A stretch of DNA of 64,000 nt from a virus. Under the pieces are notes generated by a model, which saw only the letters and a list, made by a program, of their open reading frames with translations, was not told the origin of the DNA and made no database searches. A program made the translations under genes and the position numbers. Shown piece after piece: positions 1 to 64,000 of the stretch. Within the stretch, counting starts at the first letter, position 1, and every line of letters begins with the position of its first letter. The stretch lies in IMG/VR virus record IMGVR_UViG_3300029985_000042, positions 3,513 through 67,512 of that record; one strand, 5' to 3'.

Positions 1-1
1 T

Positions 2-571
2 ATAAATGGAAATTTAATAGGAAAAATGACATTTTATACCACTGGAAGCGCATCTTATGATGGATTTTTCACTGATGGATTGTTTAATGGTTATGAAGTA
101 GTTATTCCATTTAATGGAAATGTATATACGTCTAGTTTAATATATACTAGCAGCGTAAATTATACTAGTAGTGCATTACCTGCATTGGACACGACGCATC
201 CATTCAACATAAATGTTCAAGATTTAAATTATAGTTATCAAATCGGGAACGTTATAAGCATTTATATATTTTCAACCGAAAAATATCCAACTAAGAATTT
301 CAATCTAAGTTATCAATTTAATCAATTCTCCAACACATCTTACCTACCTACAAGTTCATATTACGGAATTAGGGATACTATAACAAATGAAATGGTCATT
401 GATTTTGACAACTACACACAAATAAATTGTAATTATCCAATGGGCAACTATTTTGAGTTGAATACTAACTGTCTATCTCCGGAGAGAGAATATCAAATAT
501 TGATTAAAATAATCAGTGGAAGTGATATATATACAATAGACACTGGTAAAAAATTTAAAATAGTGAGATAA
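2..571 (+). CDS. Virion structural protein, 5'-partial (frame open to window start)
   Basis: Frame open upstream of ATG 26 (INGNLIGK-M). C-terminus YFELNTNCLSPEREYQILIKI...FKIVR; heads the tail/baseplate operon. Confidence 0.55.
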   Translation: MNGNLIGKMTFYTTGSASYDGFFTDGLFNGYEVVIPFNGNVYTSSLIYTSSVNYTSSALPALDTTHPFNINVQDLNYSYQIGNVISIYIFSTEKYPTKNFNLSYQFNQFSNTSYLPTSSYYGIRDTITNEMVIDFDNYTQINCNYPMGNYFELNTNCLSPEREYQILIKIISGSDIYTIDTGKKFKIVR

Positions 572-572
572 T

Positions 573-1019
573 ATGGATTTTTCTAAGGAAATTGCAAACT
601 TCCAGAAAACTGGAGCGTATACATATCAAATTGATGGGGGTGGAAATTTATTGACGAATTCTAAATCACCCGAATTTAATCAACATTATATATCAATCCC
701 ACTATATAATAACACATATAACCAGTCTAAACTTGATAGTTTTTATCCATCTACATTTACCGAATTTATTTCAACGCCAATAGAAGTGACCACGGCCTCA
801 GCAAGTCTAGACTTGCAATCACAACTCGCTCAGGCTATATCGGAGAATGTCTCTCTAAATCAACAACTGTCAGACATTGCAAATTTACAACAGTCAAACT
901 CATCGGTTTCGGACGAGTTGGCTGCAAGACAGACTATAGTTAGTCTTAGAATTCTGCTTAACCAAGGAAAACAACCGTCCGATTTTAGCACCACATTCCC
1001 GTATATACCACTAAAATAA
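573..1019 (+). CDS. Putative baseplate/tail-associated protein with short coiled coil
   Basis: ORF track; 1-nt gaps to both neighbours; LQSQLAQAISENVSLNQQL heptads. Confidence 0.5.
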   Translation: MDFSKEIANFQKTGAYTYQIDGGGNLLTNSKSPEFNQHYISIPLYNNTYNQSKLDSFYPSTFTEFISTPIEVTTASASLDLQSQLAQAISENVSLNQQLSDIANLQQSNSSVSDELAARQTIVSLRILLNQGKQPSDFSTTFPYIPLK

Positions 1020-1020
1020 T

Positions 1021-4000
1021 ATGTTATTCACATCATATCAAGCAATATCAAATATAGATTTACCGGTGAATAGCGGGTCATATTTATCGTCAGCGGATAA
1101 TGCTTTGTTGGGATATAGTTCCTACGGCTCTAACATATGGTATGGAAAATCAAAATCTGATATAATAGAACTTAGTATATGGGATTTGAATTCGGAACTT
1201 ATAGGTTGGGGGACTATTACGGGGTCAAATGATACCACCACCACAAATTCATATTTAAACGCTTTAAACTATCCATCCAAATTTTCAAGTTCTATCATAA
1301 ACCCCGAATTTATATTATATAATAACTCCAATATATTGATAAATCCGGATGATGACTTAGCATCTATAGGATATTATAACACTGGAAGTTATTATTTAAT
1401 CTACAATATGATTAGAAATATGGCCGGAAGTCAATCTCTTCCATTGGTCATAAAAGAAATATCTCCCAGTCGGACGGAAGTGAAATTATTGCCGCAAGGC
1501 GTCGTGACTCAGGATTTTATAAATTTTTATTCCAATCAAGTTTTTATATCTGATATTTACCAAGAATATATCAATAACCTTATAACTTTTCCAGTAAGCA
1601 TAATTTACAATTCAATTAAGTTGGAATATTCCAGCGCAATTTCGATTCTACAGAGCGTCTCATTTTTAAATACCGATGCTGCCATTATTAATTTCATAAC
1701 TAACATCTATGAAGACTCGTATTCAACATCTATAAATTACGAACCAGCCACCAGAGTCCAAGGAATAAAATCATATTTCTTCAATTACCTGATGGAAAAT
1801 AAAACCACATCAATAAACTTTAAAAATTTAGATGTTATATTTGATGGGTTTGTTACTTCGGTGGTGGATGAGAGATTTCAAAAGATAAGTAGAAATACAA
1901 ATAGTGAATATTATAAATTGGCAAGACAATTTGTATATGACTTGATTAAAATTTATTACTATCAGCCTATATCAGACAAATTGACCGCCGAATATAATAA
2001 TACATATAATTCTCCACTTAAGAATGGACTGAACCTCGGCCTGAATCAATTATATCCAATCTTGAATCAGGGTGCGTTTTATGAGGATGATGGAAGTGTC
2101 AGTTTGATTATAAAACTGAAGGATGCTCTTCCGCAGGACTTGTCGGTTGGGTTGGTTTGTTGGATATCAAATTTAGCATTAAGTCCGGTCATATTATCGG
2201 TCTCTATTAATGATAATATAATTCAAGATACATACAATATAGGACCTCCCAATTTTACAATAAAAGATGAAAATATACTCTCATCTACTGGAAATAAAAA
2301 ATATTGCCGCAATGATATAATACCATCAACCCAAGATACTCGTAATATAAGCATAAGCAAAAAAATAAAAGAATTAAATATAGACTATACTAACTTTAAA
2401 GACTTCATACTATTTTCTTCTGCCGAAATAAGATTAAAAATATTTAAGAATAAGAATTTGCAGCTAGACTCTTTAAATTCTCAAATTTCTACTTTAAATG
2501 TAACAAATCAAAACTATATAACATCAAAAAATTCTACTTACCCATTTTACAATTCTGAATTATCAAATATCAATGCTCAAATTGATGTAATCATTAATTC
2601 ATTTGATGGATATGAATCATATCTGTTTAATTCAAATATTTATGAAGTGGTTAGTGGAAGTTTTGTTAATACATCTCAAATTCAAATATTAGAAGATTCT
2701 GCGGCTATATACGATAATACAAACACCGACAGTCTTATTAAAAATACTCCGAAATATATCTTGGAAGACCCTAACAATGACGATTATATAATATTTCTAT
2801 CCATGGTCGGACATTTTTTTGATAATATCTTTATTTATATTTCAAATTTGCCAAGTGCAAAACTAGGTGGTTTGAACATAGATGAGATGCTATCGAATAA
2901 AATGGTCAGTTCTATATTGGAAGAAATGGGGTGGAGTATGGATGACATGTTATCTGATGATAATATATCAAATTATAATTTACCCAGCCCATATTCGGCG
3001 ATAAGTCCAGATGAAAGAATACGAATAATTGAAAATAGAATATTAAAGAACTTACCTTTGATTTACAAGTCGAAGGGAACACTGGCATCTGTCGATTTAT
3101 TATTGTCGTGTTACGGAATTCCTTCGTCACTTTTAAATATTAGAGAGTATGGTGGATATACACACTCCTCCACCGGAAGCTACGATTTCTATGAGCGAGC
3201 GTATTTGTATACATGGAATTCAAAATTTCCAAATGATATGTTTACGCTGGACGGGATAAACAATGCCAAGTCATATATGTTCAAAGTGAGTTTCAATGAC
3301 CCGTCATACTATGCCAAAGCCGATGATAATATATTGATTGGAGCAGTTAATCAAACATCTACTGGTATATATCCAATGTCTTCAAGTTTATCGGGTAGTG
3401 GAGAGTGGGCGATTGGATTTACTCGGACTAACACTAATAATTCAGGAACTATATATTTTAGAATTGGATATGATGGAAATGAAGTGTTTAAATTGGAAAG
3501 TTCGGAATTCTCGTTATTTGATGGGAATGTATATAGCATATTACTTAGAAAAAATGATATAGACCCAGAATTTGATGTTTTAGATTTCAGTGGAAGTTAT
3601 AACCAATTACCGAGACAATATGACCTGGTAATTCAGAGGAATAATTCGGGTGATACATTATTAGAAACAAGCCAGAGTTATATAAATTATGACGAATATA
3701 CAAATTCGGTATTTGATGGAATTCCAAATGATACCAGAATAGTAATTGGTGGCTGGTTCCTTCCATGGAATTCACGTCCGCTCGTAGGTTCATTTGACAA
3801 ACTAGAAATCTTCAACAATGTAATTTCAAATGAAACATTTCAAGATTATGTTAACAATATAAATTCATATTCTAGCGGCATGACGGCGAGTTATAATGCC
3901 CTTTTATTTAGAATGGGTGTAGATTATCCATTTGATATAACAACGACTTCGGCGTGGCCAAATTCAAACACCGTCTATTCTACATATTTGAGCAGTTCCA

Positions 4001-5574
4001 ACGCTTGGACTGGGGCGGTTTCGGAGTCATATAATACATCATCATGTCAAACATCCAGTATATCTATTTATCCATATCAATTTACAGAAATTGAATATTT
4101 AAACACTATAAATACATCATATTATGGTCCAAACAAATTCCAAAACAATAAAATTAATAATATTGAACAAGAAGTCTCATGCCGCCTCGACAATCTAAAA
4201 ACATCAACCACAAATATCGAAACTTTAAGTCCGTCCTCAAACTTACTGGGTATATTTGTAGACCCACAAGACTTTAAAAATAAAGACATCATACGACAAT
4301 TTGGAAGTTATGATTTAATGACTACTTTGGGAGACCCTTCACTTGCGTATTGTAATCAATATCAAACTCTCAAACCGCTAAGAGCATTATACGTAAACAG
4401 TAAAAAAACACAACTACAGAATACATTATTTTCCGAATTGATGACCGTCTATAGATTATATTTCAATAAGTCAATATTCGAAACTATTAAAAAATTACTA
4501 CCAGCAAGGGCAAATGTATTTTCGGGAATTTTAATTGAACCGACGATATTAGAACGCTCCAAATATCAATTTAAACCTATAACGTCATCTTTAAACGTTG
4601 GAGATGTATTATTTGAAGAGGTTGGGTTGACTGATGGACTGTTTGGGATTTCATCGAGCGTGGAATATATGGAACAAGACGGATATAATTTGAATAATTT
4701 TAAGACTGAGTTGATGTCCAACGAGAAAATCACAACGTCATATCCGATTGACGGCTATGTTCCATATTCTGTGGACGACATTCAGTTGGAAGCATATATT
4801 AATCCAAAAAGTCATAAAATTTCAAATGGATATTGTCCACACTCTTCATCCGTCTATGCTTTAAAGAGGTGGAAAAAATATAAATATTCATCCACAATAG
4901 ATACGCACTTAGACTATTCCGCATCTACATATTTATATGATTATGTAACACTGCCAAAAAATGAATTTTATAATTTGATATACTCGGCATCCAGCACAAA
5001 CAACGTTCCAGTTTTAAATTCTGGTGCGGGACCTTGGACACACTACCCAAATACATTTAAAAGCTCGTCCAATTCAATTACTAATAACACGGTTCCAGTT
5101 CCGGCACACGTTGGAAATTTAATATTATACACCGCATCTGTCCAAGAAACCAATGGCGAATATTTTGAGATTGTTGGTGGTTATCCGAGAAACCACTATT
5201 CACATAAAAGAAACATATTTTCAAATTATATATCCTCAAATGCAAACTTGTCAACCACATATAAAAAATCTGAAATTGATTTTTTCCCAGCGGTATATTA
5301 TAATCGCACCATAGCGCCGGGTCAATATTATGTATATAAGGGAACGTCATATCCAATAACAGATTCCAATATAATATTTGTAAAAAATAAATATTATATC
5401 AAGATTGGAAAGAAAAATTTTCATTTGAAAACTGTGAATTTTATATCGTCAAGTTTTAATCCAAGCAGTAGTTTTTATACGGTCATTTCATCGTCCGTAG
5501 ATATAAATACGTTATTATATTCCGAAAATCCAGTGTATGTATTGGTTCAGGATGCTATTGGAGTTTTAGGTTGA
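1021..5574 (+). CDS. Large baseplate wedge / tail structural protein (1517 aa)
   Basis: FLSMVGHFFD...LPLIYKSKGT...LLSCYGIP...IREYGG resembles baseplate-wedge (gp7/P2 gpI-like) motifs; LamG-like middle region; KKLLPARA...GILIEPTILER. Confidence 0.65.
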   Translation: MLFTSYQAISNIDLPVNSGSYLSSADNALLGYSSYGSNIWYGKSKSDIIELSIWDLNSELIGWGTITGSNDTTTTNSYLNALNYPSKFSSSIINPEFILYNNSNILINPDDDLASIGYYNTGSYYLIYNMIRNMAGSQSLPLVIKEISPSRTEVKLLPQGVVTQDFINFYSNQVFISDIYQEYINNLITFPVSIIYNSIKLEYSSAISILQSVSFLNTDAAIINFITNIYEDSYSTSINYEPATRVQGIKSYFFNYLMENKTTSINFKNLDVIFDGFVTSVVDERFQKISRNTNSEYYKLARQFVYDLIKIYYYQPISDKLTAEYNNTYNSPLKNGLNLGLNQLYPILNQGAFYEDDGSVSLIIKLKDALPQDLSVGLVCWISNLALSPVILSVSINDNIIQDTYNIGPPNFTIKDENILSSTGNKKYCRNDIIPSTQDTRNISISKKIKELNIDYTNFKDFILFSSAEIRLKIFKNKNLQLDSLNSQISTLNVTNQNYITSKNSTYPFYNSELSNINAQIDVIINSFDGYESYLFNSNIYEVVSGSFVNTSQIQILEDSAAIYDNTNTDSLIKNTPKYILEDPNNDDYIIFLSMVGHFFDNIFIYISNLPSAKLGGLNIDEMLSNKMVSSILEEMGWSMDDMLSDDNISNYNLPSPYSAISPDERIRIIENRILKNLPLIYKSKGTLASVDLLLSCYGIPSSLLNIREYGGYTHSSTGSYDFYERAYLYTWNSKFPNDMFTLDGINNAKSYMFKVSFNDPSYYAKADDNILIGAVNQTSTGIYPMSSSLSGSGEWAIGFTRTNTNNSGTIYFRIGYDGNEVFKLESSEFSLFDGNVYSILLRKNDIDPEFDVLDFSGSYNQLPRQYDLVIQRNNSGDTLLETSQSYINYDEYTNSVFDGIPNDTRIVIGGWFLPWNSRPLVGSFDKLEIFNNVISNETFQDYVNNINSYSSGMTASYNALLFRMGVDYPFDITTTSAWPNSNTVYSTYLSSSNAWTGAVSESYNTSSCQTSSISIYPYQFTEIEYLNTINTSYYGPNKFQNNKINNIEQEVSCRLDNLKTSTTNIETLSPSSNLLGIFVDPQDFKNKDIIRQFGSYDLMTTLGDPSLAYCNQYQTLKPLRALYVNSKKTQLQNTLFSELMTVYRLYFNKSIFETIKKLLPARANVFSGILIEPTILERSKYQFKPITSSLNVGDVLFEEVGLTDGLFGISSSVEYMEQDGYNLNNFKTELMSNEKITTSYPIDGYVPYSVDDIQLEAYINPKSHKISNGYCPHSSSVYALKRWKKYKYSSTIDTHLDYSASTYLYDYVTLPKNEFYNLIYSASSTNNVPVLNSGAGPWTHYPNTFKSSSNSITNNTVPVPAHVGNLILYTASVQETNGEYFEIVGGYPRNHYSHKRNIFSNYISSNANLSTTYKKSEIDFFPAVYYNRTIAPGQYYVYKGTSYPITDSNIIFVKNKYYIKIGKKNFHLKTVNFISSSFNPSSSFYTVISSSVDINTLLYSENPVYVLVQDAIGVLG

Positions 5575-5687
5575 GGAGTATGTTCCGAATAAAATACCAA
5601 AAAATGAGTGTGAAACCGCAAAACCAATATACTTATATAATATAATGAACATTAGAAATCTTACATCTAAATTAGGAGACGAATAAT

Positions 5688-6329
5688 ATGTATTTAGACA
5701 ATACCACCATTACAGTCGATGCAATTTTAACACAGCGTGGCCGAGAATTGCTTGCCCAGAATGGAAATTTAAACATTACCTCATTTGCACTGGCGGATGA
5801 TGAAATAGACTATACGTTATACGACCCAACAAATCCTGGTGGCAGTGCATTTTATGATATAGCTCTTAGAAATACGCCGGTATTTGAGCCTTTATCCGAC
5901 GAAACTCAGATGTTGAAATATAAATTAGTAACTCTGAACCAGGGGGTTACTTCAATACCGATTATAACAATCGCACAATCTAATATAATAGTTCCGAGCA
6001 CATACACCGGTAACATAATAATAAGTCCGTCAACTTCTCCTCAGTATAATGTAACGGCAGGATATACTGCAATTTTAGGAAATAAGAATGTAGGAACTTT
6101 AATTGTTCAACAGGCGAATGCTCTAAACACCCCATCGAATATCGTTCCATCATTTATTGGAAATATAAATACGGTAAGTTCCCAAGTTGTTATTGGAAAT
6201 GTGTTTGCATTTATACCAAACAGCAACTTAAATGTTACTACCACCACAAATCTTACAGTAGTCGGTAACGAATCAGGCGGGTCAACTTCAATTGAAGTTA
6301 CAGTCACAGTTCCGCCAATTTCATCTTAA
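5688..6329 (+). CDS. Conserved virion (baseplate/tail) protein
   Basis: YLDNTTITVDAILTQRGRELLA...ITSFALADDEIDY N-terminus typical of large-phage tail/baseplate proteins; late motif at 5629. Confidence 0.6.
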   Translation: MYLDNTTITVDAILTQRGRELLAQNGNLNITSFALADDEIDYTLYDPTNPGGSAFYDIALRNTPVFEPLSDETQMLKYKLVTLNQGVTSIPIITIAQSNIIVPSTYTGNIIISPSTSPQYNVTAGYTAILGNKNVGTLIVQQANALNTPSNIVPSFIGNINTVSSQVVIGNVFAFIPNSNLNVTTTTNLTVVGNESGGSTSIEVTVTVPPISS

Positions 6330-6334
6330 TAATT

Positions 6335-7423
6335 ATGATATTTAATACATTTGACGCAAATAATGACATAGTTACCGGACGTTCCCTCCGAGTATCAAGT
6401 GGGGTATGGCCAAATAGTGCCATGTCAATCACACAAAGTTCAATGGTATCCGATTTCTGGTCATTAACTGGTTCGGTAGGAACCCCATCATACGGGACTA
6501 GCGTATATGATATACGCCGAACAATGTATTATTTGAATGTATTTCCAACTAGCAACGAATTTAATAATAATGACCCTTATGTTTCAATTGCATATGGAAA
6601 CATAAACGGAAATTTGGGAAGTGGTTCGTTTAACAGCGATGTTTCATCCAGTCAGGCATTCCCGGCCAAGGCAATATATACCCAATATTCCAATTTACTA
6701 TTGGGAGATACAAATACCAATACATTTTTCGTAAACAGTGGAAGCGTATCAATTGCCGCCAATGATATCTGGGCAATTTCATTTTCGTCATTTAAAATGA
6801 AAGACAATGTAGATGCGGGAGCCATCCAGTTTAGTTTGAGTGGGTCAAATGGAAACTTTACATTTATTGATGACTCACCGTATAATTCCACGGTTCAGAC
6901 ATCATACCAAATAATTTTGGGTAGCTTGACCTCACCTCCCAATTCTCCAACATATGGTGGGTATGGAGTATTTTTTCCTGCGTCTGGAATCGTGATATTA
7001 AACGCCAGCGCAATCGCCGGTTTAGTCGGACTTAATACTGGGACATACCAATATTCGCCTGCACTATCATCCGTCGACTTTACTATAAATCAATATGTAT
7101 TATTCAACGCTATAACAGCATCTCCTAGCGGAATGAATGTTCAAATTAGTGAATTTGTGCCGTCAATTCAATATTACATACGAGTAAAAAACAAAGAGTT
7201 TAATTACAGTAACAATCCGACGTATGTATATGATGGAACCGATGGAATTCACCCGCCTGGGTATATTTACAATGCTAATTTCATAACTAACCCACAGACA
7301 TATATTACTACTATTGGACTATATAATGACAGCAACGAATTAATTGCAGTTGCAAAACTAAGTCGTCCAATTGTGAAATCATTTAACTCTGAAGTTCTGT
7401 TAAAAGTCAGAATCGACACGTGA
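6335..7423 (+). CDS. Tail/baseplate structural protein (tail-collar-like C-terminus)
   Basis: C-terminal YITTIGLYNDSNELIAVAKLSRPIVK, paralogous to the end of 9171..11516. Confidence 0.6.
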   Translation: MIFNTFDANNDIVTGRSLRVSSGVWPNSAMSITQSSMVSDFWSLTGSVGTPSYGTSVYDIRRTMYYLNVFPTSNEFNNNDPYVSIAYGNINGNLGSGSFNSDVSSSQAFPAKAIYTQYSNLLLGDTNTNTFFVNSGSVSIAANDIWAISFSSFKMKDNVDAGAIQFSLSGSNGNFTFIDDSPYNSTVQTSYQIILGSLTSPPNSPTYGGYGVFFPASGIVILNASAIAGLVGLNTGTYQYSPALSSVDFTINQYVLFNAITASPSGMNVQISEFVPSIQYYIRVKNKEFNYSNNPTYVYDGTDGIHPPGYIYNANFITNPQTYITTIGLYNDSNELIAVAKLSRPIVKSFNSEVLLKVRIDT

Positions 7424-7489
7424 TTCTGAGGTATTAATAAAAGTTAGAATAGATAGTGTTTTCGAGAATCTCACGTATATTTATAAGGT

Positions 7490-8527
7490 ATGAATAACAT
7501 TATAACTTGTAAATTATGCAATATATCGATTAATACTAGGTCATTTGGAAATCATGTATTAAAGATACACGGTCAAAGACATGAAGATTATATCAAGAAC
7601 AATCTGGAAGATTTCAAACATCTAAATTGGAAATTATGTATCGAGTGTGGAAAATTATGCAATTCTCGCTCTTCTAAATGTGGCACTTGCTATTCTAAAA
7701 ATCATACTACGAATAATAAACCTATCCTATGTAAACACTGTGATAATTTAATCCACCCTAAGCAAATGTCACAACATTTGTTAAAAAATCATAACATAAA
7801 ATTCGTCGAATATGTTGCTGAAAATTTAAACGAATTCAAACAATTTGGTTGGTCTAATTGTGTAATTTGCAATAAAATATGTAAGGGGCATTCTAAAAAA
7901 TATAACGAGCCAACTTGTTCTGCGGAATGTATGGGCAAATTGAGGGAAACTTGGACTGGCGGGAAATCTGCAATGTATGGAAAAACACATTCGGAAGAGT
8001 CAAATAAAAAAAATTCCGACTCTCATATAGGAAAAAAAATGCCAACTATAACTGGTATTTTAAATCCAATGAAAAGACTAGAAATACGGAAAATCATATC
8101 CGATAAAGCAAAAATTAGGCTGTCTATACCAGAAAACAATCCAATGTATGGAAAGAAACACACTCCTGAAGCAATTGAAAAAATATTCGGATATAGAGGA
8201 ATGAATAAACTAGAATCTCGTGTCGCTGATATATTAAAATCACAAAATATAGAATATTATTATGGATTTTGTATTGATGAAGGACAGGAATGTAAAATTT
8301 ACGACTTTAAAATTAAAGGAAAACCTATTATTTTGGAGATAGACGGAGATTATTGGCATGGAGGCCCCGGAGTGAAAATTCATTTTAAGAATGTAGAAAA
8401 AAATAAATTAAATGATAAATTAAAGAATGAGATGGCGGAAAGACGAGGATATAAAGTAATACGTTTATGGGAATCTGATATCAAAAAAGACTCGTCAATT
8501 ATCCTCAAATCTCTTATTGGATTATAG
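7490..8527 (+). CDS. Putative homing endonuclease: C2H2/C4 Zn fingers + NUMOD3 + Vsr/DUF559-like PD-(D/E)XK domain
   Basis: CKLC..H...H repeats; MYGKTHSEES and NPMYGKKHTPE (NUMOD3); YDF...ILEIDGDYWH...GYKVIRLWESD. Confidence 0.75.
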   Translation: MNNIITCKLCNISINTRSFGNHVLKIHGQRHEDYIKNNLEDFKHLNWKLCIECGKLCNSRSSKCGTCYSKNHTTNNKPILCKHCDNLIHPKQMSQHLLKNHNIKFVEYVAENLNEFKQFGWSNCVICNKICKGHSKKYNEPTCSAECMGKLRETWTGGKSAMYGKTHSEESNKKNSDSHIGKKMPTITGILNPMKRLEIRKIISDKAKIRLSIPENNPMYGKKHTPEAIEKIFGYRGMNKLESRVADILKSQNIEYYYGFCIDEGQECKIYDFKIKGKPIILEIDGDYWHGGPGVKIHFKNVEKNKLNDKLKNEMAERRGYKVIRLWESDIKKDSSIILKSLIGL

Positions 8528-8542
8528 TTATATTGTGTATAT

Positions 8543-9169
8543 ATGATTAAAAATATAAATCCACAAAATATAAGTCTGACACCTATAGTAACGACTAAGC
8601 CATGGAATTTACACAACGTAGATAACAGCGATTTAATATTGGTTGATACTGGGTCTATAGACGATGTTTCAATTGCATTGGAATATGTGGATTATATAAA
8701 TTATAGCGGCACTGGTCCGTTTCCTATAAATTCAGATTGCAGTATAGCTCTCGAACAACAATCGTCGGCACTTGTTAATTTTCAGGTTGGACAGAGTGGA
8801 AGTGGTCATTTTAACGTGAATGTAGAGCCTAAGAACGGGGACGGAACATATACCCGCATGATATATTCTCAGATACAAAATACATTCTACAACTCAACTA
8901 ACAATCCAGTAAATATATTCGGACTTGATAATATAGACTTTGGACTTTCGAGGACTAATCGACACGTCACGGATAATTTTTTACTTCTTAACATTCCACG
9001 GATTATATTTGGAGACAAAATTTTAGCCTCTAGTGTAACGCTTGGAAATCTTCCATTAGATGATAATATTTCAATATATGATGATGGATATGGAAATATG
9101 ATGGCAGGAAACTCAATATTCTACAAAATTCAGGAAGTTGGGGATTTTAAAAATGTTATAAACTATTAA
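8543..9169 (+). CDS. Putative virion structural protein
   Basis: IPRIIFGDKI...IYDDGYGN motif shared with neighbouring tail proteins; coupled to the next gene. Confidence 0.55.
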   Translation: MIKNINPQNISLTPIVTTKPWNLHNVDNSDLILVDTGSIDDVSIALEYVDYINYSGTGPFPINSDCSIALEQQSSALVNFQVGQSGSGHFNVNVEPKNGDGTYTRMIYSQIQNTFYNSTNNPVNIFGLDNIDFGLSRTNRHVTDNFLLLNIPRIIFGDKILASSVTLGNLPLDDNISIYDDGYGNMMAGNSIFYKIQEVGDFKNVINY

Positions 9170-9170
9170 T

Positions 9171-11516
9171 ATGTATATAAACACAAAAAATATAAATTAT
9201 GGGATTGCGACTGCTACATACGCAGATTATGTCGTAGTAGCAAATCCAGATTTTATACCGTATAATCCATCAACCGCCAGCGTATATCATACTGGGTCGG
9301 TGGATTATTTTCAATACAATTCTGGTCTGGACGAGCACATATTAATTAATACCCTACAACGACCAATTTCCTACGCCGATATATTGATTACCACAGAGAC
9401 AAGCTCGGTATTAAATACTGAACTCCCATTAGAATTGGCATTGGATACTACCAACGTTGTAGACTTAGAAAACTTATTTGGACAGTCTTTGGATTTGATG
9501 GATACCAACTTAATAATAGGGTGTCCCAATTATTTGCAGCAAATTATGGTTGGAAATAATATTATTCAATCGTCTGGGTCTGCGGCTTATGTATTTAATA
9601 TAGGACTTGTAAATTCTACAGCATCTTATAATTCATTATTACAAACTATTCCAAACTCATCCAGCGTCCAAAATTCATTTGGAGCGTCCGTCGCAATAAA
9701 TAGGGACTGGTTGGCGGTTGGATGCCCATTGGAAAATAATTCATCTGGTTCCGTTTTTATATATCAATCAATAAGCGGAAGTTGGAGTTTATATCAGGAA
9801 ATAAGTGCCAGCACAACTCAATCAAACGCTTTATTTGGGCATAGTTTAAAATTAAACAAAGACGAAAACACTCCGAGTGGACGATTGGTTGTTGGATGTG
9901 GAAATCCAGCGGTGGGGGAGGTATTTTTCTTTGAGATGAGCGGAAGCAAATGGAACCAAACATATGTATTTACTCCCACATATGCCACATATCCTCTAAC
10001 GATTGGGAACTATGTTCCATATAACATGACTCGAAACACAACAAGTGGATTTGGAAACTCAGTTTCAACTTATGGAGATTCAGTTATAATAGGGGAATAT
10101 TTAGATAGAACGGTATATGAATATAGTGGCTCCGACGCATATCAACAGGGGTCGGTTTCTATATTTGAAAGATGTAACCCAAGTTCTTCATTATTTAACC
10201 TTTCATTTAAGACCTATGGAAATATAAATACTTTGCGGAGCAATTATCTAGGATATTCAGTTGATATATTCGACAGTAATGCCGTGGTTGGAATACCCAA
10301 AAGTAACCAACAGAATATATCAGCATCTTATGTGGAACAAACTTTAAACCAGTATTATCAATGTGAAGATAATATTTTAACTTCACTAAACGGACAGGTG
10401 GCATTACTCATCAACGAGAGCGGAAGTTGGGGCATAGAAAATATATACCAAAAAAAGAAGAAATATTTAAGCCCATATCGAGCGTTTGGTTACAGTGTAT
10501 CTGTAGCAGATTATTCCATGGTAGTTGGTGCTCCCATTCTTTTGTCTACGTCAACCCCATCAATAAATATTATAACAACCCAAAGTCAAAATATAACCTT
10601 GGATGAAATATGTGGAAAATCATATATATACAATTTAAATAATTTACAAGACTCATTTCATATTGGAAATGTATTTTACAGGAATGGGAAAATTGTATTG
10701 ATGACTTCCGGCTCCATATTTCAAGGATTGTTTATGGATACTGGAAATGATACCACCTATTCTTACAATTTAAACTTCAATGGGGAATATACTATTTATG
10801 AGAAACAAATAATATGTCCAGTTGAACCTGGGGAATTTAATGTAAGCACCAATCCAACTTCACTTATAAAATCGAGATATACCTTCGATGTAAATAACGA
10901 TGGAAAGTTTGATTACTATGATTTAGATATTTTAATGCGATATATGGCGTATAAAAACAACCAGTCTAGGGGACTTCCATTTTCAACGGACTGGAGTTCT
11001 TCGATAGTCATGTCGGGCGATGAAATTAGCCTCTTAAATTATTACATATCCAATTCAAAATATAGTGATGCATATATATCACAGCAAGTTTTAGAATATA
11101 TTCCGATATGGGATTTTGAGGATACAAGTATTCAGGACTATTTGGATATAAATGGAGATAATATCATAGATGTTAGAGATATGACTATAATGTGGAAATA
11201 TTTTAGTAATCGACTGACCCAAAAAAACTATTCTTCATATATAACCGCAAATTCAAATAGAAAAACATTAAATATAGCCCTCGATTATTTGGATGGATTG
11301 ACGGGTAGAGGCTCGATTCCGGTAATTAACCCTGAGTTTTTTAATTATAGAGATAATATATCACAAGACCCTACCGGCTCATATTTGGCTCCATACGTCA
11401 GTTCAGTTGGATTATATGATAAAAATTTAGAGTTGGTGGCAGTTGCTAAGTTGGGAACACCCATAAAAATAGATGGTCAATTACCAATTAATTTCTGTAT
11501 AAAATTAGATTTTTAA
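9171..11516 (+). CDS. Virion protein: FG-GAP-like beta-propeller + two EF-hand/dockerin-like repeats + tail-collar-like C-terminus
   Basis: Repeated FG.S...VG.P blades; DVNNDGKFDYYD and DINGDNIIDVRD loops; VGLYDKNLELVAVAKLGTPIK. Confidence 0.65.
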   Translation: MYINTKNINYGIATATYADYVVVANPDFIPYNPSTASVYHTGSVDYFQYNSGLDEHILINTLQRPISYADILITTETSSVLNTELPLELALDTTNVVDLENLFGQSLDLMDTNLIIGCPNYLQQIMVGNNIIQSSGSAAYVFNIGLVNSTASYNSLLQTIPNSSSVQNSFGASVAINRDWLAVGCPLENNSSGSVFIYQSISGSWSLYQEISASTTQSNALFGHSLKLNKDENTPSGRLVVGCGNPAVGEVFFFEMSGSKWNQTYVFTPTYATYPLTIGNYVPYNMTRNTTSGFGNSVSTYGDSVIIGEYLDRTVYEYSGSDAYQQGSVSIFERCNPSSSLFNLSFKTYGNINTLRSNYLGYSVDIFDSNAVVGIPKSNQQNISASYVEQTLNQYYQCEDNILTSLNGQVALLINESGSWGIENIYQKKKKYLSPYRAFGYSVSVADYSMVVGAPILLSTSTPSINIITTQSQNITLDEICGKSYIYNLNNLQDSFHIGNVFYRNGKIVLMTSGSIFQGLFMDTGNDTTYSYNLNFNGEYTIYEKQIICPVEPGEFNVSTNPTSLIKSRYTFDVNNDGKFDYYDLDILMRYMAYKNNQSRGLPFSTDWSSSIVMSGDEISLLNYYISNSKYSDAYISQQVLEYIPIWDFEDTSIQDYLDINGDNIIDVRDMTIMWKYFSNRLTQKNYSSYITANSNRKTLNIALDYLDGLTGRGSIPVINPEFFNYRDNISQDPTGSYLAPYVSSVGLYDKNLELVAVAKLGTPIKIDGQLPINFCIKLDF

Positions 11517-11555
11517 TTATACTCATCTATATTTATATATAACAAATAAAATATT

Positions 11556-11822
11556 ATGCCAACACCTACCCCAAGACCCAGCGAAACTATTAATTTAGAA
11601 ACTCGTTATAAACAACAGCGAGAAGGCGGTGCATTTGATGCAAAACAAGCCGGAACATCCACGATTACGCCGAGCATGAAGTCCAAATTATACAACAAAT
11701 CAACGAAATATGACATCGACCAATTGCAAGGTCAGTCCGATTTTAAGGGAGTTGATGGTGGTTCTTATAATGAAATTTCCAATTTTGCAACGGGAATTGA
11801 TGTAACCCCATATAAGAAATAA
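11556..11822 (+). CDS. Small late hypothetical protein
   Basis: ORF track; ATATTTAT motif at 11529 and terminator downstream. Confidence 0.55.
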   Translation: MPTPTPRPSETINLETRYKQQREGGAFDAKQAGTSTITPSMKSKLYNKSTKYDIDQLQGQSDFKGVDGGSYNEISNFATGIDVTPYKK

Positions 11823-11838
11823 TCCAATACATGAAATT

Positions 11839-11862
11839 AAACTCCCAGATTGGGAGTTTTTT
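11839..11862 (+). terminator. Rho-independent terminator
   Basis: AAACTCCCA-GAT-TGGGAGTTT stem-loop followed by a T tract. Confidence 0.75.
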
Positions 11863-11886
11863 CTTTTTAAATACTAGTTATATGAT

Positions 11887-12285
11887 ATGACAGATATGGG
11901 ACATTGGGTTACAACAATTGAAATGCCAGATGATGCTATCGGGTTTATATATAAAATTCATAATAAAATAAGTGGTCGGAAATATATCGGTCGAAAATTG
12001 ACGGTATTTAAGACCTGTAAAAAAGCACTGAAGGGGAACAAGAACAAACGGCGGGGAACTCGTGAAAGCGATTGGAAAATATATTGTGGGTCTTGTGTAG
12101 AATTACAAGATGATATTGTGAAACTTGGCAAAGAAAATTTTATGTTTGAAATACTTCAGTGGTGCAATTCTAAATTAACTCTGAATTATGCCGAGGTAAA
12201 GGCCATCATAGATGCGAATGCAATATTCGATGGGAATTATTATAACAAATACGTCGGCTGTAGATTAGTCAACAAAAACAAATAA
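11887..12285 (+). CDS. GIY-YIG endonuclease (Seg/EndoII-like, catalytic domain only)
   Basis: GFIYKIHNKISGRKYIGRK...YCGS...F.FEIL...E...YYN. Confidence 0.8.
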   Translation: MTDMGHWVTTIEMPDDAIGFIYKIHNKISGRKYIGRKLTVFKTCKKALKGNKNKRRGTRESDWKIYCGSCVELQDDIVKLGKENFMFEILQWCNSKLTLNYAEVKAIIDANAIFDGNYYNKYVGCRLVNKNK

Positions 12286-12286
12286 T

Positions 12287-12514
12287 ATGATGATACCAAC
12301 AACTATAACATGTGACCGCTGTAAATCGATAGTGGATGGATTTCTAAACAATTCAATTAAAAGCATTGTAGTAACTTCTGGCTATTATGTAGTCGACAAG
12401 GGGTATTGGAAAAATTATGGGAATGTGGGCGAAGTAAATGTATGTGACAATTGTATGTTTATTGACCCACGGTATATCAAATCATATGGCAAATTAGAAG
12501 TTAAAAAAAGTTGA
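12287..12514 (+). CDS. Small Zn-binding hypothetical protein
   Basis: CDRC...CDNC. Confidence 0.5.
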   Translation: MMIPTTITCDRCKSIVDGFLNNSIKSIVVTSGYYVVDKGYWKNYGNVGEVNVCDNCMFIDPRYIKSYGKLEVKKS

Positions 12515-12547
12515 TATTTATTGCCCTTTGAGATATTATGGGGACAA

Positions 12548-13498
12548 ATGTTGGTAAAATCAGATATTATATTAGTGCTGGCCGAAGCGTTTCGCCAACC
12601 AGCAACTTTGCGAAAGGGAGCCACTCAATTGTTATTTGAGTGTCCATTCTGTAATAGACATGACGGGTTTAAAAAATTAGAAATATGCATCGAAGGGGAA
12701 AGATTTGGATATTGTCATTGTTGGAGATGTAATTTTAAAACTCGATTTTTTGGTTCGTTGTTAAAAAAATTAAATGCTCCAAAACATTTACGAGACCGAA
12801 TGTTCGAACTTTCGGGAGAAATTAAAAAAGTAAGAGCATATGCTCGAAAACCAACCCATTCCAATCTTCAATTGCCCGATGAATTTATCTCGCTATCAAC
12901 TACTTCAGCCGATACGGAATATAGGAATGCAATTTCATATTTAAAAAGACGGGGTGTGGAACATGATGATATATTGAGGTATAATATAGGATATTGTTCG
13001 GATGGGAAATTTACTCAACACATCATAGTTCCATCATATGATAGTGACAATAAACTGAATTTCTTCATTGGTCGAAAGTATTATGACGACGACTCTCCAT
13101 ATCGTTATCGAAAGCCAGATTGTGATATGGATATCGTTGGGTTTGAAAACTTATTAAATTACAATTGCGATGTTAATTTATGTGAGGGAGTTTTTGATGC
13201 TTTTGCAATTAGAAACAATGCCATTCCTTTATTCGGAAAATATCCATCTAAAAAATTACAAGAAAAGATAATAACGAACGGAGTGAAGCGAGTTAATATG
13301 ATATTGGATGACGATGCCGAGACCGACGCAATTAAAAATTGTGAGTTACTGATGAAGTATGGGGTCGACATACATCTTGTAAAATTACAAGGTAAAGACC
13401 CTTCCAAATTAGGATTTAAGAAAGTTCACGAATTAATCAGAAATTCATTTCCATTTGAGTGGAAGACTCTAATACAGTATAAATTAAGCAAATTATGA
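12548..13498 (+). CDS. DNA primase (T4 gp61/DnaG-like)
   Basis: Zn finger CPFC...HCWRC; YLKRRG; TOPRIM CEGVFDA and LDDDA; KDPS. ATG 12548 preferred over TTG 12521. Confidence 0.85.
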   Translation: MLVKSDIILVLAEAFRQPATLRKGATQLLFECPFCNRHDGFKKLEICIEGERFGYCHCWRCNFKTRFFGSLLKKLNAPKHLRDRMFELSGEIKKVRAYARKPTHSNLQLPDEFISLSTTSADTEYRNAISYLKRRGVEHDDILRYNIGYCSDGKFTQHIIVPSYDSDNKLNFFIGRKYYDDDSPYRYRKPDCDMDIVGFENLLNYNCDVNLCEGVFDAFAIRNNAIPLFGKYPSKKLQEKIITNGVKRVNMILDDDAETDAIKNCELLMKYGVDIHLVKLQGKDPSKLGFKKVHELIRNSFPFEWKTLIQYKLSKL

Positions 13499-13767
13499 TT
13501 ACTAAATTTGTATTATGTTGGTTATTGATATCGGTTTCATTTGAATGTTTTGGTGATTATTTTGAGCCGACATTAAATTTGGTAATAGAGTGGGATGAGC
13601 CTAAACATTATATAAATAATAAAATTCTTAGAGATAAAGATATAAATAGACAATCCGATATTATAAACCATTTACAGTGTGGGTTTATACGAATTAAAGA
13701 ACGTGAATTTGACGAACAATTGACAATACAAAAAATAAATGAATATATTAAAAACAAATCAAACTAA
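13495..13767 (+). pseudogene. Truncated Vsr/DUF559-like endonuclease remnant
   Basis: Only the C-terminal DY...NLVIEWDEPKH...FIRIKE part is present; first 20 aa unrelated. Confidence 0.5.
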
Positions 13768-16700
13768 CATTAAGTATGTAATCCATATGGGGGACATACA
13801 TTGTAGGAATAATTCACGAATAGACGAATTTAAAATTGTATTTAATAATTTCTTTGACAGTATTAAGCATCTACCTAAAGATGAAACTATTATCGTTAAT
13901 TGTGGCGATACTTTCCATCAAAAAACATCAATGGAGCCGGAAGGTTTGCAATTAGTAAAAGATTTATTTGTTGGATGCTCCGATTTATTTCCTACGATTA
14001 TTATTCCCGGCAATCACGATGGAAATGTAGCTTCCAAAACTAGAATGGATGCTGTTACTCCTGTAATAGAATTATTAAATAGAAATAATATTTATTACTT
14101 GAAAGAATCGGGGCTATATGGATATGCTAACATATTGTTTAATCATATGTCAGTATTCGATGAGCCTGAGAAGTATATTTTGGGGAAAGATATACCATCA
14201 GTATATAGAAATAAATATGAGAGAATTATAGGACTATTCCACGGAGCAGTTGACCAGTCAATGTCGGATACTGGCCACACTCTAGAAAATCCTAAAATAA
14301 TGCTGCCACTATTTGATAACCACCATATTTTTATGCTCAGTGATATTCATTTAGCCCAAAATTTACAAGAATATGATTATCAATACGATAAGCCAATAGT
14401 TCGGTATTGTGGAAGTTTTTTACAGCAAAATCACGGTGAGTCGTCGGACAAGGGTTATTCTCTATGGGATTTATCCGACATGTCGTATACCCATCATAAT
14501 TTAAAAAATGATTTTGGATTTTATACGATTGGAATTGACCATGGAAATTTGGTCACTGATATATCACACATGCCAAAAAATGTAAGGTTGAGAGTTATAT
14601 GTAAAGAAACAATTCCATCCGAAGTAAAACATATAATTTCAAAGTTAAAAGAGACTCATACTATAATAGAGAGTTCTTTCATCCGAGAGACGGCTGATGT
14701 GGCTACGACAAATAAGGTCGTATCAGATATAAATTTAAAAAATATATTTAATGTGGGATATCAATCGGAATTGATTCGAAAACATTTATTAGAAATAACG
14801 CCTGATATATCGGTTGATAGACTGGATAAGGTCTTATATATCAATCAAATCATAAATAAAGAATTGGGACTCTCAGACCAATCTAGAACGTCGAGATATA
14901 AATTAATTAAGATGGAATGGGAGAACATGTTTAGTTATGGCGAAGATAACTGGATAGATTTTACAAACGTCAATGGATTGTATGGGATATTTGGAAAGAA
15001 TAGAACTGGAAAATCATCTATATTCTCATGTATATTATTTTGCTTGTTTGATAAGTGTTCGATGGCATCAAAAGGGGAAGATATAATCAACGAGCAAAAA
15101 TCATCATTTAAATGTAAGTTGGAATTTGAAATTGACGGAGTTCATTATTTCATAGAACGAAAAGGAACCGCCGGACGGACTGGGACCGTAAAAGTGGATG
15201 TTCGATTTTGGAAATTGGAAAATGGGGAAGAGATAAGTCTACATGGAACGGAACGCAGCGACACCAATGAAATAATACGTGGGTATGTTGGGACGTTTGA
15301 TGATTTCATACTGACATCGGCATATTTCCAATTTGGAAAACATAATTTATCGTTTATTGACATGGGTAAAAGTGACCGTAAAGATATACTCGTTAAATTT
15401 ATGGGAATTGATGTTTTTGATAAACTATGTAATATTGCGAATGAAAAGAAAAAAGAAATTAATTCCGAGTTAAAAATTCACAGAGGGAAAGAATATCAAT
15501 TGGAATTAGTCCAGATGGAAAACGCATTAAACCATGCCGTAGCCCTACATTTGGAATTGTCGGGTGAACTTGATAAGACCAAGATAACACTGGCCGATGT
15601 AAACCAAAAAATACAAGCGGAGACATTAAAACTAATTAAACTAGACTCTAATATTCCAACTAATATAGAACATCTAAAACTATCCAAGGAACGGGTTGAG
15701 GCCGCATTGAATATTGAAGAAAAGAATGTATCCACATCAAATATTAAAGTTAAGCGATATGCTCGATATATCGAGATGGTTGAACGTAGACTTAAAAGAA
15801 TAGAAGACCTAAACCTAATCGAAAATCATACAAAATATAAGTTACTACTGGATAAAATTTCGTCGGCGAAGAAGAAAATGGATATTAAGAAGATAGAAAT
15901 TAAGGGAAAATTGGACAAGGTTGCCAAATTAAAGGCACATAAATACGACCCCAACTGTAAGTTTTGTATTGACAATGAATTTGTGAGAGATGCATCGTCC
16001 TGCCAAGAACAACTAAAACAGGATAGAATTTTGGCCAGAGACTTGGTTGAGAATTTGGAGGCATTGGAGGCGGAATTTGAGACCGTCAAATGGGTGGACT
16101 CTAAATATGGTCTTTATACTAGATTATTAAATAAACGAGGAGAATTAAAAGACATACAACAACTAACATCAACCTTCATACTTGATAAGAGTAACAACAT
16201 ATCAAAAAATAAAGATATACTAGCGAATACAAATAATAATATTGCCATTTATACTCGAAATTTAACCTCGGTTGAAAACAATAATTCGGTAAACTTAATA
16301 TTGTCGTCGCATAAAATAGAAGCGTCTTCATTGGATGTTACCATTCAGAAATTTAATACTCGGTTAACTGAATTATATGGTAAAATTCAAGTGTTTAAAA
16401 ATAACATAGTAAATCTGAAATCTGTAATCGAGGTTATTAAAAATAAAGAGACGGAATTGGATGGTTATGAGAAATATATCGAAGCCGTCGGGCGTGATGG
16501 AATTCCATATAAAATAATATGTAATGCCATTCCTACAATAGAGCGAGAAGTTAATGATATATTAACTCAGATTTCAGATTTCACTCTAAAATTGGAAGAT
16601 GATGATAATGATATAATACCATATATTTGCAGTGATACGGGGAAACATGTCATTGAATTATGTTCAGGAGCCGAACGATTTGAAATGGAATTTGCAATTA

Positions 16701-16939
16701 GAATTGGATTAATTATGACCTCTAATCTTATAAAATGTGAAAATTTTTATGGCATTGACGAAGGTTTTGGGGTCTTAGATATTGATGGATTATCTTCTAT
16801 GAGCGTATTATTTTCTATAATTAAGCAGAAGTTTTCTTCCACATTCATAATCAGCCACCAAAACGAAATAAAGGATTTGGTTGATTGTTCGTTAGATATT
16901 AAAAAAGTTGATGGATTTTCGCAAGTTCAACATGGTTAA
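13739..16939 (+). CDS. Fused Mre11/SbcD nuclease - Rad50/SbcC ATPase (gp47-gp46-like)
   Basis: GDIH, GDTFH, GNHD, SDIH phosphoesterase motifs; Walker A GKNRTGKSS; CKFC zinc hook; CSGAE signature; IDEGFG Walker B; IISH. Confidence 0.9.
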   Translation: MNILKTNQTNIKYVIHMGDIHCRNNSRIDEFKIVFNNFFDSIKHLPKDETIIVNCGDTFHQKTSMEPEGLQLVKDLFVGCSDLFPTIIIPGNHDGNVASKTRMDAVTPVIELLNRNNIYYLKESGLYGYANILFNHMSVFDEPEKYILGKDIPSVYRNKYERIIGLFHGAVDQSMSDTGHTLENPKIMLPLFDNHHIFMLSDIHLAQNLQEYDYQYDKPIVRYCGSFLQQNHGESSDKGYSLWDLSDMSYTHHNLKNDFGFYTIGIDHGNLVTDISHMPKNVRLRVICKETIPSEVKHIISKLKETHTIIESSFIRETADVATTNKVVSDINLKNIFNVGYQSELIRKHLLEITPDISVDRLDKVLYINQIINKELGLSDQSRTSRYKLIKMEWENMFSYGEDNWIDFTNVNGLYGIFGKNRTGKSSIFSCILFCLFDKCSMASKGEDIINEQKSSFKCKLEFEIDGVHYFIERKGTAGRTGTVKVDVRFWKLENGEEISLHGTERSDTNEIIRGYVGTFDDFILTSAYFQFGKHNLSFIDMGKSDRKDILVKFMGIDVFDKLCNIANEKKKEINSELKIHRGKEYQLELVQMENALNHAVALHLELSGELDKTKITLADVNQKIQAETLKLIKLDSNIPTNIEHLKLSKERVEAALNIEEKNVSTSNIKVKRYARYIEMVERRLKRIEDLNLIENHTKYKLLLDKISSAKKKMDIKKIEIKGKLDKVAKLKAHKYDPNCKFCIDNEFVRDASSCQEQLKQDRILARDLVENLEALEAEFETVKWVDSKYGLYTRLLNKRGELKDIQQLTSTFILDKSNNISKNKDILANTNNNIAIYTRNLTSVENNNSVNLILSSHKIEASSLDVTIQKFNTRLTELYGKIQVFKNNIVNLKSVIEVIKNKETELDGYEKYIEAVGRDGIPYKIICNAIPTIEREVNDILTQISDFTLKLEDDDNDIIPYICSDTGKHVIELCSGAERFEMEFAIRIGLIMTSNLIKCENFYGIDEGFGVLDIDGLSSMSVLFSIIKQKFSSTFIISHQNEIKDLVDCSLDIKKVDGFSQVQHG

Positions 16940-16952
16940 ATTTCATTGACTA

Positions 16953-17249
16953 TCAACAACTTACACTCATTCTCAAAGAAAAGAATAACTTTGCATCATT
17001 TATACTTTGAGTATCATTTCGTTCTTTTCCGAATTTTGGAGTTTTTGGCTTAAAATTTCTATTAAAATAATATCCATAAAATATTTTTATTCCTTTAATA
17101 TTGTATAACTTTAAATTTCTATTATTATATTTTAAATTTACTATATTACTAGTATAAAATCCGGCATCATCGAAAAAATCAAAATATAACATGTTGGAAC
17201 TACCAACATATCTTATACCTTCGTCTAATAATTTCTTGAGACTAATCAT
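16953..17249 (-). CDS. Hypothetical protein with MISLKKLLDE leader, probably 3'-truncated
   Basis: ORF track; late motif on the minus strand at 17257-17264. Confidence 0.5.
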   Translation of the reverse strand: MISLKKLLDEGIRYVGSSNMLYFDFFDDAGFYTSNIVNLKYNNRNLKLYNIKGIKIFYGYYFNRNFKPKTPKFGKERNDTQSINDAKLFFSLRMSVSC

Positions 17250-17346
17250 GATGTATATAAATATAATAATATTATTTATTCCCCACCTATAAATAATTAT
17301 TTAGTGATATTTTATGATTTTTCACTAAAGTTATCAATACTTATAT

Positions 17347-17517
17347 ATGATGGACAATAAAGAATATCAATCGGAATATAGAAAAACCAAAGAAAAGAAT
17401 GGTTGGAAATATTTTTCTATACTTGTGCCGGAGGATTGTTACTATCATCTAAAAAAATCATACCTTCTATGGAAAGCGGAAAATCTTAAAGATTGGAAGA
17501 AAATAAAAAATAAATAA
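17347..17517 (+). CDS. Unannotated 56-aa basic protein, possibly RHH-like DNA binder
   Basis: Translated by hand: MMDNKEYQSEYRKTKEKNGWKYFSILVPEDCYYHLKKSYLLWKAENLKDWKKIKNK; ATACTTAT at 17337; stop 2 nt before the next ATG. Confidence 0.55.
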   Translation: MMDNKEYQSEYRKTKEKNGWKYFSILVPEDCYYHLKKSYLLWKAENLKDWKKIKNK

Positions 17518-17519
17518 TT

Positions 17520-18185
17520 ATGGCTATAAAATTAAATAAAAATCATTCGAATCTAGATACTATAAAATTATGGATGTCGGGACAAAAGACCGATATTAGA
17601 GTATCCAACCATATTACAGAAAAAGAGAAGTATAGGCAAGACGGAGAAGAATTTGAATTGCAAGGTATCAAGTATAAAAAAGAAAATGGAAAAATTATTA
17701 AACTTACCAAATCTCAAGGTGATGTAATACGGGAATGTTTAAAGCGAATTTGTAAATGTGGACAGAATATTGCATGGGGAAGTAAAAAAGACGAATATTT
17801 TTACAACCGAACCGGACTATGTGAAAATTGTTTAATCAATTATGAAACCAATCTAAGAATTGTGGGGGCGTATGATGTCTATGAAAAATATAAATTATCA
17901 TCATATGCACTGGGAGACTTAAAAGATAAAAAAGAAAAGGTAAAAGATTTAATTAAATTTTTCATAGAAAATCCAAAAACTGCGGGCGATGTTACTTTGC
18001 CATGCGAAAATGGTATAGGAAATGATGCCGTGTGGGTCAATACTAATCGAGACCTAATTCTTGAAGATGCTAAAGTGGATTTGAAAAAAATTAAGAAATT
18101 AATAACCCAAGCATCAAAAATGAAACAAGAAAGTAAAAAGTTATATGTAGAGAAGTGTAAAGAATTTAAATTGAATGTAATATGA
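17520..18185 (+). CDS. Hypothetical protein (Zn-binding, coiled coil) upstream of terminase
   Basis: CKC...GLCENC; ORF track. Confidence 0.6.
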   Translation: MAIKLNKNHSNLDTIKLWMSGQKTDIRVSNHITEKEKYRQDGEEFELQGIKYKKENGKIIKLTKSQGDVIRECLKRICKCGQNIAWGSKKDEYFYNRTGLCENCLINYETNLRIVGAYDVYEKYKLSSYALGDLKDKKEKVKDLIKFFIENPKTAGDVTLPCENGIGNDAVWVNTNRDLILEDAKVDLKKIKKLITQASKMKQESKKLYVEKCKEFKLNVI

Positions 18186-19144
18186 GTAATAATTGTAAGA
18201 TATGTGGAAGTGAATGTAAAAGTGAGACGAAACATGCGTTTCACGCTCATCACATATCATCCGACAAGTATTATGATAAATTTTATAAGAAAGATGGTGA
18301 AGGAGTGTGTAAGATTTGCAATAAGTCAACTAGATTTAAATCGTTTACAGTTGGATATTGTAAATACTGCTCAAATACGTGTGCTAATAATGACCCAGAA
18401 TTTATAGCCAAGATTTCTAACACTGTGAAATCTAAGGAATGTCAAGATAAAATAAAGAATACAAATATAGAAAAATATGGAACGGAATATGGTTTCCAAA
18501 GCGAAAATAACAAATCAAAATCTAAAATTACATCATTAAAAAGATATGGTGTTGACAATCCCCAAAAGTCTAAGGTAATACGAAATAAAACTACAAATAC
18601 TATCCTTGAAAAATATGGAGTTGACAACTATTCAAAAACTCCAAATTTCAAACAACAAATGACTGAATTTGCGCTCGAAACTTATGGATGTAAACATCAC
18701 TTAAATTCTTCAACAATCCAAGAAAAAATAAAGAAGTATAATATGGAACATTACGGGGTAGAATATAAATTTCAGTCTGATACATTTAGAAAATCGGCAA
18801 TGTATAAAGGAAGATATAAATATAAACAATATACTACAAAATTTGGAACTAAATTACATTACCAAACCAAGCCAGAATTAAAGTTTATTGAGGAATGTGA
18901 GTTGAAAAATATTAATATCGAACAGGGAGATAAAATACATTTTTATTTTAATGGAAAAAATAGAAGATATTTCTGTGATTTTAAAATTAAAGAACTTGCC
19001 GGTTGGAGGTTGGTTGAAGTTAAGAGTAAACATAAATGGTGGTATGAAGAGCTAAAAAATGGAACCGCAAAAGCTAAGGCAAATGCTGCTATTAAATATA
19101 GCAAAGAAAACAACTATTTACCATTCAAAATAAAATTTTATTAA
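18182..19144 (+). CDS. Putative homing endonuclease (Zn finger + KYGVDN repeats + PD-(D/E)XK)
   Basis: CKIC motifs; KYGTEY/RYGVDN/KYGVDN repeats; YFCDF...LVEVKS. Confidence 0.7.
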   Translation: MSNNCKICGSECKSETKHAFHAHHISSDKYYDKFYKKDGEGVCKICNKSTRFKSFTVGYCKYCSNTCANNDPEFIAKISNTVKSKECQDKIKNTNIEKYGTEYGFQSENNKSKSKITSLKRYGVDNPQKSKVIRNKTTNTILEKYGVDNYSKTPNFKQQMTEFALETYGCKHHLNSSTIQEKIKKYNMEHYGVEYKFQSDTFRKSAMYKGRYKYKQYTTKFGTKLHYQTKPELKFIEECELKNINIEQGDKIHFYFNGKNRRYFCDFKIKELAGWRLVEVKSKHKWWYEELKNGTAKAKANAAIKYSKENNYLPFKIKFY

Positions 19145-19147
19145 TAT

Positions 19148-20782
19148 ATGATACCAGAACCTAAAAAACAATTGACCCAGAAGGAACTTTTAATATCAGA
19201 ATACAAGAAATGTGCCGCATCTCCCATATATTTCATGAAGAAGTATATTAAAATTCAACATCAATTAAAAGGGACGATAAATTTTAACTTATTCCCATTT
19301 CAGGAAGATACTTTACAACAATTAGCGGATAATAAATTTAATATTATTTTAAAATCAAGACAGATGGGGATTTCAACGTTGGTGGCGGCATATGCATTAT
19401 GGATAATGATATTTAATAGTGATAAAAATATTCTTATCATTTCAATCAAAGAGGCAACATCTAAAGAATTAATATCTAAAGTAAGATTTGCTAATGACCA
19501 CTTGCCATCATGGTTGAAAATACAATGTGAAGAAGACAATAAACTATCTTTAAAATTCAAAAATGGGTCAAACATCCGAGCCGTATCATCAAGTGGCGAT
19601 GCTGGACGTTCTATGGCAGTATATTTATTGATAATAGATGAGGCGGGATTTATCGATGGAATTTCTGATATTTGGGCATCTTCATGGAGCACGTTGTCAA
19701 CGGGTGGTAATGCGGTATTATTATCGACTCCAAATGGAATTGGTAATTGGTTTCATAAAATGTGGGTTGACGCCGAAAATAAGACCAATAGTTTTAATTC
19801 AATCCGATTAAAGTGGGACTTGCATCCGGAAAGAACTCAAACATGGAGAGACGCTCAAACTAAAGAATTGGGAGCAGCATTAGCCGGACAGGAGTGTGAC
19901 ACGGATTTCTTGGCTTCTGGAAATAATGTGATTAATTTAGAAACTATTGATTTTTATAAAGAAACATATAAGACAGAACCAGTTGAGTGTCGTGAATTGG
20001 ATAGAGCACTTTGGATTTGGCAATATCCAGACTATAATAATACATATATAATATCAGCAGATACAAGCCGTGGGGACGGTGGAGATTATCAGGCATGTCA
20101 TGTCTTAGATGCTGTTACATTGGAACAATGTGCTGAATATAAGGGTCAAATATCAACTAAAGAATATGGAAATTTGTTATGTTCGTTGGGAAATTATTAC
20201 AATAACGCATTATTGGTAATTGAACGAGAAAATACAGGCTGGGCAGTTATTCAACAAGTAATAGATAGAGATTATCCGAACTTGTTTTATATGACGAAGG
20301 ATTTAAAATACGTAGACCCCGAAACTCAAGTATCCAATAATTTTTATTCGGAGGAAAAAAAGGCAACTCCCGGATTTTCAACTACCATGAAAACTCGTCC
20401 AATTATTATTGATAATTTTATCAAATATATGAATGAACGAGAATTAAAGATACGGTCTAGTAGAACGTTGGCTGAAATGGAAACGTTTATTTGGAAAAAT
20501 TTTAAGCCACAAGCCATGCAAGGGTATAATGACGATTTAATTATAAGTTTATGTATTGGACTTTGGATACGTGATACCGCACTCAAATTAAGACAACAAG
20601 GAATTGATTTAACAAAAGCGTCATTATCACATATAAATAAAACCAAGCTGGATACTACTCCCGTATTTAAAGCACAAGCAAGAAATACTGCCCAACAGTC
20701 GTGGGAAATGTCAACTGGAAAATTGCCAAATCGACCGTTAGACGGAACTAATATGGAATCATTGCGGTGGCTCTTAGGTTAA
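19148..20782 (+). CDS. terL: Terminase large subunit (T4 gp17-like)
   Basis: FPFQ; KSRQMGIST Walker A; LLIIDEAGF Walker B; STPNG; ISADTSRG and NDDL nuclease motifs. Confidence 0.95.
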   Translation: MIPEPKKQLTQKELLISEYKKCAASPIYFMKKYIKIQHQLKGTINFNLFPFQEDTLQQLADNKFNIILKSRQMGISTLVAAYALWIMIFNSDKNILIISIKEATSKELISKVRFANDHLPSWLKIQCEEDNKLSLKFKNGSNIRAVSSSGDAGRSMAVYLLIIDEAGFIDGISDIWASSWSTLSTGGNAVLLSTPNGIGNWFHKMWVDAENKTNSFNSIRLKWDLHPERTQTWRDAQTKELGAALAGQECDTDFLASGNNVINLETIDFYKETYKTEPVECRELDRALWIWQYPDYNNTYIISADTSRGDGGDYQACHVLDAVTLEQCAEYKGQISTKEYGNLLCSLGNYYNNALLVIERENTGWAVIQQVIDRDYPNLFYMTKDLKYVDPETQVSNNFYSEEKKATPGFSTTMKTRPIIIDNFIKYMNERELKIRSSRTLAEMETFIWKNFKPQAMQGYNDDLIISLCIGLWIRDTALKLRQQGIDLTKASLSHINKTKLDTTPVFKAQARNTAQQSWEMSTGKLPNRPLDGTNMESLRWLLG

Positions 20783-20826
20783 AAGAAATAGCAATTAATC
20801 AACAAAAACAATATATTTATTATAAT

Positions 20827-23800
20827 ATGGCATTAAATACAAACCAACAGATGAGCGATGATATTCTTGATATTAAGAAACAGTCATTATATGCAAGATT
20901 AAAGACGTTATTTTCATCAGATACGATTGTTCGTAATGTCGGTGGGAAAAAGTTATTAGTTAAGGATACCGACCATTCTCAAATGGCAACGGATAGGAAT
21001 TCTTTACGAGATAGATTTAATAGAATTCGTTCCACGGCATATAATGCATATACCCGTGACTTTACATTATCATATCAAGCGGCAAGAATGGATTTGTTTC
21101 GTGATTATGATTGTGTAGGTCCCGATACTATAATTCCATTACCTGATGGGTCTAAACCAACAATTAAAGAATTAACGGAAAAATATAAAGATAAGCCCCA
21201 AGAGAGATTTAACGTATTCTCGTATGACCACGTTTCTAAATCAATAAAGATTGGGAAAGCATTTCATCCTAGATTAAAGGGTCCTCGTGAGGGGTGGAAG
21301 GTTACATTTGACAATGGACAGTTTGTTATTGGTAGTGAACGTCATCCATTTATGATGAGAAATGGAGAATATAAGTTAGTCAAGGAATTAAAAGTTGGAG
21401 AATCGGTCATGCCATTCTATCAATTTGAATATGGATATAAAAATCATGGATTTAAACGATATCGCCGACTATATAACTTCAGTAAAGGGTGGCAATCGGA
21501 GCATAAGATTGTGGCTGAACAGTTTAATAGAAAATTAGAAAAAAATGAAGTTGTTCATCATAAAAATTTTAATGGAGCCGACAATTCTCCTGAAAATTTA
21601 GAAATAATGGACTGGAAAGAACATAAAGCGTTTCATTCTAAGCATAACAAAGAAGTATTGTGGGGCAGCGAGAATTACGATATCCAACTTAAAAAATTAA
21701 AGGAAAATCCAAATTATATAAATCGAAAGATTCATCATTGGAACGGGGAAAGATTGGGAGAAAACAACCCATTTTATGGTAAAATACATTCTAATGAGTC
21801 AAATATTCTTAGGTCAAATTCCTTAAAAGAAGCATATAAAGATAGAGACCAAACAGTTGATAAAAATCCAAATTTTAGAACTGATTTAACAATTGACGTA
21901 TTAAAAATTAAAGCTACCGAATATTATAAAGAGAACGGAGAACTTTATATTTGGAAATTAGTTGACAGTATTGGATGTGATTATTCAACTATTCAATCTA
22001 GATTAAAATATAATAACTATACACGGAACACTTTTAAAGAAGAAATTACATCAACGTTAAATCATAAAATAGTATCGATAGAATCTGTGGGGATGATTGA
22101 CGTATATGATGTTACAGTCGACAAATATCACAATTTTGCAACTGATAGTTGCTTCGTGAGTAATACGATGGATATGGACCCAATCCTATCAAGTGCGCTT
22201 GATATTTACGCCGATGAAACGGTGACTATGAATGAAATGGGTAAGATTGTAACTGTTCATTGCGAAAACAATAATATAAAAGAAATATTAACCAACTTAT
22301 ATGAAGAAATATTACACGTTGATTTTAATTTGTGGTCATGGACTAGAAACATGTGCAAATATGGAGATTTCTATCTAAAGATTTATACCAATCCAGAATA
22401 TGGGGTATACATGGTTGAGCCAATATCGGCATATAACGTTGAACGAATTGAAAATTCAGACCCATATAATAAGAAGTATGTGAAGTTCCAAATTCGACCA
22501 ACTGATACATCCCAAGCCGAAGTCCTCGAAAGATATCAGATGTCGCATTTTAGGTTGTTGAGTGACAGTAATTTTTTGCCGTATGGTAAGGGAGTAATTG
22601 AGGGTGCTAGACGAGTATGGAAACAATTGTCGCTATTGGAAGACGCTATGTTAATCCATCGTGTCGTCCGTGCTCCAGAGCGTCGTATTTTTTATACCGA
22701 CATCGGAAATATCCCACCGGCTGAAGTTGATAATTACATGCAGAAGCTGATGGATAAGATGAAAAAGGTTCCATACATGGACGAACGCACGGGTGAATAT
22801 AACTTAAGATATAATCTTCAAAACATGCTAGATGATTATTATATCCCAGTTCGTGGTGGCGACTCCGGAACTAAAATTGATACTTTGTCGGGAATGGAGT
22901 GGACGGGAATTGACGACGTTGACTATGTCAAGAATAAAATGTTTGCGGCACTCAAAATTCCAAAGGCATTTTTGAGTTTTGACGAGGCTGCCGGCGGGAA
23001 GGCAACATTAAGTCAGGAAGATTTGAGGTTTGCTAGAACTATTCAACGAATTCAGAAGATAATCGCAAGCGAGCTTGAAAACGTTGGTATTATACATTTA
23101 TATGCTCAGGGATATCGAGACGAAAGTTTAATAGATTTTAAACTTGAACTAACTAATTCAAGCACTATATTCGAGAAAGAAAAAATTGAGATATGGGCGG
23201 ATAAAACTGATTTGGCATCTAACATGATGGATAACAAAGTATTTCCCCGTGAATGGATATACAAAAATGTGTTCAAAATGTCTGATGATGATACTGAAAA
23301 AGTAATGAAGGGATTAGTTGAAGATTCCAAGCAGAAATATAGGCTGGAGTCTATCGAAACTGAAGGAGATGACCCAGCGAAGCCGTTTAAGAAAATTGGT
23401 GGTGCTGGTGGTGCTGGTGGTGAACATGGCGATAAGGGAGGTCATGGAGGCGGTGGCGGTGGTGGCTTGGGAGACTTAGGAGGTCTTGGCGGAGATACCG
23501 AAGCGGAACCGGATGGGGAGGAGACGCCAGAAGGTGAAGTTAATAAGAAGGGGATACCAGAGGAACCTGTCGATGGTAAACCAGAGGATATAGTAAAAGA
23601 AGAAAGAGACCAATCAGGAGAACACGACGCCGGAGACCATCCATTTGGCGAGGACCCGCTCGGACACAATGAATTGAGTAGGAAGCCTAGAAATAATAGT
23701 GAAGGCAAGCGAAAGAGTGTATTGTATCATAATTTTGAGAATGACTCTCCATTTTCACTTGAAGAAATAAAAGGTCAATTGAAGCCTGATTTATCCAATA

Positions 23801-23934
23801 AAAAAAATAAGAATGACCTCATTACCATGCTAGGAGAATTCTTCGTTGATAATAAGATAAATACAGCGGAAAATTTAATAGTCGAAAACACCACAACCTC
23901 ATCATTAATGGATGAAAAAAACATAAAAGAGTAA
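20827..23934 (+). CDS. gp20: Portal protein (T4 gp20-like) with intein and Gly/Glu-rich C-terminal extension
   Basis: DPILSSALDIYADE; LLEDAMLIHRVVRAPERRIFY; DDYYIPVRGG; ALKIPK. ATG 20827 follows the late motif at 20813. Confidence 0.93.
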   Translation: MALNTNQQMSDDILDIKKQSLYARLKTLFSSDTIVRNVGGKKLLVKDTDHSQMATDRNSLRDRFNRIRSTAYNAYTRDFTLSYQAARMDLFRDYDCVGPDTIIPLPDGSKPTIKELTEKYKDKPQERFNVFSYDHVSKSIKIGKAFHPRLKGPREGWKVTFDNGQFVIGSERHPFMMRNGEYKLVKELKVGESVMPFYQFEYGYKNHGFKRYRRLYNFSKGWQSEHKIVAEQFNRKLEKNEVVHHKNFNGADNSPENLEIMDWKEHKAFHSKHNKEVLWGSENYDIQLKKLKENPNYINRKIHHWNGERLGENNPFYGKIHSNESNILRSNSLKEAYKDRDQTVDKNPNFRTDLTIDVLKIKATEYYKENGELYIWKLVDSIGCDYSTIQSRLKYNNYTRNTFKEEITSTLNHKIVSIESVGMIDVYDVTVDKYHNFATDSCFVSNTMDMDPILSSALDIYADETVTMNEMGKIVTVHCENNNIKEILTNLYEEILHVDFNLWSWTRNMCKYGDFYLKIYTNPEYGVYMVEPISAYNVERIENSDPYNKKYVKFQIRPTDTSQAEVLERYQMSHFRLLSDSNFLPYGKGVIEGARRVWKQLSLLEDAMLIHRVVRAPERRIFYTDIGNIPPAEVDNYMQKLMDKMKKVPYMDERTGEYNLRYNLQNMLDDYYIPVRGGDSGTKIDTLSGMEWTGIDDVDYVKNKMFAALKIPKAFLSFDEAAGGKATLSQEDLRFARTIQRIQKIIASELENVGIIHLYAQGYRDESLIDFKLELTNSSTIFEKEKIEIWADKTDLASNMMDNKVFPREWIYKNVFKMSDDDTEKVMKGLVEDSKQKYRLESIETEGDDPAKPFKKIGGAGGAGGEHGDKGGHGGGGGGGLGDLGGLGGDTEAEPDGEETPEGEVNKKGIPEEPVDGKPEDIVKEERDQSGEHDAGDHPFGEDPLGHNELSRKPRNNSEGKRKSVLYHNFENDSPFSLEEIKGQLKPDLSNKKNKNDLITMLGEFFVDNKINTAENLIVENTTTSSLMDEKNIKE
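21112..22164 (+). mobile_element. Intein (351 aa) with HNH endonuclease and NUMOD3 in the portal gene
   Basis: Starts C-VGPDT; block B GSERHPF; HHKNFNGADNSPENL (HNH); GENNPFYGKIHS; VYDVTVDKYHNF...FVSN/T C-terminal junction. Confidence 0.9.
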
Positions 23935-23989
23935 TAATATATTATATTTTACTTACAAACTACTATATTTATATTTAATCATTGATATC

Positions 23990-24901
23990 ATGAACAAAAT
24001 TACCAATACTCAGAAGAGAATGCGCCACTCTAAATTTAAAAATACCGGTATTTTATTTGAGTTATTAACTAAACAAGTGACGGCAGACATCATTGCCGGT
24101 AAAAATTCATCGAAAGCATCCGTCATTCTCCATAAATTCTTCAATAAAGACACCGAAATGGGTAAAGAATGGCAATTATATAATAAGCTGTTAAATGAAA
24201 AGATTAAAACCGAACAATCCGCTGATAGATACTACTCGACAATTTTGGATATTCGCAAAAAATTAAACAACAATTCTTTGGCGGTGGAAAAATACGAATT
24301 AATTAAAGAAATTAAAAACGCATATCCCCTAGACCAGATGTTAAAAACACCGGTTAAGAATTATCGGATGTTGGCCTCTATATATAAGTTATTTGAGAAT
24401 ACTACTTCTTCAGATTTAAAATTTGAAATTGACGAAATTTATCAGGCAAAGACCGTCATCGTCGAACATCTAACGGACAAACCAAACCTCATAAAAGAGG
24501 ATGACCAATCCCTAACATATTATAAATCACAGACCGAAGACATTAGATTATTGACATATAAGTTATTGGCCGAAAAGTTAAACGAAAAATATGCCAGTGT
24601 ATTGGATGATGAGCAGAAAGTAATTTTAAAAGAATATATCTGCAACGTATCAAACACCAATAAATTCGATGTATTTGTGCGAGACCACATATCAAAAATT
24701 AAAACTAAATTGACAGAGGCGATTAATAATATTTCAAGTTCGGACGTGATTAAGATTAAGATTAAAGAGGTTGTTAACCAACTTGACAAAATTAATCCGG
24801 ATAAGGTAGTGAAGGACAATCATGTTACCGTATTGATGTTATCCTATGAATTATTGAAAGAAATAAATTCTCATTCTGAAAATAAAACGCTCATAAAATG
24901 A
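23990..24901 (+). CDS. Head-module hypothetical protein (helical)
   Basis: HSKFKNTGILFELL N-terminus; lies between portal and protease; late motif at 23965. Confidence 0.6.
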   Translation: MNKITNTQKRMRHSKFKNTGILFELLTKQVTADIIAGKNSSKASVILHKFFNKDTEMGKEWQLYNKLLNEKIKTEQSADRYYSTILDIRKKLNNNSLAVEKYELIKEIKNAYPLDQMLKTPVKNYRMLASIYKLFENTTSSDLKFEIDEIYQAKTVIVEHLTDKPNLIKEDDQSLTYYKSQTEDIRLLTYKLLAEKLNEKYASVLDDEQKVILKEYICNVSNTNKFDVFVRDHISKIKTKLTEAINNISSSDVIKIKIKEVVNQLDKINPDKVVKDNHVTVLMLSYELLKEINSHSENKTLIK

Positions 24902-25656
24902 ATTCAACTATAAAGAAATCTCAATTAGAAGAATTAGTTACTGCTATAACTAAAACTTTATTGCACGAAATTCGTGAAGGTAAAGAGGAGAGTTGGAGCG
25001 ATATGATGCAAAGAGTAGAAACTGACTATAACCGAAATATAAAAGACCCAGCATATACAAATTATAAAAGAACCGACCCACGGGACTCAACTGACCAAGA
25101 TGGCAATAAATTAGCGGTTCCTGTCGACGAGGAATCTACCGCATCAGCAGTCGCTCCGGTTAATGGTAAGTTGCCAATTAACAGACGAGTAATGGAAAAT
25201 GACAATCTCGTAATGCGGGGAACATTCGTCGACAGGGGGCAAGTAAAATTGGAAGGTGGAATCGGCCAGCAAGTAGCCGATAAAATTGCCAATTACCATT
25301 GGGATATTATGCAGTCGATGGGTAAAGATGACCGAGGAATATTTAATTATAAGACTCGTGGAGATAGATGGTGTTGCTCCGTAGGTTTACTAAAAGGAGA
25401 ACCTGCAATTTTAAGTATAACTACAACTCCCGGGAGATTAAACTTATTAATTGGAAATAAAGAAATATTTGGGAATAATACATTGGAAGAAATGTCTGAC
25501 TCTAGTGGTGCGGGGTCATATAACATTCCATCTGCATTTTCAAGGCGAGATGGTGGTAGTTCAAAGGCACTTGCCGGTTCAGAGGCACTCGGATACGAAT
25601 TAACTCCTCAAGGGCATAAAGATTTTGAAAGACATCCTGACGCCATGTTGGAATGA
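24898..25656 (+). CDS. Putative head-internal protein
   Basis: IKKSQLEELV...LLHE leader; internal VDEEST and LEEMSDSSGAGSY segments. Confidence 0.5.
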   Translation: MNSTIKKSQLEELVTAITKTLLHEIREGKEESWSDMMQRVETDYNRNIKDPAYTNYKRTDPRDSTDQDGNKLAVPVDEESTASAVAPVNGKLPINRRVMENDNLVMRGTFVDRGQVKLEGGIGQQVADKIANYHWDIMQSMGKDDRGIFNYKTRGDRWCCSVGLLKGEPAILSITTTPGRLNLLIGNKEIFGNNTLEEMSDSSGAGSYNIPSAFSRRDGGSSKALAGSEALGYELTPQGHKDFERHPDAMLE

Positions 25657-25657
25657 T

Positions 25658-26824
25658 ATGGATTATAAATCACACATTAAAGAATTTCATGATATAGACG
25701 ACTCTCCATATGGGAAGCAAGAAGAAATTTATTTGCCTGATGGTAGAGAATTTATTGTTGATAGATGGGATATGGTTGGGAATGATATACAATATCACAA
25801 TGTATATAATCTAAATGATTTTCAAGATGAGAATGGAAATAGAAAACTTAATCCAGTTCCAATCCAAGTAGACCAAGAGTTAGATGCTAAAATTATTGAT
25901 TATATATCTAAAACTCATAGATTAGCCATTGGAGACGATGACGAATTTGACCCTAACTATGCATCTAAGAGTTCAGTCGCTCCATTTGCTACTCGTCCAC
26001 CCCGTGGGAATTTGAACGAAATTAAACATATAAATCTTAAAAGATTAATTGAACAATTTGGGAATGAAGGACAATATTATAATTTGAACCAAGATTTTTC
26101 GGGATTTAACAATTCCATGGAAAGTTCAATCGAACAATTAAAACAAAAATTTCAAACGACCATTGGTGAGAAGTTGAATGGTAAACGAGTAATGGCAAAA
26201 GCATCTCGTGGATATAAGCAATATGTCAAGGACTATGAATTTGATGTTAATAAGGTTACAATCGATGACTATTATGATAATTATGTGGTGGTTGCCCATG
26301 ATATGCATACCGCCAAGCCGAAAGAGTATTTCTTAGACCCAAAATCTCAGATACGAATTATAGGACCGGCGACGGGACAACCATCTCCACAAAAAGGGGT
26401 AAATCCGGCACAGGTTGCGGGTAAAGAACAACCTCATCAACAACCAATCACACACCCTCCAGTCGCTACTGCTCCAATAAAGGAAGCCGGTAAAGATGAG
26501 GATAAACAGTATGCCGCATACCCAATTGACTCTATAGTTGAGGATATTGCCACGTGGGTTCCTTCATTGTTAAAAAAACCCAAGACTCAATTATTAGACT
26601 TTGTAAAGAAAATCGGATGGACTGACACCAAGGAGTCGGGCGTTATAGTCTCCGTATTTGAGATACATATTCCAACTTCGGATTTAAAGTATAAGCTCGA
26701 ACAACAATCACTTGAGAATTTTATACTTAATAGGGCAAAATCCTCATTAAAAATAATAGACTTAGAATTGGACAAGGCAAAGGGAGAGTATATTATTAAA
26801 ATAAAGAAGATATACCGAAAATAA
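25658..26824 (+). CDS. Putative head-internal modular protein
   Basis: ATG 25658 (MDYKSHIKE) follows the upstream stop; internal LNE-IKHINLKRLIE and IKE junctions. Confidence 0.5.
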   Translation: MDYKSHIKEFHDIDDSPYGKQEEIYLPDGREFIVDRWDMVGNDIQYHNVYNLNDFQDENGNRKLNPVPIQVDQELDAKIIDYISKTHRLAIGDDDEFDPNYASKSSVAPFATRPPRGNLNEIKHINLKRLIEQFGNEGQYYNLNQDFSGFNNSMESSIEQLKQKFQTTIGEKLNGKRVMAKASRGYKQYVKDYEFDVNKVTIDDYYDNYVVVAHDMHTAKPKEYFLDPKSQIRIIGPATGQPSPQKGVNPAQVAGKEQPHQQPITHPPVATAPIKEAGKDEDKQYAAYPIDSIVEDIATWVPSLLKKPKTQLLDFVKKIGWTDTKESGVIVSVFEIHIPTSDLKYKLEQQSLENFILNRAKSSLKIIDLELDKAKGEYIIKIKKIYRK

Positions 26825-26839
26825 GATATATTTATTAAT

Positions 26840-27460
26840 ATGAATATGAATGATAAAAAATTGTTAATGGAATGTATTACATTTGAGGCTGATACTACCA
26901 TGCTTACAGAGTCTCTCACGAACCCAAACAAACCGTTTAGAGTGCAGGGAATTATCCAGAGAAAAGGTCAAAAGAACCAAAATGGACGTATCTATCCTGA
27001 TGGAGTATTGGAAAGAAGTGTTGAAAAATATATGACTACGTTTATTAAAGACCGTAGGGCATTGGGAGAATTAGACCATCCAGACTCTGAAATTGTAAAC
27101 CTTAAAAACGTATCTCATAATATCGTTGAATTAAAATGGAATGGTGATGATTTGATTGGGGTAGCTGAAATTTTGACTACTCCTAGCGGGAATATTTTAA
27201 GAGAGTTATTCAAATGTGGCATTAAAGTTGGTATCTCTAGCCGAGGGACTGGCTCTGTTAAGAAAATTTCAGAATCAACTGTAATGGTCAATGATGATTT
27301 TGAATTAATAGCATTTGATTATGTTAGCAATCCTTCAACTCAAGGAGCATTTATGAGTCCAATAACTCCTATTAATGAAGGTGTCATAAGAAACCCGTTG
27401 ACCAATCAATGGATGAGAACTGACGAACTAATCCATAACATTCTTTCCGAACTTAATTAA
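26840..27460 (+). CDS. gp21: Prohead protease (T4 gp21-like)
   Basis: KNQNGRIYP; ALGELDHP; VSH; GISSRGTGS; FDYVSNPSTQGA. Confidence 0.93.
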   Translation: MNMNDKKLLMECITFEADTTMLTESLTNPNKPFRVQGIIQRKGQKNQNGRIYPDGVLERSVEKYMTTFIKDRRALGELDHPDSEIVNLKNVSHNIVELKWNGDDLIGVAEILTTPSGNILRELFKCGIKVGISSRGTGSVKKISESTVMVNDDFELIAFDYVSNPSTQGAFMSPITPINEGVIRNPLTNQWMRTDELIHNILSELN

Positions 27461-27541
27461 TCCGACACCAAAAATAATTTAAAATAAGTTGTATTCTTTT
27501 TGTTTTCTTATATAATTATATAACAAAGACAAAAGCTATAT

Positions 27542-29236
27542 ATGCAAATAAAAGAATGGATACTAAATAACTTATACAGTAATAATAAATTAATCTCCAA
27601 ACGGTGTAGATTGGAGTGGTTTCATAATAACCGGTATACGTCCAGATATGATGAAATTGTGATGAAGACCAACTTTCTAATGGATGAGAGTGTAACTTTG
27701 GGACAGAGGATTTGGCATATTATAAATAAAAAATATGAAATGCCAAAATGTTTAAACCCTGAATGTAACAATAACACTTCATTTATATGTTTGTCGATTG
27801 GATATTTAAATACCTGCTGCAATCGGTGTGCTCAAAAAAATCCAACTACAATATCAAAAATAAAATCTACAAACTTAAAAAAATATGGAACAGAATACGG
27901 GCTACAGTCTGAATATGTGAAGCAAGCTGGTAAATCTACATTATTGGATAAATATGGGGTTGATAATATATCTAAGGCAGATGGAATTTCTAATAAGAAA
28001 AAAGAAACATGTAGAAAAAACCATGGAGTTGATTGGATTGTTCAAAATAGAAAATTTATAGAAGATATAGTATTTGATAGATATGGCGTAAAAAACGTTC
28101 AACAAATTAAATCAATTGCAGATAAAAGAGTAACAACCCGTCGTAAGATATTTTATAATAGTTTGTTTACTGGAGATAGATTAAAATTACTAGCAACTCC
28201 GCTATTTACCGAAGAAGAATATATAACCTCCGGTCTGTTTAAAAAATATAACTTCAAATGTAATGTCTGTAATACCATATTTGAAGATTGTTTGGAAGAT
28301 GGGGATTTGCCAAGATGCACTGAATGTTATAAAGGAAGTTCTATATTTGAAAAAGAAGTTGGGGACTTTATAAAAACGTTTATATCTCCATCTGATATAA
28401 TAGAGAATGACAAAAAAATCCTTGGCGGATTGGAATTAGACTTATATATTCCGTCAAAAAATATTGCGATTGAATGTGATGGTTTATTTTGGCATGGGGA
28501 AATCGGTGGTGGTAAGACTAAGACATATCACATTACTAAGACCAATAAATGCGAAGTAAAAAATATTAGATTAATTCATATATTTGAAGATGAATGGGTT
28601 AATAATAAAGAATTAGTAAAATCCAAATTAAAACATATACTTGGAAGCAACGTATCTGCCAGAATTCATGCTAGAAAATGTATAATAAAAGAAATATCCG
28701 ATAATTCTTATGTTGATTTCGTAAATAAACACCACATTCAAGGAGCCGAAAAAACTTCATGTATTCGACTTGGAGCATATTATAACGATATATTAGTTGC
28801 AGTATCTACATTTGGAAAATTACGAAAGTGTCTTGGCCAAATATCTAAAGATAGAGAATATGAATTATATAGATTTTGTATCGACACATCTTATATTATA
28901 TCCGGTATCGGAGGTAAGTTAATGTCTCATTTTATACAAACATATAATCCATTAAAAATAACATCATATGCCGATAGACGCTGGACATCAACTAGTAAGA
29001 ACATATATTCCAAATTAGGATTTAAATTAGTGTCCAATACAGTCCCAAATTATTGGTATTTTGGAAAACGAAAAAATTATAAGAGATATCATAGATTTAA
29101 CTTTAGAAAAGACCAATTATCTGCCACATTACCAATATTCGACCCATCATTATCGGAATGGGAGAATATGAAAAATAATAAGTGGGATAGGATATGGGAT
29201 TGTGGAAATATTAAGTATGAATTGATTATTTCTTGA
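27542..29236 (+). CDS. Hef-like homing endonuclease (KYG repeats + Vsr-like domain + GNAT-like C-terminus)
   Basis: ELDLYIP...AIECDGLFWH...IHIFEDEW; ARKC; YELYRFC; SYADRRW; IWDCGN. Confidence 0.75.
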   Translation: MQIKEWILNNLYSNNKLISKRCRLEWFHNNRYTSRYDEIVMKTNFLMDESVTLGQRIWHIINKKYEMPKCLNPECNNNTSFICLSIGYLNTCCNRCAQKNPTTISKIKSTNLKKYGTEYGLQSEYVKQAGKSTLLDKYGVDNISKADGISNKKKETCRKNHGVDWIVQNRKFIEDIVFDRYGVKNVQQIKSIADKRVTTRRKIFYNSLFTGDRLKLLATPLFTEEEYITSGLFKKYNFKCNVCNTIFEDCLEDGDLPRCTECYKGSSIFEKEVGDFIKTFISPSDIIENDKKILGGLELDLYIPSKNIAIECDGLFWHGEIGGGKTKTYHITKTNKCEVKNIRLIHIFEDEWVNNKELVKSKLKHILGSNVSARIHARKCIIKEISDNSYVDFVNKHHIQGAEKTSCIRLGAYYNDILVAVSTFGKLRKCLGQISKDREYELYRFCIDTSYIISGIGGKLMSHFIQTYNPLKITSYADRRWTSTSKNIYSKLGFKLVSNTVPNYWYFGKRKNYKRYHRFNFRKDQLSATLPIFDPSLSEWENMKNNKWDRIWDCGNIKYELIIS

Positions 29237-29252
29237 TATTTATATTTATATT

Positions 29253-30923
29253 ATGAATTTAAAATCGTTAATCAAACAATGTGTCAATGAAGTTATACTA
29301 GAATCTCAATATGGTGAGGAAGATGATATGCATTATGACGGCAATGATTTGGGAGAACGAGACCCAGATTATAAACCATCAAAAATTCAAGACCCTACTA
29401 AAGAGGAAATGATGCAGTTTCTTCAAACACAATCGGGGGGAGATGATGGTTGGCAAGATGAAGCCGAAGTTGCTATTTATTGGTTTGCAAGTGATTATCA
29501 TGGAGGACAGTCAAGTAATTTATATTCTGTATTAAGCACATCTCCATTTAGTCCGGGAAGACTTTCTAATGGAATTGAAAGTGAGGGGGATGAAATGGCT
29601 AGAATGTTTTATGATGCCTTGGTTAGTCAATATGGGGGAGACTCTGGACTAGAGCCTCAAAGAACAGAGGCCGATGCACTGGGAGATGGTCCTCCGCCGG
29701 ACTTATTTAAAAATAAAAATCCAGATACCGGAGAACATTCCCATGCTCCTGAAATGAGAGTTAGAAGTGACGAACCTCAAAATAATATTGATGAAGTTCA
29801 GCGGGATACTCCCGATGAAAAATCTAAATTTCAAACTGATATTACAAAATGGGAGGCTGATAATTTAGATACTAATGGACGATATATAGGGGAGCCACTT
29901 ACAAACTATGGGTTTACATATAAAGTTGGACAATTAGTTCCGATAACTGCTCGCTACTCTGCAATGGCGACTTGGAATCAAGCATATAAAGCACGACAAA
30001 TAAATTTAAAAATGGGAAGACCACTCGGAATGCATGAAGGATTTGACCCACAATCAATGGGCGTTAATACTCCAATGCTTCCGGGGGAGTCTAATGCCGA
30101 ATTTTATTCTGCCCAGAATTCGAAAATGTGTAAGATGGAAGAGAATGGAGAGAAAAAGAAAACTGGAATTTTATCTCCTAAAGGACTTGCTACAGTTGAA
30201 AAGTGGGCAACTACAATGGATAGTCGAGATGCTGCAAAAAGAATGATTGATTCCGTATTACGAAATAAATTAGGATTGACTTCTGATGATTTAGCCGATA
30301 CTACTACATTTGCCAATGGTCTTGATATGATTGAAGCCCGATTGCAATCTAGAGATTATCAAGGCGCATATGATGTTGCTAAAGATACCGCCAAGGAAAT
30401 GATTGAAGATGAGGGTGGTGCTGGAATGGATGAAAATCTATCAACCAATGATTTAGAGCGATTTGCCAAACAAGAAAAAAATCCATTTGTTCGTAAGGCT
30501 ATGGGTATGCCATCAGAAGATGAAGATGTTGATTATGTCGAATATGTTTCACAACGACAGGGCGAAGAACCATTCACTTTAAAAACTGGTAATGGACAAG
30601 AAAAATTTGAATATGTAAATGCTAAATATCCATCCGGAAAAGTTGATATTGCCGTTTATGCTTTCCGTGGTGATATGGTATATGGATATAATCATTTTAG
30701 AAAAATGTTTAACCTTCAAGAGTCTGATATTACCGATGTCCGCCCCCGTGATGGTGGAGCTAATATTCCAAGAGAACCAGAAGATGCTCCTAGTCAATAT
30801 ACTAAAACAAATTCTGAAATGAGCAATATGGGAAATTTGGAAGAATGTGTCTGTAAAAATTGTAAATCTTCATACACTCCAACGTATGGGGATAAAACAA
30901 ATTGCCCGGATTGTATGAAATAA
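29253..30923 (+). CDS. Acidic modular putative head-internal protein
   Basis: MNLKSLIKQCVNEVILE leader; modules joined at x-x-E sites; terminal CKNC/CPDC ribbon; late motif at 29236/29242. Confidence 0.55.
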   Translation: MNLKSLIKQCVNEVILESQYGEEDDMHYDGNDLGERDPDYKPSKIQDPTKEEMMQFLQTQSGGDDGWQDEAEVAIYWFASDYHGGQSSNLYSVLSTSPFSPGRLSNGIESEGDEMARMFYDALVSQYGGDSGLEPQRTEADALGDGPPPDLFKNKNPDTGEHSHAPEMRVRSDEPQNNIDEVQRDTPDEKSKFQTDITKWEADNLDTNGRYIGEPLTNYGFTYKVGQLVPITARYSAMATWNQAYKARQINLKMGRPLGMHEGFDPQSMGVNTPMLPGESNAEFYSAQNSKMCKMEENGEKKKTGILSPKGLATVEKWATTMDSRDAAKRMIDSVLRNKLGLTSDDLADTTTFANGLDMIEARLQSRDYQGAYDVAKDTAKEMIEDEGGAGMDENLSTNDLERFAKQEKNPFVRKAMGMPSEDEDVDYVEYVSQRQGEEPFTLKTGNGQEKFEYVNAKYPSGKVDIAVYAFRGDMVYGYNHFRKMFNLQESDITDVRPRDGGANIPREPEDAPSQYTKTNSEMSNMGNLEECVCKNCKSSYTPTYGDKTNCPDCMK

Positions 30924-30935
30924 AATAAGTTTACT

Positions 30936-31187
30936 ATGAAATTATTTGAAAATACTGGTGGAAATATGTTTAAAGCGATTAACGAACTAGGGCATCCCGA
31001 ACACCGATTTAGATTGACGTATGATGGCGGCGATATTGAATGTCCTAAGTGTAAAACTTCATTTGCTGTTGGGGATTGGAACACCGAATATGGAGACCCT
31101 ATGTTGGGAGACCATGAAACGAAATGTCTTAAATGCGGAACTCCATTTCATTTCAGTGTAAATATAACGTTTAAATCGTGGGCATAA
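30936..31187 (+). CDS. Small Zn-ribbon protein with MKLFENT leader
   Basis: CPKC...CLKC. Confidence 0.55.
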   Translation: MKLFENTGGNMFKAINELGHPEHRFRLTYDGGDIECPKCKTSFAVGDWNTEYGDPMLGDHETKCLKCGTPFHFSVNITFKSWA

Positions 31188-31229
31188 TAAAATAAGTTTA
31201 CTTCTTCGATAGATAGTTTATAATTCAAC

Positions 31230-31853
31230 ATGAAACTATTTGAAAATACTGATGGCAATTCCTTTAAATTGATGGAAGAATTCAGATGCTCTTCTCCTAT
31301 AAAATCACATATACAAATTCAGGAAGAAATCAAAAATTTAATGGAAATGCCAATAAGGATTCCAAAATGGGAAAATAATAAATTGGAAAGTAGCGATTAT
31401 AACCATGGAATAGTTGCTTATTATAAGGAAAATGGGAAATTGGTCGATGCCTTCAAAAATTATGATATATATGAATTAATTGATAGTGATAAAATAAATA
31501 ATATATTTGTCAATGGGGAAATAGCATGGGCATATTTTAAATTTAAAGTTGATAAAAATATAATGTTCGAAGATACTGTCTGGCAGGATATGAAGTCGGG
31601 CGGGCTATGCCGAGAGATATTGTTTAATTATTATTTAAAGAGATATAACGGGATAATTTCCGATGGCAAACATTCACCATATGGTGAAAAATATTGGAAA
31701 AAACTATTACAACAAGCCAAAGATTCTGGCTATAAATTATTTGCGGTTGATATTGGAACTTGGACACCAACTTCTATTGGGATGGACGATATTGATAAAT
31801 TTTATTCAAATACATTGGCAATGGAAGATTATCGGTTCATGATTTTAAAATAA
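31230..31853 (+). CDS. GNAT-like protein with MKLFENT leader
   Basis: GGLCREILF...IISDGKHSPYGEKYWKKL resembles phage GNAT-fold motif B. Confidence 0.45.
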   Translation: MKLFENTDGNSFKLMEEFRCSSPIKSHIQIQEEIKNLMEMPIRIPKWENNKLESSDYNHGIVAYYKENGKLVDAFKNYDIYELIDSDKINNIFVNGEIAWAYFKFKVDKNIMFEDTVWQDMKSGGLCREILFNYYLKRYNGIISDGKHSPYGEKYWKKLLQQAKDSGYKLFAVDIGTWTPTSIGMDDIDKFYSNTLAMEDYRFMILK

Positions 31854-31854
31854 G

Positions 31855-31882
31855 TTTACTTCTTTGATGTTTAGGATATAAT
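31855..31882 (+). promoter_or_regulatory. Sigma70-like promoter of guaC
   Basis: TTTACT-16nt-TATAAT, 9 nt before the ATG. Confidence 0.6.
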
Positions 31883-31891
31883 GGTGGCACT

Positions 31892-32860
31892 ATGGCTACA
31901 ATTTTAAATAAACCACAAGCGTTAAATTATAAAAATATTATACTGAAACATGGTAAATGTATAGTATCTTCCCGAAGTGAGTGTGACATTTCCACTACTA
32001 TCGCCAACAAAAAAGTTGCCGCACCGGTATACATATCCAACATGATTTCGGTATTAAATCATGATATTGTTAAAAAATTTGATGATAATAAATGGTTTCA
32101 TATATGGCATAGAATAGGGGATTATCAACACATAAAAGACTATGTAAAATGGGCAAACGAGTCTAACCTATATTTCGTATCAATATCAATTGGTATTAAA
32201 GAACAAGATATGGATTTATTGAAATGGTTAAAGGAGTCGGGATATAGAATTGACAGTATTTGTATAGATGTTGCGTTTTCTTATAATGACATTATATTGC
32301 CGATTATAGAATATATAAAAAACAATTTTCCAACTACATATTTAATAGTTGGAAATGGAGATAGCACAGATTGGATTTTATGGCTGGAAAAATATGGGGT
32401 AGATGCTGCAAAAATAAATATTGGAGTTTCCGCCGCCTGTCGGACAAAACAATTCACCGGGTTTGGGTCAACTACAATTACTGATTTATATGAGTGTTCG
32501 AAAGTATCTAATATTGATATCATATGTGATGGTGGGTTGACCGTCGAAAATAATGAAGTATGGATTGGTGATATTGCCAAAGCCATAAGATTTGGTGCTA
32601 CAGCAGTAATGTCGGGGACTCTATTTAAAAATTGCATTGATTCACCGGCATTAACAAATTCATACTATGGTAATGCAAGTAGAAAAGCAAAGGGTAATAA
32701 TCATGTCGAAGGAACTATTCTTGACAACATACAGACTAATGGATTGACAACTGTAGAGTTGATTAAATTAATTGAAGAATCGCTTCGCTCATCCATGAGT
32801 TATAGCGGCGGGCGGGTGTTATCCGACCTAACTAAATGTGACTATCAAATTATAAATTAG
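31892..32860 (+). CDS. guaC: GMP reductase (IMPDH/GMPR family)
   Basis: SRSECD; SNM; IDVA; IVGN; KINIGVSAACRTK...TGF catalytic loop; IICDGG; GDIAKAIRFGATAVM; HVEG. Confidence 0.85.
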   Translation: MATILNKPQALNYKNIILKHGKCIVSSRSECDISTTIANKKVAAPVYISNMISVLNHDIVKKFDDNKWFHIWHRIGDYQHIKDYVKWANESNLYFVSISIGIKEQDMDLLKWLKESGYRIDSICIDVAFSYNDIILPIIEYIKNNFPTTYLIVGNGDSTDWILWLEKYGVDAAKINIGVSAACRTKQFTGFGSTTITDLYECSKVSNIDIICDGGLTVENNEVWIGDIAKAIRFGATAVMSGTLFKNCIDSPALTNSYYGNASRKAKGNNHVEGTILDNIQTNGLTTVELIKLIEESLRSSMSYSGGRVLSDLTKCDYQIIN

Positions 32861-33887
32861 GAACTAAATCTGGATTTATTTGGTTATATTTTTTAGAATA
32901 TACATTATATAGCATCAAATATTTTTGATACTTTCTATCCAACCCAAAGAGCTTTCCACCATAAATATAATTTAATGCTATCATCATATTATTCCGAGTG
33001 CTAACTTCAAATCTAGAATTCCCACCGTTTGAAAATTTTTGACGGATTATTTTCCCACCTAAAAATGTATTTTCTGCAAATTTCCATTCTTGATTGTAAT
33101 TGGATGTTATTGAAAAATACGATTCTGAATAATTGGTAGGTAATACATAAATACAACCATCGGCATCGGCCAATCCCCTCCAGAAATAACATTTAAATTT
33201 ATCGGGTATAAATTCCAATACTTTGGTTGGTGATTTTTTATATTTATCTATAAAGTCTAAGTCCGATAACAGCATAAATAACGACTTATTATTCGTGCTT
33301 ATAATAGTTTGCTCTCTGTCATTTTTACCTTTTGGTTGATATTTATAAGTATCCCACTCACCCGTCGAATTGAAGATTGGTAATAATGATTTCGCATCAT
33401 CACTTGTTATTTTAGTCCGTATATTATAACCATGCCCACGTGATATATAACCATCTCCCCATAAAAATCCAAGGATATAGGCAACTTCCGGGATACTACA
33501 AGTCTCAAATAACGAATTGATTATTTTAGATTTAAATCGCAACTGGCTATTTTCGGATAGTAACTCCGATCTACATGCACTTGAAATTTTTAAGTTTGAT
33601 TTATTTGCTTGATGTAAGCACGATGACTTCGATTTATTCAAAATCTTGCCACATTTTTTTGGTCCCAATTCAGAATAATGCTCAATTAACCAATTTACAT
33701 CAACATCCGACCACGTTAATTTTCCTTGTTGTCTTTTATATATCCCGGCCAATTTAACCATCTTCTGTATAGAATAAATAGAACAGTTTAATTGTTTGCT
33801 TATATCAATAATTTTAGTCTTATCTTTATACAATTCTATTATTTTATTCTTTAAAATAAGGTCTTGTCCTTTGGATTTATTATTCAT
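32850..33887 (-). CDS. Free-standing LAGLIDADG homing endonuclease
   Basis: AYILGFLWGDG and FWRGLADADG motifs; N-terminal HTH; LDRK. Confidence 0.85.
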   Translation of the reverse strand: MNNKSKGQDLILKNKIIELYKDKTKIIDISKQLNCSIYSIQKMVKLAGIYKRQQGKLTWSDVDVNWLIEHYSELGPKKCGKILNKSKSSCLHQANKSNLKISSACRSELLSENSQLRFKSKIINSLFETCSIPEVAYILGFLWGDGYISRGHGYNIRTKITSDDAKSLLPIFNSTGEWDTYKYQPKGKNDREQTIISTNNKSLFMLLSDLDFIDKYKKSPTKVLEFIPDKFKCYFWRGLADADGCIYVLPTNYSESYFSITSNYNQEWKFAENTFLGGKIIRQKFSNGGNSRFEVSTRNNMMIALNYIYGGKLFGLDRKYQKYLMLYNVYSKKYNQINPDLVPNL

Positions 33888-34036
33888 AGTTTTATTTTCT
33901 TATCATCCATATATTTTTTAATAATTTCCTCCACTAATTTATTGAGGACTAATTTATTGGCGGCACAATAAGTCTTAATCTTCGTATGGATTTCTTCGTT
34001 GATACCGATGTTTTTTAATTTGATATTTTCTTTCAT
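33884..34036 (-). CDS. Unannotated ribbon-helix-helix protein (50 aa)
   Basis: MKENIKLKNIGINEEIHTKIKTYCAANKLVLNKLVEEIIKKYMDDKKIKL; ATGA overlap with the LAGLIDADG start. Confidence 0.75.
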   Translation of the reverse strand: MKENIKLKNIGINEEIHTKIKTYCAANKLVLNKLVEEIIKKYMDDKKIKL

Positions 34037-34122
34037 ATACTATATGTATCAATGAAAAAGTGCAAAACATCAAAAATGTAGAAATATATTGACTTATTTT
34101 TGGAATATGATAATATTTATGG

Positions 34123-34386
34123 ATGAATGATATCTCAGGAGAAGTAATATGTAGTATACTTGGACTTTTAGTTGGATTAATGTTTGGAGTATTGGGACTG
34201 ACATTAACATTATTCAATAAACAACTGGTCAAAAGCAATCAAAAGCTTATGTGGATTTTAGATGATTTTGAGAAGATTGCCAATACGTCTGAAAAAAGTG
34301 AACATTCCAGAAATCAACCAGAGTTTCCAACTCCGAATGATTTTTTAGAATACTCGGAGGAAATACGGCCACTATATGGCATATAA
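34123..34386 (+). CDS. Small membrane protein, possibly frameshifted near 34375
   Basis: N-terminal TM helix; an alternative frame continues to TGA 34463. Confidence 0.45.
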   Translation: MNDISGEVICSILGLLVGLMFGVLGLTLTLFNKQLVKSNQKLMWILDDFEKIANTSEKSEHSRNQPEFPTPNDFLEYSEEIRPLYGI

Positions 34387-34459
34387 TCGATGATATAGCA
34401 TATGAAAATGAATTTGTAAAATTAATGGATAATTCAGGATATAGTAGAGGCAATATATT

Positions 34460-34723
34460 ATGAAAATTAAAGTAATAACTCTCCAAACTCCACAATTACG
34501 AGATGATTTGAGATATGATAAATACTGTATTAGTGAGGAACTCTCATATCGATTAAGAAAAATTCCATTAGATATCGATGTTGATAAGGAGATAGAATGT
34601 TTGATAAATCAAGCAATTTCGGAATCTGTGAATGGTAAAATTATATCTGTTTCATCTAAAATAACAAACGACTCCGTAAATTTTTGTCCTGTCGAAGAAC
34701 TTACTATAAAATATGAAAGTTAA
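34460..34723 (+). CDS. Hypothetical protein
   Basis: ORF track; operon coupling. Confidence 0.5.
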   Translation: MKIKVITLQTPQLRDDLRYDKYCISEELSYRLRKIPLDIDVDKEIECLINQAISESVNGKIISVSSKITNDSVNFCPVEELTIKYES

Positions 34724-35231
34724 AATAAGAATTGGAATGCAAACCCTACTTGGAGTTATTTCAAATTCACTTAAACAAGGAATTCCGGTGGATGGTGGAA
34801 ATTGCTTTGATTTGATTGACGACGATGATAAACCACATCGAATAGTAAATTTCTGCGTTGAAAACTTTAAATATATAACTAAAAAATTAAACCTGACATA
34901 TGTGTATGTTGACCTACTCCCTAAATCGGATACATTGTGGATTATAAATGACCATAGAATACCTCAAGAGTGGTATAGTAAAGAATATTGTATTGTTTGC
35001 ACTCCCATCCGAATGCTTCCAACTGAACAGCGTAAAAAATATTTATCCGAGCATAAATTTAAGAAATATACAGATGAAAGCGGAACTTCATGGACTCTTA
35101 TTAAATCTAAAGAACCAAAGTGGGAAGCAGGATTGATTTATGCTCCATATATTCCAAAATGCTTGGATGGATGGAAAGTGGAATCGGAACAAGATTTAAC
35201 ATGTTATACATATAAAAATATTAAATTATGA
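34713..35231 (+). CDS. Hypothetical protein with gp23-like AGLIYAPYIP motif
   Basis: ORF track; motif matches TGAVYSPYIP of the major capsid in this window. Confidence 0.55.
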   Translation: MKVKIRIGMQTLLGVISNSLKQGIPVDGGNCFDLIDDDDKPHRIVNFCVENFKYITKKLNLTYVYVDLLPKSDTLWIINDHRIPQEWYSKEYCIVCTPIRMLPTEQRKKYLSEHKFKKYTDESGTSWTLIKSKEPKWEAGLIYAPYIPKCLDGWKVESEQDLTCYTYKNIKL

Positions 35232-35506
35232 CTAACGAGCAACTGTATAAATATGTCGGAAGTAGTTTTCAAGATGAAACTATTATAAAAAGTAGCCAAG
35301 AACCAGCCGACAAAATAGCACAAAATAATACCACAATAAAAATGTGGGACTATATAAATAAGTTAACTACCGAGGAATTGAAAAATACATTGGCAAAAGC
35401 AATAATTCAGAATAATCAATTAAAATCGGATTTTGATAAATTAACAATTGAGCATAATGATTTCCGGCGACAGCACATTGGCGATGGCCGATGGGATAGA
35501 TATTAA
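35228..35506 (+). CDS. Hypothetical coiled-coil protein
   Basis: ORF track; ATGA overlap. Confidence 0.5.
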   Translation: MTNEQLYKYVGSSFQDETIIKSSQEPADKIAQNNTTIKMWDYINKLTTEELKNTLAKAIIQNNQLKSDFDKLTIEHNDFRRQHIGDGRWDRY

Positions 35507-35549
35507 AATCTTGACATTTTATACATTTTTGGTATTATAGTTCCATATT

Positions 35550-36071
35550 ATGAGAAAAAATGCTAAGACAAAGCGGATTGCGGAAGAGACTCTGATTAAA
35601 ATTGATAATATTGTCAAACACGTCAATCGAGTTCAAGAGAACTGCATCATTCTTGGAAAGTATTTAATATCAAGTGGCAAAATTGATTTGGGAGTAGCAC
35701 TAATAGCAAATGGATACTGCCATGATGTTTCTAAATTTAAAGGTATAGAATTTCAGTTTATGTCTCCGACCCAACCTACTAAGGAAGATGAAGCCAAATT
35801 AAAATTAAAACTGGCAATTCAACATCATCAGAAAGTAAACCCGCACCACGTCGAACATTGGCAATCTATACATGACATGCCAGACGTATATTTGGCCGAA
35901 TTTTGTTGTGATATTCTTGCCCGCTCGCAGGAATTTGGAACGAATCTTCGAGAATGGATTGACGACGACGCCACTAAACGATTTAACTTCTCCAAAGAAG
36001 ATGACGTTTACAAGAAAATAATGGAATACGTCGACATTCTCTGTCAGTCTCCGTTTGAACAAATTAAATAA
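35550..36071 (+). CDS. HD-superfamily (DUF5662-like) protein
   Basis: H...V; HDVSK; HH..N.HH.EHW; MP..YL.E..CD; own promoter at 35511-35538. Confidence 0.7.
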   Translation: MRKNAKTKRIAEETLIKIDNIVKHVNRVQENCIILGKYLISSGKIDLGVALIANGYCHDVSKFKGIEFQFMSPTQPTKEDEAKLKLKLAIQHHQKVNPHHVEHWQSIHDMPDVYLAEFCCDILARSQEFGTNLREWIDDDATKRFNFSKEDDVYKKIMEYVDILCQSPFEQIK

Positions 36072-36073
36072 AT

Positions 36074-36244
36074 ATGATACTATATTCTACAGTAAGATGT
36101 AATAAGTGCTGGAATTATATTCATTTTAATTATACTATAGATATAAAATCAATTAAATGTTGTTGTTTAGCATGTGATTGGACTAGATGGGACGTTTCAT
36201 CCGAAATGTTGTATCAGATTAAAGACCGTAAATTGAGTAAATAG
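36074..36244 (+). CDS. Unannotated 56-aa Zn-ribbon protein
   Basis: MILYSTVRCNKCWNYIHF...CCCLACDW..., translated by hand. Confidence 0.45.
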   Translation: MILYSTVRCNKCWNYIHFNYTIDIKSIKCCCLACDWTRWDVSSEMLYQIKDRKLSK

Positions 36245-36268
36245 TATATTTTAATTATATTTATATAT

Positions 36269-36745
36269 GTGGTTAAAATTGCACTACATCATCCATTAAG
36301 TAAGATTGAAAAAACTATTTGTTTATTTTCACGGGGGAAATATTGCCACGCAAGTATAATATTAGATGATGGGTCGGTATATGAGTCCAAAGCATGGATT
36401 GGTGTTAGAAAGAAATCTTCAATATCAGACGGCGAACAGGTGGGGAAACGTATAGATTTATACACTGTAAAATTGAAGCCAGACCAAAAAAAACTATTAA
36501 TAAAATTTTTAGAGTCTAGAATGGGATGGAAGTATGATTATTTTGGTGTATTGGGATTTGTTATATATTCTACCCGTGAAACTCGGCTCGACCTTCATAG
36601 AGTGTTTTGTTCTGAACTAGTGGCGGCTGCGCTTGGTCATGCTAAATTTAAATTGTTAGAACGAATTCCAGCATGGAAAGTGGCTCCCGTCATGTTGTCA
36701 TGGTCTCCCAAAATAAAATTTGAAAAAACCATCGTTATAAAATAA
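36269..36745 (+). CDS. Permuted papain-like amidase (YiiX/YaeF, C92)
   Basis: YCHAS...GWKYD...FCSELVA...P; His precedes the catalytic Cys. Confidence 0.8.
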   Translation: MVKIALHHPLSKIEKTICLFSRGKYCHASIILDDGSVYESKAWIGVRKKSSISDGEQVGKRIDLYTVKLKPDQKKLLIKFLESRMGWKYDYFGVLGFVIYSTRETRLDLHRVFCSELVAAALGHAKFKLLERIPAWKVAPVMLSWSPKIKFEKTIVIK

Positions 36746-36930
36746 TATTAAAGTTAGATTTCAAATTTGAGAATGTGGTTGATTTGTTATTATACAGATT
36801 GTCAATTACCATGTAGAAGTCATTTAAATCTAACGTATTTTTCATTGTGTTGATACTATCTAAACACAATACTATATTAGTTTTAACATATCCATCATTA
36901 GAATTTACCCTATCAACCGACAATGTTACG
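36735..36930 (-). pseudogene. C-terminal remnant of an HNH-type endonuclease
   Basis: SVDRVNSNDGYVKTNIVLCLDSINTMK; N-terminus missing. Confidence 0.6.
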
Positions 36931-37190
36931 TAAAATAATGGAGTGAGCATAGGATGCTTTAAACAAGGCAAAATACGATTGTTCGAACATACCGTAAAGT
37001 AGCGGCTCCATTAGGAATTTATTCTCTTGACAAATTTTTAATATCTGATATTCTACTCTCAATGAAAATTGAATCAAAAATTAAAACTATTCAGGACGAA
37101 ACTGGAATTGCTAAACAAGAATTAATGGAATGTTAAGTTCGTATGACATTCTTTGTCAGTCTCCATTTACAAATTTGAATAAATAATAAT

Positions 37191-37448
37191 ATGATGTATA
37201 CATTAACTGAAGAAGAATATAGCACATTAAAAGAAGCTGCTCAAAGAAGTTCTAATTTACCAACCCCAAAACAATTACAAACGATATGCACTTTAATTGC
37301 AGATACTATGCCAATTAAATGGTCGTGGGGAATTGGAAAAGAATCTCCAATGCCTTGGAAGTGTATAATAAATCAATCTGATTGGTATTGTGATGAATGT
37401 CCTGTTCGGAGATTGTGCGAATATCCTCATAAAAAATATAGTCAATAA
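37191..37448 (+). CDS. Small Cys-rich hypothetical protein
   Basis: PWKCI...YCDECPV..LC. Confidence 0.6.
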   Translation: MMYTLTEEEYSTLKEAAQRSSNLPTPKQLQTICTLIADTMPIKWSWGIGKESPMPWKCIINQSDWYCDECPVRRLCEYPHKKYSQ

Positions 37449-37449
37449 T

Positions 37450-37680
37450 ATGTCTAAAAAGAATAAAATTCCTCGTAAATTAAGTCTGGTAAAATTTGAT
37501 TTTGATAGCGTTGATAAAAAATATCACGAACAATATCCATTTCTTCCAAGTTCTCATTACATATTCTTAGGAGAAATTCCTAATATGGCGGAACATTGCG
37601 TTATAGGTAAAAAAGATGGCACAATCACTTGGGGATGGCATACTAATAATTTTGTTGAATTAAGTGAAGAAGAAGTTTAA
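37450..37680 (+). CDS. Small hypothetical protein
   Basis: FLGEIPNMAEHCV; ATG 37450 follows the upstream stop. Confidence 0.6.
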   Translation: MSKKNKIPRKLSLVKFDFDSVDKKYHEQYPFLPSSHYIFLGEIPNMAEHCVIGKKDGTITWGWHTNNFVELSEEEV

Positions 37681-37684
37681 TTTC

Positions 37685-37712
37685 TTGACTTCTTCCAATT
37701 ATTTGGTATAAT
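37685..37712 (+). promoter_or_regulatory. Sigma70-like promoter with extended -10
   Basis: TTGACT-16nt-TATAAT with TGG extension. Confidence 0.7.
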
Positions 37713-37721
37713 CTCAAAATT

Positions 37722-38831
37722 ATGAACTGGTTATTACCAAATATTAGTTTTTTAGCAATTGACGGGTCGAAAAGTTATGGAATGTCCCACTCAACGAGTG
37801 ACACCGACGTAAAAGGTATTGTATTACCTCCCATCGAAATTCGAGAACATTTATTCAATAAATTCGACCAAGCAATCAACAATAAAGATTTAGAACTTAA
37901 ATATTCTCATTTAAAAAATCCTAACAATCCGAAGTTCGAATCCACCCTTTTTAGTTTATCTAAATTCTTCCAACTTGCCGCTCAGGTAAACCCCAATATA
38001 ATTTCTCTTTTATGGACTTCTCAATCTGATATTTTGGAATGTAATAAAATTGGTGAGGAATTACTAAAAAATAGAGATTTATTTCTATCAACCAAGGCAA
38101 AGTGGACATTTGGAGGTTACAGCTTGAGCCAGTTTTCCTTAATCGAGAGACATCGTCGGTGGTTAATTAAAGGTGAAATGACTAAACCAGACCGTAAGGA
38201 TTATGGATTGGTTGGTGAAGTCCTACAAGGACATTCAGAAATCGATAGACTTGTTAAGAAAGAAATTGAAAATTGGAATTTCTCTAAATTTTCTATGGAT
38301 GAATTAGAACGGCAAGAATTAAAGGAAACTGTGTGGGAATGTGTCTTGAAGTTATGCAATAATAAAATTTCATGGGATAATTGGCCGCAGAAGTATGAAG
38401 AAGCCATTTTAACTGATTTTTCAAAGACATTCAATCTATCATCTGAAATTACTAACTTAATATTGAGAGAAACTCGGTATAAGAATGATTTAAAGGACTA
38501 TAATAGCTGGTTAAACTGGAAACAGAATAGAAACCTTGATAGAATGAAATTGGAGAAAGACTTTAATTATGATTGTAAATCCGGGGCTCACCTCAAACGA
38601 CTTATGGAAATGTCGTCGGAGATTTTATCCGGCAAGGGAGTAATAGTAAAAAGACCAGATGCGGAAGAATTATTATTCATACGCAGTGGAGGCTGGTCAT
38701 ATGACAAACTCAAAGATTGGTTTGAGAAGAAGTCAATTGAGATAGAGGAGTTATACAAAACCACAACACTTCCAAAATCAGTAAACTATGAAAAAATTAA
38801 TGAATTGTATCAATATTTAATTCAATTATAA
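37722..38831 (+). CDS. Pol-beta-family nucleotidyltransferase (Nuc-transf / T4 NrdC.11-like)
   Basis: GSKSYG....SDTDVKG; NPN; YDCK...HLKRL; LLFIRSG. Confidence 0.85.
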   Translation: MNWLLPNISFLAIDGSKSYGMSHSTSDTDVKGIVLPPIEIREHLFNKFDQAINNKDLELKYSHLKNPNNPKFESTLFSLSKFFQLAAQVNPNIISLLWTSQSDILECNKIGEELLKNRDLFLSTKAKWTFGGYSLSQFSLIERHRRWLIKGEMTKPDRKDYGLVGEVLQGHSEIDRLVKKEIENWNFSKFSMDELERQELKETVWECVLKLCNNKISWDNWPQKYEEAILTDFSKTFNLSSEITNLILRETRYKNDLKDYNSWLNWKQNRNLDRMKLEKDFNYDCKSGAHLKRLMEMSSEILSGKGVIVKRPDAEELLFIRSGGWSYDKLKDWFEKKSIEIEELYKTTTLPKSVNYEKINELYQYLIQL

Positions 38832-38832
38832 A

Positions 38833-39912
38833 ATGACATCGTTAAATATATCTAAAGATGAGTGGATTGAGTTAAATAATACTAAATCTAAGGATGAGAT
38901 TAAATTATATCTCCATGATTTGGTTGAAAAGAATAATATTCAACTACCGACTAGAGAAATTACATATGAGGAAATGTTGGAAGATTTTCAAGAATTATGT
39001 AAATTAGATTCATCGTCTTTAATTGTAGACTCCAAAGATTTTGTATTGAAATATGATTATAAATGGTTTCGGCCAAAATTTTATATAAAAAATTGTAATA
39101 TTGGAAACAAATCATCTGATTATTTCCATCAAGATAATAGATTGAAATGCAATTCTATCAATGCTCCATCTCCACATAGAAGCTGGAATAATAGAAAATT
39201 TAGAGATGGAATTTTCAATGCTTTTTGGACTTTAAAATTTAAAGAAATCAATTCTAATACCATTCGCCAAGCAATTGCACTTCGTAAATATACCGCTTCC
39301 CAATTTAGACCGAGTGCGGCAAAGTGTGTTTATGATTATTTTAAACCATATAGCGTGTTAGATTTTTCAAGTGGGTGGGGAGACCGATTAGCTGGATTTT
39401 ATGCTTCATCTGCGGATGGTTATACCGGAGTTGACCCTAATTTAGCATTATATGATGGGTATTCGGCTCAAGTTAAAGCATATCAATTTGAAGATTCTAA
39501 AACATCGGTCTTAAATCCAAAATGTGCCGAAGAGATGGACTATAACAATGAATTTGATTTAATATTCACTTCACCCCCATACTTTAATATAGAAAAATAT
39601 TCTGGAGATGATAAGCAATCATGTAAAAGATATAAGAAATGTGATATTTGGAATGAGAAATTTTTATTTGAATCTATTAAGAGAGCATGGAATGGATTAA
39701 TACCTAGTGGGGATTTGTTAATCAATATTTCCGACGTATATTCTGGTCATACTATAAATAAAATATGTGACCCCATGAATGATTTTATAAATACATTGGA
39801 AGGTGCATCTTATCAAGGAACCATTGGATATCAAATGGCTAAACGCCCAAATAGTAAATCGGTTAAATCTGGAGTTTTTTGTGAACCTATGTGGCACTGG
39901 AAAAAAATTTAA
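38833..39912 (+). CDS. DNA amino-methyltransferase 1
   Basis: QFRPSAAK; LDFSSGWGDRL (motif I); FTSPPYF (motif IV). Confidence 0.85.
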   Translation: MTSLNISKDEWIELNNTKSKDEIKLYLHDLVEKNNIQLPTREITYEEMLEDFQELCKLDSSSLIVDSKDFVLKYDYKWFRPKFYIKNCNIGNKSSDYFHQDNRLKCNSINAPSPHRSWNNRKFRDGIFNAFWTLKFKEINSNTIRQAIALRKYTASQFRPSAAKCVYDYFKPYSVLDFSSGWGDRLAGFYASSADGYTGVDPNLALYDGYSAQVKAYQFEDSKTSVLNPKCAEEMDYNNEFDLIFTSPPYFNIEKYSGDDKQSCKRYKKCDIWNEKFLFESIKRAWNGLIPSGDLLINISDVYSGHTINKICDPMNDFINTLEGASYQGTIGYQMAKRPNSKSVKSGVFCEPMWHWKKI

Positions 39913-39917
39913 ATAAT

Positions 39918-40421
39918 ATGAATAAAAGAAATTTTTTAAAATTTGGATTAACAATTTCTACTTTTTTTGGTATATGCCCGTCAATAGCATTATCTAATGA
40001 AGTTGATAAATCAATTATTACACCATATAAATCTGAATATTTTCCAGAGGATGGATTTGTAATTGAGCCGTCTAAGACGTTACTTGATAAGCATAATTTA
40101 CACTTGACGAAGTATCCGGTATTTATTTCCGACAAATTAACCACGGAAACAGTAAGAGCATATAAAACAAGATTTGGAGGTATACAAGAATTAACTGCAC
40201 CTATTCCAAAAACTTATTGTTCTGATGAATATATCGATGGTATTCTTGCATATGCTAAAAATGAACTCGGCGCAAAGACTATACATACAATAGCGGTGCA
40301 AAGAACTATATGCCTACAATGTTGTGGAAAATGTGAAAAAACTAATCAACGCATCAGTGTATTTATTAGATTTTCCGAAGAGGTTCCCAAGCAGAAATAT
40401 CCAATTGATAAATTTGTATGA
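39918..40421 (+). CDS. Hypothetical protein with Tat-like signal peptide
   Basis: MNKRNFLK, hydrophobic stretch, then ALS; ATG 39918. Confidence 0.5.
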   Translation: MNKRNFLKFGLTISTFFGICPSIALSNEVDKSIITPYKSEYFPEDGFVIEPSKTLLDKHNLHLTKYPVFISDKLTTETVRAYKTRFGGIQELTAPIPKTYCSDEYIDGILAYAKNELGAKTIHTIAVQRTICLQCCGKCEKTNQRISVFIRFSEEVPKQKYPIDKFV

Positions 40422-40469
40422 AAAGTAAAATTTAATTGACATTTTATAAATTTTCGATATACTCCTCAT

Positions 40470-40907
40470 ATGATTAAATATCCTACATCGTTCCAGACAG
40501 TTGATTGTTTTATTGTAAACAGAGCAAAAAACGAAATATTAATTGGCAGAAAACCAACCGAGAATAAATTTCGATTGCCCGGCGGATTTGTTGACCCGTC
40601 CGATTTGTCGTTGGAAGATGCCGCCAGACGAGAATTACATGAGGAAGTCGGAATAAATTTGGAATGTAGCCATCCACAATATCTCTTCAGCAATCGTCAA
40701 GATGACCCCCGTTATCGAGATAGTCAGGATAAAATTCTAACGGCAGTATTTGAATTTAATTATACATTTGGATTTGCTACGGCGGGCGATGACCTCAAAG
40801 AATGTGGCTGGTTTGGTGATTATTATATAAAACTAAACTATAAAGATTTAATCGTAGAAACTCATTGGCCTCTTATCGAAAAATTAATTGAACTCAGTGA
40901 AATTTAA
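40470..40907 (+). CDS. Nudix hydrolase (ADP-ribose pyrophosphatase-like, NadM C-terminal type)
   Basis: TVD; LPGGFVD....EDAARRELHEEVG Nudix box; DDPRYR; AGDD. Confidence 0.85.
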   Translation: MIKYPTSFQTVDCFIVNRAKNEILIGRKPTENKFRLPGGFVDPSDLSLEDAARRELHEEVGINLECSHPQYLFSNRQDDPRYRDSQDKILTAVFEFNYTFGFATAGDDLKECGWFGDYYIKLNYKDLIVETHWPLIEKLIELSEI

Positions 40908-40953
40908 CTCTTGACTTATTATAAATCTCTGATATCCTACTGAAAAATAAATT

Positions 40954-42324
40954 ATGAAAATGAATAAACTTAACAAACACAACCTGATTTTTACCCTGGA
41001 CTCATATAAGCAACTCCATAGTGAGATGTATATGCCAAATACTGAAGTCGTATATTCTTACCTAGAAGCAAGGAAGGGCGGGATGTATGATTATACTACA
41101 TTCTTTGGATTGCAATATATTCTAATCGAGTGGCTCGAAGGTGTCGTTCTGACGAAAGAATTAATCGATGAAGCCGAACCTATTCTAAAGGAACATTTTA
41201 AATTTAATGGTGATATTTGGAGTAGAGCCAAGTGGGACTATATTGTAGAAAAACATGGCGGTAAATTACCAATTAAAATTAAGGCCGTAAAAGAAGGAAA
41301 GAATTTTCCAATTGGAACTGTGTTGATGACGGTAGAGAACACTGACCCTAATTGTTTTTGGCTTACGAACGCTCTTGAAACATTGTTACAGCAAGTTTGG
41401 GCCGCTACGACAGTCTGCACTCGTAGCAATTATATTATCAATATTATCAAAGATTATTTCCAACAGACGGTTGATTATTCTAATCAATGGCTTGTTGACT
41501 ATTATTTGCATGATTTTTCCCAACGAGGATTGAGCGTCATGGAAGAAGCGGGTGTTTCTTGTTTGGCACATTTAGTCAACAGTAAGGGGACTGATAGTTT
41601 AATGGCACTTCCATATGCCATAAATTATTATGACGCTAATATCGATGGACTTGCTTATTCTGTGCCAGCGAGTGAACATAGTATTGGGACCGCACTTGGA
41701 ACGGGAGGAGAATTTGAAGTTACTAAACATTTAATTAAACAATATCCAACCGGAATTCTTTCAGTTGTATCGGATAGTTATAACATTACAAATGCAGTTA
41801 AGGTATATTGTAATGAATTAAAATCTGATATTATGGGTAGAAATGGAAAATTTGTAATTCGGCCTGACAGTCCCCGATTTGAAGGAGATACTCCTGAAGC
41901 ACAAGTATTATGGATTGCACAACAATTATGGGACGGTTTCGGTGGAACTATAAATTCGAAGAGTTATAAAGTATTAGATAGCCATGTTGGAATTATTTAT
42001 GGAGACTCGTTGACCGAACACGACATTAAAAATATTTTGGAAACATTAAAAGTTAATGGATTTAGTGCTGAAACTTGCGTGTTCGGATGTGGTTCATATC
42101 TCGTAAGAAAATTAAATAGAGATACCCAGAGATTTGCATTTAAATGCTCGGCACAAAAAAGAGATGGAGTTTGGCATGATATTTACAAAACTCCGTTGGA
42201 TATGTCGAAGGCGAGTAAACGTGGACGATTTGATGATAACCAAGACCTAGAAACGGTATTTATCGATGGTGAAATCACCAAGCGGTATACATTTGAACAA
42301 GTAAGGAAGAATAGTTGGCTATGA
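40954..42324 (+). CDS. nadV: Nicotinamide phosphoribosyltransferase family protein (NAMPT/NadV or Namat-like)
   Basis: DSYK.H..Y; FFGLQY; LETLL; HDFSQRG; SVPASEHS; SVVSDSY; IRPDS; RDT..FAFK; KASKRG. Confidence 0.9.
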   Translation: MKMNKLNKHNLIFTLDSYKQLHSEMYMPNTEVVYSYLEARKGGMYDYTTFFGLQYILIEWLEGVVLTKELIDEAEPILKEHFKFNGDIWSRAKWDYIVEKHGGKLPIKIKAVKEGKNFPIGTVLMTVENTDPNCFWLTNALETLLQQVWAATTVCTRSNYIINIIKDYFQQTVDYSNQWLVDYYLHDFSQRGLSVMEEAGVSCLAHLVNSKGTDSLMALPYAINYYDANIDGLAYSVPASEHSIGTALGTGGEFEVTKHLIKQYPTGILSVVSDSYNITNAVKVYCNELKSDIMGRNGKFVIRPDSPRFEGDTPEAQVLWIAQQLWDGFGGTINSKSYKVLDSHVGIIYGDSLTEHDIKNILETLKVNGFSAETCVFGCGSYLVRKLNRDTQRFAFKCSAQKRDGVWHDIYKTPLDMSKASKRGRFDDNQDLETVFIDGEITKRYTFEQVRKNSWL

Positions 42325-43146
42325 GTTAATGATTTTAATCATTCGTTCGGTTTTTCTTTTTAATCCTATAGAATTGTTTATAGGATTAAAATAATTTATT
42401 AGTTTTTTAACTCCATCTTTATTCTGTATCATTACACATGAATATTTGTTTCCTGTTTTTTCTATTATTCGATATAATTTATTGATTATATTTAATTCTT
42501 TTAGTAAAGACTGAATATCTGTCCAATCTTGTTGATACGTTCCTGAAAATTTAAATGAATTATATTTTGTTTTTTTTGTAATACACCCGTCTCCGTCGAA
42601 ATAACCTCTCCAGAAATACATTTTTAAATTATCCGGTATTGTATTTAGTATTTTGGTAGGAGTTGTGCTAGATTTTATATTATAATCATTATTTTTTAAA
42701 AAATTAAAAAGTTCTTTGTTATTTGTGCTAATTGATGATACTGGTTTCCAATCCTTCCGAACTCTATTTTGAATACACCATTTTCCTAATTTGTTTATAT
42801 ACGGCAAAATATCATTCATATCTTTCGAGTTAATTTCCAATGATATTCGATGATGATTTATCTTATTTGATTTATAGCTTATAATATTTCCATCAGCCCA
42901 TAAAAACCCCAGAAAATAAGCAGTCTCCATCTTGTCTATGGTTAAGAATTGATTTATATTGATATTCATCATAGATGGGTGTTTAGATAAATATTTACCA
43001 GTTCTTTGTTGTATTTTATATCGTTTTACGACAGGATATAAACAATATGCTGGTCTATTTAATATTTTAGAGCAATAACACGCTCCATATTTTGGGTAAT
43101 TAGTTCGTAGGAACTCTATTTCTTCGATTGTATATTTTTTATTCAT
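42319..43146 (-). CDS. Free-standing LAGLIDADG homing endonuclease
   Basis: AYFLGFLWADG and FWRGYFDGDG; LKRK; paralog of 32850..33887. Confidence 0.85.
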   Translation of the reverse strand: MNKKYTIEEIEFLRTNYPKYGACYCSKILNRPAYCLYPVVKRYKIQQRTGKYLSKHPSMMNININQFLTIDKMETAYFLGFLWADGNIISYKSNKINHHRISLEINSKDMNDILPYINKLGKWCIQNRVRKDWKPVSSISTNNKELFNFLKNNDYNIKSSTTPTKILNTIPDNLKMYFWRGYFDGDGCITKKTKYNSFKFSGTYQQDWTDIQSLLKELNIINKLYRIIEKTGNKYSCVMIQNKDGVKKLINYFNPINNSIGLKRKTERMIKIINS

Positions 43147-43222
43147 ATACCATATATATCACGAACATTTGAAAATATCGAATAAATCTTGACTTATTTT
43201 TGAACTCTGATATTATCAACCA

Positions 43223-43702
43223 ATGATTACTACTGATACACATGTATATTTTTGGAATGGCATTTATTCCAATTGGGATAATTGTCATTTCAATGACCCA
43301 ATTGCTGGTCTTAAATTTGAGAACACCGAACAAGCTTTTATGTGGTATAAAGCAGATTGTTTTAACGATGATGAAACTAAAAAACTAGTAGCTAAAACTC
43401 CAAATCCAAAAGAAGTTAAAGCACTCGGTAGAAAGATTGCATCTTATAACGAAGAAGTTTGGGTTGACCGTAGATTTAATTATATGGTCTATGTAAATGA
43501 ATTAAAATTTACTCAAAATCCATATTACGGACAAACTTTAAAAAATACCGGAACTAGAATTCTCGTAGAAGCATCTCCATATGACAAAATTTGGGGAGTC
43601 GGATTACTTGAGACTGACCCCTTAATTTTTGACGAAAAGAATTGGAAGGGACTAAATCTACTTGGTAAAGCATTAATGGAAGTTAGACATAGACATTTTT
43701 AA
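43223..43702 (+). CDS. NADAR (YbiA-like) protein
   Basis: SNW; EQAFMWYKA; KALGR; KFTQN; LVEASPYDKIWGVG; GLNLLGKALMEVR. Confidence 0.92.
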   Translation: MITTDTHVYFWNGIYSNWDNCHFNDPIAGLKFENTEQAFMWYKADCFNDDETKKLVAKTPNPKEVKALGRKIASYNEEVWVDRRFNYMVYVNELKFTQNPYYGQTLKNTGTRILVEASPYDKIWGVGLLETDPLIFDEKNWKGLNLLGKALMEVRHRHF

Positions 43703-43706
43703 TATT

Positions 43707-43976
43707 ATGACAGCATCCGAAGCAAGACAACATACGGAAAATTCACTGCGAAAAAACGGCTCTACCGAACTTGAAAAAATTTTCAGTCTTATTAAGACCA
43801 AATCCATTAACGGAGAATCTTGGGCAAGATATGACTTAGACAATTCAAAAATCGAAGCCCCACTACGAGAAACAATTATAGCTGCATTAAAACGTGATGG
43901 ATTTACGGTAGTATACTGTAATGAATATGACCAGCGGGATGGTGATAGTTGGAATTATCTATCAATAAGCTGGTAA
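43707..43976 (+). CDS. Small hypothetical protein
   Basis: MTASEAR...LKRDGF...ISW. Confidence 0.6.
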   Translation: MTASEARQHTENSLRKNGSTELEKIFSLIKTKSINGESWARYDLDNSKIEAPLRETIIAALKRDGFTVVYCNEYDQRDGDSWNYLSISW

Positions 43977-44049
43977 TTTAATTGACAAGTCGTAAACTTC
44001 TGATATACTCTATTTATGAGTTTAAAAATTTTTAGTGTATATTCGTATT

Positions 44050-45060
44050 ATGAACATTTTCATTAACAAAAAACAATGGTCTCAATTTAACGAGACTGAA
44101 ATGGTAAATTTTAAAGATAATATCTTTAATCATTATAGAACATATGGATTCCCATATTTTAATCTATGTAGAGAAGAACGAAAAATAATATTTGAAAAAT
44201 TAAAATCGTTTAATTCGTCTACTTTGCTACAAGATGGAAATAAGTTAAAACAGGTAATGCTTGGGTTAAATTTAGCCAATCATTATATGCCTCATATGTG
44301 GGATGTTAAATGTAATGGATTTGTATCTCCAATGGAAACTTATTTGGATGATATTAAATTTAAAAAGGCAATTGATAAGAGAATTAAACTTGGTGATAAT
44401 ATATCAAATGCCGGAATTAGAAAAGCATTGTGCTGGTCAAATGGGTCGCAAAGAGTTAGTAATTTTAGGCCGACTGTAGCCAAGTATATTTACGATAACT
44501 ATTCGGGCGAAGGAAACGTATTGGATTTTTCTTCTGGATATGGTGGGAGATTATTGGGAGCATTGTCATCTAATAGGGTTAAATATTATTATGGTTATGA
44601 ACCGTGTATTAAAACCAGAACATGTTTATATCAAATCTATGATGATATAGATAATAATACCAATTCTATTAATATTCCATTTACAGTATCACCCAGTCCA
44701 TTCGAAGACTCCTATAATTCTGATAGTGTATTTGATTTGGCATTCTCATCTCCACCATATTTCCGGACAGAAATTTATAGTGATGAGGATACTCAATCAT
44801 GTAATCGGTATAAAACCAAAGAAGAATGGAAAGAAAAATTTCTAAAAGTATTAATTGAGAAGTGTTATTCATTTCTAAAGGACGGAGGAATATTTGCGAT
44901 AAATGTAGCAAACGTAAAGACTTATCCGGACTTAGAAAAAGACACGTTACAATTGGCAAATGAAATTGGGTTTACGTTGATTAAGACTTATCAGATGAGT
45001 TTATCAGCACTCATGAAATCGGGCTACAAATATGAACCAATATTTGTATTTAAGAAGTAA
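44050..45060 (+). CDS. DNA amino-methyltransferase 2
   Basis: NFRPTVAK; LDFSSGYGGRL; FSSPPYF; EPIFVFKK. Confidence 0.85.
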   Translation: MNIFINKKQWSQFNETEMVNFKDNIFNHYRTYGFPYFNLCREERKIIFEKLKSFNSSTLLQDGNKLKQVMLGLNLANHYMPHMWDVKCNGFVSPMETYLDDIKFKKAIDKRIKLGDNISNAGIRKALCWSNGSQRVSNFRPTVAKYIYDNYSGEGNVLDFSSGYGGRLLGALSSNRVKYYYGYEPCIKTRTCLYQIYDDIDNNTNSINIPFTVSPSPFEDSYNSDSVFDLAFSSPPYFRTEIYSDEDTQSCNRYKTKEEWKEKFLKVLIEKCYSFLKDGGIFAINVANVKTYPDLEKDTLQLANEIGFTLIKTYQMSLSALMKSGYKYEPIFVFKK

Positions 45061-45281
45061 TGATTATTAAAGACTCTATCAGAGGAAAAATAATAGATAC
45101 TACCAAACTGTCGGATGCCGACGCATTATTAATGGAAAAAGTTGAAGAATTAACTCTTCTTTGTCAACGATATGGATATCGAAGTGTTTTAATGATAGAA
45201 CAGAAAAGCAGCAATACGTTTTGGACACGATTTACGTGTAGAGGAATATCTACATGGAAATTTTCTACAACGTCCCTATAA
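45060..45281 (+). CDS. Hypothetical protein, probably truncated
   Basis: ORF track; ends just before the RHH-HNH cassette. Confidence 0.35.
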   Translation: MIIKDSIRGKIIDTTKLSDADALLMEKVEELTLLCQRYGYRSVLMIEQKSSNTFWTRFTCRGISTWKFSTTSL

Positions 45282-45361
45282 TCATTTATAAAATTAACTT
45301 CTCAATAATAATTATTTTCACATTTATGTGATTTTGGCATTTCTCACTTATATTTATAAGT

Positions 45362-45511
45362 ATGAAACCAATAAAATCAAAAAACATAAATATAAACGAA
45401 GACCTTCATACTAAGTATAAGACCTACTGTTCTTCCAAAAAATTAAAACTTAATAACTTCGTCGAAGAGGTGTTGGAAGCATATTATAACTCCAAACTAA
45501 AGGAGAAGTGA
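45362..45511 (+). CDS. Unannotated ribbon-helix-helix protein (49 aa)
   Basis: MKPIKSKNININEDLHTKYKTYCSSKKLKLNNFVEEVLEAYYNSKLKEK; clearly similar to 33884..34036; late motif at 45350. Confidence 0.75.
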   Translation: MKPIKSKNININEDLHTKYKTYCSSKKLKLNNFVEEVLEAYYNSKLKEK

Positions 45512-45512
45512 T

Positions 45513-46160
45513 ATGACTAAAGAAGAAAAAAAATTTCACAAACGAGAATATAACAAACTATGGAGAAATACTCTTACAGATTCTGAAAAAGAAGATTTGA
45601 GACTTAAAAAGCGGGAATATAATAAAAAACATTATCTTGAACATAGAGATGTTGAATTGGAGAGGAAACGGGAATATAGTCGAGGCCGCAGGGCAAGACT
45701 ATCTGATGAGCAGCGATTACATCATAACAAAGTCCAACGAGAATATAATAAGAATAATCGAAGTAAAATAAACAATATAAAAAATAAATATGACAAGAGT
45801 AAAAAAGGATATGAATGTCGAATTAAAAATTCATATGGGCTGACCTATAATGACGTAAAACAATTATTCTTATATCAAAATGGTAAATGTTTCATATGCA
45901 AATCTATATTTAAAAATAAAAATGATATGAATATTGACCACAATCACTCCAATGGTAAAGTTCGTCAATTGTTATGTCGCTCATGCAATAGAGGGCTTGG
46001 GTGTTTTTACGAAAATATTAATTCTTTTGAAAATGCATTGGAGTATTTAAAGAAATGGAATGAATCCCCAAATGTTAAAATAGAACAGGTGACACCCTTA
46101 AATTCTTTAGAATTTGAAAAATTTATGGGACATGAAGTTCAAACTTTCGATGTAAACTAA
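45513..46160 (+). CDS. Endonuclease VII-like HNH homing endonuclease
   Basis: YGLT...QNGKCFIC...IDHNHSNGKVRQLLCRSCNRGLG; basic KREYNK repeats. Confidence 0.85.
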   Translation: MTKEEKKFHKREYNKLWRNTLTDSEKEDLRLKKREYNKKHYLEHRDVELERKREYSRGRRARLSDEQRLHHNKVQREYNKNNRSKINNIKNKYDKSKKGYECRIKNSYGLTYNDVKQLFLYQNGKCFICKSIFKNKNDMNIDHNHSNGKVRQLLCRSCNRGLGCFYENINSFENALEYLKKWNESPNVKIEQVTPLNSLEFEKFMGHEVQTFDVN

Positions 46161-46162
46161 TA

Positions 46163-46681
46163 TTACATCACGCTTGGAGTAGAACCAATCTCTGGTGGAG
46201 TCTGAGGAGTTCCTGCAATTGTAGTAGTGGTAGACGGGATTGTGTTCATACTTTCTGCTAATTCTTTCAAATTATAATATCGAGAAAGTGTATTTCCTAT
46301 GTCCTCGTGCGCCACCCGCAATTGTTGCATTTTAGCATAACACTCTTTAGCAATCTTAGTATGTTCTGAGATTCTTTTATTAACATTGGCAAAGTCCTTC
46401 TTGATTATGTCTGTTTGAAAGCAATCTCCGCACTCGTGAATTGCGTAATTCGACGCCAATTCGCATAATTCCGTCATGTTCTTCGTCGACTCTAAAATAG
46501 CGGCTTCATTTTTAAACACTTCACCAAATTTTTCAAATTGAGAAGCCATCTCCATCAATCTCTTTTTCTGCTCCGGCGTTAATTTTTTCGGCTCGTTATC
46601 AAATCCAGTTGTAGTTGAAATTTTATCAAAATTTTCGACAATTTGTTTTAATGATAGCTTGTTGTTTTTTGGTGTGCTCAT
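46163..46681 (-). CDS. Helical head-module hypothetical protein
   Basis: ORF track; LKQIVE leader; EDIG..LSRYY; late motif at 46686. Confidence 0.6.
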   Translation of the reverse strand: MSTPKNNKLSLKQIVENFDKISTTTGFDNEPKKLTPEQKKRLMEMASQFEKFGEVFKNEAAILESTKNMTELCELASNYAIHECGDCFQTDIIKKDFANVNKRISEHTKIAKECYAKMQQLRVAHEDIGNTLSRYYNLKELAESMNTIPSTTTTIAGTPQTPPEIGSTPSVM

Positions 46682-46710
46682 AATAATAAGTATATTTGAA
46701 ATTTGGTTTA

Positions 46711-47031
46711 TTACTTTCTTTTGTCAATCTCTTCCTGTTCATAAGAATCGAAGAATGATACCATATCTTTAAAATCTTTAAATGTTTTTACACTCTTGTC
46801 GGGTTCTTCTAAATGAAAAGTTTCTTCGGATTTCTTATCGTCTGGGCTATCTTTCTTTTTATAAATTGTAATATGTGGGGGTTTTGGAGTTGACATTTTA
46901 AAATCATCTTCAAATATAAATCCCATATTATGTAAATAATCTACTTCTGGAAGTCTCCAAGAATCTATTTCTATCATTCCAGATTTATTTTCTGTAGCGA
47001 CGGAATTCAATAGTTCTTTTAGTAATATCAT
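46711..47031 (-). CDS. Hypothetical protein with MILLKELL leader
   Basis: ORF track; late motif at 47037. Confidence 0.55.
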   Translation of the reverse strand: MILLKELLNSVATENKSGMIEIDSWRLPEVDYLHNMGFIFEDDFKMSTPKPPHITIYKKKDSPDDKKSEETFHLEEPDKSVKTFKDFKDMVSFFDSYEQEEIDKRK

Positions 47032-47043
47032 AATATATAAATA

Positions 47044-47760
47044 TCAAAATATATGTGCAGATGCTATTTTAATTGCGGTTTCTTCTGATATGTTTACATC
47101 GTTACTCCAAACGTCAGCGACCGAATTTAAAATGTTTATTGATGCTGGCAATGTCCCAAACTTAGACTGTAGAATAATTTTATTTATTGGAAATTTATAT
47201 CTATTACTCAATCGTCCTTTTAAATTACCATTCCACTCATGTATTCTTGCGGTTAATGTCTTAGACGATACATTTACCAAATTAAACTCCGATAATAAAG
47301 TGTGTATCTTATCTCTTCCTATTTTAGTAGTTAACTTTAAAATTAACTGTTTTACAGGCTCTTCTATTTGTTTATATCCAAAATTATCAATCCCAATTGA
47401 TTTTTCTCTTGTTTTATTTGATAATGCGACTGCCGAGCGTATTTTATCTTTAATTTCAGATGGAAGTTTATGGTATAAGTTAACATCATTTGACCCATTC
47501 CCACCAGCGGAAATATTATATCCTATATTCTTATCTGTAGAATTTAACATCTTTATCCAATAAATCTCTCGCTCATTTAATTGATTGTTGGAATTACAAT
47601 ACTCTAATATTTCTTTTTTAAAATTTTTCTTTTTATATTTTTTAATTGCACTTCGCAATATTATTCCAGACCCAAAATAAAGTGGATTATTAGTTGCGTT
47701 TTTACCAACGTAAATCTTTCCATTTATATTGTTTGTGATTTTATATATAACACCAATCAT
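47044..47760 (-). CDS. GIY-YIG homing endonuclease
   Basis: GVIYKITNNINGKIYVG...YFGSG...FKKEILE...EREIYWI...GYN; ATG 47760 follows the late motif at 47767. Confidence 0.8.
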   Translation of the reverse strand: MIGVIYKITNNINGKIYVGKNATNNPLYFGSGIILRSAIKKYKKKNFKKEILEYCNSNNQLNEREIYWIKMLNSTDKNIGYNISAGGNGSNDVNLYHKLPSEIKDKIRSAVALSNKTREKSIGIDNFGYKQIEEPVKQLILKLTTKIGRDKIHTLLSEFNLVNVSSKTLTARIHEWNGNLKGRLSNRYKFPINKIILQSKFGTLPASINILNSVADVWSNDVNISEETAIKIASAHIF

Positions 47761-47785
47761 ATGAGTATAAATATAATCCAAAACC

Positions 47786-48388
47786 TTATATATCAAGTTT
47801 TATTAAAAACTCCGACAAAATCTTCGCACCGTCAGTTTCTCCCACGAATGGAACACTTTTAATTACTTCCAGTGAATTGTCAATTTTAGGAGTTTCTGGT
47901 TGAGTTGGTTGAGTTGGTTGAGCCGGTTGGGGCTGTTCATCTGCTTCCTGTAAATTATTTTCTTGACCTTGTGATTGACCTGATGAACTCTCCGATGACG
48001 TATTTTTTGAAAACGCAGTCCAACAAAATTGATTTCCTTCTTTCAATTTTTTAATAATAGTAGTATTATTGTTTGAAAAATCATCGGTAGACTCATATTT
48101 TATCATGAAATCTGTAAATTCAACGGGTTTTGCCGATGTATAATTTGTTACTGCTTGCTTTTCTTGCGGCAAAAATTGCAATCCACGATGTTGAGCCACA
48201 TAACTATTAAACTCGGAGTTGGTATTAAATTTTTTAGAAATAACATTTAAATTTAGATTTTCATTCTCGCAAATGATTGATTTATATGATTTTTTGTATT
48301 CTTTCAATATTTTTAACAACTTTTTTTTCCCATTGAAATCAAGAGAATTCCTTGATTTTATTATAGTTTTTAGTTTTTTATTATTCAT
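47786..48388 (-). CDS. Hypothetical late protein
   Basis: ORF track; QP-rich linker; late motif at 48395; divergent from the scaffold gene. Confidence 0.55.
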   Translation of the reverse strand: MNNKKLKTIIKSRNSLDFNGKKKLLKILKEYKKSYKSIICENENLNLNVISKKFNTNSEFNSYVAQHRGLQFLPQEKQAVTNYTSAKPVEFTDFMIKYESTDDFSNNNTTIIKKLKEGNQFCWTAFSKNTSSESSSGQSQGQENNLQEADEQPQPAQPTQPTQPETPKIDNSLEVIKSVPFVGETDGAKILSEFLIKLDI

Positions 48389-48532
48389 GTATCAATAAAT
48401 ATATAGATTTTTTTCGTTTTTCGTTTTTTTATGTATATTTATATTTTATAATACAACAATCTTTTGTTGATATAACATTCAAACTCTTTATTGAGGTTCT
48501 AATAACTTCAGATTAAATATAAAAAATAATTT

Positions 48533-49795
48533 ATGAATACAACTAAAACTGAAATTAACGAAGCAATTGCTTTAGCAAAAGCTGTGAGACAAACTGCGCT
48601 CGCCAATGCTAAGGTCGCTCTCGAAGAACAATTCAATGAAAAATATCAAGCTTTGTTCGCTGAAAAACTTAAAAAAGAATCTGCTGGTTCTCCTGTAGAA
48701 TCAGATGAAAATGTAGTTGGTGAATCTGATATTGACTCCTTGATTAAAGAGTTAGAGTCTGATATCGAAGGTTCTGCCGGTGCTCCTGTTGTTGCTCCTG
48801 CTGCTGGTGCTCCTTCGGCTCCTGCTCCTGCCGTCGCAACTCCCGCTCCGGAAGGAACGACTGCTCCGGAAGGAACCCCAGTTGTCCAAGCCCCAGTTAT
48901 TGTTGTTGCTCCTGCTGCTGGTGCTGAACCGTCCGCTCCTGTTGGTGATGCCGGTGCTGGTGCTCCTTCGGCTCCTGCTCCTGCCGGTGCTCCTAATGCT
49001 GGTGTGGAAGATGAAGAAATCAATTTGGATGAGCTTCTCGAATCTTTAAAGAAAGAAATTGCCGAAGATGAAGAAAAAGAAACCATCGAAGAAGACACTA
49101 AGTTGAAATCTTCCGGTATTGGTGGCAAACCCGGAGCATCCAATAAACCTGCTTCTGGAGCAAGTTCAAGTTCTAAAATTGAAAGTGGTGGCTTGACTGA
49201 TAATGGGGTTCCGGAAGGCAAAGTAGAAGCGAAAGATGCAACTACTGCAAAACGTCCAAACGAAGCAAAAAATGCTACGTCAACAAATTTATCAACTCCG
49301 AAACTAGGTGGAACATCTGGTCCGGCTTTGAAAGCGGCTCGTCCTAACTCCGGTGGAGATTTTGAATCCACTGCTAAGTTGAGCGAAGCTAAACAGACAA
49401 TTAAAGAGCAGTCCGATGCTATTAATTATCTTAAAAATGAACTTAATGAAATCAACTTGCTGAATGCTAAATTGCTTTACACGAATAAGCTATTTAAAGA
49501 AAACAGCATCAATGGTGAGCAGAAATTGCGTATCGTTGAAATGTTTGATTTGGCAAAAAATATTCGTGAAGTCAAAATGCAGTTTGCTAGTATTACCGAA
49601 GCTCTAAGTTTCAGTGCAGCTACCAAAAAGACAACTGGGAAATCAATTCCAGCCTCGAAGGTTCAAGCTATCACTGAAGGTCTCGATAACAGCGTTGTGT
49701 CCAATAAGCCGACCAAGGAAATTATTTCTGAACAGGCTTTAAGCAAGGCAAGATTCATGGAACTCGCAGGAATCAAGCCGGTAGTAAACAAATAA
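48533..49795 (+). CDS. Prohead scaffold/core protein (gp22-like)
   Basis: EAIALAKAVRQTALANAKVALEE; Ala/Pro-rich linker; LNEINLLNAKLLYTNKLF; RFMELAGI; directly upstream of the capsid gene. Confidence 0.8.
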   Translation: MNTTKTEINEAIALAKAVRQTALANAKVALEEQFNEKYQALFAEKLKKESAGSPVESDENVVGESDIDSLIKELESDIEGSAGAPVVAPAAGAPSAPAPAVATPAPEGTTAPEGTPVVQAPVIVVAPAAGAEPSAPVGDAGAGAPSAPAPAGAPNAGVEDEEINLDELLESLKKEIAEDEEKETIEEDTKLKSSGIGGKPGASNKPASGASSSSKIESGGLTDNGVPEGKVEAKDATTAKRPNEAKNATSTNLSTPKLGGTSGPALKAARPNSGGDFESTAKLSEAKQTIKEQSDAINYLKNELNEINLLNAKLLYTNKLFKENSINGEQKLRIVEMFDLAKNIREVKMQFASITEALSFSAATKKTTGKSIPASKVQAITEGLDNSVVSNKPTKEIISEQALSKARFMELAGIKPVVNK

Positions 49796-49824
49796 CGGTA
49801 AACTTAGAAAACAAATAAAAAATT

Positions 49825-51516
49825 ATGAACGATGTAAAACAATTATTGACCAGTGCGCTTAATCCGCAAGCTCGTCTTTTGCAAGAAACCCGTGGTCTCG
49901 TGACCAAGTGGGACAAGACTGGATTACTTGAAGGTCTCAAGAGCCAAGTCGAAAAATCAAATATGTCTGTATTGCTTGAAAACCAAGCTAAACAGCTTAT
50001 CGAAGAATCTTCCTCAACTGGAACTTCTGGAAACTCCGAACAATGGGCTGGTGTAGCTTTGCCGTTGGTTCGCCGTGTGTTCGCAGAAATCGCAGCCAAG
50101 GAATTCGTATCTGTTCAGCCAATGAACCTCCCATCAGGGCTTGTGTTCTATTTGGACTTCAAATATGGTTCTAACAGCGGCGTGTTCACCAAAGACTCTG
50201 GCACAAACTATGAGTCATTGTTCGGTGGAACTGGTATCAAGTCTGGTTCAACAGACGCTCCGGTTAATGGTCTATATGGACCTGGTAGATATGCATACAC
50301 TATCAACGACCAGACAATCTCCTTAACTGGTGGTTCTGTCGCAAGTGCTTCTATCGCCGATATTAACTTTGACACTGGTAATGCAAATGACCCAGTTAAT
50401 CAGTCTATCTCTTCATCCTTGGCTGCTGGTGCGTTGTATACCTATACGACTACTAACTTCTCAGCCAACTCATTGACCGCATCAGGTTCCGCTCCTGATT
50501 TAAACGCCGTCCGTTCATTCACTATCAGTGGTTCTGGTATCGTCACTTATTACCCTGGGTTTACCCGTGTTAATGGTCCTGAAGCAGTGTTCGTGGTCAG
50601 CGGCTCAAGTGTTGCTACGACTGTTACGATTAACTACTCTGTCCAACCTCAACCGACGTCACGTGGCGACTTCGAAGATAAGGGTATTAAATCAACCTCA
50701 ACCGACACTGGACTTAACCAAGATATCGGTATTCCTGAAATCAACCTCCAGTTGAACAGCGAACCTATCGTTGCTAAGACCCGTAAGTTGAAAGCCGTTT
50801 GGACTCCTGAATTGGCTCAAGACTTGAACGCTTATCACAGCGTCGATGCAGAAGCAGAATTGACTGCGTTGCTCTCGGAATATGTGTCCATGGAAATCGA
50901 CCTCGAAATCCTCGACATGTTAATCACTAATGCTCCGAACATCAACAAAGAACGTTGGAGTGCTAAAATCAACCGTGATATCATCAAGACTGGTGCGAAT
51001 AGCTACAGCATTGTTGATAACTCAACGACTGCTAACGCTGGTGCTGGTTTCGGTTACTACACCAAGGCTTCGTGGTATCAGACTCTTGGTAACAAGATTC
51101 AGAAAATCTCGAACAGTATTCATCAGTTGACCCTCCGTGGTGGTGCTAACTTCATGGTCGTAGGACCGGCAGTCGCAACTATCTTGGAATCAATTCCTGG
51201 ATTCGTGGTTAACACTGATGGTGACTCCGCTAAGTTCGCAATGGGTGTCTCCAAGGTTGGTAACTTCGCAAGTCGTTTCCAAGTGTATAAGAACCCTTAT
51301 ATGCAGGAAAACTTAATCCTCATGGGTTTCCGTGGAAATAACTTCCTCGAAACCGGCGCAGTATACTCACCGTATATTCCGCTCATCCAAACTCCTTTGG
51401 TGTATGACCCGATTAACTTTACGCCAAGACGTGGTGTTATGACTCGCTACGCCAAAAAAATGGTTAGACCGGAATTTTATGGCCTAATCTACGTGTCTGA
51501 CACTAACTTAGTCTAA
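49825..51516 (+). CDS. gp23: Major capsid protein (T4 gp23-like)
   Basis: LLENQ; LPLVRRVF; VSVQPMNLPSGLVFYLDF; AKTRKLKAVWTPELAQDL; EIDLEIL; YSPYIPL; TRYAKK; strongly biased codon usage. Confidence 0.96.
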   Translation: MNDVKQLLTSALNPQARLLQETRGLVTKWDKTGLLEGLKSQVEKSNMSVLLENQAKQLIEESSSTGTSGNSEQWAGVALPLVRRVFAEIAAKEFVSVQPMNLPSGLVFYLDFKYGSNSGVFTKDSGTNYESLFGGTGIKSGSTDAPVNGLYGPGRYAYTINDQTISLTGGSVASASIADINFDTGNANDPVNQSISSSLAAGALYTYTTTNFSANSLTASGSAPDLNAVRSFTISGSGIVTYYPGFTRVNGPEAVFVVSGSSVATTVTINYSVQPQPTSRGDFEDKGIKSTSTDTGLNQDIGIPEINLQLNSEPIVAKTRKLKAVWTPELAQDLNAYHSVDAEAELTALLSEYVSMEIDLEILDMLITNAPNINKERWSAKINRDIIKTGANSYSIVDNSTTANAGAGFGYYTKASWYQTLGNKIQKISNSIHQLTLRGGANFMVVGPAVATILESIPGFVVNTDGDSAKFAMGVSKVGNFASRFQVYKNPYMQENLILMGFRGNNFLETGAVYSPYIPLIQTPLVYDPINFTPRRGVMTRYAKKMVRPEFYGLIYVSDTNLV

Positions 51517-51533
51517 TATTAATCAATAAACAC

Positions 51534-51563
51534 AAGGCTCCCATGAATTTGGGAGCCTTTTTT
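51534..51563 (+). terminator. Rho-independent terminator after the capsid gene
   Basis: AAGGCTCCCA-TGAATT-TGGGAGCCTT followed by a T tract. Confidence 0.85.
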
Positions 51564-51620
51564 ATTTTAGTTGATATACTAGATATATATCATATGTTAT
51601 TAGTATATCAACTAAAATAA
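51562..51620. repeat. Perfect 20-bp inverted repeat with 19-nt spacer
   Basis: TTATTTTAGTTGATATACTA (51562-51581) / TAGTATATCAACTAAAATAA (51601-51620). Confidence 0.85.
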
Positions 51621-51659
51621 CTTGACTCTTTCTTGCATATCGTATATACTTATTAGTAT

Positions 51660-53687
51660 ATGAATGATAAAAAAAGAATAGTAATAAATAAACCCCTTAC
51701 TAAAACATGTGATATATGCCACAATGATTTCTCATTATATTCATTTTCGAGTCATATAAAACATTTACATAAATTAACGTCGGATGAGTATGCTACTAAA
51801 TATGGAGAATTTCGGCAACCTAAACGAGAAAAATCAAACCGAATAATAAATAAAATAACATGTCAACTATGTAATGTAGAATTCTCCTCGGTTGGGATGT
51901 TCACACATCTCAGAGATACTCATAATACAACTCCTGATGATTATACGACACAATTTGGAGAATACCGTCCGTCCAAGATACGACAAAAAGAATATGTTGG
52001 TAGACTCGAAACAACGAACAAAGAAGACCATCAAATTTGTTTAATATGCAATCAGCCATTTCCATCCGGAAATTTACTTGGATATCATGTAAAAAATATT
52101 CATAATATTAATAAAAAGGATTATATAATGGATTATGTATTTAAAGGTGTTCGGACTTTATGTGGATGCGGATGTCAACGAAAAGTCAAGTTATTAACAT
52201 ATCATCCATATAAGGTAGATTTTATATCGGGGCATAATTCTGTTGGAGAAGGCAATGCAATGTTTGGGAAACATTTTTCAATAGAAACAAAAAAGAAAAT
52301 GTCGTTGAAGGCAATTGATAGAATTAACACCCAAACATTTGTAAAAACTGATACTAAGCCAGAATTGGAATTTAAATCTATATTAGATAAATTACAAATC
52401 AATTATATCCACCCATATACTGTCGATTTGGGTAAACGTCATGCGTCGATTGATTTTTATCTTCCCGATTATAATATGCTAATTGAAGTTGATGGTGAGT
52501 ATTGGCATCCTAAAGATTTTAGTAAATTAAATTTTCATACAATTTCCAATATTATATCAGATGGCGAACGTAAAGGATTGAAAAATCTATATAGAATTAG
52601 AGAATTTGACATGGCTAAATTTATGGAGTGTGCCGCAACTAAAGAATTGGCAATTGAGTATATTAAAACAAATAATATCATATTTAATCCGGAATTAAGA
52701 TATAAGAAACCGATTATAAATAAAACATACTTTCAAGAATGCCTCTTGAAAAAGGGGAAGGAATATGTAAAATCATTTAACTGGATACTTCGAAAATTCA
52801 TTCGAACATTCCAACCTGAATTACCTTACCCTGATTTGGAAGAAAATTTGCCTGATATATTATCTAAACTATCAAAGATGGATACGTCTAAGCCATATAA
52901 TCCAGAGACAAAAGAATTTTCCAATAATATAAGTGTAGTGGGACATAATTATTTAAAGCATTATTTTCATTCATATTGGGGAAGTAAATTTAATGGTAAT
53001 CCCTCGCCAAAGGAGGCTTGGTTAGATGATAAAATAATGCAGGAAGTTATTGATTATCGAATTGGATGTAATACGAGTGGGGAGGTATATGATTTTAGTT
53101 TACATCAATGTGTGAGAGGATTGAGTGCTCGAAGAATAAGTGTATCTTTTTTTAAACCGGCGTTGGCGGCTTCTATTTATAAAACTTATTTGGGAGATAT
53201 AACTAATCCAGTGGTATTAGACCCATGTTGTGGATTTGGGGGTAGATTGTTAGGATTTAAGAGCCAATATCCAGATGGAAAATATATTGGATGTGAACCT
53301 AATGTTGAAACATATAATGAATTACAAACACTAATTAAAAATGGTAATTGGGAGGATAGTGTTGAAATATATAATTGTAAATTTGAAGATTTTGTATTTA
53401 ATAACAATTATAAATTTGATATGATATTTACAAGTATTCCGTATTATGATGTTGAAATATATTCTAATAATACCGAATACAAATCGTTTGAAGAATGGAG
53501 AAATACATTTATAAACTCGATTGAAAATTGTAAATTATATTCTTCCAATGTATATATTAATTTGCCGGTTGAATTATGTAATTCGTTAGGATGGTCTGAT
53601 AAGGTAGAATCATATATTATATCAAATAGAAGTCATTTTGATAATAAAGAAGGTAAGAAAATGGAGCCGATTGTTAAGTTGTCTTAA
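51660..53687 (+). CDS. Fusion: Zn fingers + NUMOD3 + Vsr-like endonuclease + DNA methyltransferase
   Basis: Three C2H2 fingers; CGCGC; NAMFGKHFS; IDF...LIEVDGEYWH; FFKP..A; LDPCCGFGGRL; FTSIPYY. Confidence 0.8.
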   Translation: MNDKKRIVINKPLTKTCDICHNDFSLYSFSSHIKHLHKLTSDEYATKYGEFRQPKREKSNRIINKITCQLCNVEFSSVGMFTHLRDTHNTTPDDYTTQFGEYRPSKIRQKEYVGRLETTNKEDHQICLICNQPFPSGNLLGYHVKNIHNINKKDYIMDYVFKGVRTLCGCGCQRKVKLLTYHPYKVDFISGHNSVGEGNAMFGKHFSIETKKKMSLKAIDRINTQTFVKTDTKPELEFKSILDKLQINYIHPYTVDLGKRHASIDFYLPDYNMLIEVDGEYWHPKDFSKLNFHTISNIISDGERKGLKNLYRIREFDMAKFMECAATKELAIEYIKTNNIIFNPELRYKKPIINKTYFQECLLKKGKEYVKSFNWILRKFIRTFQPELPYPDLEENLPDILSKLSKMDTSKPYNPETKEFSNNISVVGHNYLKHYFHSYWGSKFNGNPSPKEAWLDDKIMQEVIDYRIGCNTSGEVYDFSLHQCVRGLSARRISVSFFKPALAASIYKTYLGDITNPVVLDPCCGFGGRLLGFKSQYPDGKYIGCEPNVETYNELQTLIKNGNWEDSVEIYNCKFEDFVFNNNYKFDMIFTSIPYYDVEIYSNNTEYKSFEEWRNTFINSIENCKLYSSNVYINLPVELCNSLGWSDKVESYIISNRSHFDNKEGKKMEPIVKLS

Positions 53688-53699
53688 TATTTATATAAT

Positions 53700-54244
53700 A
53701 TGATATTACTTAAATCTCTGTTATCCGAGCGGTTTTATACTGATACTGGAGGTTGGTATCATGGTTCGGCCTCTGGAGATTTGAGGGTGGGTCTACTGGA
53801 TTACACCTTGGCACATTTTTAGCGGCAAAGCAAGCGTTAGATGCAAGTATTGGTGCTCCAGTGGAGGGTGAATGGGATGGAACTAGAGAATATGGTAAAA
53901 CTTTATTATGTGGTAAAAAAAGTTTAAAGAAAAAAGGAATATCCGAAACTGGATTTAATTGTGAAATTCCGGATGAAGATTTTTATCCAAACAATAAACC
54001 AGAATTAAGATGGTTAAAATATTTAAAATATGATATGAAACCAGCTATTAAAAAATATAAAATATTATGTCCAATGACTAATATGACTTCAAATCCATAT
54101 CACGACTGGAAAGCTAATGGATATATGCGTGGACTATTAAAACGAGGAGTTGCTAAACGAGGATTTTATTATAAAAACGAATCGGAAGATTATGGTAGTA
54201 TATCGGTGGTAGTTCCTAATGGAGATTGTGTAAAAGAAATATAA
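53700..54244 (+). pseudogene. ADP-ribosyltransferase-like protein with MILLKSLLSE leader, split by a -1 frameshift at about 53786
   Basis: Frame 1: MILLKSLLSERFYTDTGGWYHGSASGDLR. Frame -1: GGSTGLHLGT..AA...GFYYKNESEDYGSISVVVP. Confidence 0.6.
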
Positions 54245-54293
54245 ATTGTAGAGATTAAATCTATTTATCATTTAGTAAATAATATTTATATAT

Positions 54294-55165
54294 ATGATAG
54301 ATAATAAATTCATATATTTAATATTAATTTTACTACTACTTCTATCCCCAGAAACATATTCCCAGTCAAATACCAATTCAAATATAACTGAAATTCAGAT
54401 TCAACAATCAGTTAATTCAATGAAAAATGGAGGGACTATTACGTTACCCAATGAAGTAATACGAATAAATACTCCTTTATTAGTAACAAATAGTAACGTA
54501 AGAATTGTTGGTGATACTAATACCATCCTTAAATTGGATGATAATTCTAATTGTCCAATTATAGTGATAGGGATTCAAGGAGGTGATGTCATAACAAACA
54601 GTGAACTTATATCTTTACAATTGGATGGGAACCGAACAAACCAATGTCGGGAAATTTGGAAATTGTCAGATATAGGATATCCGATTTATAATAATGGGAT
54701 AGTAATACAAAATGCAAGAGATATTTTTTTATATGATATAATAACATCTAATTGTAGGTCGGGAGGATTAGTATCAACATTAAATGTTAATAAGTTGGTA
54801 GTTGTAAATTATGTATCTTTTAATAATCAATTTGATGGGATTTCGTGTTATCAAACTAGTAATAGTTATTTTATAAATCTATATCTTCATGATAATATTG
54901 CCGCTGGTATTTCTGTAGATATGGGATTTAATTATAATATATTTAAAAATATAATAATATTGGAATAGTCATTCGAAATAGTTCTAATAACGTATTTAAG
55001 GATGTAACACTGGAACAAAATTTAAAATTTGATATATTTTTGGCATCGGTTGACAATCGACCATTTACTGGATGTAATAATAATATATTCAACATAAAAC
55101 ACGATGGAATCATATTTAAAGACGTTATTTTATGCACAAATAACCTTTTTTATATTAAACTTTGA
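54294..55165 (+). pseudogene. Secreted right-handed beta-helix protein, frameshifted near 54950
   Basis: Signal peptide; GGTITLP; LDGNRTNQ; NN.FDG repeats; after TAG 54968 the -1 frame continues NNIGIVIRNSSNNVF... to TGA 55165. Confidence 0.6.
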
Positions 55166-55176
55166 TATTTATTCAT

Positions 55177-55980
55177 ATGATTAAACTCCGAGATTTGTTG
55201 TGTGAACGAATGTCTTTTAGAGACATTCTAAGGGCGTCTGATTCCGCACGGTTAAATCGTTCAAAAACAGTATCTAACAAATCGTTGGGAGTTAGGTCTA
55301 ATGACGAATTAGAAACTTGGAACTTTTCGTATAAAACTACAGGGGGAAAATCAACTACGGGTAGGCGTCACCGTGGGTATATAAAATTTAATAAAGAAAA
55401 CGTTGATTCCACAGATAATCCCGCCGATTTAGAAATTATATGTGACTGCAACTGTCCGGACATGACGTATAATCTTGCATATAGAAATAATCAAAAACAA
55501 ATTACCCCGATAGGTTCTACCGCAATTAACGGTTCTAATGGACAGAAACCTACTCCGGAACATGACCATTTCGGATTATGTAAACATTTAGGTTCGTTGG
55601 CTAGATATCTCAATGAAACTACGATACAAGCACCTCAAGAACCGGAGCCAGCTAATGTTCCAACTTCTCAAGTGAAACAGTCGCCTGAAAAAATACCAAT
55701 AATTAACCCTACGTCTGACGCACCAACGCCGGAGGACTCTCATTCGATAGAGCCGACCCCCGTTCCACCGTCAAACAGGAAAATTCCTCCTCAAAAAAAT
55801 AAACCAATTAAACCACCGGAAAAAGAAGTTCCTCGACAAAAAGCACCGGTAAAAATCGGTGATACTTATTCGGATGAAAATGAAATAACGGAAAATAACA
55901 ATATTAAAAAATCATTGCGGCAAAAAATCGAAGAGTTTATAAAGAAAACTCCAATGTTTAACGTTCCTTATCCTGATTAA
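55177..55980 (+). CDS. SWIM-type Zn finger protein with MIKLRDLLCE leader and Pro-rich tail
   Basis: CDCNCPD...GLCKHL; late motif at 55165. Confidence 0.7.
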   Translation: MIKLRDLLCERMSFRDILRASDSARLNRSKTVSNKSLGVRSNDELETWNFSYKTTGGKSTTGRRHRGYIKFNKENVDSTDNPADLEIICDCNCPDMTYNLAYRNNQKQITPIGSTAINGSNGQKPTPEHDHFGLCKHLGSLARYLNETTIQAPQEPEPANVPTSQVKQSPEKIPIINPTSDAPTPEDSHSIEPTPVPPSNRKIPPQKNKPIKPPEKEVPRQKAPVKIGDTYSDENEITENNNIKKSLRQKIEEFIKKTPMFNVPYPD

Positions 55981-57112
55981 TTATTTTATTTCCCTTATCA
56001 ATATTTCCAATTGAGGTTGAGCCATGGTCTCTTGCTATCTTGGTGGTAGCCCATCGTGGATATAAATTAGTATAATGACATGCCTTTCGAAATTCTTCTA
56101 AATTAGTTAAATCAAATACGTCTAGAGGAATGTTGTGGTCGATATGCCATACTTTACCGTAATTTTCCATTGTCATTCCAAGTTCAAACTTACTTTTTAA
56201 ATATATTATAAAGTCATCAATCGAAATTCCCAAATCCTTAACCGCAGAGCCTAATTTAGAATTTCGTTTTAGAGCACAATATAATCTAGTTCGCAAATTA
56301 CATGCTATTTTAAATTTTGGACTTTTGGCTTTAAGTTCTCGTCTACTTCTATTCACTTTTTCACGATTGTTCTTATAATATAATGCCTGTTTTTCTCTGT
56401 TTTTATAATAATTTAATCTATTTTTTAATTGTCTTGCATCTTTATTATCAGTGTAATATTTTCTTTTCCTTTCTATTAATAGTTCTTTATTTTTTAATCT
56501 ATACAACTTTCCTTTTATTGCTACTATTTCTTTATTCTTAATATAATTTATCCTTCGGGTTTCTTTTAATATTTCTTTATTTTTTATAGCGTAGGATTTC
56601 TTATATTCGCTGGTTTTTAATTTATTTAATTTTCGTTGTTCTCGTATGAGTTCTTTATGTTCGGTATAATACACCCGACTATGTTCGGTTTGTTTCTCTT
56701 TATCTTTTATATATCTAAGTCTACTTTTTTCCTTGATTGATGATTTATTCTTTAAATTATAGTTCTTCAGATATTCCGTGCGTTTAATTGCTTTTTCTTC
56801 TTTTATCCTAAATAGTTCTTCATCTGATATGATTATTTTATTTTTAACTCTCCTTTCTCTTTTTGAATTACTACTGCATAATTTACATATGGTATGATAA
56901 CCGTCCTTTTTGGACTTATCTTTACAGAAGTCGTCTATATTTTTTTCGATGCCACATTTATTGCATTCTTTTCTTATTTTCCCAATATCGTCGCATATTT
57001 TCGATATTAATCCGTTCTTTATGTCGGTTGTAGTATCGTTTGGCTCTTGCTCGTTGGAGTTCAAGCAATTCTTCTCTGGTTCGGTTAAGTTTTGGTTGAG
57101 ATTTTCTTCCAT
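55958..57112 (-). CDS. HNH endonuclease with basic helical repeats
   Basis: CNKC...CKLC; NLRTRL; MTMENYG..WHIDHNIP...CHYTNL...N..KGNK. Confidence 0.8.
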   Translation of the reverse strand: MEENLNQNLTEPEKNCLNSNEQEPNDTTTDIKNGLISKICDDIGKIRKECNKCGIEKNIDDFCKDKSKKDGYHTICKLCSSNSKRERRVKNKIIISDEELFRIKEEKAIKRTEYLKNYNLKNKSSIKEKSRLRYIKDKEKQTEHSRVYYTEHKELIREQRKLNKLKTSEYKKSYAIKNKEILKETRRINYIKNKEIVAIKGKLYRLKNKELLIERKRKYYTDNKDARQLKNRLNYYKNREKQALYYKNNREKVNRSRRELKAKSPKFKIACNLRTRLYCALKRNSKLGSAVKDLGISIDDFIIYLKSKFELGMTMENYGKVWHIDHNIPLDVFDLTNLEEFRKACHYTNLYPRWATTKIARDHGSTSIGNIDKGNKIINQDKER

Positions 57113-57422
57113 AATTTCTTACTCCAAATATTATATTATAACAATTTTTTTTATCTTTTTTTGCATTGTTCAGATATTTCTGTTCAATGTCCGATAATTC
57201 TTCTGCTGTTTTATCTTCGAATTTTTCCAATACTTCATATTTAAACATTTTTTCACCATATTTGTTCCACGCATTCTGCATATGAGTATTATAATGTATA
57301 TTTCTTCTTAATTTACTCTTATGGTCACTCCATCTAGTATGTTTTAGTATATTTGAGTCGCTTCCAATATAATATTTATTTGATTTAATATTTGTTATTT
57401 TGTAAATGCCCTTTATATTCAT
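56958..57422 (-). CDS. GIY-YIG endonuclease
   Basis: GIYKITNIKSNKYYIGS...RWSDH...H.N..MQNAWNKYG...F.YEVLE...EQKYL...YN. Confidence 0.8.
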   Translation of the reverse strand: MNIKGIYKITNIKSNKYYIGSDSNILKHTRWSDHKSKLRRNIHYNTHMQNAWNKYGEKMFKYEVLEKFEDKTAEELSDIEQKYLNNAKKDKKNCYNIIFGVRNYGRKSQPKLNRTREELLELQRARAKRYYNRHKERINIENMRRYWENKKRMQ

Positions 57423-57508
57423 ATACTATACATATAAGCGAGTTTAAGAGAACGTCATATTATTTCAAATTATTTTTTGGTATATAAGAATGATGACGAT
57501 ATTTATAT

Positions 57509-58669
57509 ATGATGAACATTAAAAATATAATTGAAACCGTTGTTTCTCGAATAATCAACGAATCATTCCAAACAGGAGAATATTGGATTACTGATGATGG
57601 CTCTACTATCTATTGTGATATTGATGTTGGCGACCAAGGACATCAGGGAGTTATTATCGAGCATTGTGCCAGAGAAATTTTATCGCATTTTGGAATTGAT
57701 ATTGATGACTCTGGTTTATTAGGAGACCATGAAGAAAGTATTAAAGGAATTCTTATTTCCGATGGAAGATTATCCACCGAAGAAATCGAAGAGTGGGATA
57801 GAAAATCTCCATCTGAAATTATTTTAAGAAAATTAATAGAAGATAAAGTGTATCCTTCCGATAAACAAGCAAGTGAAGCATTGTATATTTCATATGGTGG
57901 AACTTCAAGTAGAGACCCCCGGGAATATGGCCTAGAATACTTACACTGGAAGATTTCTAAAACATTTAGCAATAGAATGGAAGTTCAGACATGGACATTA
58001 ACCGAAAAAGATTTATCCATTATAGTAAGAGGATTGAACGATATTTGGGAAGACAATTCTGAAGATGATGATATTCCAGAAGATGAAAGAGATTTGGTAA
58101 ATATAACGGTCTATAAAACCGGAAAAGTATATCATGACATTCCCCTCTCCGTATTGGAAAAAGGATTGGTATCAAGAGTTATAGGATTTAGAAAGGAACA
58201 ACCATGGATGGCGGAAAATATAAATGAAGATTATCATCACTCTCACTCTGACTATAGAATTTTAGAGGGCGACAAACTTATTACCGCAATATTCAATGAC
58301 AACTCCCGCCTACAATTTGAAATACATTTTCGTGATAAAAAGGGAAGAGAAAATAAAGAAAAACATCGGAAGCAAGCCGTCTCAAAATGGAAGTCCTTGG
58401 CGTCGAAAATCCACAATGAAAGTAAAGAATTAAATGAGGTCGGAAATCAACAAGAACTATCATGGAAAGAATGTTTTTCTCAAGCCTTGCAAGACCCAGA
58501 ATTACAAGAATTTATTCGAGATAATCATCATGAGCAAGTCTATCCCCAAGAGGATACCGGGTATGAACAAAAACAAATTTATCCATATATGGAGCCAGAC
58601 GCATATACTCCACAAGGCTCTTCACAGGTCGGTGGCCACATCGACAGCACTAATATACAGGGAGCATGA
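57509..58669 (+). CDS. Acidic modular putative head-internal protein
   Basis: MMNIKNIIETVVSRIINE leader; GEYWI....G...H motif; late motif at 57499. Confidence 0.55.
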   Translation: MMNIKNIIETVVSRIINESFQTGEYWITDDGSTIYCDIDVGDQGHQGVIIEHCAREILSHFGIDIDDSGLLGDHEESIKGILISDGRLSTEEIEEWDRKSPSEIILRKLIEDKVYPSDKQASEALYISYGGTSSRDPREYGLEYLHWKISKTFSNRMEVQTWTLTEKDLSIIVRGLNDIWEDNSEDDDIPEDERDLVNITVYKTGKVYHDIPLSVLEKGLVSRVIGFRKEQPWMAENINEDYHHSHSDYRILEGDKLITAIFNDNSRLQFEIHFRDKKGRENKEKHRKQAVSKWKSLASKIHNESKELNEVGNQQELSWKECFSQALQDPELQEFIRDNHHEQVYPQEDTGYEQKQIYPYMEPDAYTPQGSSQVGGHIDSTNIQGA

Positions 58670-58714
58670 ACTACCCACCCGCTAAAGCAAGTGGGATTTC
58701 TTGCCACGAAGTCG
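58667..58714 (-). mobile_element. IS200/IS605-family end-derived mini-element (solo palindromic end)
   Basis: Minus strand CGACTTCGTGGCAAGAAATCCCACTTGCTTTAGCGGGTGGGTAGTTCA: CCCAC..GCTTTAGC..GTGGG hairpin with TAGTTCA terminus, preceded by TTTAA. Confidence 0.6.
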
Positions 58715-58987
58715 TTAAATAAGTCCTTGCAAACTACACTGTCTCTGAATTTCTGTAAATATTACATTTATAGCGTTGGCTAATATTGGGTCACTGGCTG
58801 ATTTTGTTAACACGTCATTTAAATATAAATTTACATTCATATTTTGTGCTGTATTACCCGTGGCTAAATTGTAAGGAACAAGCTGGGCAGTTACTGTTGC
58901 TTGCCCTGTTATTGCGGGTGCGCTTATATACAGGGATTGCATCCAATATGTATCATAGGTTTGGCTGATTGAACCGGTTATACTCAT
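58715..58987 (-). CDS. Small tail-fibre-associated protein
   Basis: ORF track; last gene of the fibre operon. Confidence 0.5.
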   Translation of the reverse strand: MSITGSISQTYDTYWMQSLYISAPAITGQATVTAQLVPYNLATGNTAQNMNVNLYLNDVLTKSASDPILANAINVIFTEIQRQCSLQGLI

Positions 58988-58989
58988 AG

Positions 58990-59214
58990 TTAGTTTGTGG
59001 TTGGTGGTAAATAGTTATTAATATCTAAATTGAAAAATATACAGGCCGACTCCAAGGTATTAAACCAATACCAACCATTAACTGGATAATTATAGAGTGA
59101 ACTACTTACCGCCAGCAATTGATAGGTTGGACTTAATACTTCGTTGGGAGCATATAATAGTCCAATGGTGCTGTCGGGTTTGTAAAATCCTGAGTTATAT
59201 ATTATATTGTTCAT
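58990..59214 (-). CDS. Small tail-fibre-associated protein
   Basis: GFYK...LLYAPNEV...YPVNGWYWF. Confidence 0.55.
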   Translation of the reverse strand: MNNIIYNSGFYKPDSTIGLLYAPNEVLSPTYQLLAVSSSLYNYPVNGWYWFNTLESACIFFNLDINNYLPPTTN

Positions 59215-59223
59215 AGTATTGTT

Positions 59224-60837
59224 TTATAGAACCAAAGTCCAACCCTTTTCAGTTGCAATGGCTTTTTCACCAGTCGTCAACAGCGAACTACCCGGAGTTC
59301 CTGTTACGGTTATTGTTTGTCCAGTGGTAGTTGCCAAATTGTTAAATACATTTACTAGTTCGGATTCGGACATTCGTGTGTTTAAATATGAAATTGTAAA
59401 TGCACTTCCGGATAATGGAGCCGAAATAAGTGAGTTACAACCGCCAAATATACTTGCAATATTTGCGGCAGATGAACATGAAATTATATTCAGTGCCGGA
59501 ACTGAATGGAGTGAATTACAACCGTTAAACATACTAATAAAATTTGTTCCGTTAGACGTATTTATAAACGGTATAGTTTTTAAAACTAAACAATTATTAA
59601 ACATCTGTAAAAAGTTAGAGCCTGATTGAGTGTTAAATAATGGAACTGACAGTAATGAATAACAACCTTGAACCATAGCGTTAAATGCGGTTCCTTTTGA
59701 GGTATTATATGCGGGAATAGTTTTTAATCCTGCACAATAAGCAGCCATACTGTTAAATGCGGTTCCGTTGGATGTATCCCATAACGGAAGAGATTGTAAT
59801 GAATAACAACTACCAAAGCTACCGGCAAAACTAGTCCCATTAGAGGTATTAAGTAATGGCGCAGTTTGCAATGCACTACAACCACTAAAAAAGTTTTGAA
59901 AATTTGACCCTGATTGAGTGTTAAATAATGGAACTGACAGTAATGAATAACAATTTTGAAACATATTTGGAAAGAGTGTGCCAGCCGAAGTGTTTAATAA
60001 TGGAACTGCTTTTAATGAATAACAACCGTTAAATGCATTAGTAAAATCGGAAATTTTAGAAGTATTAAACGTCGGGATTGATAGTAATGAATAACAATAA
60101 TAAAATGTCTGGTTGAATGAAAGCCCGTTCGACGTATCAAACAATGGAACTGTTTTTAATGAATAACAATTGGAAAACATGGTTCCAAAATTTGTAACGT
60201 TTGTTGTGCTTGCCGACATTATCAAATTTTGAAAAGAATAACAATTAGTAAACAAACTTCCAAGATTTGTAATACTTCCTATTGATTGTATATGCGCTCT
60301 TTCAAGATAATAATTTATCGCCGTCGATCCTCCTCCTACTGTGTTTTCCCCTATATAAAGAGATGAAAAATTTGGACTTCCAACGGTCATATCCAACCAA
60401 GTAGTTGTTTGATTTAATGAAGTTTGTGGATATGCGATTTGAAGGTTTATACTGGTCAATGTTCCCGACCCAGATGGAATTACATTTACGATTGCTTGGT
60501 TCATTATAACTCCGGACGAATGGGTAAATGCGGTGGATGCTGATAAAGAGGCGAAATTATATTTGTGAGAACTGGTTACGTTTGTCGGCGAATAACTTGA
60601 AGTTCCATCCCCCCAATCAACGTGATACCCAAGAGACCCTTGAGCATTTAATGCAACGACACTCAGTGAGTCATTAGTTACTCCATATAGACCAGTAAAT
60701 CTTTGCTCCGAACTTGATACCGGTGTAATTGGCAACCAGTTAGAGTCACGAGACCATATTGAACTAGAAAAGGAATTTACCGACCCAAAACTTATGATTG
60801 GAGTTGAACCCATGAATGCGGCGGCGTAATTACCCAT
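59224..60837 (-). CDS. Putative receptor-binding protein with PKD-like motif and BspA/DUF285-like 24-aa LRR repeats
   Basis: VDWGDG; about 11 repeats of F..CYSL..VPLFNT.SG.NF; GGAGG 5 nt before ATG 60837. Confidence 0.7.
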   Translation of the reverse strand: MGNYAAAFMGSTPIISFGSVNSFSSSIWSRDSNWLPITPVSSSEQRFTGLYGVTNDSLSVVALNAQGSLGYHVDWGDGTSSYSPTNVTSSHKYNFASLSASTAFTHSSGVIMNQAIVNVIPSGSGTLTSINLQIAYPQTSLNQTTTWLDMTVGSPNFSSLYIGENTVGGGSTAINYYLERAHIQSIGSITNLGSLFTNCYSFQNLIMSASTTNVTNFGTMFSNCYSLKTVPLFDTSNGLSFNQTFYYCYSLLSIPTFNTSKISDFTNAFNGCYSLKAVPLLNTSAGTLFPNMFQNCYSLLSVPLFNTQSGSNFQNFFSGCSALQTAPLLNTSNGTSFAGSFGSCYSLQSLPLWDTSNGTAFNSMAAYCAGLKTIPAYNTSKGTAFNAMVQGCYSLLSVPLFNTQSGSNFLQMFNNCLVLKTIPFINTSNGTNFISMFNGCNSLHSVPALNIISCSSAANIASIFGGCNSLISAPLSGSAFTISYLNTRMSESELVNVFNNLATTTGQTITVTGTPGSSLLTTGEKAIATEKGWTLVL

Positions 60838-60902
60838 AAATGCCTCCAATTTTTTTTATATTCATTTTTATATTTATTAGTTGTATCATAATATAAGTAT
60901 TA

Positions 60903-63290
60903 TCAAGCTGTCACAATGTAGATAGTTCCCGCATCTGGAGTTGGCAGTGCAAAATATGCGCTGGCAGAAATTTGAACAATTAATAGTGCCGTTCGATTTG
61001 CTATGGCGGCATTATATTCATAATTAAAGATTGAGCCGGTTTGAACTGTAACATTATTCGTAACTAATGAAGCCGTTATTACTGAACAACTAATGTTTCC
61101 GACCACATCCAATTTATTTACAGGAGTAACCGTCCCAATTCCAATTTGTCCGCTCGAATTTAATATTATTGAGGCCGTGTTTGCATAGCCTCCGGCAAAC
61201 AAGTATAAATTTTTGTTTGGGGTTGCATTACCGACGAATATGTGACCACTAGAAGTGCTATATAAATACGAGTCACTTGCACTTCCTATAAATGGAAACG
61301 TATATCCACTACTATTAATTCCTAAATTTACATAATTGGTAGTAGCCGTTCCAATATCATTATTTATAACTAAGTCGCTAGACCCGGTTGTTCCAGAGTT
61401 AAAATTTTGTATTAATAACTGAGAATAATTATTAATGGACGATAATATAGACGTTGGAGTAGTGACAGAACTACCAGAAATTAAAACTACAGATGAAGTT
61501 AAATTTTGAATTATACCGGTTGAACCAGATGTGTAGCTTGCACTGGTTGAATTCAATGAATAACTAGAAGTTAAAGCATAGCTTGCACTGGTTACAGTTC
61601 CGACAATATTGCTTGCTTTTACATATGACGCACTTATTGACGAACTAGCCCAACTAGAACTAATTGAACTGGTGACTAGGGTTGGTGGAACGTATCCTAT
61701 TAAATAACTAGAAGTTTGTGCGTATGAGGAACTATTAATCAATGTGGTGGCCAATCCAGAAACATTTGATGCTGTAATATATGAAGCAGTATTGCTTAAA
61801 TTAGGAATAAATGTAATGCTTGTTGCCGCACTTGCACTTAAAGAACTACTAGCCCATGATGAACTAATGGAACTTGTTACTAATGTCGGCGGAACATACC
61901 CAATTAGATAACTGGAGGTTACTGAATAACTGGCCGATGTTATAGTTCCAATTACATTACTTGCCGTTATATATGAAGCAGTTTGCGAGGTTGTAATATA
62001 GGATGAAGTGGATGAATTATTACTCCAACTTGAAGTTCCAAATAATGACGCCGTTATTCCAACTACGTTAATTTGACTTGGAATTATCAGGGGGGAATAA
62101 CTACTACTCAACGAGTAACTGCTACTATTTACAGTTCCAAAAATATTGCTTGATGTTATGTATGAAGCAGTATTGCTTAAATTAGGAATAAATGTAATGC
62201 TTGTTGCCGCACTTGAAGTTAAAGAATAACTAGAACTTAATACTGTTCCAATTACATGGCTGGAGGTTACATATGATGCACTTTGTGCTAATGTAACGTA
62301 AGATGAAGTGTTTGCTAATAGTGAAATACTAGAACTCAATGAACTACTAGCCCATGATGAACTAATGGAACTTGTTACTAGAGTTGGTGGAACGTATCCT
62401 ATTAAATAACTAGAAGTTTGTGCGTAGGATGCTGACGTTGAAAAGCTTGATGAATTAATTATATTTGTCTCATATGAGGCACTCAAGGCAAAGGTAGCAT
62501 ATGAAGCACTCAATACGGTCATTGAGCTTGTCTGTGAATTTAATACATATGAACTTGTCGAGTTTATTAGAGAACTTACGGTTAAATCGTTGGATGCGGT
62601 ATATGCCCCAAAATTTTGAGTAGTCTCATATCCAGACAAATCTACCGGATATAAATTTGGAACGTAACTCGAACTTGTCGAGTATGAGGCCGAAATTGAA
62701 ATATCTGAAGTGTCTGAATGACTTGATGAAATTATTATATTAGTTTCATATGATGAACTGACCGCAAATAATGCAAAGGAGGAGGTGGATGAATTTTCAG
62801 AATAACTTGAAGAAGTTGCCATGGAAGCAGTGTATGGGACTCCTCCGTTAAATAAATTGCCGGAAAAATTAAGGTTGCCATTAACATCCAATGTGAACTG
62901 TGGGTTGTCTGTTCCAACTCCAAAGTATCCGCCCCTAGAATTTACAAAACTTGGAGTAAAGAATACCGTCGGGTCTAGAAGTAAGAAGCTATTATTTAAA
63001 TTGTCATACGTAGCCGATGAAAAAACATATTCACAGTTAACTATACCATTAACGTCTAGGGTATATTGTGGATTGGGCTGACTAATTCCAACATATTGAG
63101 TCAATATGTTGTCAGTTATATCTGGAAACTGAATGGGAGAATAACTTGAACTTAATGCCACATTTGCCCACGAAGCGGTTTCAGAATAACTTGAAGAAAT
63201 TGATTGAGACGCTATAAAACTCCCAACAACATCAAGTTGTAAATACCCAAATGGCTGATTTGCTCTGTCCGTTGTTAATATCGTCTTCAT
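60903..63290 (-). CDS. Ser/Thr-rich tail fibre protein
   Basis: VGI..P..TLDVNG and GIGT..P..KLDVVG fibre motifs; many SASY/SSSY repeats. Confidence 0.7.
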   Translation of the reverse strand: MKTILTTDRANQPFGYLQLDVVGSFIASQSISSSYSETASWANVALSSSYSPIQFPDITDNILTQYVGISQPNPQYTLDVNGIVNCEYVFSSATYDNLNNSFLLLDPTVFFTPSFVNSRGGYFGVGTDNPQFTLDVNGNLNFSGNLFNGGVPYTASMATSSSYSENSSTSSFALFAVSSSYETNIIISSSHSDTSDISISASYSTSSSYVPNLYPVDLSGYETTQNFGAYTASNDLTVSSLINSTSSYVLNSQTSSMTVLSASYATFALSASYETNIINSSSFSTSASYAQTSSYLIGYVPPTLVTSSISSSWASSSLSSSISLLANTSSYVTLAQSASYVTSSHVIGTVLSSSYSLTSSAATSITFIPNLSNTASYITSSNIFGTVNSSSYSLSSSYSPLIIPSQINVVGITASLFGTSSWSNNSSTSSYITTSQTASYITASNVIGTITSASYSVTSSYLIGYVPPTLVTSSISSSWASSSLSASAATSITFIPNLSNTASYITASNVSGLATTLINSSSYAQTSSYLIGYVPPTLVTSSISSSWASSSISASYVKASNIVGTVTSASYALTSSYSLNSTSASYTSGSTGIIQNLTSSVVLISGSSVTTPTSILSSINNYSQLLIQNFNSGTTGSSDLVINNDIGTATTNYVNLGINSSGYTFPFIGSASDSYLYSTSSGHIFVGNATPNKNLYLFAGGYANTASIILNSSGQIGIGTVTPVNKLDVVGNISCSVITASLVTNNVTVQTGSIFNYEYNAAIANRTALLIVQISASAYFALPTPDAGTIYIVTA
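61640..62430 (-). repeat. Internal direct repeats in the fibre gene
   Basis: Three YLIGYVPPTLVTSSISSSWASSS units and two SAATSITFIPNLSNTASYIT units (near-identical DNA at about 61780 and 62161). Confidence 0.85.
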
Positions 63291-63381
63291 TATTTATAAA
63301 TACTATATAGTTCAAGATTGGTATTAATTATTAATGCCCATACAATATTGAAGGCTGTAATATTGGGGATGATATCATAGA

Positions 63382-64000
63382 TTATCCAACATCGCCACCA
63401 AGTAAAAAGTTTGATTGGTCTAATTGTATCAATGATATCACGGAATATTGTGCATATGACGATGACAATCCCGTCCTATTTCTTATATTAACACCACTAC
63501 CCAAAACGGTTACTTGACCGCTGCCCGACTGGAACATACTACATGCAAATCCCTGTGGAAGTGTGCTTGGAACTGTTAATGTTACAATCGAACCAGAATT
63601 TACTATTAATAATCTTCCATTCTCAGTTGATGTTAGGGTATATGATGAGGTTATTATTTCCTTGTAAGAACCTGTCAAAATATAGGTCTGAGAATATAGT
63701 GATGAAGTTCCAATTAAATTAGATTGTGATACTGCGTTAGAACTTAAAGAACTACTAGCCCATGATGCACTAATGGAGCTTGTTACTAGAGTTGGTGGAA
63801 CATATCCAATTAAATAACTTGCCGTAACCGCATTCGTCGGAACATAGATGGAACCACCGTTATAAAGGTTGCCAGCAAAGTTAATATCTCCATTAACATC
63901 TAATGTGAACTGGGGATTGAATTGATTAATACCAACCAAACTCGCAGACAATAGGACATTACCTTGGATGCCACCAGTTTGGACATGGCCGCTGCCAGCA
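63382..64000 (-). CDS. Tail fibre protein, 5'-partial
   Basis: Frame open to the window end; PQFTLDVNG; shared YLIGYVPPTL unit; C-terminal TLTVP...Q.GSGQV...LLGGD. Confidence 0.7.
   Translation of the reverse strand, partial: AGSGHVQTGGIQGNVLLSASLVGINQFNPQFTLDVNGDINFAGNLYNGGSIYVPTNAVTASYLIGYVPPTLVTSSISASWASSSLSSNAVSQSNLIGTSSLYSQTYILTGSYKEIITSSYTLTSTENGRLLIVNSGSIVTLTVPSTLPQGFACSMFQSGSGQVTVLGSGVNIRNRTGLSSSYAQYSVISLIQLDQSNFLLGGDVG

Follow-up and report, generated by a model that had tools for sequence, protein, structure and literature searches.

Leader-bearing genes and their upstream motif

The window analysed here, a stretch of 64,000 nt, covers a fragment of the genome of an uncultured, distantly T4-like peat phage, possibly a jumbo phage. 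Four unrelated late genes in it start with ATG and encode a leader at residues 1–10 with the consensus M-I-x-L-[KR]-x-L-L-x-E (class A). They encode a 98-aa orphan protein (16953..17249, minus strand; MISLKKLLDE) for which no homologue was found, a 106-aa protein (46711..47031, minus strand; MILLKELL), a protein of about 180 aa belonging to the WYHGS family (53700..54244, plus strand; MILLKSLLSE) and a 267-aa protein with a C-x-C...C-x-H (SWIM-like) pattern (55177..55980, plus strand; MIKLRDLLCE). A 17-residue relative of this leader, ending in [IL]-x-E|S (class B), is present on two further plus-strand genes, one for a 556-aa protein with a Cys-rich C-terminal end (29253..30923; MNLKSLIKQCVNEVILE|S) and one for a 386-aa protein with two domains, A (GEYWI...DxGDxxHxG) and B (57509..58669). 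The second ATG of the latter gene, at 57512, is the likely start since its spacing to the upstream motif fits better than that of 57509; read from there, the leader is MNIKNIIETVVSRIINE|S, and the two class B leaders align without gaps.

Leu4, Leu7, Leu8 and Glu10 are present in three of the four class A leaders. The exception is the protein starting at 47031 (MILLKELLNS..ATE), which has Ser10 instead of Glu10 and L-K-E at residues 4–6, and in which the residue three places ahead of the later Glu14 is not hydrophobic. Its orthologues in the related contig G001 and at loci L010 and L011 keep L-x-E at residues 4–6 (3–5 in L010). The conserved residues are specified by differing codons (CTC, CTA, CTT and CTC for Leu4; TTA, CTA, CTG and TTG for Leu7; GAA, GAG and GAA for Glu10), so selection acts on the peptide and not on the DNA.

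All six of these genes carry the motif ATATTTAT[AT] 10–15 nt ahead of the ATG, which we infer to be a late promoter. The copy at 53687..53695 (plus strand) lies 13 nt before the ATG; others are at 17256–17264 (minus), 29236–29250 (plus), 47036–47044 (minus), 55165–55173 (plus), 57499–57507 (plus) and 26828–26836 (plus). The motif was found upstream of 15 of 70 genes, among them all six strong leader genes (P 4e-5), and in relatives it is found ahead of portal, baseplate-region and fibre-region genes as well. Five to seven genes lacking the leader (7490, 36269, 45362, 48388 and 54294) likewise have it close to the ATG.

A sequence-only reading of this DNA had listed 11 proteins with a shared leader, most of them behind the late motif. 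The six described above stand, each with its motif. Three of the 11 coordinates (16953, 46163 and 46711) mark the lower-numbered ends of ORFs on the minus strand, whose true starts are 17249, 46681 and 47031. Three other proteins are plausible members: a 252-aa protein encoded between portal and protease (24898..25656, plus strand) with a long leader ending in KKSQLEELVTAITKTLLHE, at the position of T4 gp67/gp68; a 388-aa protein encoded immediately before the protease (25658..26824, plus strand) that starts with the short leader MDYKSHIKE and also contains, at residues 125–137, a stretch resembling a leader; and a 172-aa protein (46163..46681, minus strand) with LSLKQIVE at residues 9–16. Their N-termini are kept in one related contig and resemble leaders found on cargo elsewhere. 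It is plausible that two or three head-core genes adjoining the protease bear longer or shorter versions of the leader.

The remaining two listed genes (30936–31187 and 31230–31853, both plus strand) do not belong to the family. Their first 17 residues are in common because about 40 nt of coding DNA was duplicated together with an upstream stretch; they fit neither class, neither is preceded by a late-type motif, and a sigma-70-like site is present for 31230. The gene at 27542, proposed earlier as a GNAT-like cargo, was also rejected: its product starts MQIKEWILNN, with no leader, and matches homing-endonuclease PHROG 3339 (E 6.7e-112), its GNAT matches fall below the cut-off (20.5 bits vs 27), and the gene is absent from the relative.

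The resemblance among the leaders might be attributed to chance, to AT-rich composition or to common descent of paralogues, as Lys, Ile, Leu and Asn are abundant and 30936 and 31230 do share their starts through plain duplication. The loose core [LIVM][KR]x[LI][LIV] occurs 36 times in the 21,644 residues of 73 ORFs, and 10 of these occurrences begin at residue 13 or earlier, where 1.6 would be expected (binomial P 2e-6), for a pattern picked post hoc. The earlier reading had proposed scanning the genome with a leader profile. When a 10-column matrix trained on 38 distinct leaders, all from foreign homologues, was run over the 67.5-kb record in six frames (75,446 positions in all), the four class A N-termini ranked top (55177, 31.8; 53700, 25.7; 17249, 18.9; 47031, 16.4), the fifth score being 8.6 on an 18-codon ORF. 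Because the training set contained orthologues of the 55177 and 53700 proteins, only the hits at 17249 and 47031 are independent. No class A match occurred in 1.36 Mb of reversed DNA, and in an all-against-all BLASTP of 18 proteins the leader proteins resembled each other only in residues 1–11, which bears out the claim that the proteins themselves are unrelated. Chance or paralogy is therefore ruled out for the six strong members by the BLASTP comparison, the matrix scan and the reversed-DNA control, and overall is hardly credible; the leader is real, far beyond chance. The sequence [LI]xE, in contrast, is expected from composition at ~0.9% of positions and in ~13% of 15-residue stretches, so the weaker members could be accidents, and a hydrophobic-x-E close to the N-terminus is weak evidence of membership.

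Head proteins

The gene at 26840..27460 (plus strand), already read as a gp21 homologue, encodes a prohead protease of the T4 gp21 family (Pfam PF03420 Peptidase_S77, E 2.1e-28, 99.6 bits vs a cut-off of 27), with L-M-E at residues 9–11 of its own N-terminus. The major capsid protein, encoded at 49825..51516 (plus strand), is of the T4 gp23 type, and the cleavage site L-T-E65|A of gp23 aligns with its Q-L-I-E-E61|S-S-S; its best matches in the phage collection, 53% identical, are from Microcystis and Flavobacterium phages. The preceding gene (48533..49795, plus strand) encodes a putative scaffold, so assigned from its place ahead of the capsid gene, its low-complexity middle and its number of [LI]xE sites; no Pfam or PHROG match was found for it. 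A conserved 303-aa protein encoded after the portal (23990..24901, plus strand) is a candidate core protein.

Sites of the form [LI]xE are enriched in the putative scaffold (15 vs 5.7 expected), in the 23990 protein (13 vs 4.7), in the protease (8 vs 2.7) and in the 46163 protein (8 vs 2.2), which looks more like a core or scaffold protein than like cargo. In helical, coiled-coil-like proteins, such an excess may stem from the composition of the heptads and not from cut sites. Cargo bodies show no enrichment: 53753 has 1 site vs 1.5 expected, and the only site in the 16953 protein is that of the leader itself. The possibility that the leader is equally common on enzymes was not borne out, as it is absent from the recognised NAMPT, NUDIX, IMPDH-family, Metallophos+AAA_23, RlaP and terminase genes.

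Cargo families and exchange of leaders

The 53700 gene has a -1 frame break near 53786, giving ORFs 53700–53822 and 53753–54244; because of this frameshift, its product is probably not made whole in this phage population. An AF2 model of the WYHGS homologue P0003 (pLDDT 93.7) points to an ART-like fold, though by weak matches: most of the 50 VIA-align matches listed belong to the ART superfamily (MbcT, diphtheria toxin, RES, ParT and PARPs), all with Z < 6, the best being MbcT (Z 5.1, rmsd 3.2, 93 residues aligned) and diphtheria toxin (Z 5.0). The best Foldseek E-value was 0.18, and no Pfam match to the family was found at E up to 1. Across 77 sequences of the family, Tyr161, Asn163 and Glu166 never vary and His21-Gly22 hardly does, which would fit an H-Y-E reading of the ART fold.

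The strict class A pattern begins 28 of 80 WYHGS homologues, others starting with MIRFREFIAE, MKRFREFIKE, MKTFIQFISE, MKHLKLFE or MKDALGHGS.., or with no leader, and a class A match was present at only 8 of 80 IMG/VR loci of the family. These starts form a graded series from MIKLKxLLxE to MIRFREFIAE, T4 itself having MKTYQEFIAE, but ten residues are too few to establish descent. In the family of the 55177 protein, the strict class A pattern is seen in 4 of 9 homologues. This protein had been taken as a SWIM cargo by eye from its C-x-C...C-x-H pattern, visible as C-D-C...C-K-H; Pfam does not support the assignment, giving no family at E up to 0.01.

Strict class A leaders were found on 11 of 150 representatives of the 57509 family. 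Where domain A lies near the N-terminus (n=87), the start is class A in 3, another leader with hydrophobic-x-E in 49 and another without it in 16, while 19 have at most 12 residues upstream of the domain. Proteins with domain B only carry class A (P0114 and P0185) or class B leaders (P0099 and P0107), and leaders nearly identical to that of 29253 occur on the unrelated 57509-family proteins P0126 and P0180. Neither of the two 57509 domains has a recognisable fold, and in some proteins they are joined together or with NUDIX-thymidylate-kinase enzymes.

As homologues of three cargo families bear the same leader, other dialects of it or none, the leader behaves as a swappable module, in agreement with the portability proposed earlier: in other phages, the same families of cargo bear different leaders in its place. 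Similar leaders occur, for instance, in a cultured relative, Flavobacterium phage immuto. Contig G001 keeps the leaders on 5 orthologues, L011 has four class A ORFs inside 20 kb, and at 35 analysable loci 6 other ORFs match the leader of their own locus at 6 or more of 10 residues, compared with 0.4 for permuted leaders.

Comparison with known systems and proposed function

The short N-terminal peptide shared by at least six unrelated late proteins looks like the T4 tag that loads proteins into the head and is then clipped. T4 IPIII has a 10-residue capsid targeting sequence (CTS), in which targeting maps to residues 4 and 7, processing to residues 8 and 10, and cleavage follows L/I-X-E (PMC9026906); T4-type internal proteins are described as diverse, with only the CTS in common (PMC3012670). 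The principle is known from T4, and here it would recur in a distant lineage. In both systems, as far as these sources describe T4, a peptide of about 10 residues begins otherwise unrelated proteins (PMC9026906, PMC3012670), and class A, with hydrophobic residues at 4 and 7 and L-x-E at 8–10, has the layout described for T4 (PMC9026906). A gp21-family protease is encoded in the genome, and the leader genes are scattered instead of forming one operon, as in T4. T4 IPII and IPIII start MKTYQEFIAE (NC_000866) and gp24 starts MAKINELLRE|S; some homologues of the cargo described here carry leaders nearly identical to MKTYQEFIAE. Unlike the T4 CTS, the leader here reads M-I-x-L-K-x-L-L-x-E and is known from sequence alone, a second, 17-residue class exists in the same phage, the cargo families differ, and the capsid protein is only distantly related to that of T4.

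A parallel may also be drawn with T4 Alt, a packaged and injected ADP-ribosyltransferase described as having short propeptides processed at ITE-6 and LTE-619 (PMC5694885). The 53700 cargo would place an ART-type fold (a weak fold match) behind a putative cleavable N-terminal leader, and the L-x-E kept at residues 4–6 of 46711 and its orthologues recalls ITE-6 of Alt (PMC5694885). The T4 alt.-1 duplicate starts MELITELFDG. In contrast to Alt (682 residues), the cargo here has about 180 residues and a frameshifted gene, and its weak fold match (Z up to 5.1) is towards the H-Y-E side (diphtheria toxin, PARP, RES and MbcT).

Taken together, these likenesses suggest that the leaders are probably T4-type capsid targeting sequences that dock on the scaffold, are clipped by a gp21-type protease and leave the cargo in the head. 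A short amphipathic N-terminal helix would dock each protein on the scaffolding core during prohead assembly, the 48533 protein being the proposed docking partner. The 26840 protease, proposed as the clipping enzyme with a specificity taken from T4 and from the capsid-protein alignment, would cut after the Glu of [LI]-x-E. By analogy with T4 IPI–III and Alt, the trimmed cargo would stay alongside the DNA inside the head and probably enter the host together with it.

Alternatively, the leader may carry assembly parts (core, scaffold-like or size-determining proteins) into the prohead, to be degraded or expelled at maturation and not injected. The 24898, 25658 and 23990 genes sit where T4 has core genes 67 and 68, the 46163 and 23990 proteins are rich in [LI]xE as scaffold is, and three related contigs preserve the 47786-46711-46163 cluster next to the scaffold gene, which would be expected of core parts but not of swappable cargo. 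We nevertheless regard this alternative as unlikely, since the bodies of class A and B cargo lack the [LI]xE enrichment, the cargo families are accessory ones that are found in many different architectures and, elsewhere, as enzyme fusions, and one cargo has, by weak matches, the ART-type fold that injected Alt of T4 has by annotation. Another alternative would detach the leader from the capsid, making it a tag that sends proteins to the membrane or a pole, a signal for a chaperone or for degradation, or a peptide that arises incidentally because the start region is adapted to very short 5' leaders following the motif ATATTTATA. Since the motif ends only a few bases ahead of the ATG, mRNAs may have almost no 5' leader, and initiation could be sensitive to the first codons; moreover, the link between the peptide and the head is itself a proposed one. 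However, the conserved residues vary in their synonymous codons, and 26840, 54294, 7490 and 45362 share the motif and its spacing yet have quite different N-termini. The leader is also too short, and its end too acidic, for a secretion signal, and the layout (hydrophobic residues at 4 and 7, [LI]-x-E at 8–10) recurs with other residues in other lineages, including near-copies of the proven T4 tag. A function unconnected with the capsid is thus very unlikely.

Starting from the capsid-targeting reading, we tentatively suggest, as something close to an even prospect, that the leader is a lineage-specific address code co-evolving with scaffold and protease, and that distantly related T4-like lineages share one pool of cargo domains, which pass between them by exchange of the 10–25-residue address only. 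Just as tentatively, this pool could include the ART-fold WYHGS family, the SWIM-like module and both 57509 domains. Were this the case, one could read directly from the genomes of uncultured T4-like and jumbo phages which proteins they inject, and the 57509 family and others like it would be new effectors of host takeover or anti-defence.

In the giant phages phiKZ, 201phi2-1 and SPN3US, the propeptides of ejection and inner-body proteins are reported to be cut at S/A-x-E, and the diverged paralogues gp53 and gp54 to have identical 15-residue N-termini (PMC5694885, PMC9026906). Those propeptides resemble the present leader in being N-terminal and are removed there after Glu by a gp21-related protease (PMC5694885, PMC9026906). 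They differ from it, as described in these sources, in their motif (A/S-x-E instead of L/I-x-E), in a protease of MEROPS S80 and in being often long.

A leader shared by otherwise unrelated proteins

Six genes of the window encode proteins whose similarity to one another is confined to a short N-terminal leader, the bodies being unrelated. In translations and in a codon-by-codon view, the leaders of class A (about 10 residues) read M-I-x-L-[KR]-x-L-L-x-E at 17249(-), 53700(+) and 55177(+), and 47031(-) has a start of class A type, MILLKELLNS. The 17-residue leaders of class B, MNIKNIIETVVSRIINE|S at 57512(+) (gene 57509) and MNLKSLIKQCVNEVILE|S at 29253(+), align with each other without gaps. 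Since the codons vary at conserved residues (Leu7 is TTA, CTA, CTG or TTG), it is the peptide and not the DNA that is conserved. A class A matrix was derived from foreign homologues, whose leaders contributed 38 distinct sequences, and was used to scan all 75,446 six-frame positions of the record. The four class A starts came out on top (31.8, 25.7, 18.9 and 16.4; next 8.6), and for two of them the training set contained no relative. Applied to 1.36 Mb of other phage loci, this matrix produced 14 hits, against none in the reversed DNA.

The motif ATATTTAT[AT] lies 10–15 nt ahead of the ATG in all six genes but is present in only 15 of 70 genes (P = 4e-5), with a spacing of 10–15 nt in 13 genes and of 25–27 nt in two more. 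Examples are the copies at 53687–53695, 55165–55173, 26828–26836, 7477–7485, 36257–36265, 45350–45358 and 54282–54290. The motif also precedes the protease gene in the window, as well as portal and tail-region genes in G001, a related IMG/VR contig, and in the Flavobacterium phage immuto. Read along the coding strand, it corresponds to the T4 motif TATAAATA in reverse complement. If the putative late promoter ATATTTATA is indeed one, the messages would have almost no 5' leader.

Judged by sequence, the leader is real in all six of these genes; a further three, 24898, 25658 and 46163 (ORF starting at 46681(-)), are plausible bearers, their N-termini being kept in G001 and in another phage locus, L010. 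Genes 24898 and 25658 are placed as T4 core genes 67 and 68, and both immuto gp072 and cargo proteins elsewhere have leaders that match the ..KKSQL.. start of 24898. These nine genes were all listed in the earlier sequence-only reading; its further members 30936 and 31230 have to be removed, as a partial local duplication (30905–31294), covering some 40 nt of coding sequence together with DNA upstream of it, has left their two different products identical over residues 1–17. The upstream motif is absent from both, and a sigma-70-like site is present at 31230. The leader-like start of a further candidate, 47786, is not retained in L010, and the gene was rejected. That reading had also held that a leader as common on enzymes would speak against its proposal; six recognised enzyme genes (NAMPT, NUDIX, an IMPDH-family gene, a Metallophos+AAA_23 gene, RlaP and terminase) were found to lack it, an outcome that favours the proposal.

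Leaders on homologous cargo in other phages

The strongest sequence evidence for the leader is its portability across homologues. In the WYHGS family (80 hits, about 180 residues), to which 53700 belongs and whose conserved body opens with W-Y-H-G-S, a strict class A start was found in 28 of the 80 homologues. Others carry MIRFREFIAE, MKRFREFIKE, MKTFIQFISE or MKSFKSFIIE; in the T4 record, IPII and IPIII both begin MKTYQEFIAE. Further starts are MKHLKLFE, MKYLQLFE and MKDALGHGS.., and some members have almost nothing ahead of the body. Because most WYHGS loci carry other leaders, the class A matrix gave hits in just 8 of the 80 from IMG/VR. In the SWIM-like family of 55177 (10 hits), MIKL[RM]DLLxE is retained in 4 of 9 homologues, and two further homologues look like bearers of the same leader with a start called too late.

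The family of 57509 comprises 415 hits at E <= 0.001; among the 150 matches listed, its members have a class A leader, a long leader of class B type (e.g. MKIKKSQLQTLVQEIIRETVRVLNE) or no leader, and its domain B was found alone behind leaders of either class. Two 57509-family proteins unrelated to 29253, P0126 and P0180, start with nearly the same leader as that gene's product (LIKQCVNEVILE). Domain fusions occur in other phages: P0093 and P0133 combine the SWIM-like module with domain A of 57509, and P0128 and P0164 combine its domain B with NUDIX and thymidylate kinase after a leader-like start.

Leaders of one kind also occur together within a locus. Of the four class A ORFs in L011, two are relatives of 46711 (the ORF at 47031(-)) and 53700, and in L002 a class A start lies beside a class B-like one. 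When each locus was tested for its own leader dialect, 6 sharing ORFs were found against 0.4 expected, with 35 of the 80 loci usable and a crude choice of start codons. By eye, about 12 of 57 annotated proteins of immuto (L007, 100–150 kb) have leader-like starts, either MKKSQLxxIIxE.. or MENxFDLKKFLVENKL; many of these genes lie amid those for replication and nucleotide metabolism and lack a nearby late-type motif.

The cargo proteins

Neither Pfam nor PHROGs gave a name for any of the six strong cargo proteins. Sequence profiles of the WYHGS and 57509 families found no solved structures, and tblastn against cultured phages returned nothing for 57509, 29253 or a WYHGS homologue. Relatives of 57509 or 31230 were not found in the IMG/VR scans, nor was 55177 in G001, which stops at the capsid gene; no homologue with shared words was found for 16953 (the ORF at 17249(-)).

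In the confident predicted structure of a WYHGS homologue (pLDDT 93.7), the leader forms a helix of its own (residues 4–12) with lower confidence, and nearly all structural neighbours of the protein belong to the ART superfamily, with low scores (best Z 5.1). The cargo is likely, on the model, to have an ART-type fold, the assignment not being settled. The sequence-only reading had listed an ART-like cargo. This phage carries a disrupted copy of the gene: near 53786 a -1 frame change divides 53700–54244, at a point where intact homologues read ..GDLRGG.. and a run of Gs in the window apparently lacks one G. As contigs of four further peat runs share the break with 0 differences, a one-off assembly error is excluded. 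A programmed frameshift was rejected, as the site has neither a slippery heptamer nor a long homopolymer, and the intact homologues are continuous. The gene is probably a pseudogene in this population. Fifteen public runs contain the stretch 53500–54400, none of them listed as an RNA run. The NUDIX and NAMPT genes are adjacent (40470–42324); NAD salvage genes share a genome with a possible NAD-using ART-fold cargo.

For 57509 the model, though confident (pLDDT 85.3), gave no clear match to known folds: the best Foldseek E-value was 0.17, VIA matches were mixed (Z up to 5.9; domain B against PsiB, Z 4.8), and no usable match came from the ESM Atlas.

Proposed relation to T4 head assembly

The window, 64 kb of a 67.5-kb virus record, encodes a T4 gp23-type capsid protein (49825–51516) that best matches those of Microcystis phage Mel-JY01 and immuto (53% identity each) and matched 2,569 phage records, the majority from T4-like phages. 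It also encodes a T4-type large terminase (19148–20782), a T4-type portal (20767–23934) with an intein (Pfam Intein_splicing, residues 123–464) having HNH and NUMOD3 parts, and a gp21-type prohead protease (26840–27460; PF03420, E 2e-28), this last gene having been recognised in the sequence-only reading. The public runs holding this DNA are peat metagenomes. The phage may be large, since G001 (63 kb) is rated at 18% completeness and contigs carrying homologues of one of the cargo genes reach 380 kb.

According to two T4 papers (PMC9026906, PMC3012670), gp21 cleaves after the Glu of L/I-X-E, the tag of IPIII has 10 residues, of which 4 and 7 serve targeting and 8 and 10 processing, and this tag is the sole part shared by T4's varied internal proteins. 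The layout of the class A leader fits that of the IPIII tag exactly. T4 gp24 starts MAKINELLRE|S, and class B leaders likewise end in E|S; the gp23 cut site L-T-E65 aligns with Q-L-I-E-E61|S-S-S of the window capsid protein and I-V-S-E|A of immuto. Compared with expectation from shuffling, [LI]xE occurs in excess in the putative scaffold (48533–49795; 15 vs 5.7), the protease (8 vs 2.7) and two conserved small helical proteins, 23990–24901 (13 vs 4.7) and 46163–46681 (8 vs 2.2), whereas the cargo bodies have no enrichment. This is the T4 pattern, in which the core is shredded and the cargo trimmed, although helical proteins may be enriched for other reasons; the products of 23990 and 46163 are candidates for extra core proteins cut to pieces. 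Residues 125–137 of the 25658 protein (26030–26068; INLKRLIEQFGNE) resemble the leader that 29253 carries (class B), and G001 keeps this stretch (LSLKKLMEQSE), which may serve for docking or cutting within a core protein. A complex prediction for the putative scaffold and a leader-bearing WYHGS homologue scored 0.20 (mark 0.32) and was counted neither way.

By analogy, the mechanism is most likely that of T4: the leader would dock the cargo protein to the core and be clipped after its Glu, and the trimmed cargo would remain in the head and enter the host. We consider it quite probable that the leader is a signal for targeting and clipping, and injection of the cargo is predicted with somewhat less assurance. 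Searches of the literature on CTSs outside T-even phages and on Mel-JY01 found no report on such distant T4-like lineages. The idea of varied proteins loaded by a CTS is not new; the T4 literature anticipated it, PMC9026906 suggesting that the CTS enables such loading in T4-like phages. If the prediction holds, a ten-residue tag would reveal, by sequence alone, which proteins an uncultured phage brings into its host, these being the first to meet host defences, and would mark several large unnamed families (80, 10 and 415 database hits) as possibly having such roles. T4's packaging trick, already used for loading foreign proteins into T4 heads, would then extend to phages of other hosts.

Genes of homing-endonuclease type pepper the head region (7490–8527, 27542–29236, 47044–47796, 51660–53687 and 56958–57422; in locus L001, 1519–2274), the types being PHROG 3339, GIY-YIG (two), NUMOD3 and a Vsr/NUMOD3/methyltransferase fusion. 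One of them, 27542, once taken for a GNAT-like cargo gene, encodes a homing endonuclease without the leader; it is missing from G001, the related contig, in which another insert lies directly ahead of the protease gene.

Follow-up and report, generated by a model that had tools for sequence, protein, structure and literature searches.

Results

Two homologous small genes abut unrelated nuclease genes

The window, a 64,000-nucleotide stretch of the virus record IMGVR_UViG_3300029985_000042, carries two short homologous ORFs, RHH1 (33884..34036, minus strand, 50 aa) and RHH2 (45362..45511, plus strand, 49 aa), exactly where the original prediction had placed them; no further copy was found in the 67.5-kb record. 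The products are 57% identical (24/42 residues, E 8e-17 in a single BLASTP comparison), and the residues common to both fit the ribbon-helix-helix (RHH) motif proposed earlier, KNI.INE..HTK.KTYC...KL.LN..VEE. The junctions with the following nuclease genes are also as first described, i.e. the RHH1 stop codon TGA overlaps the ATG of ORF 32850..33887 (minus strand) to give ATGA, and the RHH2 stop is followed by a 1-nt gap and then the ATG of ORF 45513..46160 (plus strand).

Motifs and family matches identify 32850..33887 as a predicted LAGLIDADG homing endonuclease gene. It matches PHROG 4645 'endonuclease' (E 1e-21) and, under the cut-off of 22.5 bits, Pfam LAGLIDADG_3 (PF14528, 21.0 bits), and its two LAGLIDADG-like motifs can be aligned to their counterparts in a 37% identical paralogue at 42319..43146 (minus strand; PF14528 at 49.2 bits), which has no RHH gene. 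The product of 45513..46160 is a predicted EndoVII-type HNH endonuclease that scores 69.6 bits with PF02945 (Endonuclease_7; cut-off 23.6), spans the whole profile (positions 1-82 of 82) and matches PHROG 2914/2633; AGGAG sits 8 nt upstream of its ATG. Eight of the ten homing endonuclease gene (HEG)-like genes in the window stand without an RHH gene, so the RHH module is optional for HEGs. A GIY-YIG endonuclease ORF (56958..57422, minus strand), likewise RHH-free, is 46-47% identical to RHH-linked GIY-YIG genes at two loci elsewhere (L039 and L040).

RHH1 and RHH2 belong to a family of small ribbon-helix-helix proteins

Taken singly, the two sequences give modest matches: PF21432 scores 20.7 and 20.9 bits (E 3-4e-4), below its cut-off of 27.2, and the match to PHROG 582 'Arc-like repressor' has an E-value of 4e-5 to 1.5e-4. 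PHROG 9151 'HicB-like antitoxin' matches weakly (E 5e-3 and 6e-4), the label 'HicB family' is attached to family members in some sources, ParG is a weak match for RHH1, and Pfam Arc is absent from the Pfam hits of either protein at E <= 1. The family profile, built from 29 sequences, finds PDB 2kel (SvtR, protein 56B) as the closest solved relative at E 1.6e-8, followed by CopG, ParG and omega (E 4e-3 to 8e-2); SvtR against the window proteins as single sequences (tblastn) reaches only E 0.7-1. The family assignment is thus weak for single sequences and solid for the profile, by which RHH1 and RHH2 are members of a genuine ribbon-helix-helix family with proteins of 40-60 aa, and the fold originally assigned to them stands. 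The family is matched by 127 protein clusters at E <= 1e-5 (38-122 aa in all 120 matches listed), many of them with a precomputed PF21432 hit, and H, K and C positions are invariant in the family and conserved across the clusters. With a dN/dS of 0.05-0.36, the RHH ORF evolves under purifying selection.

The monomer model (pLDDT 64.7) places helices at residues 14-26 and 33-47 of 50, preceded by an extended N-terminus, and the domain fills residues ~5-47, i.e. it is a bare RHH domain without a C-terminal tail. A Foldseek search of the PDB with the monomer model gave no match. The homodimer model reached an ipSAE of 0.51 against 0.00 for the best control, with a contact agreement of at least 86% between runs and a partner pLDDT of at least 76, and the mark that it passed is one that 20 of 30 solved pairs and 1 of 23 solved single-chain proteins also reach. 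Its contacts are those of an antiparallel ribbon (9-9, 9-11 and 10-10) and a helix contact (38-38), so strand-helix-helix topology in an intertwined dimer is predicted, though the homodimer pass may mirror likeness to known structures because RHH dimers have already been solved.

RHH homologues are linked to homing endonucleases beyond the window

A survey of 54 loci from other phage and metagenome contigs yielded 29 distinct RHH homologues, in 16 of which an HEG directly follows the RHH gene, usually overlapping it; the same-strand HEG start lies between -38 and +3 nt from the RHH stop, and at most loci the two genes share 8-38 nt. The claim that a single type of small gene stands ahead of nucleases with different folds is borne out and extended, since to the LAGLIDADG and EndoVII-HNH types of the window the 16 add four further classes: GIY-YIG, PHROG 1035 'endonuclease VII', PHROG 3339/DUF7487 and the zinc-finger nucleases of PHROG 559/681. 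Directly behind the RHH genes, HEGs are more frequent (16/29) than HEG-like genes are among the remaining genes of these loci that encode at least 80 aa (6/133) or in the window (10/62). The binomial probability of at least 16/29 is 1.9e-9 at a background of 10% and 1.5e-6 at 16%, values that overstate independence as the loci are mutually related. The proposal that RHH gene and nuclease gene form a two-gene unit is supported.

The remaining homologues are more varied. Three lie directly behind a nuclease-like gene, nine have no adjoining nuclease and one is followed by an unclassified protein gene. At four loci (L008, L029, L030 and L061) the RHH gene stands behind a nuclease-like gene with zero intergenic DNA before it, an arrangement that does not fit a simple layout of operator, RHH gene and nuclease; at L008 and L061 it lies, behind the nuclease gene, within a split glycosyltransferase gene. 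Nuclease-free RHH genes at L031, L046 and L049 share a conserved setting, convergent with a gene of 350-360 aa.

The RHH gene and its upstream DNA behave as an exchangeable 5' part

Among RHH pairs that are at least 60% identical, 13 of 15 precede different nuclease classes. At four loci (L007, L010, L022 and L025) DNA similarity spans ~-45 to RHH codon 42, and all four nuclease ORFs, which are of three kinds, have one common ATG within the 3' end of the RHH gene as their start; past it they diverge. The genes flanking the cassettes vary by locus, and similarity begins only ~45-50 nt upstream of the RHH gene. The best reading of these alignments is that the control region and RHH gene are a portable 5' module, presumably joined by recombination to unrelated nuclease ORFs.

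Both window cassettes are absent from G001, a close and complete relative of 354 kb. At the RHH1 site G001 has another HEG, and 32850..33887 and RHH1 are missing. At the RHH2 site it has nothing: the missing segment (43703..46162) holds a methylase-like gene (44035..45060), ORF 45060..45281, RHH2 and the HNH gene, and the G001 genes homologous to 43223..43702 (73% identical) and 46163..46681 (63%) are immediate neighbours in convergent orientation. No RHH-only 'empty site' was seen in G001, which lacks the RHH gene wherever it lacks the cassette. The absence of both cassettes is counted as support for their apparent mobility.

Upstream regions carry candidate operator boxes

Candidate promoter/operator regions precede RHH1 (34037..34100, minus strand), with degenerate T-rich boxes at an 8-bp period, and RHH2 (45300..45361, plus strand). 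About 50 nt can be aligned between them, and this pairing outscores every other non-self match in the window, albeit marginally (32 against 29 for the next; mean 14.6, sd 3.6). The region upstream of the RHH-free LAGLIDADG paralogue (43147..43222) has a 13-mer and an ATG-proximal 18-mer in common with that of RHH1, and the GIY-YIG ORF 56958..57422 has the same ATG-proximal motif with 2 mismatches. Sigma-70-type promoter scans of the two window regions found no excess over shuffles (14 against 10.3 +/- 3.9 and 9 against 7.8 +/- 3.1), and the single such hit in front of RHH1 stops 3 nt short of the ATG, a spacing too small for a promoter of that start codon.

The tandem-repeat scores of the window regions are only 10 (RHH1) and 9 (RHH2) against a control mean of 9.5. 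Across the family, 70-nt upstream regions average 11.6 against 9.5 for 167 control regions (Mann-Whitney p 4e-9), and scores of at least 13 occur in 9/28 RHH regions against 4/167 controls. Three repeat patterns match only within ~50 nt upstream of RHH starts (61 loci); they were derived from the regions they match, and the scan shows only the absence of extra copies elsewhere. Repeat type follows RHH subfamily, with exceptions. The repeats in relatives are candidate operator boxes for the RHH protein and are weak in the window itself.

Discussion

Here, the RHH gene is interpreted as part of a portable control-region/RHH module that probably autorepresses a translationally coupled endonuclease gene. 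Each cassette would comprise ~50 bp of control DNA, a 50-codon SvtR/56B-type RHH gene and a nuclease ORF whose translation is presumably coupled to it, and would act as the self-contained expression unit of a free-standing HEG. The RHH dimer would bind the repeated boxes in the control DNA, directly upstream of its own start codon, and when bound would repress transcription of the cassette from a putative promoter. Output of the predicted nuclease would be held low, roughly independent of insertion site and phage genome copy number, and recombination would join the module to unrelated nuclease ORFs.

An unlikely alternative course of events is that the RHH gene is an ordinary small phage regulator behind which nucleases gather, drawn by a favoured homing or recombination site at its 3' end or in the DNA just after, and the linkage would then reflect target preference and not nuclease regulation. 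The shared ATG from which nuclease ORFs of three kinds start within the conserved RHH 3' end is suggestive of capture, as are the nine nuclease-free homologues, some of them in a conserved setting, and a junction after a dehydrogenase gene that holds different HEGs in two relatives. Set against capture are the variable flanking genes, with similarity beginning only ~45-50 nt before the RHH gene, the joint absence of RHH gene and cassette from G001, and the occurrence of two or three diverged RHH copies at unrelated sites in one genome. Capture at such a site is itself compatible with regulation by the RHH protein. Rather improbably, the RHH dimer could be an accessory DNA-binding subunit that binds at or near the nuclease target or insertion site and aids homing or protects the carrier genome. 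Its DNA-binding fold would suit such a role, and promoter control is hard to picture at L008 and L061, where it follows the nuclease in a split gene; yet members of a single RHH subfamily are paired with nucleases whose folds, and presumably targets, are unrelated, the subfamily-specific repeats lie directly upstream of the RHH gene itself, and no RHH-nuclease fusion was present among 8000 longer candidates scored, which is weak evidence.

The RHH domain is used by several type II antitoxins, which bind their toxins through a C-terminal extension, and the original prediction had allowed for a small protein that binds and neutralises the nuclease until it is needed. The two-gene layout with the small gene first and overlapping, and the HicB labels noted above, fit this role, which nonetheless appears very unlikely: the modelled helices run to residue 47 of 50 and no C-terminal extension of the toxin-binding type follows, there is no fixed partner class (it changes in 13 of the 15 close RHH pairs), the same nuclease families occur in the same genome without an RHH gene, and most HEG-like genes of the window have none. 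The neutralising role is not supported here and the protein is not placed among type II RHH antitoxins. That the ORF is only a translated leader, bringing ribosomes to the nuclease start and yielding a functionless peptide, is most improbable. The ATGA overlap at RHH1, the overlaps at most other loci and the scarcity of Shine-Dalgarno-like 4-mers in this phage (5 of 52 ORFs) would all accommodate a leader, but not the low dN/dS, the conservation of the family in 127 clusters, in which H, K and C positions never vary, or the profile homology to solved DNA-binding repressors.

Extending the autorepression model, we tentatively suggest, as a possibility that is more doubtful than the model itself, that the unit of control region, RHH gene and start codon may be an exchangeable 'driver' for free-standing HEGs in environmental phages, with nuclease ORFs swapped at the RHH 3' end. 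If so, each RHH protein would form a private feedback loop with its operator, and nuclease dosage would not depend on the insertion site; within one cell, cassettes sharing an operator could cross-repress each other, leading to competition or immunity between selfish nuclease genes.

The controller (C) proteins of restriction-modification systems are small helix-turn-helix DNA-binding proteins, encoded just upstream of the nuclease gene and co-transcribed with it, that act on their own promoter. The RHH genes resemble them in placing a small protein of DNA-binding fold just ahead of a nuclease gene, and the part of the original comparison that concerned transcriptional autorepression remains plausible. 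The RHH protein does not belong to the C-protein family, as the fold is different and the methylase-like gene 44035..45060 near RHH2 has no counterpart at RHH1 or any other RHH locus.

In phage T4, as described in a review (PMC2988022), the intron endonuclease I-TevI is autorepressed and mobE is translationally coupled; phage homing endonucleases are kept in check through occlusion of the operator/promoter and through overlap with a preceding ORF, and the regulation of free-standing endonucleases is called poorly understood. The window cassettes likewise have a phage homing endonuclease gene that meets or overlaps an upstream ORF, and repression is proposed; in the T4 cases covered there repression is exerted by the nuclease itself, and the preceding ORF is a gene of the host phage, whereas here a dedicated small putative repressor gene travels with the nuclease. 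SvtR, the closest solved relative, is a 56-aa homodimeric viral RHH protein that represses its own promoter (PMC5569661). Unlike the window proteins it comes from an archaeal virus and regulates a structural gene, and it is not known to be linked to a nuclease gene.

In IS605 elements, ChIP-seq and reporter assays showed that Arc RHH proteins occupy the promoter of the element that encodes them and repress it (bioRxiv 10.64898/2026.09.24.754181). That preprint (2026) and an earlier one (10.1101/2023.11.20.567912, 2023) mention in passing Arc-like homologues beside homing endonuclease genes, which are left uncharacterised in the available text of both; Arc-like RHH genes next to homing endonucleases, and promoter repression in IS605 elements, are in this sense already known. 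As in the IS605 elements and IStrons described there, a selfish element encodes an RHH micro-protein of ~50 aa beside its nuclease gene. In contrast, the RHH genes here are partnered with genes for protein-only homing endonucleases of a jumbo phage, which run in the same direction and overlap them, and the phage proteins match the SvtR/56B family, with Pfam Arc not among their hits at E <= 1. One member of the present family (L014) does adjoin an IS605-type gene, an N-terminal fragment of TnpB (HTH_OrfB_IS605, E 2.5e-16) to which it is divergently oriented.

Two RHH-nuclease cassettes in a jumbo phage

The record that holds the window is 67.5 kb long and is estimated to be 19% complete. The major capsid protein shares 53% identity with its counterparts in Microcystis phage Mel-JY01 and Flavobacterium phage 'immuto', and a complete relative, G001, measures 353,772 bp, which together identify the source as a distant T4-like jumbo phage. 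When the DNA of the window region was searched against cultured phages, no match was returned.

The whole record contains only two copies of a ribbon-helix-helix (RHH) micro-gene, both smaller than the usual annotation cut-offs: RHH1 (33884..34036(-), 50 aa) and RHH2 (45362..45511(+), 49 aa), which have 24 of 42 residues in common (E 8e-17). The stop codon of RHH1 overlaps the start of 32850..33887(-) as ATGA; this gene encodes a two-motif LAGLIDADG endonuclease (PHROG 4645, E 1e-21) that is 37% identical to a paralogue at 42319..43146, which itself passes Pfam LAGLIDADG_3 with 49.2 bits. A single base separates the stop codon of RHH2 from the ATG that opens 45513..46160; AGGAG lies 8 nt upstream of this ATG, and the gene product is an Endonuclease VII-type HNH protein (PF02945, 69.6 bits against a cut-off of 23.6). 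Both micro-ORFs and their nuclease junctions had been described in the original prediction, and the coordinates, the shared motif, the ATGA overlap and the 1-nt gap were all confirmed. Between the two cassettes lies an NAD-salvage set comprising a nucleotidyltransferase, a NUDIX hydrolase and a nicotinamide phosphoribosyltransferase (37722..38831, 40470..40907 and 40954..42324).

Shine-Dalgarno-like 4-mers precede 5/52 window ORFs of at least 120 aa, and the data suggest that the host makes little use of Shine-Dalgarno-led initiation. The idea that the RHH genes are carried on leaderless mRNAs was dropped, because these 4-mers are scarce across all genes of the phage and their lack before the RHH genes is therefore not special.

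A family of small RHH proteins

As single sequences, the window proteins scored 20.7 and 20.9 bits against Pfam 56B_RHH, under the cut-off of 27.2, and matched ParG at E 1.4e-3 and PHROG 582 ('Arc-like repressor') at E 4e-5 to 1.5e-4. The profile of 29 aligned family members, across which H17, K21 and C24 are invariant, matched SvtR/56B (PDB 2kel), a solved viral autorepressor, at E 1.6e-8, with CopG, ParG and omega as the next matches. Searched exhaustively with HMMER, the two-sequence profile gave 64 representatives at E <= 1e-3, mostly of 40-60 aa, and a word-index search gave 127 clusters at E <= 1e-5; among the 120 clusters listed, all were 38-122 aa and almost all were metagenomic. Where sources name family members they are called 'HicB family' (also 'HicB family nuclease'), 'CopG/RHH' or 'hypothetical'. 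No longer fused forms were found at E <= 1e-3 among 8000 candidates scored, a result rated as weak evidence by the search tool itself. In tblastn searches of 50,697 phage records, the only matches to RHH2 were SIRV SvtR-like (E 0.7-1) or came from a pair of small 'Dulem virus' records (E 1), while the RHH protein of locus L017 had none; likewise, no relative was detected in a scan of 185,579 prokaryote genomes, or in viral contigs by the first locus scan with the two-sequence alignment.

RHH1 and RHH2 are real genes; dN/dS is 0.05-0.36 across four close relatives, and the RHH1/RHH2 pair has a dN of 0.32 with dS saturated. The monomer is modelled as an extended N-terminus followed by helices at 14-26 and 33-47 (pLDDT 64.7), and Foldseek found no match to this model in the PDB. 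The two-copy model reached an ipSAE of 0.51 against 0.00 for the best control, a mark reached by 20/30 proteins solved as pairs and 1/23 solved as single chains, with contact agreement between runs of at least 86%, partner pLDDT of at least 76 and predicted contacts at ribbon positions 9-9, 9-11 and 10-10 and helix position 38-38. Because RHH dimers have already been solved, this pass is to be read as likeness to known structures and not as proof of dimerisation.

Linkage to unrelated nucleases and modular exchange

Five locus scans, including four smaller alignments (A4-A7) in place of the diverse 29-sequence alignment, yielded 54 loci, which were collapsed to 29 distinct RHH genes wherever the same RHH was followed by the same downstream protein. 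The proposal that the same small regulator precedes nucleases of different folds is extended by these loci to four further homing endonuclease gene (HEG) classes, found behind 16/29 distinct homologues on the same strand and with start codons between -38 and +3 nt relative to the end of the RHH gene: PHROG 3339/DUF7487 (L003, L018, L032, L036), PHROG 559/681 zinc-finger nucleases (L004, L012, L019, L038, L044), PHROG 1035 'endonuclease VII' (L007, L025 and, by BLAST at E 1e-19 to 1e-24, L017) and GIY-YIG (L010, L013, L039, L040). One further RHH gene (L022) is followed by an unclassified 234-aa Cys-rich protein, and three lie directly after a nuclease-like gene, namely L008 and, tentatively, L029 and L030, where the protein encoded upstream is only weakly similar to a nuclease class and lacks any Pfam match. 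The other nine have no adjoining nuclease (L005, L011, L014, L016, L031, L045, L046, L048, L049).

Among genes of at least 80 aa at the same 28 loci and not adjacent to an RHH gene, 6/133 resembled an endonuclease, which is a lower bound since scoring covered only similarity to the endonucleases collected in this analysis; the window itself is an unusually rich background, with 10 HEG-like genes in 62 ORFs of that size. With a 10% background, at least 16/29 would arise by chance with a probability of 1.9e-9, rising to 1.5e-6 with a 16% background; both figures are generous because the loci are not phylogenetically independent.

Where RHH pairs are at least 60% identical and both have a classified downstream nuclease, the nuclease classes differ in 13/15 pairs. 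The RHH proteins of L007, L010, L022 and L025 are 79-90% identical, and their DNA similarity runs from approximately 45 nt upstream of the RHH ATG to near RHH codon 42, while their nuclease ORFs are endoVII-like, GIY-YIG, unclassified and endoVII-like, respectively. All four ORFs start at the same ATG, within the conserved 3' end of the RHH gene, and diverge within a few codons. This shared start, together with the shared RHH gene and upstream DNA, followed by divergence, argues that the RHH gene and its upstream DNA are a unit joined to unrelated nuclease ORFs, and the junction is a clean example of modular exchange among selfish genes.

Comparison with G001 also bears on mobility. After its homologue of the dehydrogenase gene (78% identical), G001 carries a different endonuclease gene with a NUMOD3 motif and a DUF559-like end; RHH1 and the LAGLIDADG gene are missing from this junction, and synteny resumes at the homologue of 35550..36071. 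In G001, the counterparts of 43223..43702 and 46163..46681 (73% and 63% identical, respectively) converge directly on each other, so window positions 43703-46162, which carry the methylase-like gene and a 73-codon ORF as well as RHH2 and its HNH gene, are extra relative to G001. G001 has its own RHH-nuclease cassettes at other sites. The window phage is present in four metagenome runs, but around the RHH1 cassette (31000-36500), where cover was patchy, no contig joined across and so no empty-site form was seen. No RNA data set is listed as containing the RHH1 cassette. One metagenome contig in run X5 matches RHH1 to base 34032, just inside the start codon, followed by 130 unlike letters, suggesting that the sample contains another RHH1-like copy with different DNA upstream of it.

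Repeated boxes upstream of the RHH genes

In the relatives, tandem boxes with a period of 8-11 bp occupy the 20-55 nt before the RHH ATG, and after them comes an AT-rich, TATA-like element; the boxes are of the types CTAC with a T-run, AGATAAAA and a doubled palindromic GGTATACC. The mean tandem-repeat score was 11.6 for 28 RHH upstream regions and 9.5 for 167 control upstream regions drawn from the same DNA (Mann-Whitney p 4e-9), and scores of at least 13 occurred in 9/28 and 4/167, respectively. Matches to the three repeat patterns are confined to approximately 50 nt upstream of RHH starts across 61 loci, which shows only the absence of extra copies elsewhere because the patterns were derived from those same regions. 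Judged by eye, box type tracks the N-terminal strand of the RHH protein, with L046 and L049 as exceptions: K-T/S-x-K-I-S pairs with CTAC boxes, K-N-x-K-I-S/P mostly with AGATAAAA, and K-S-I-I-I-N/K with GGTATACC. If true, the many diverged RHH/repeat pairs would offer a natural collection of mutually orthogonal repressors and operators of very small size.

Operator-like evidence is weaker in the window itself than in the relatives. The regions upstream of RHH1 and RHH2 are alignable over approximately 50 nt and are mutual best non-self matches in the window (score 32; mean 14.6, sd 3.6, next 29), their tandem-repeat scores are only 10 and 9, and scans for sigma-70-type promoters and for terminators did not exceed shuffles, with no sigma-70-type promoter standing out.

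Proposed autorepression and its alternatives

The best-supported reading, and the one we consider probable, is that the RHH protein acts as an Arc/SvtR-style autorepressor of the coupled nuclease; its binding, repression, promoter and coupling are what we infer. An RHH dimer would bind the repeated boxes over the cassette's own promoter and, once bound, would hold down transcription of its own gene and of the nuclease gene translationally coupled to it. Autorepression is described for SvtR (PMC5569661) and, together with translational coupling, for T4 endonucleases in a review that counts the poorly understood low, context-independent expression of free-standing HEGs as an area of ignorance (PMC2988022). 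According to a 2023 preprint, Arc-like RHH ORFs occur in IStrons, with homologues also associated with homing endonucleases (10.1101/2023.11.20.567912, Fig. S2B), and in a 2026 preprint Arc was shown to bind and repress IS605 promoters, homing endonuclease neighbours again being noted (10.64898/2026.09.24.754181, Fig. 1c); both the association and the IS605 promoter repression are known already. Full-text searches turned up no paper in which such an RHH gene, coupled to the homing endonuclease of a phage, is characterised. If true, a dedicated 50-codon repressor gene that moves together with its nuclease, and is common to no fewer than three unrelated nuclease folds, would account in general for HEG expression control, and would extend the Arc logic recently shown for IS605 transposons to protein-only homing endonucleases of phages. 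At L014, a family member (2275..2502(-)) is divergent to a 75-aa fragment (2953..3171(+)) that matches HTH_OrfB_IS605, the TnpB N-terminus, at E 2.5e-16, the same arrangement as is reported for Arc in IS605 elements.

The original prediction of a two-gene unit with the RHH protein as controller or antitoxin holds for the unit, with autorepressor-type control plausible, while the antitoxin option is not supported. Neutralisation of the nuclease at the protein level is very improbable, given that the RHH protein has no C-terminal tail, that its nuclease partner keeps changing and that the same nuclease families occur without RHH in the same genome. A restriction-modification-like reading of methylase, RHH2 and HNH was rejected because the methylase has no counterpart beside any other RHH gene. 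An unlikely, though less remote, alternative is that a common small gene serves as a landing pad and nucleases insert behind it by homing, which would be compatible with regulation. Four loci (L008, L029, L030 and L061, the last in G001) depart from the simple layout, with the nuclease before the RHH gene. L007 has an intact glycosyltransferase gene (480 aa), whose counterparts in L008 (1794..4063) and G001 (L061 214..2880) are both interrupted at the same residue, approximately 170, each insert consisting of a nuclease and then an RHH gene. The two inserts carry unrelated nucleases but related RHH proteins (27.5% identity, E 8e-6), and the RHH stop codon of L008 overlaps the start of the C-terminal glycosyltransferase piece.

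Other endonuclease genes in the window

RHH is optional for the HEGs of the window, being absent from 8/10 HEG-like genes, including the LAGLIDADG paralogue 42319..43146(-) and a GIY-YIG gene at 56958..57422(-) that is 46-47% identical to the RHH-linked GIY-YIG genes of L039 and L040. An ATG-proximal 18-mer of the RHH1 cassette is common to both of these genes, and a 13-mer further upstream is also found at the paralogue.

The density of HEG-like ORFs in the window is unusually high. Types include NUMOD3/DUF559-like, SegE-type GIY-YIG, DUF7487, LAGLIDADG and endoVII-like, and further ORFs lie at 7490..8527, 11887..12285, 18182..19144, 27542..29236 and 51660..53687 and, on the minus strand, at 47044..47796, a GIY-YIG gene missing from G001, and 55958..57422. 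Within the latter span, a 384-aa ORF (55958..57112(-)), which across 106 aa has 44% identity to an endoVII-like nuclease, overlaps the 154-aa GIY-YIG ORF by 155 nt in a different frame, and the two may be a frameshifted or composite endonuclease gene. The portal ORF 20767..23934 (1055 aa) has PHROG HNH-endonuclease matches at approximately 224-306, N-terminal to the portal domain at 466-864, suggesting a fused or inserted nuclease module. Three paralogous methyltransferase-like sequences (38833..39912, 44035..45060 and 51660..53687) share 28-32% identity; one makes up the C-terminal half of a protein of 675 aa with a homing-endonuclease-like N-terminal half, and another sits within the RHH2-HNH insertion.
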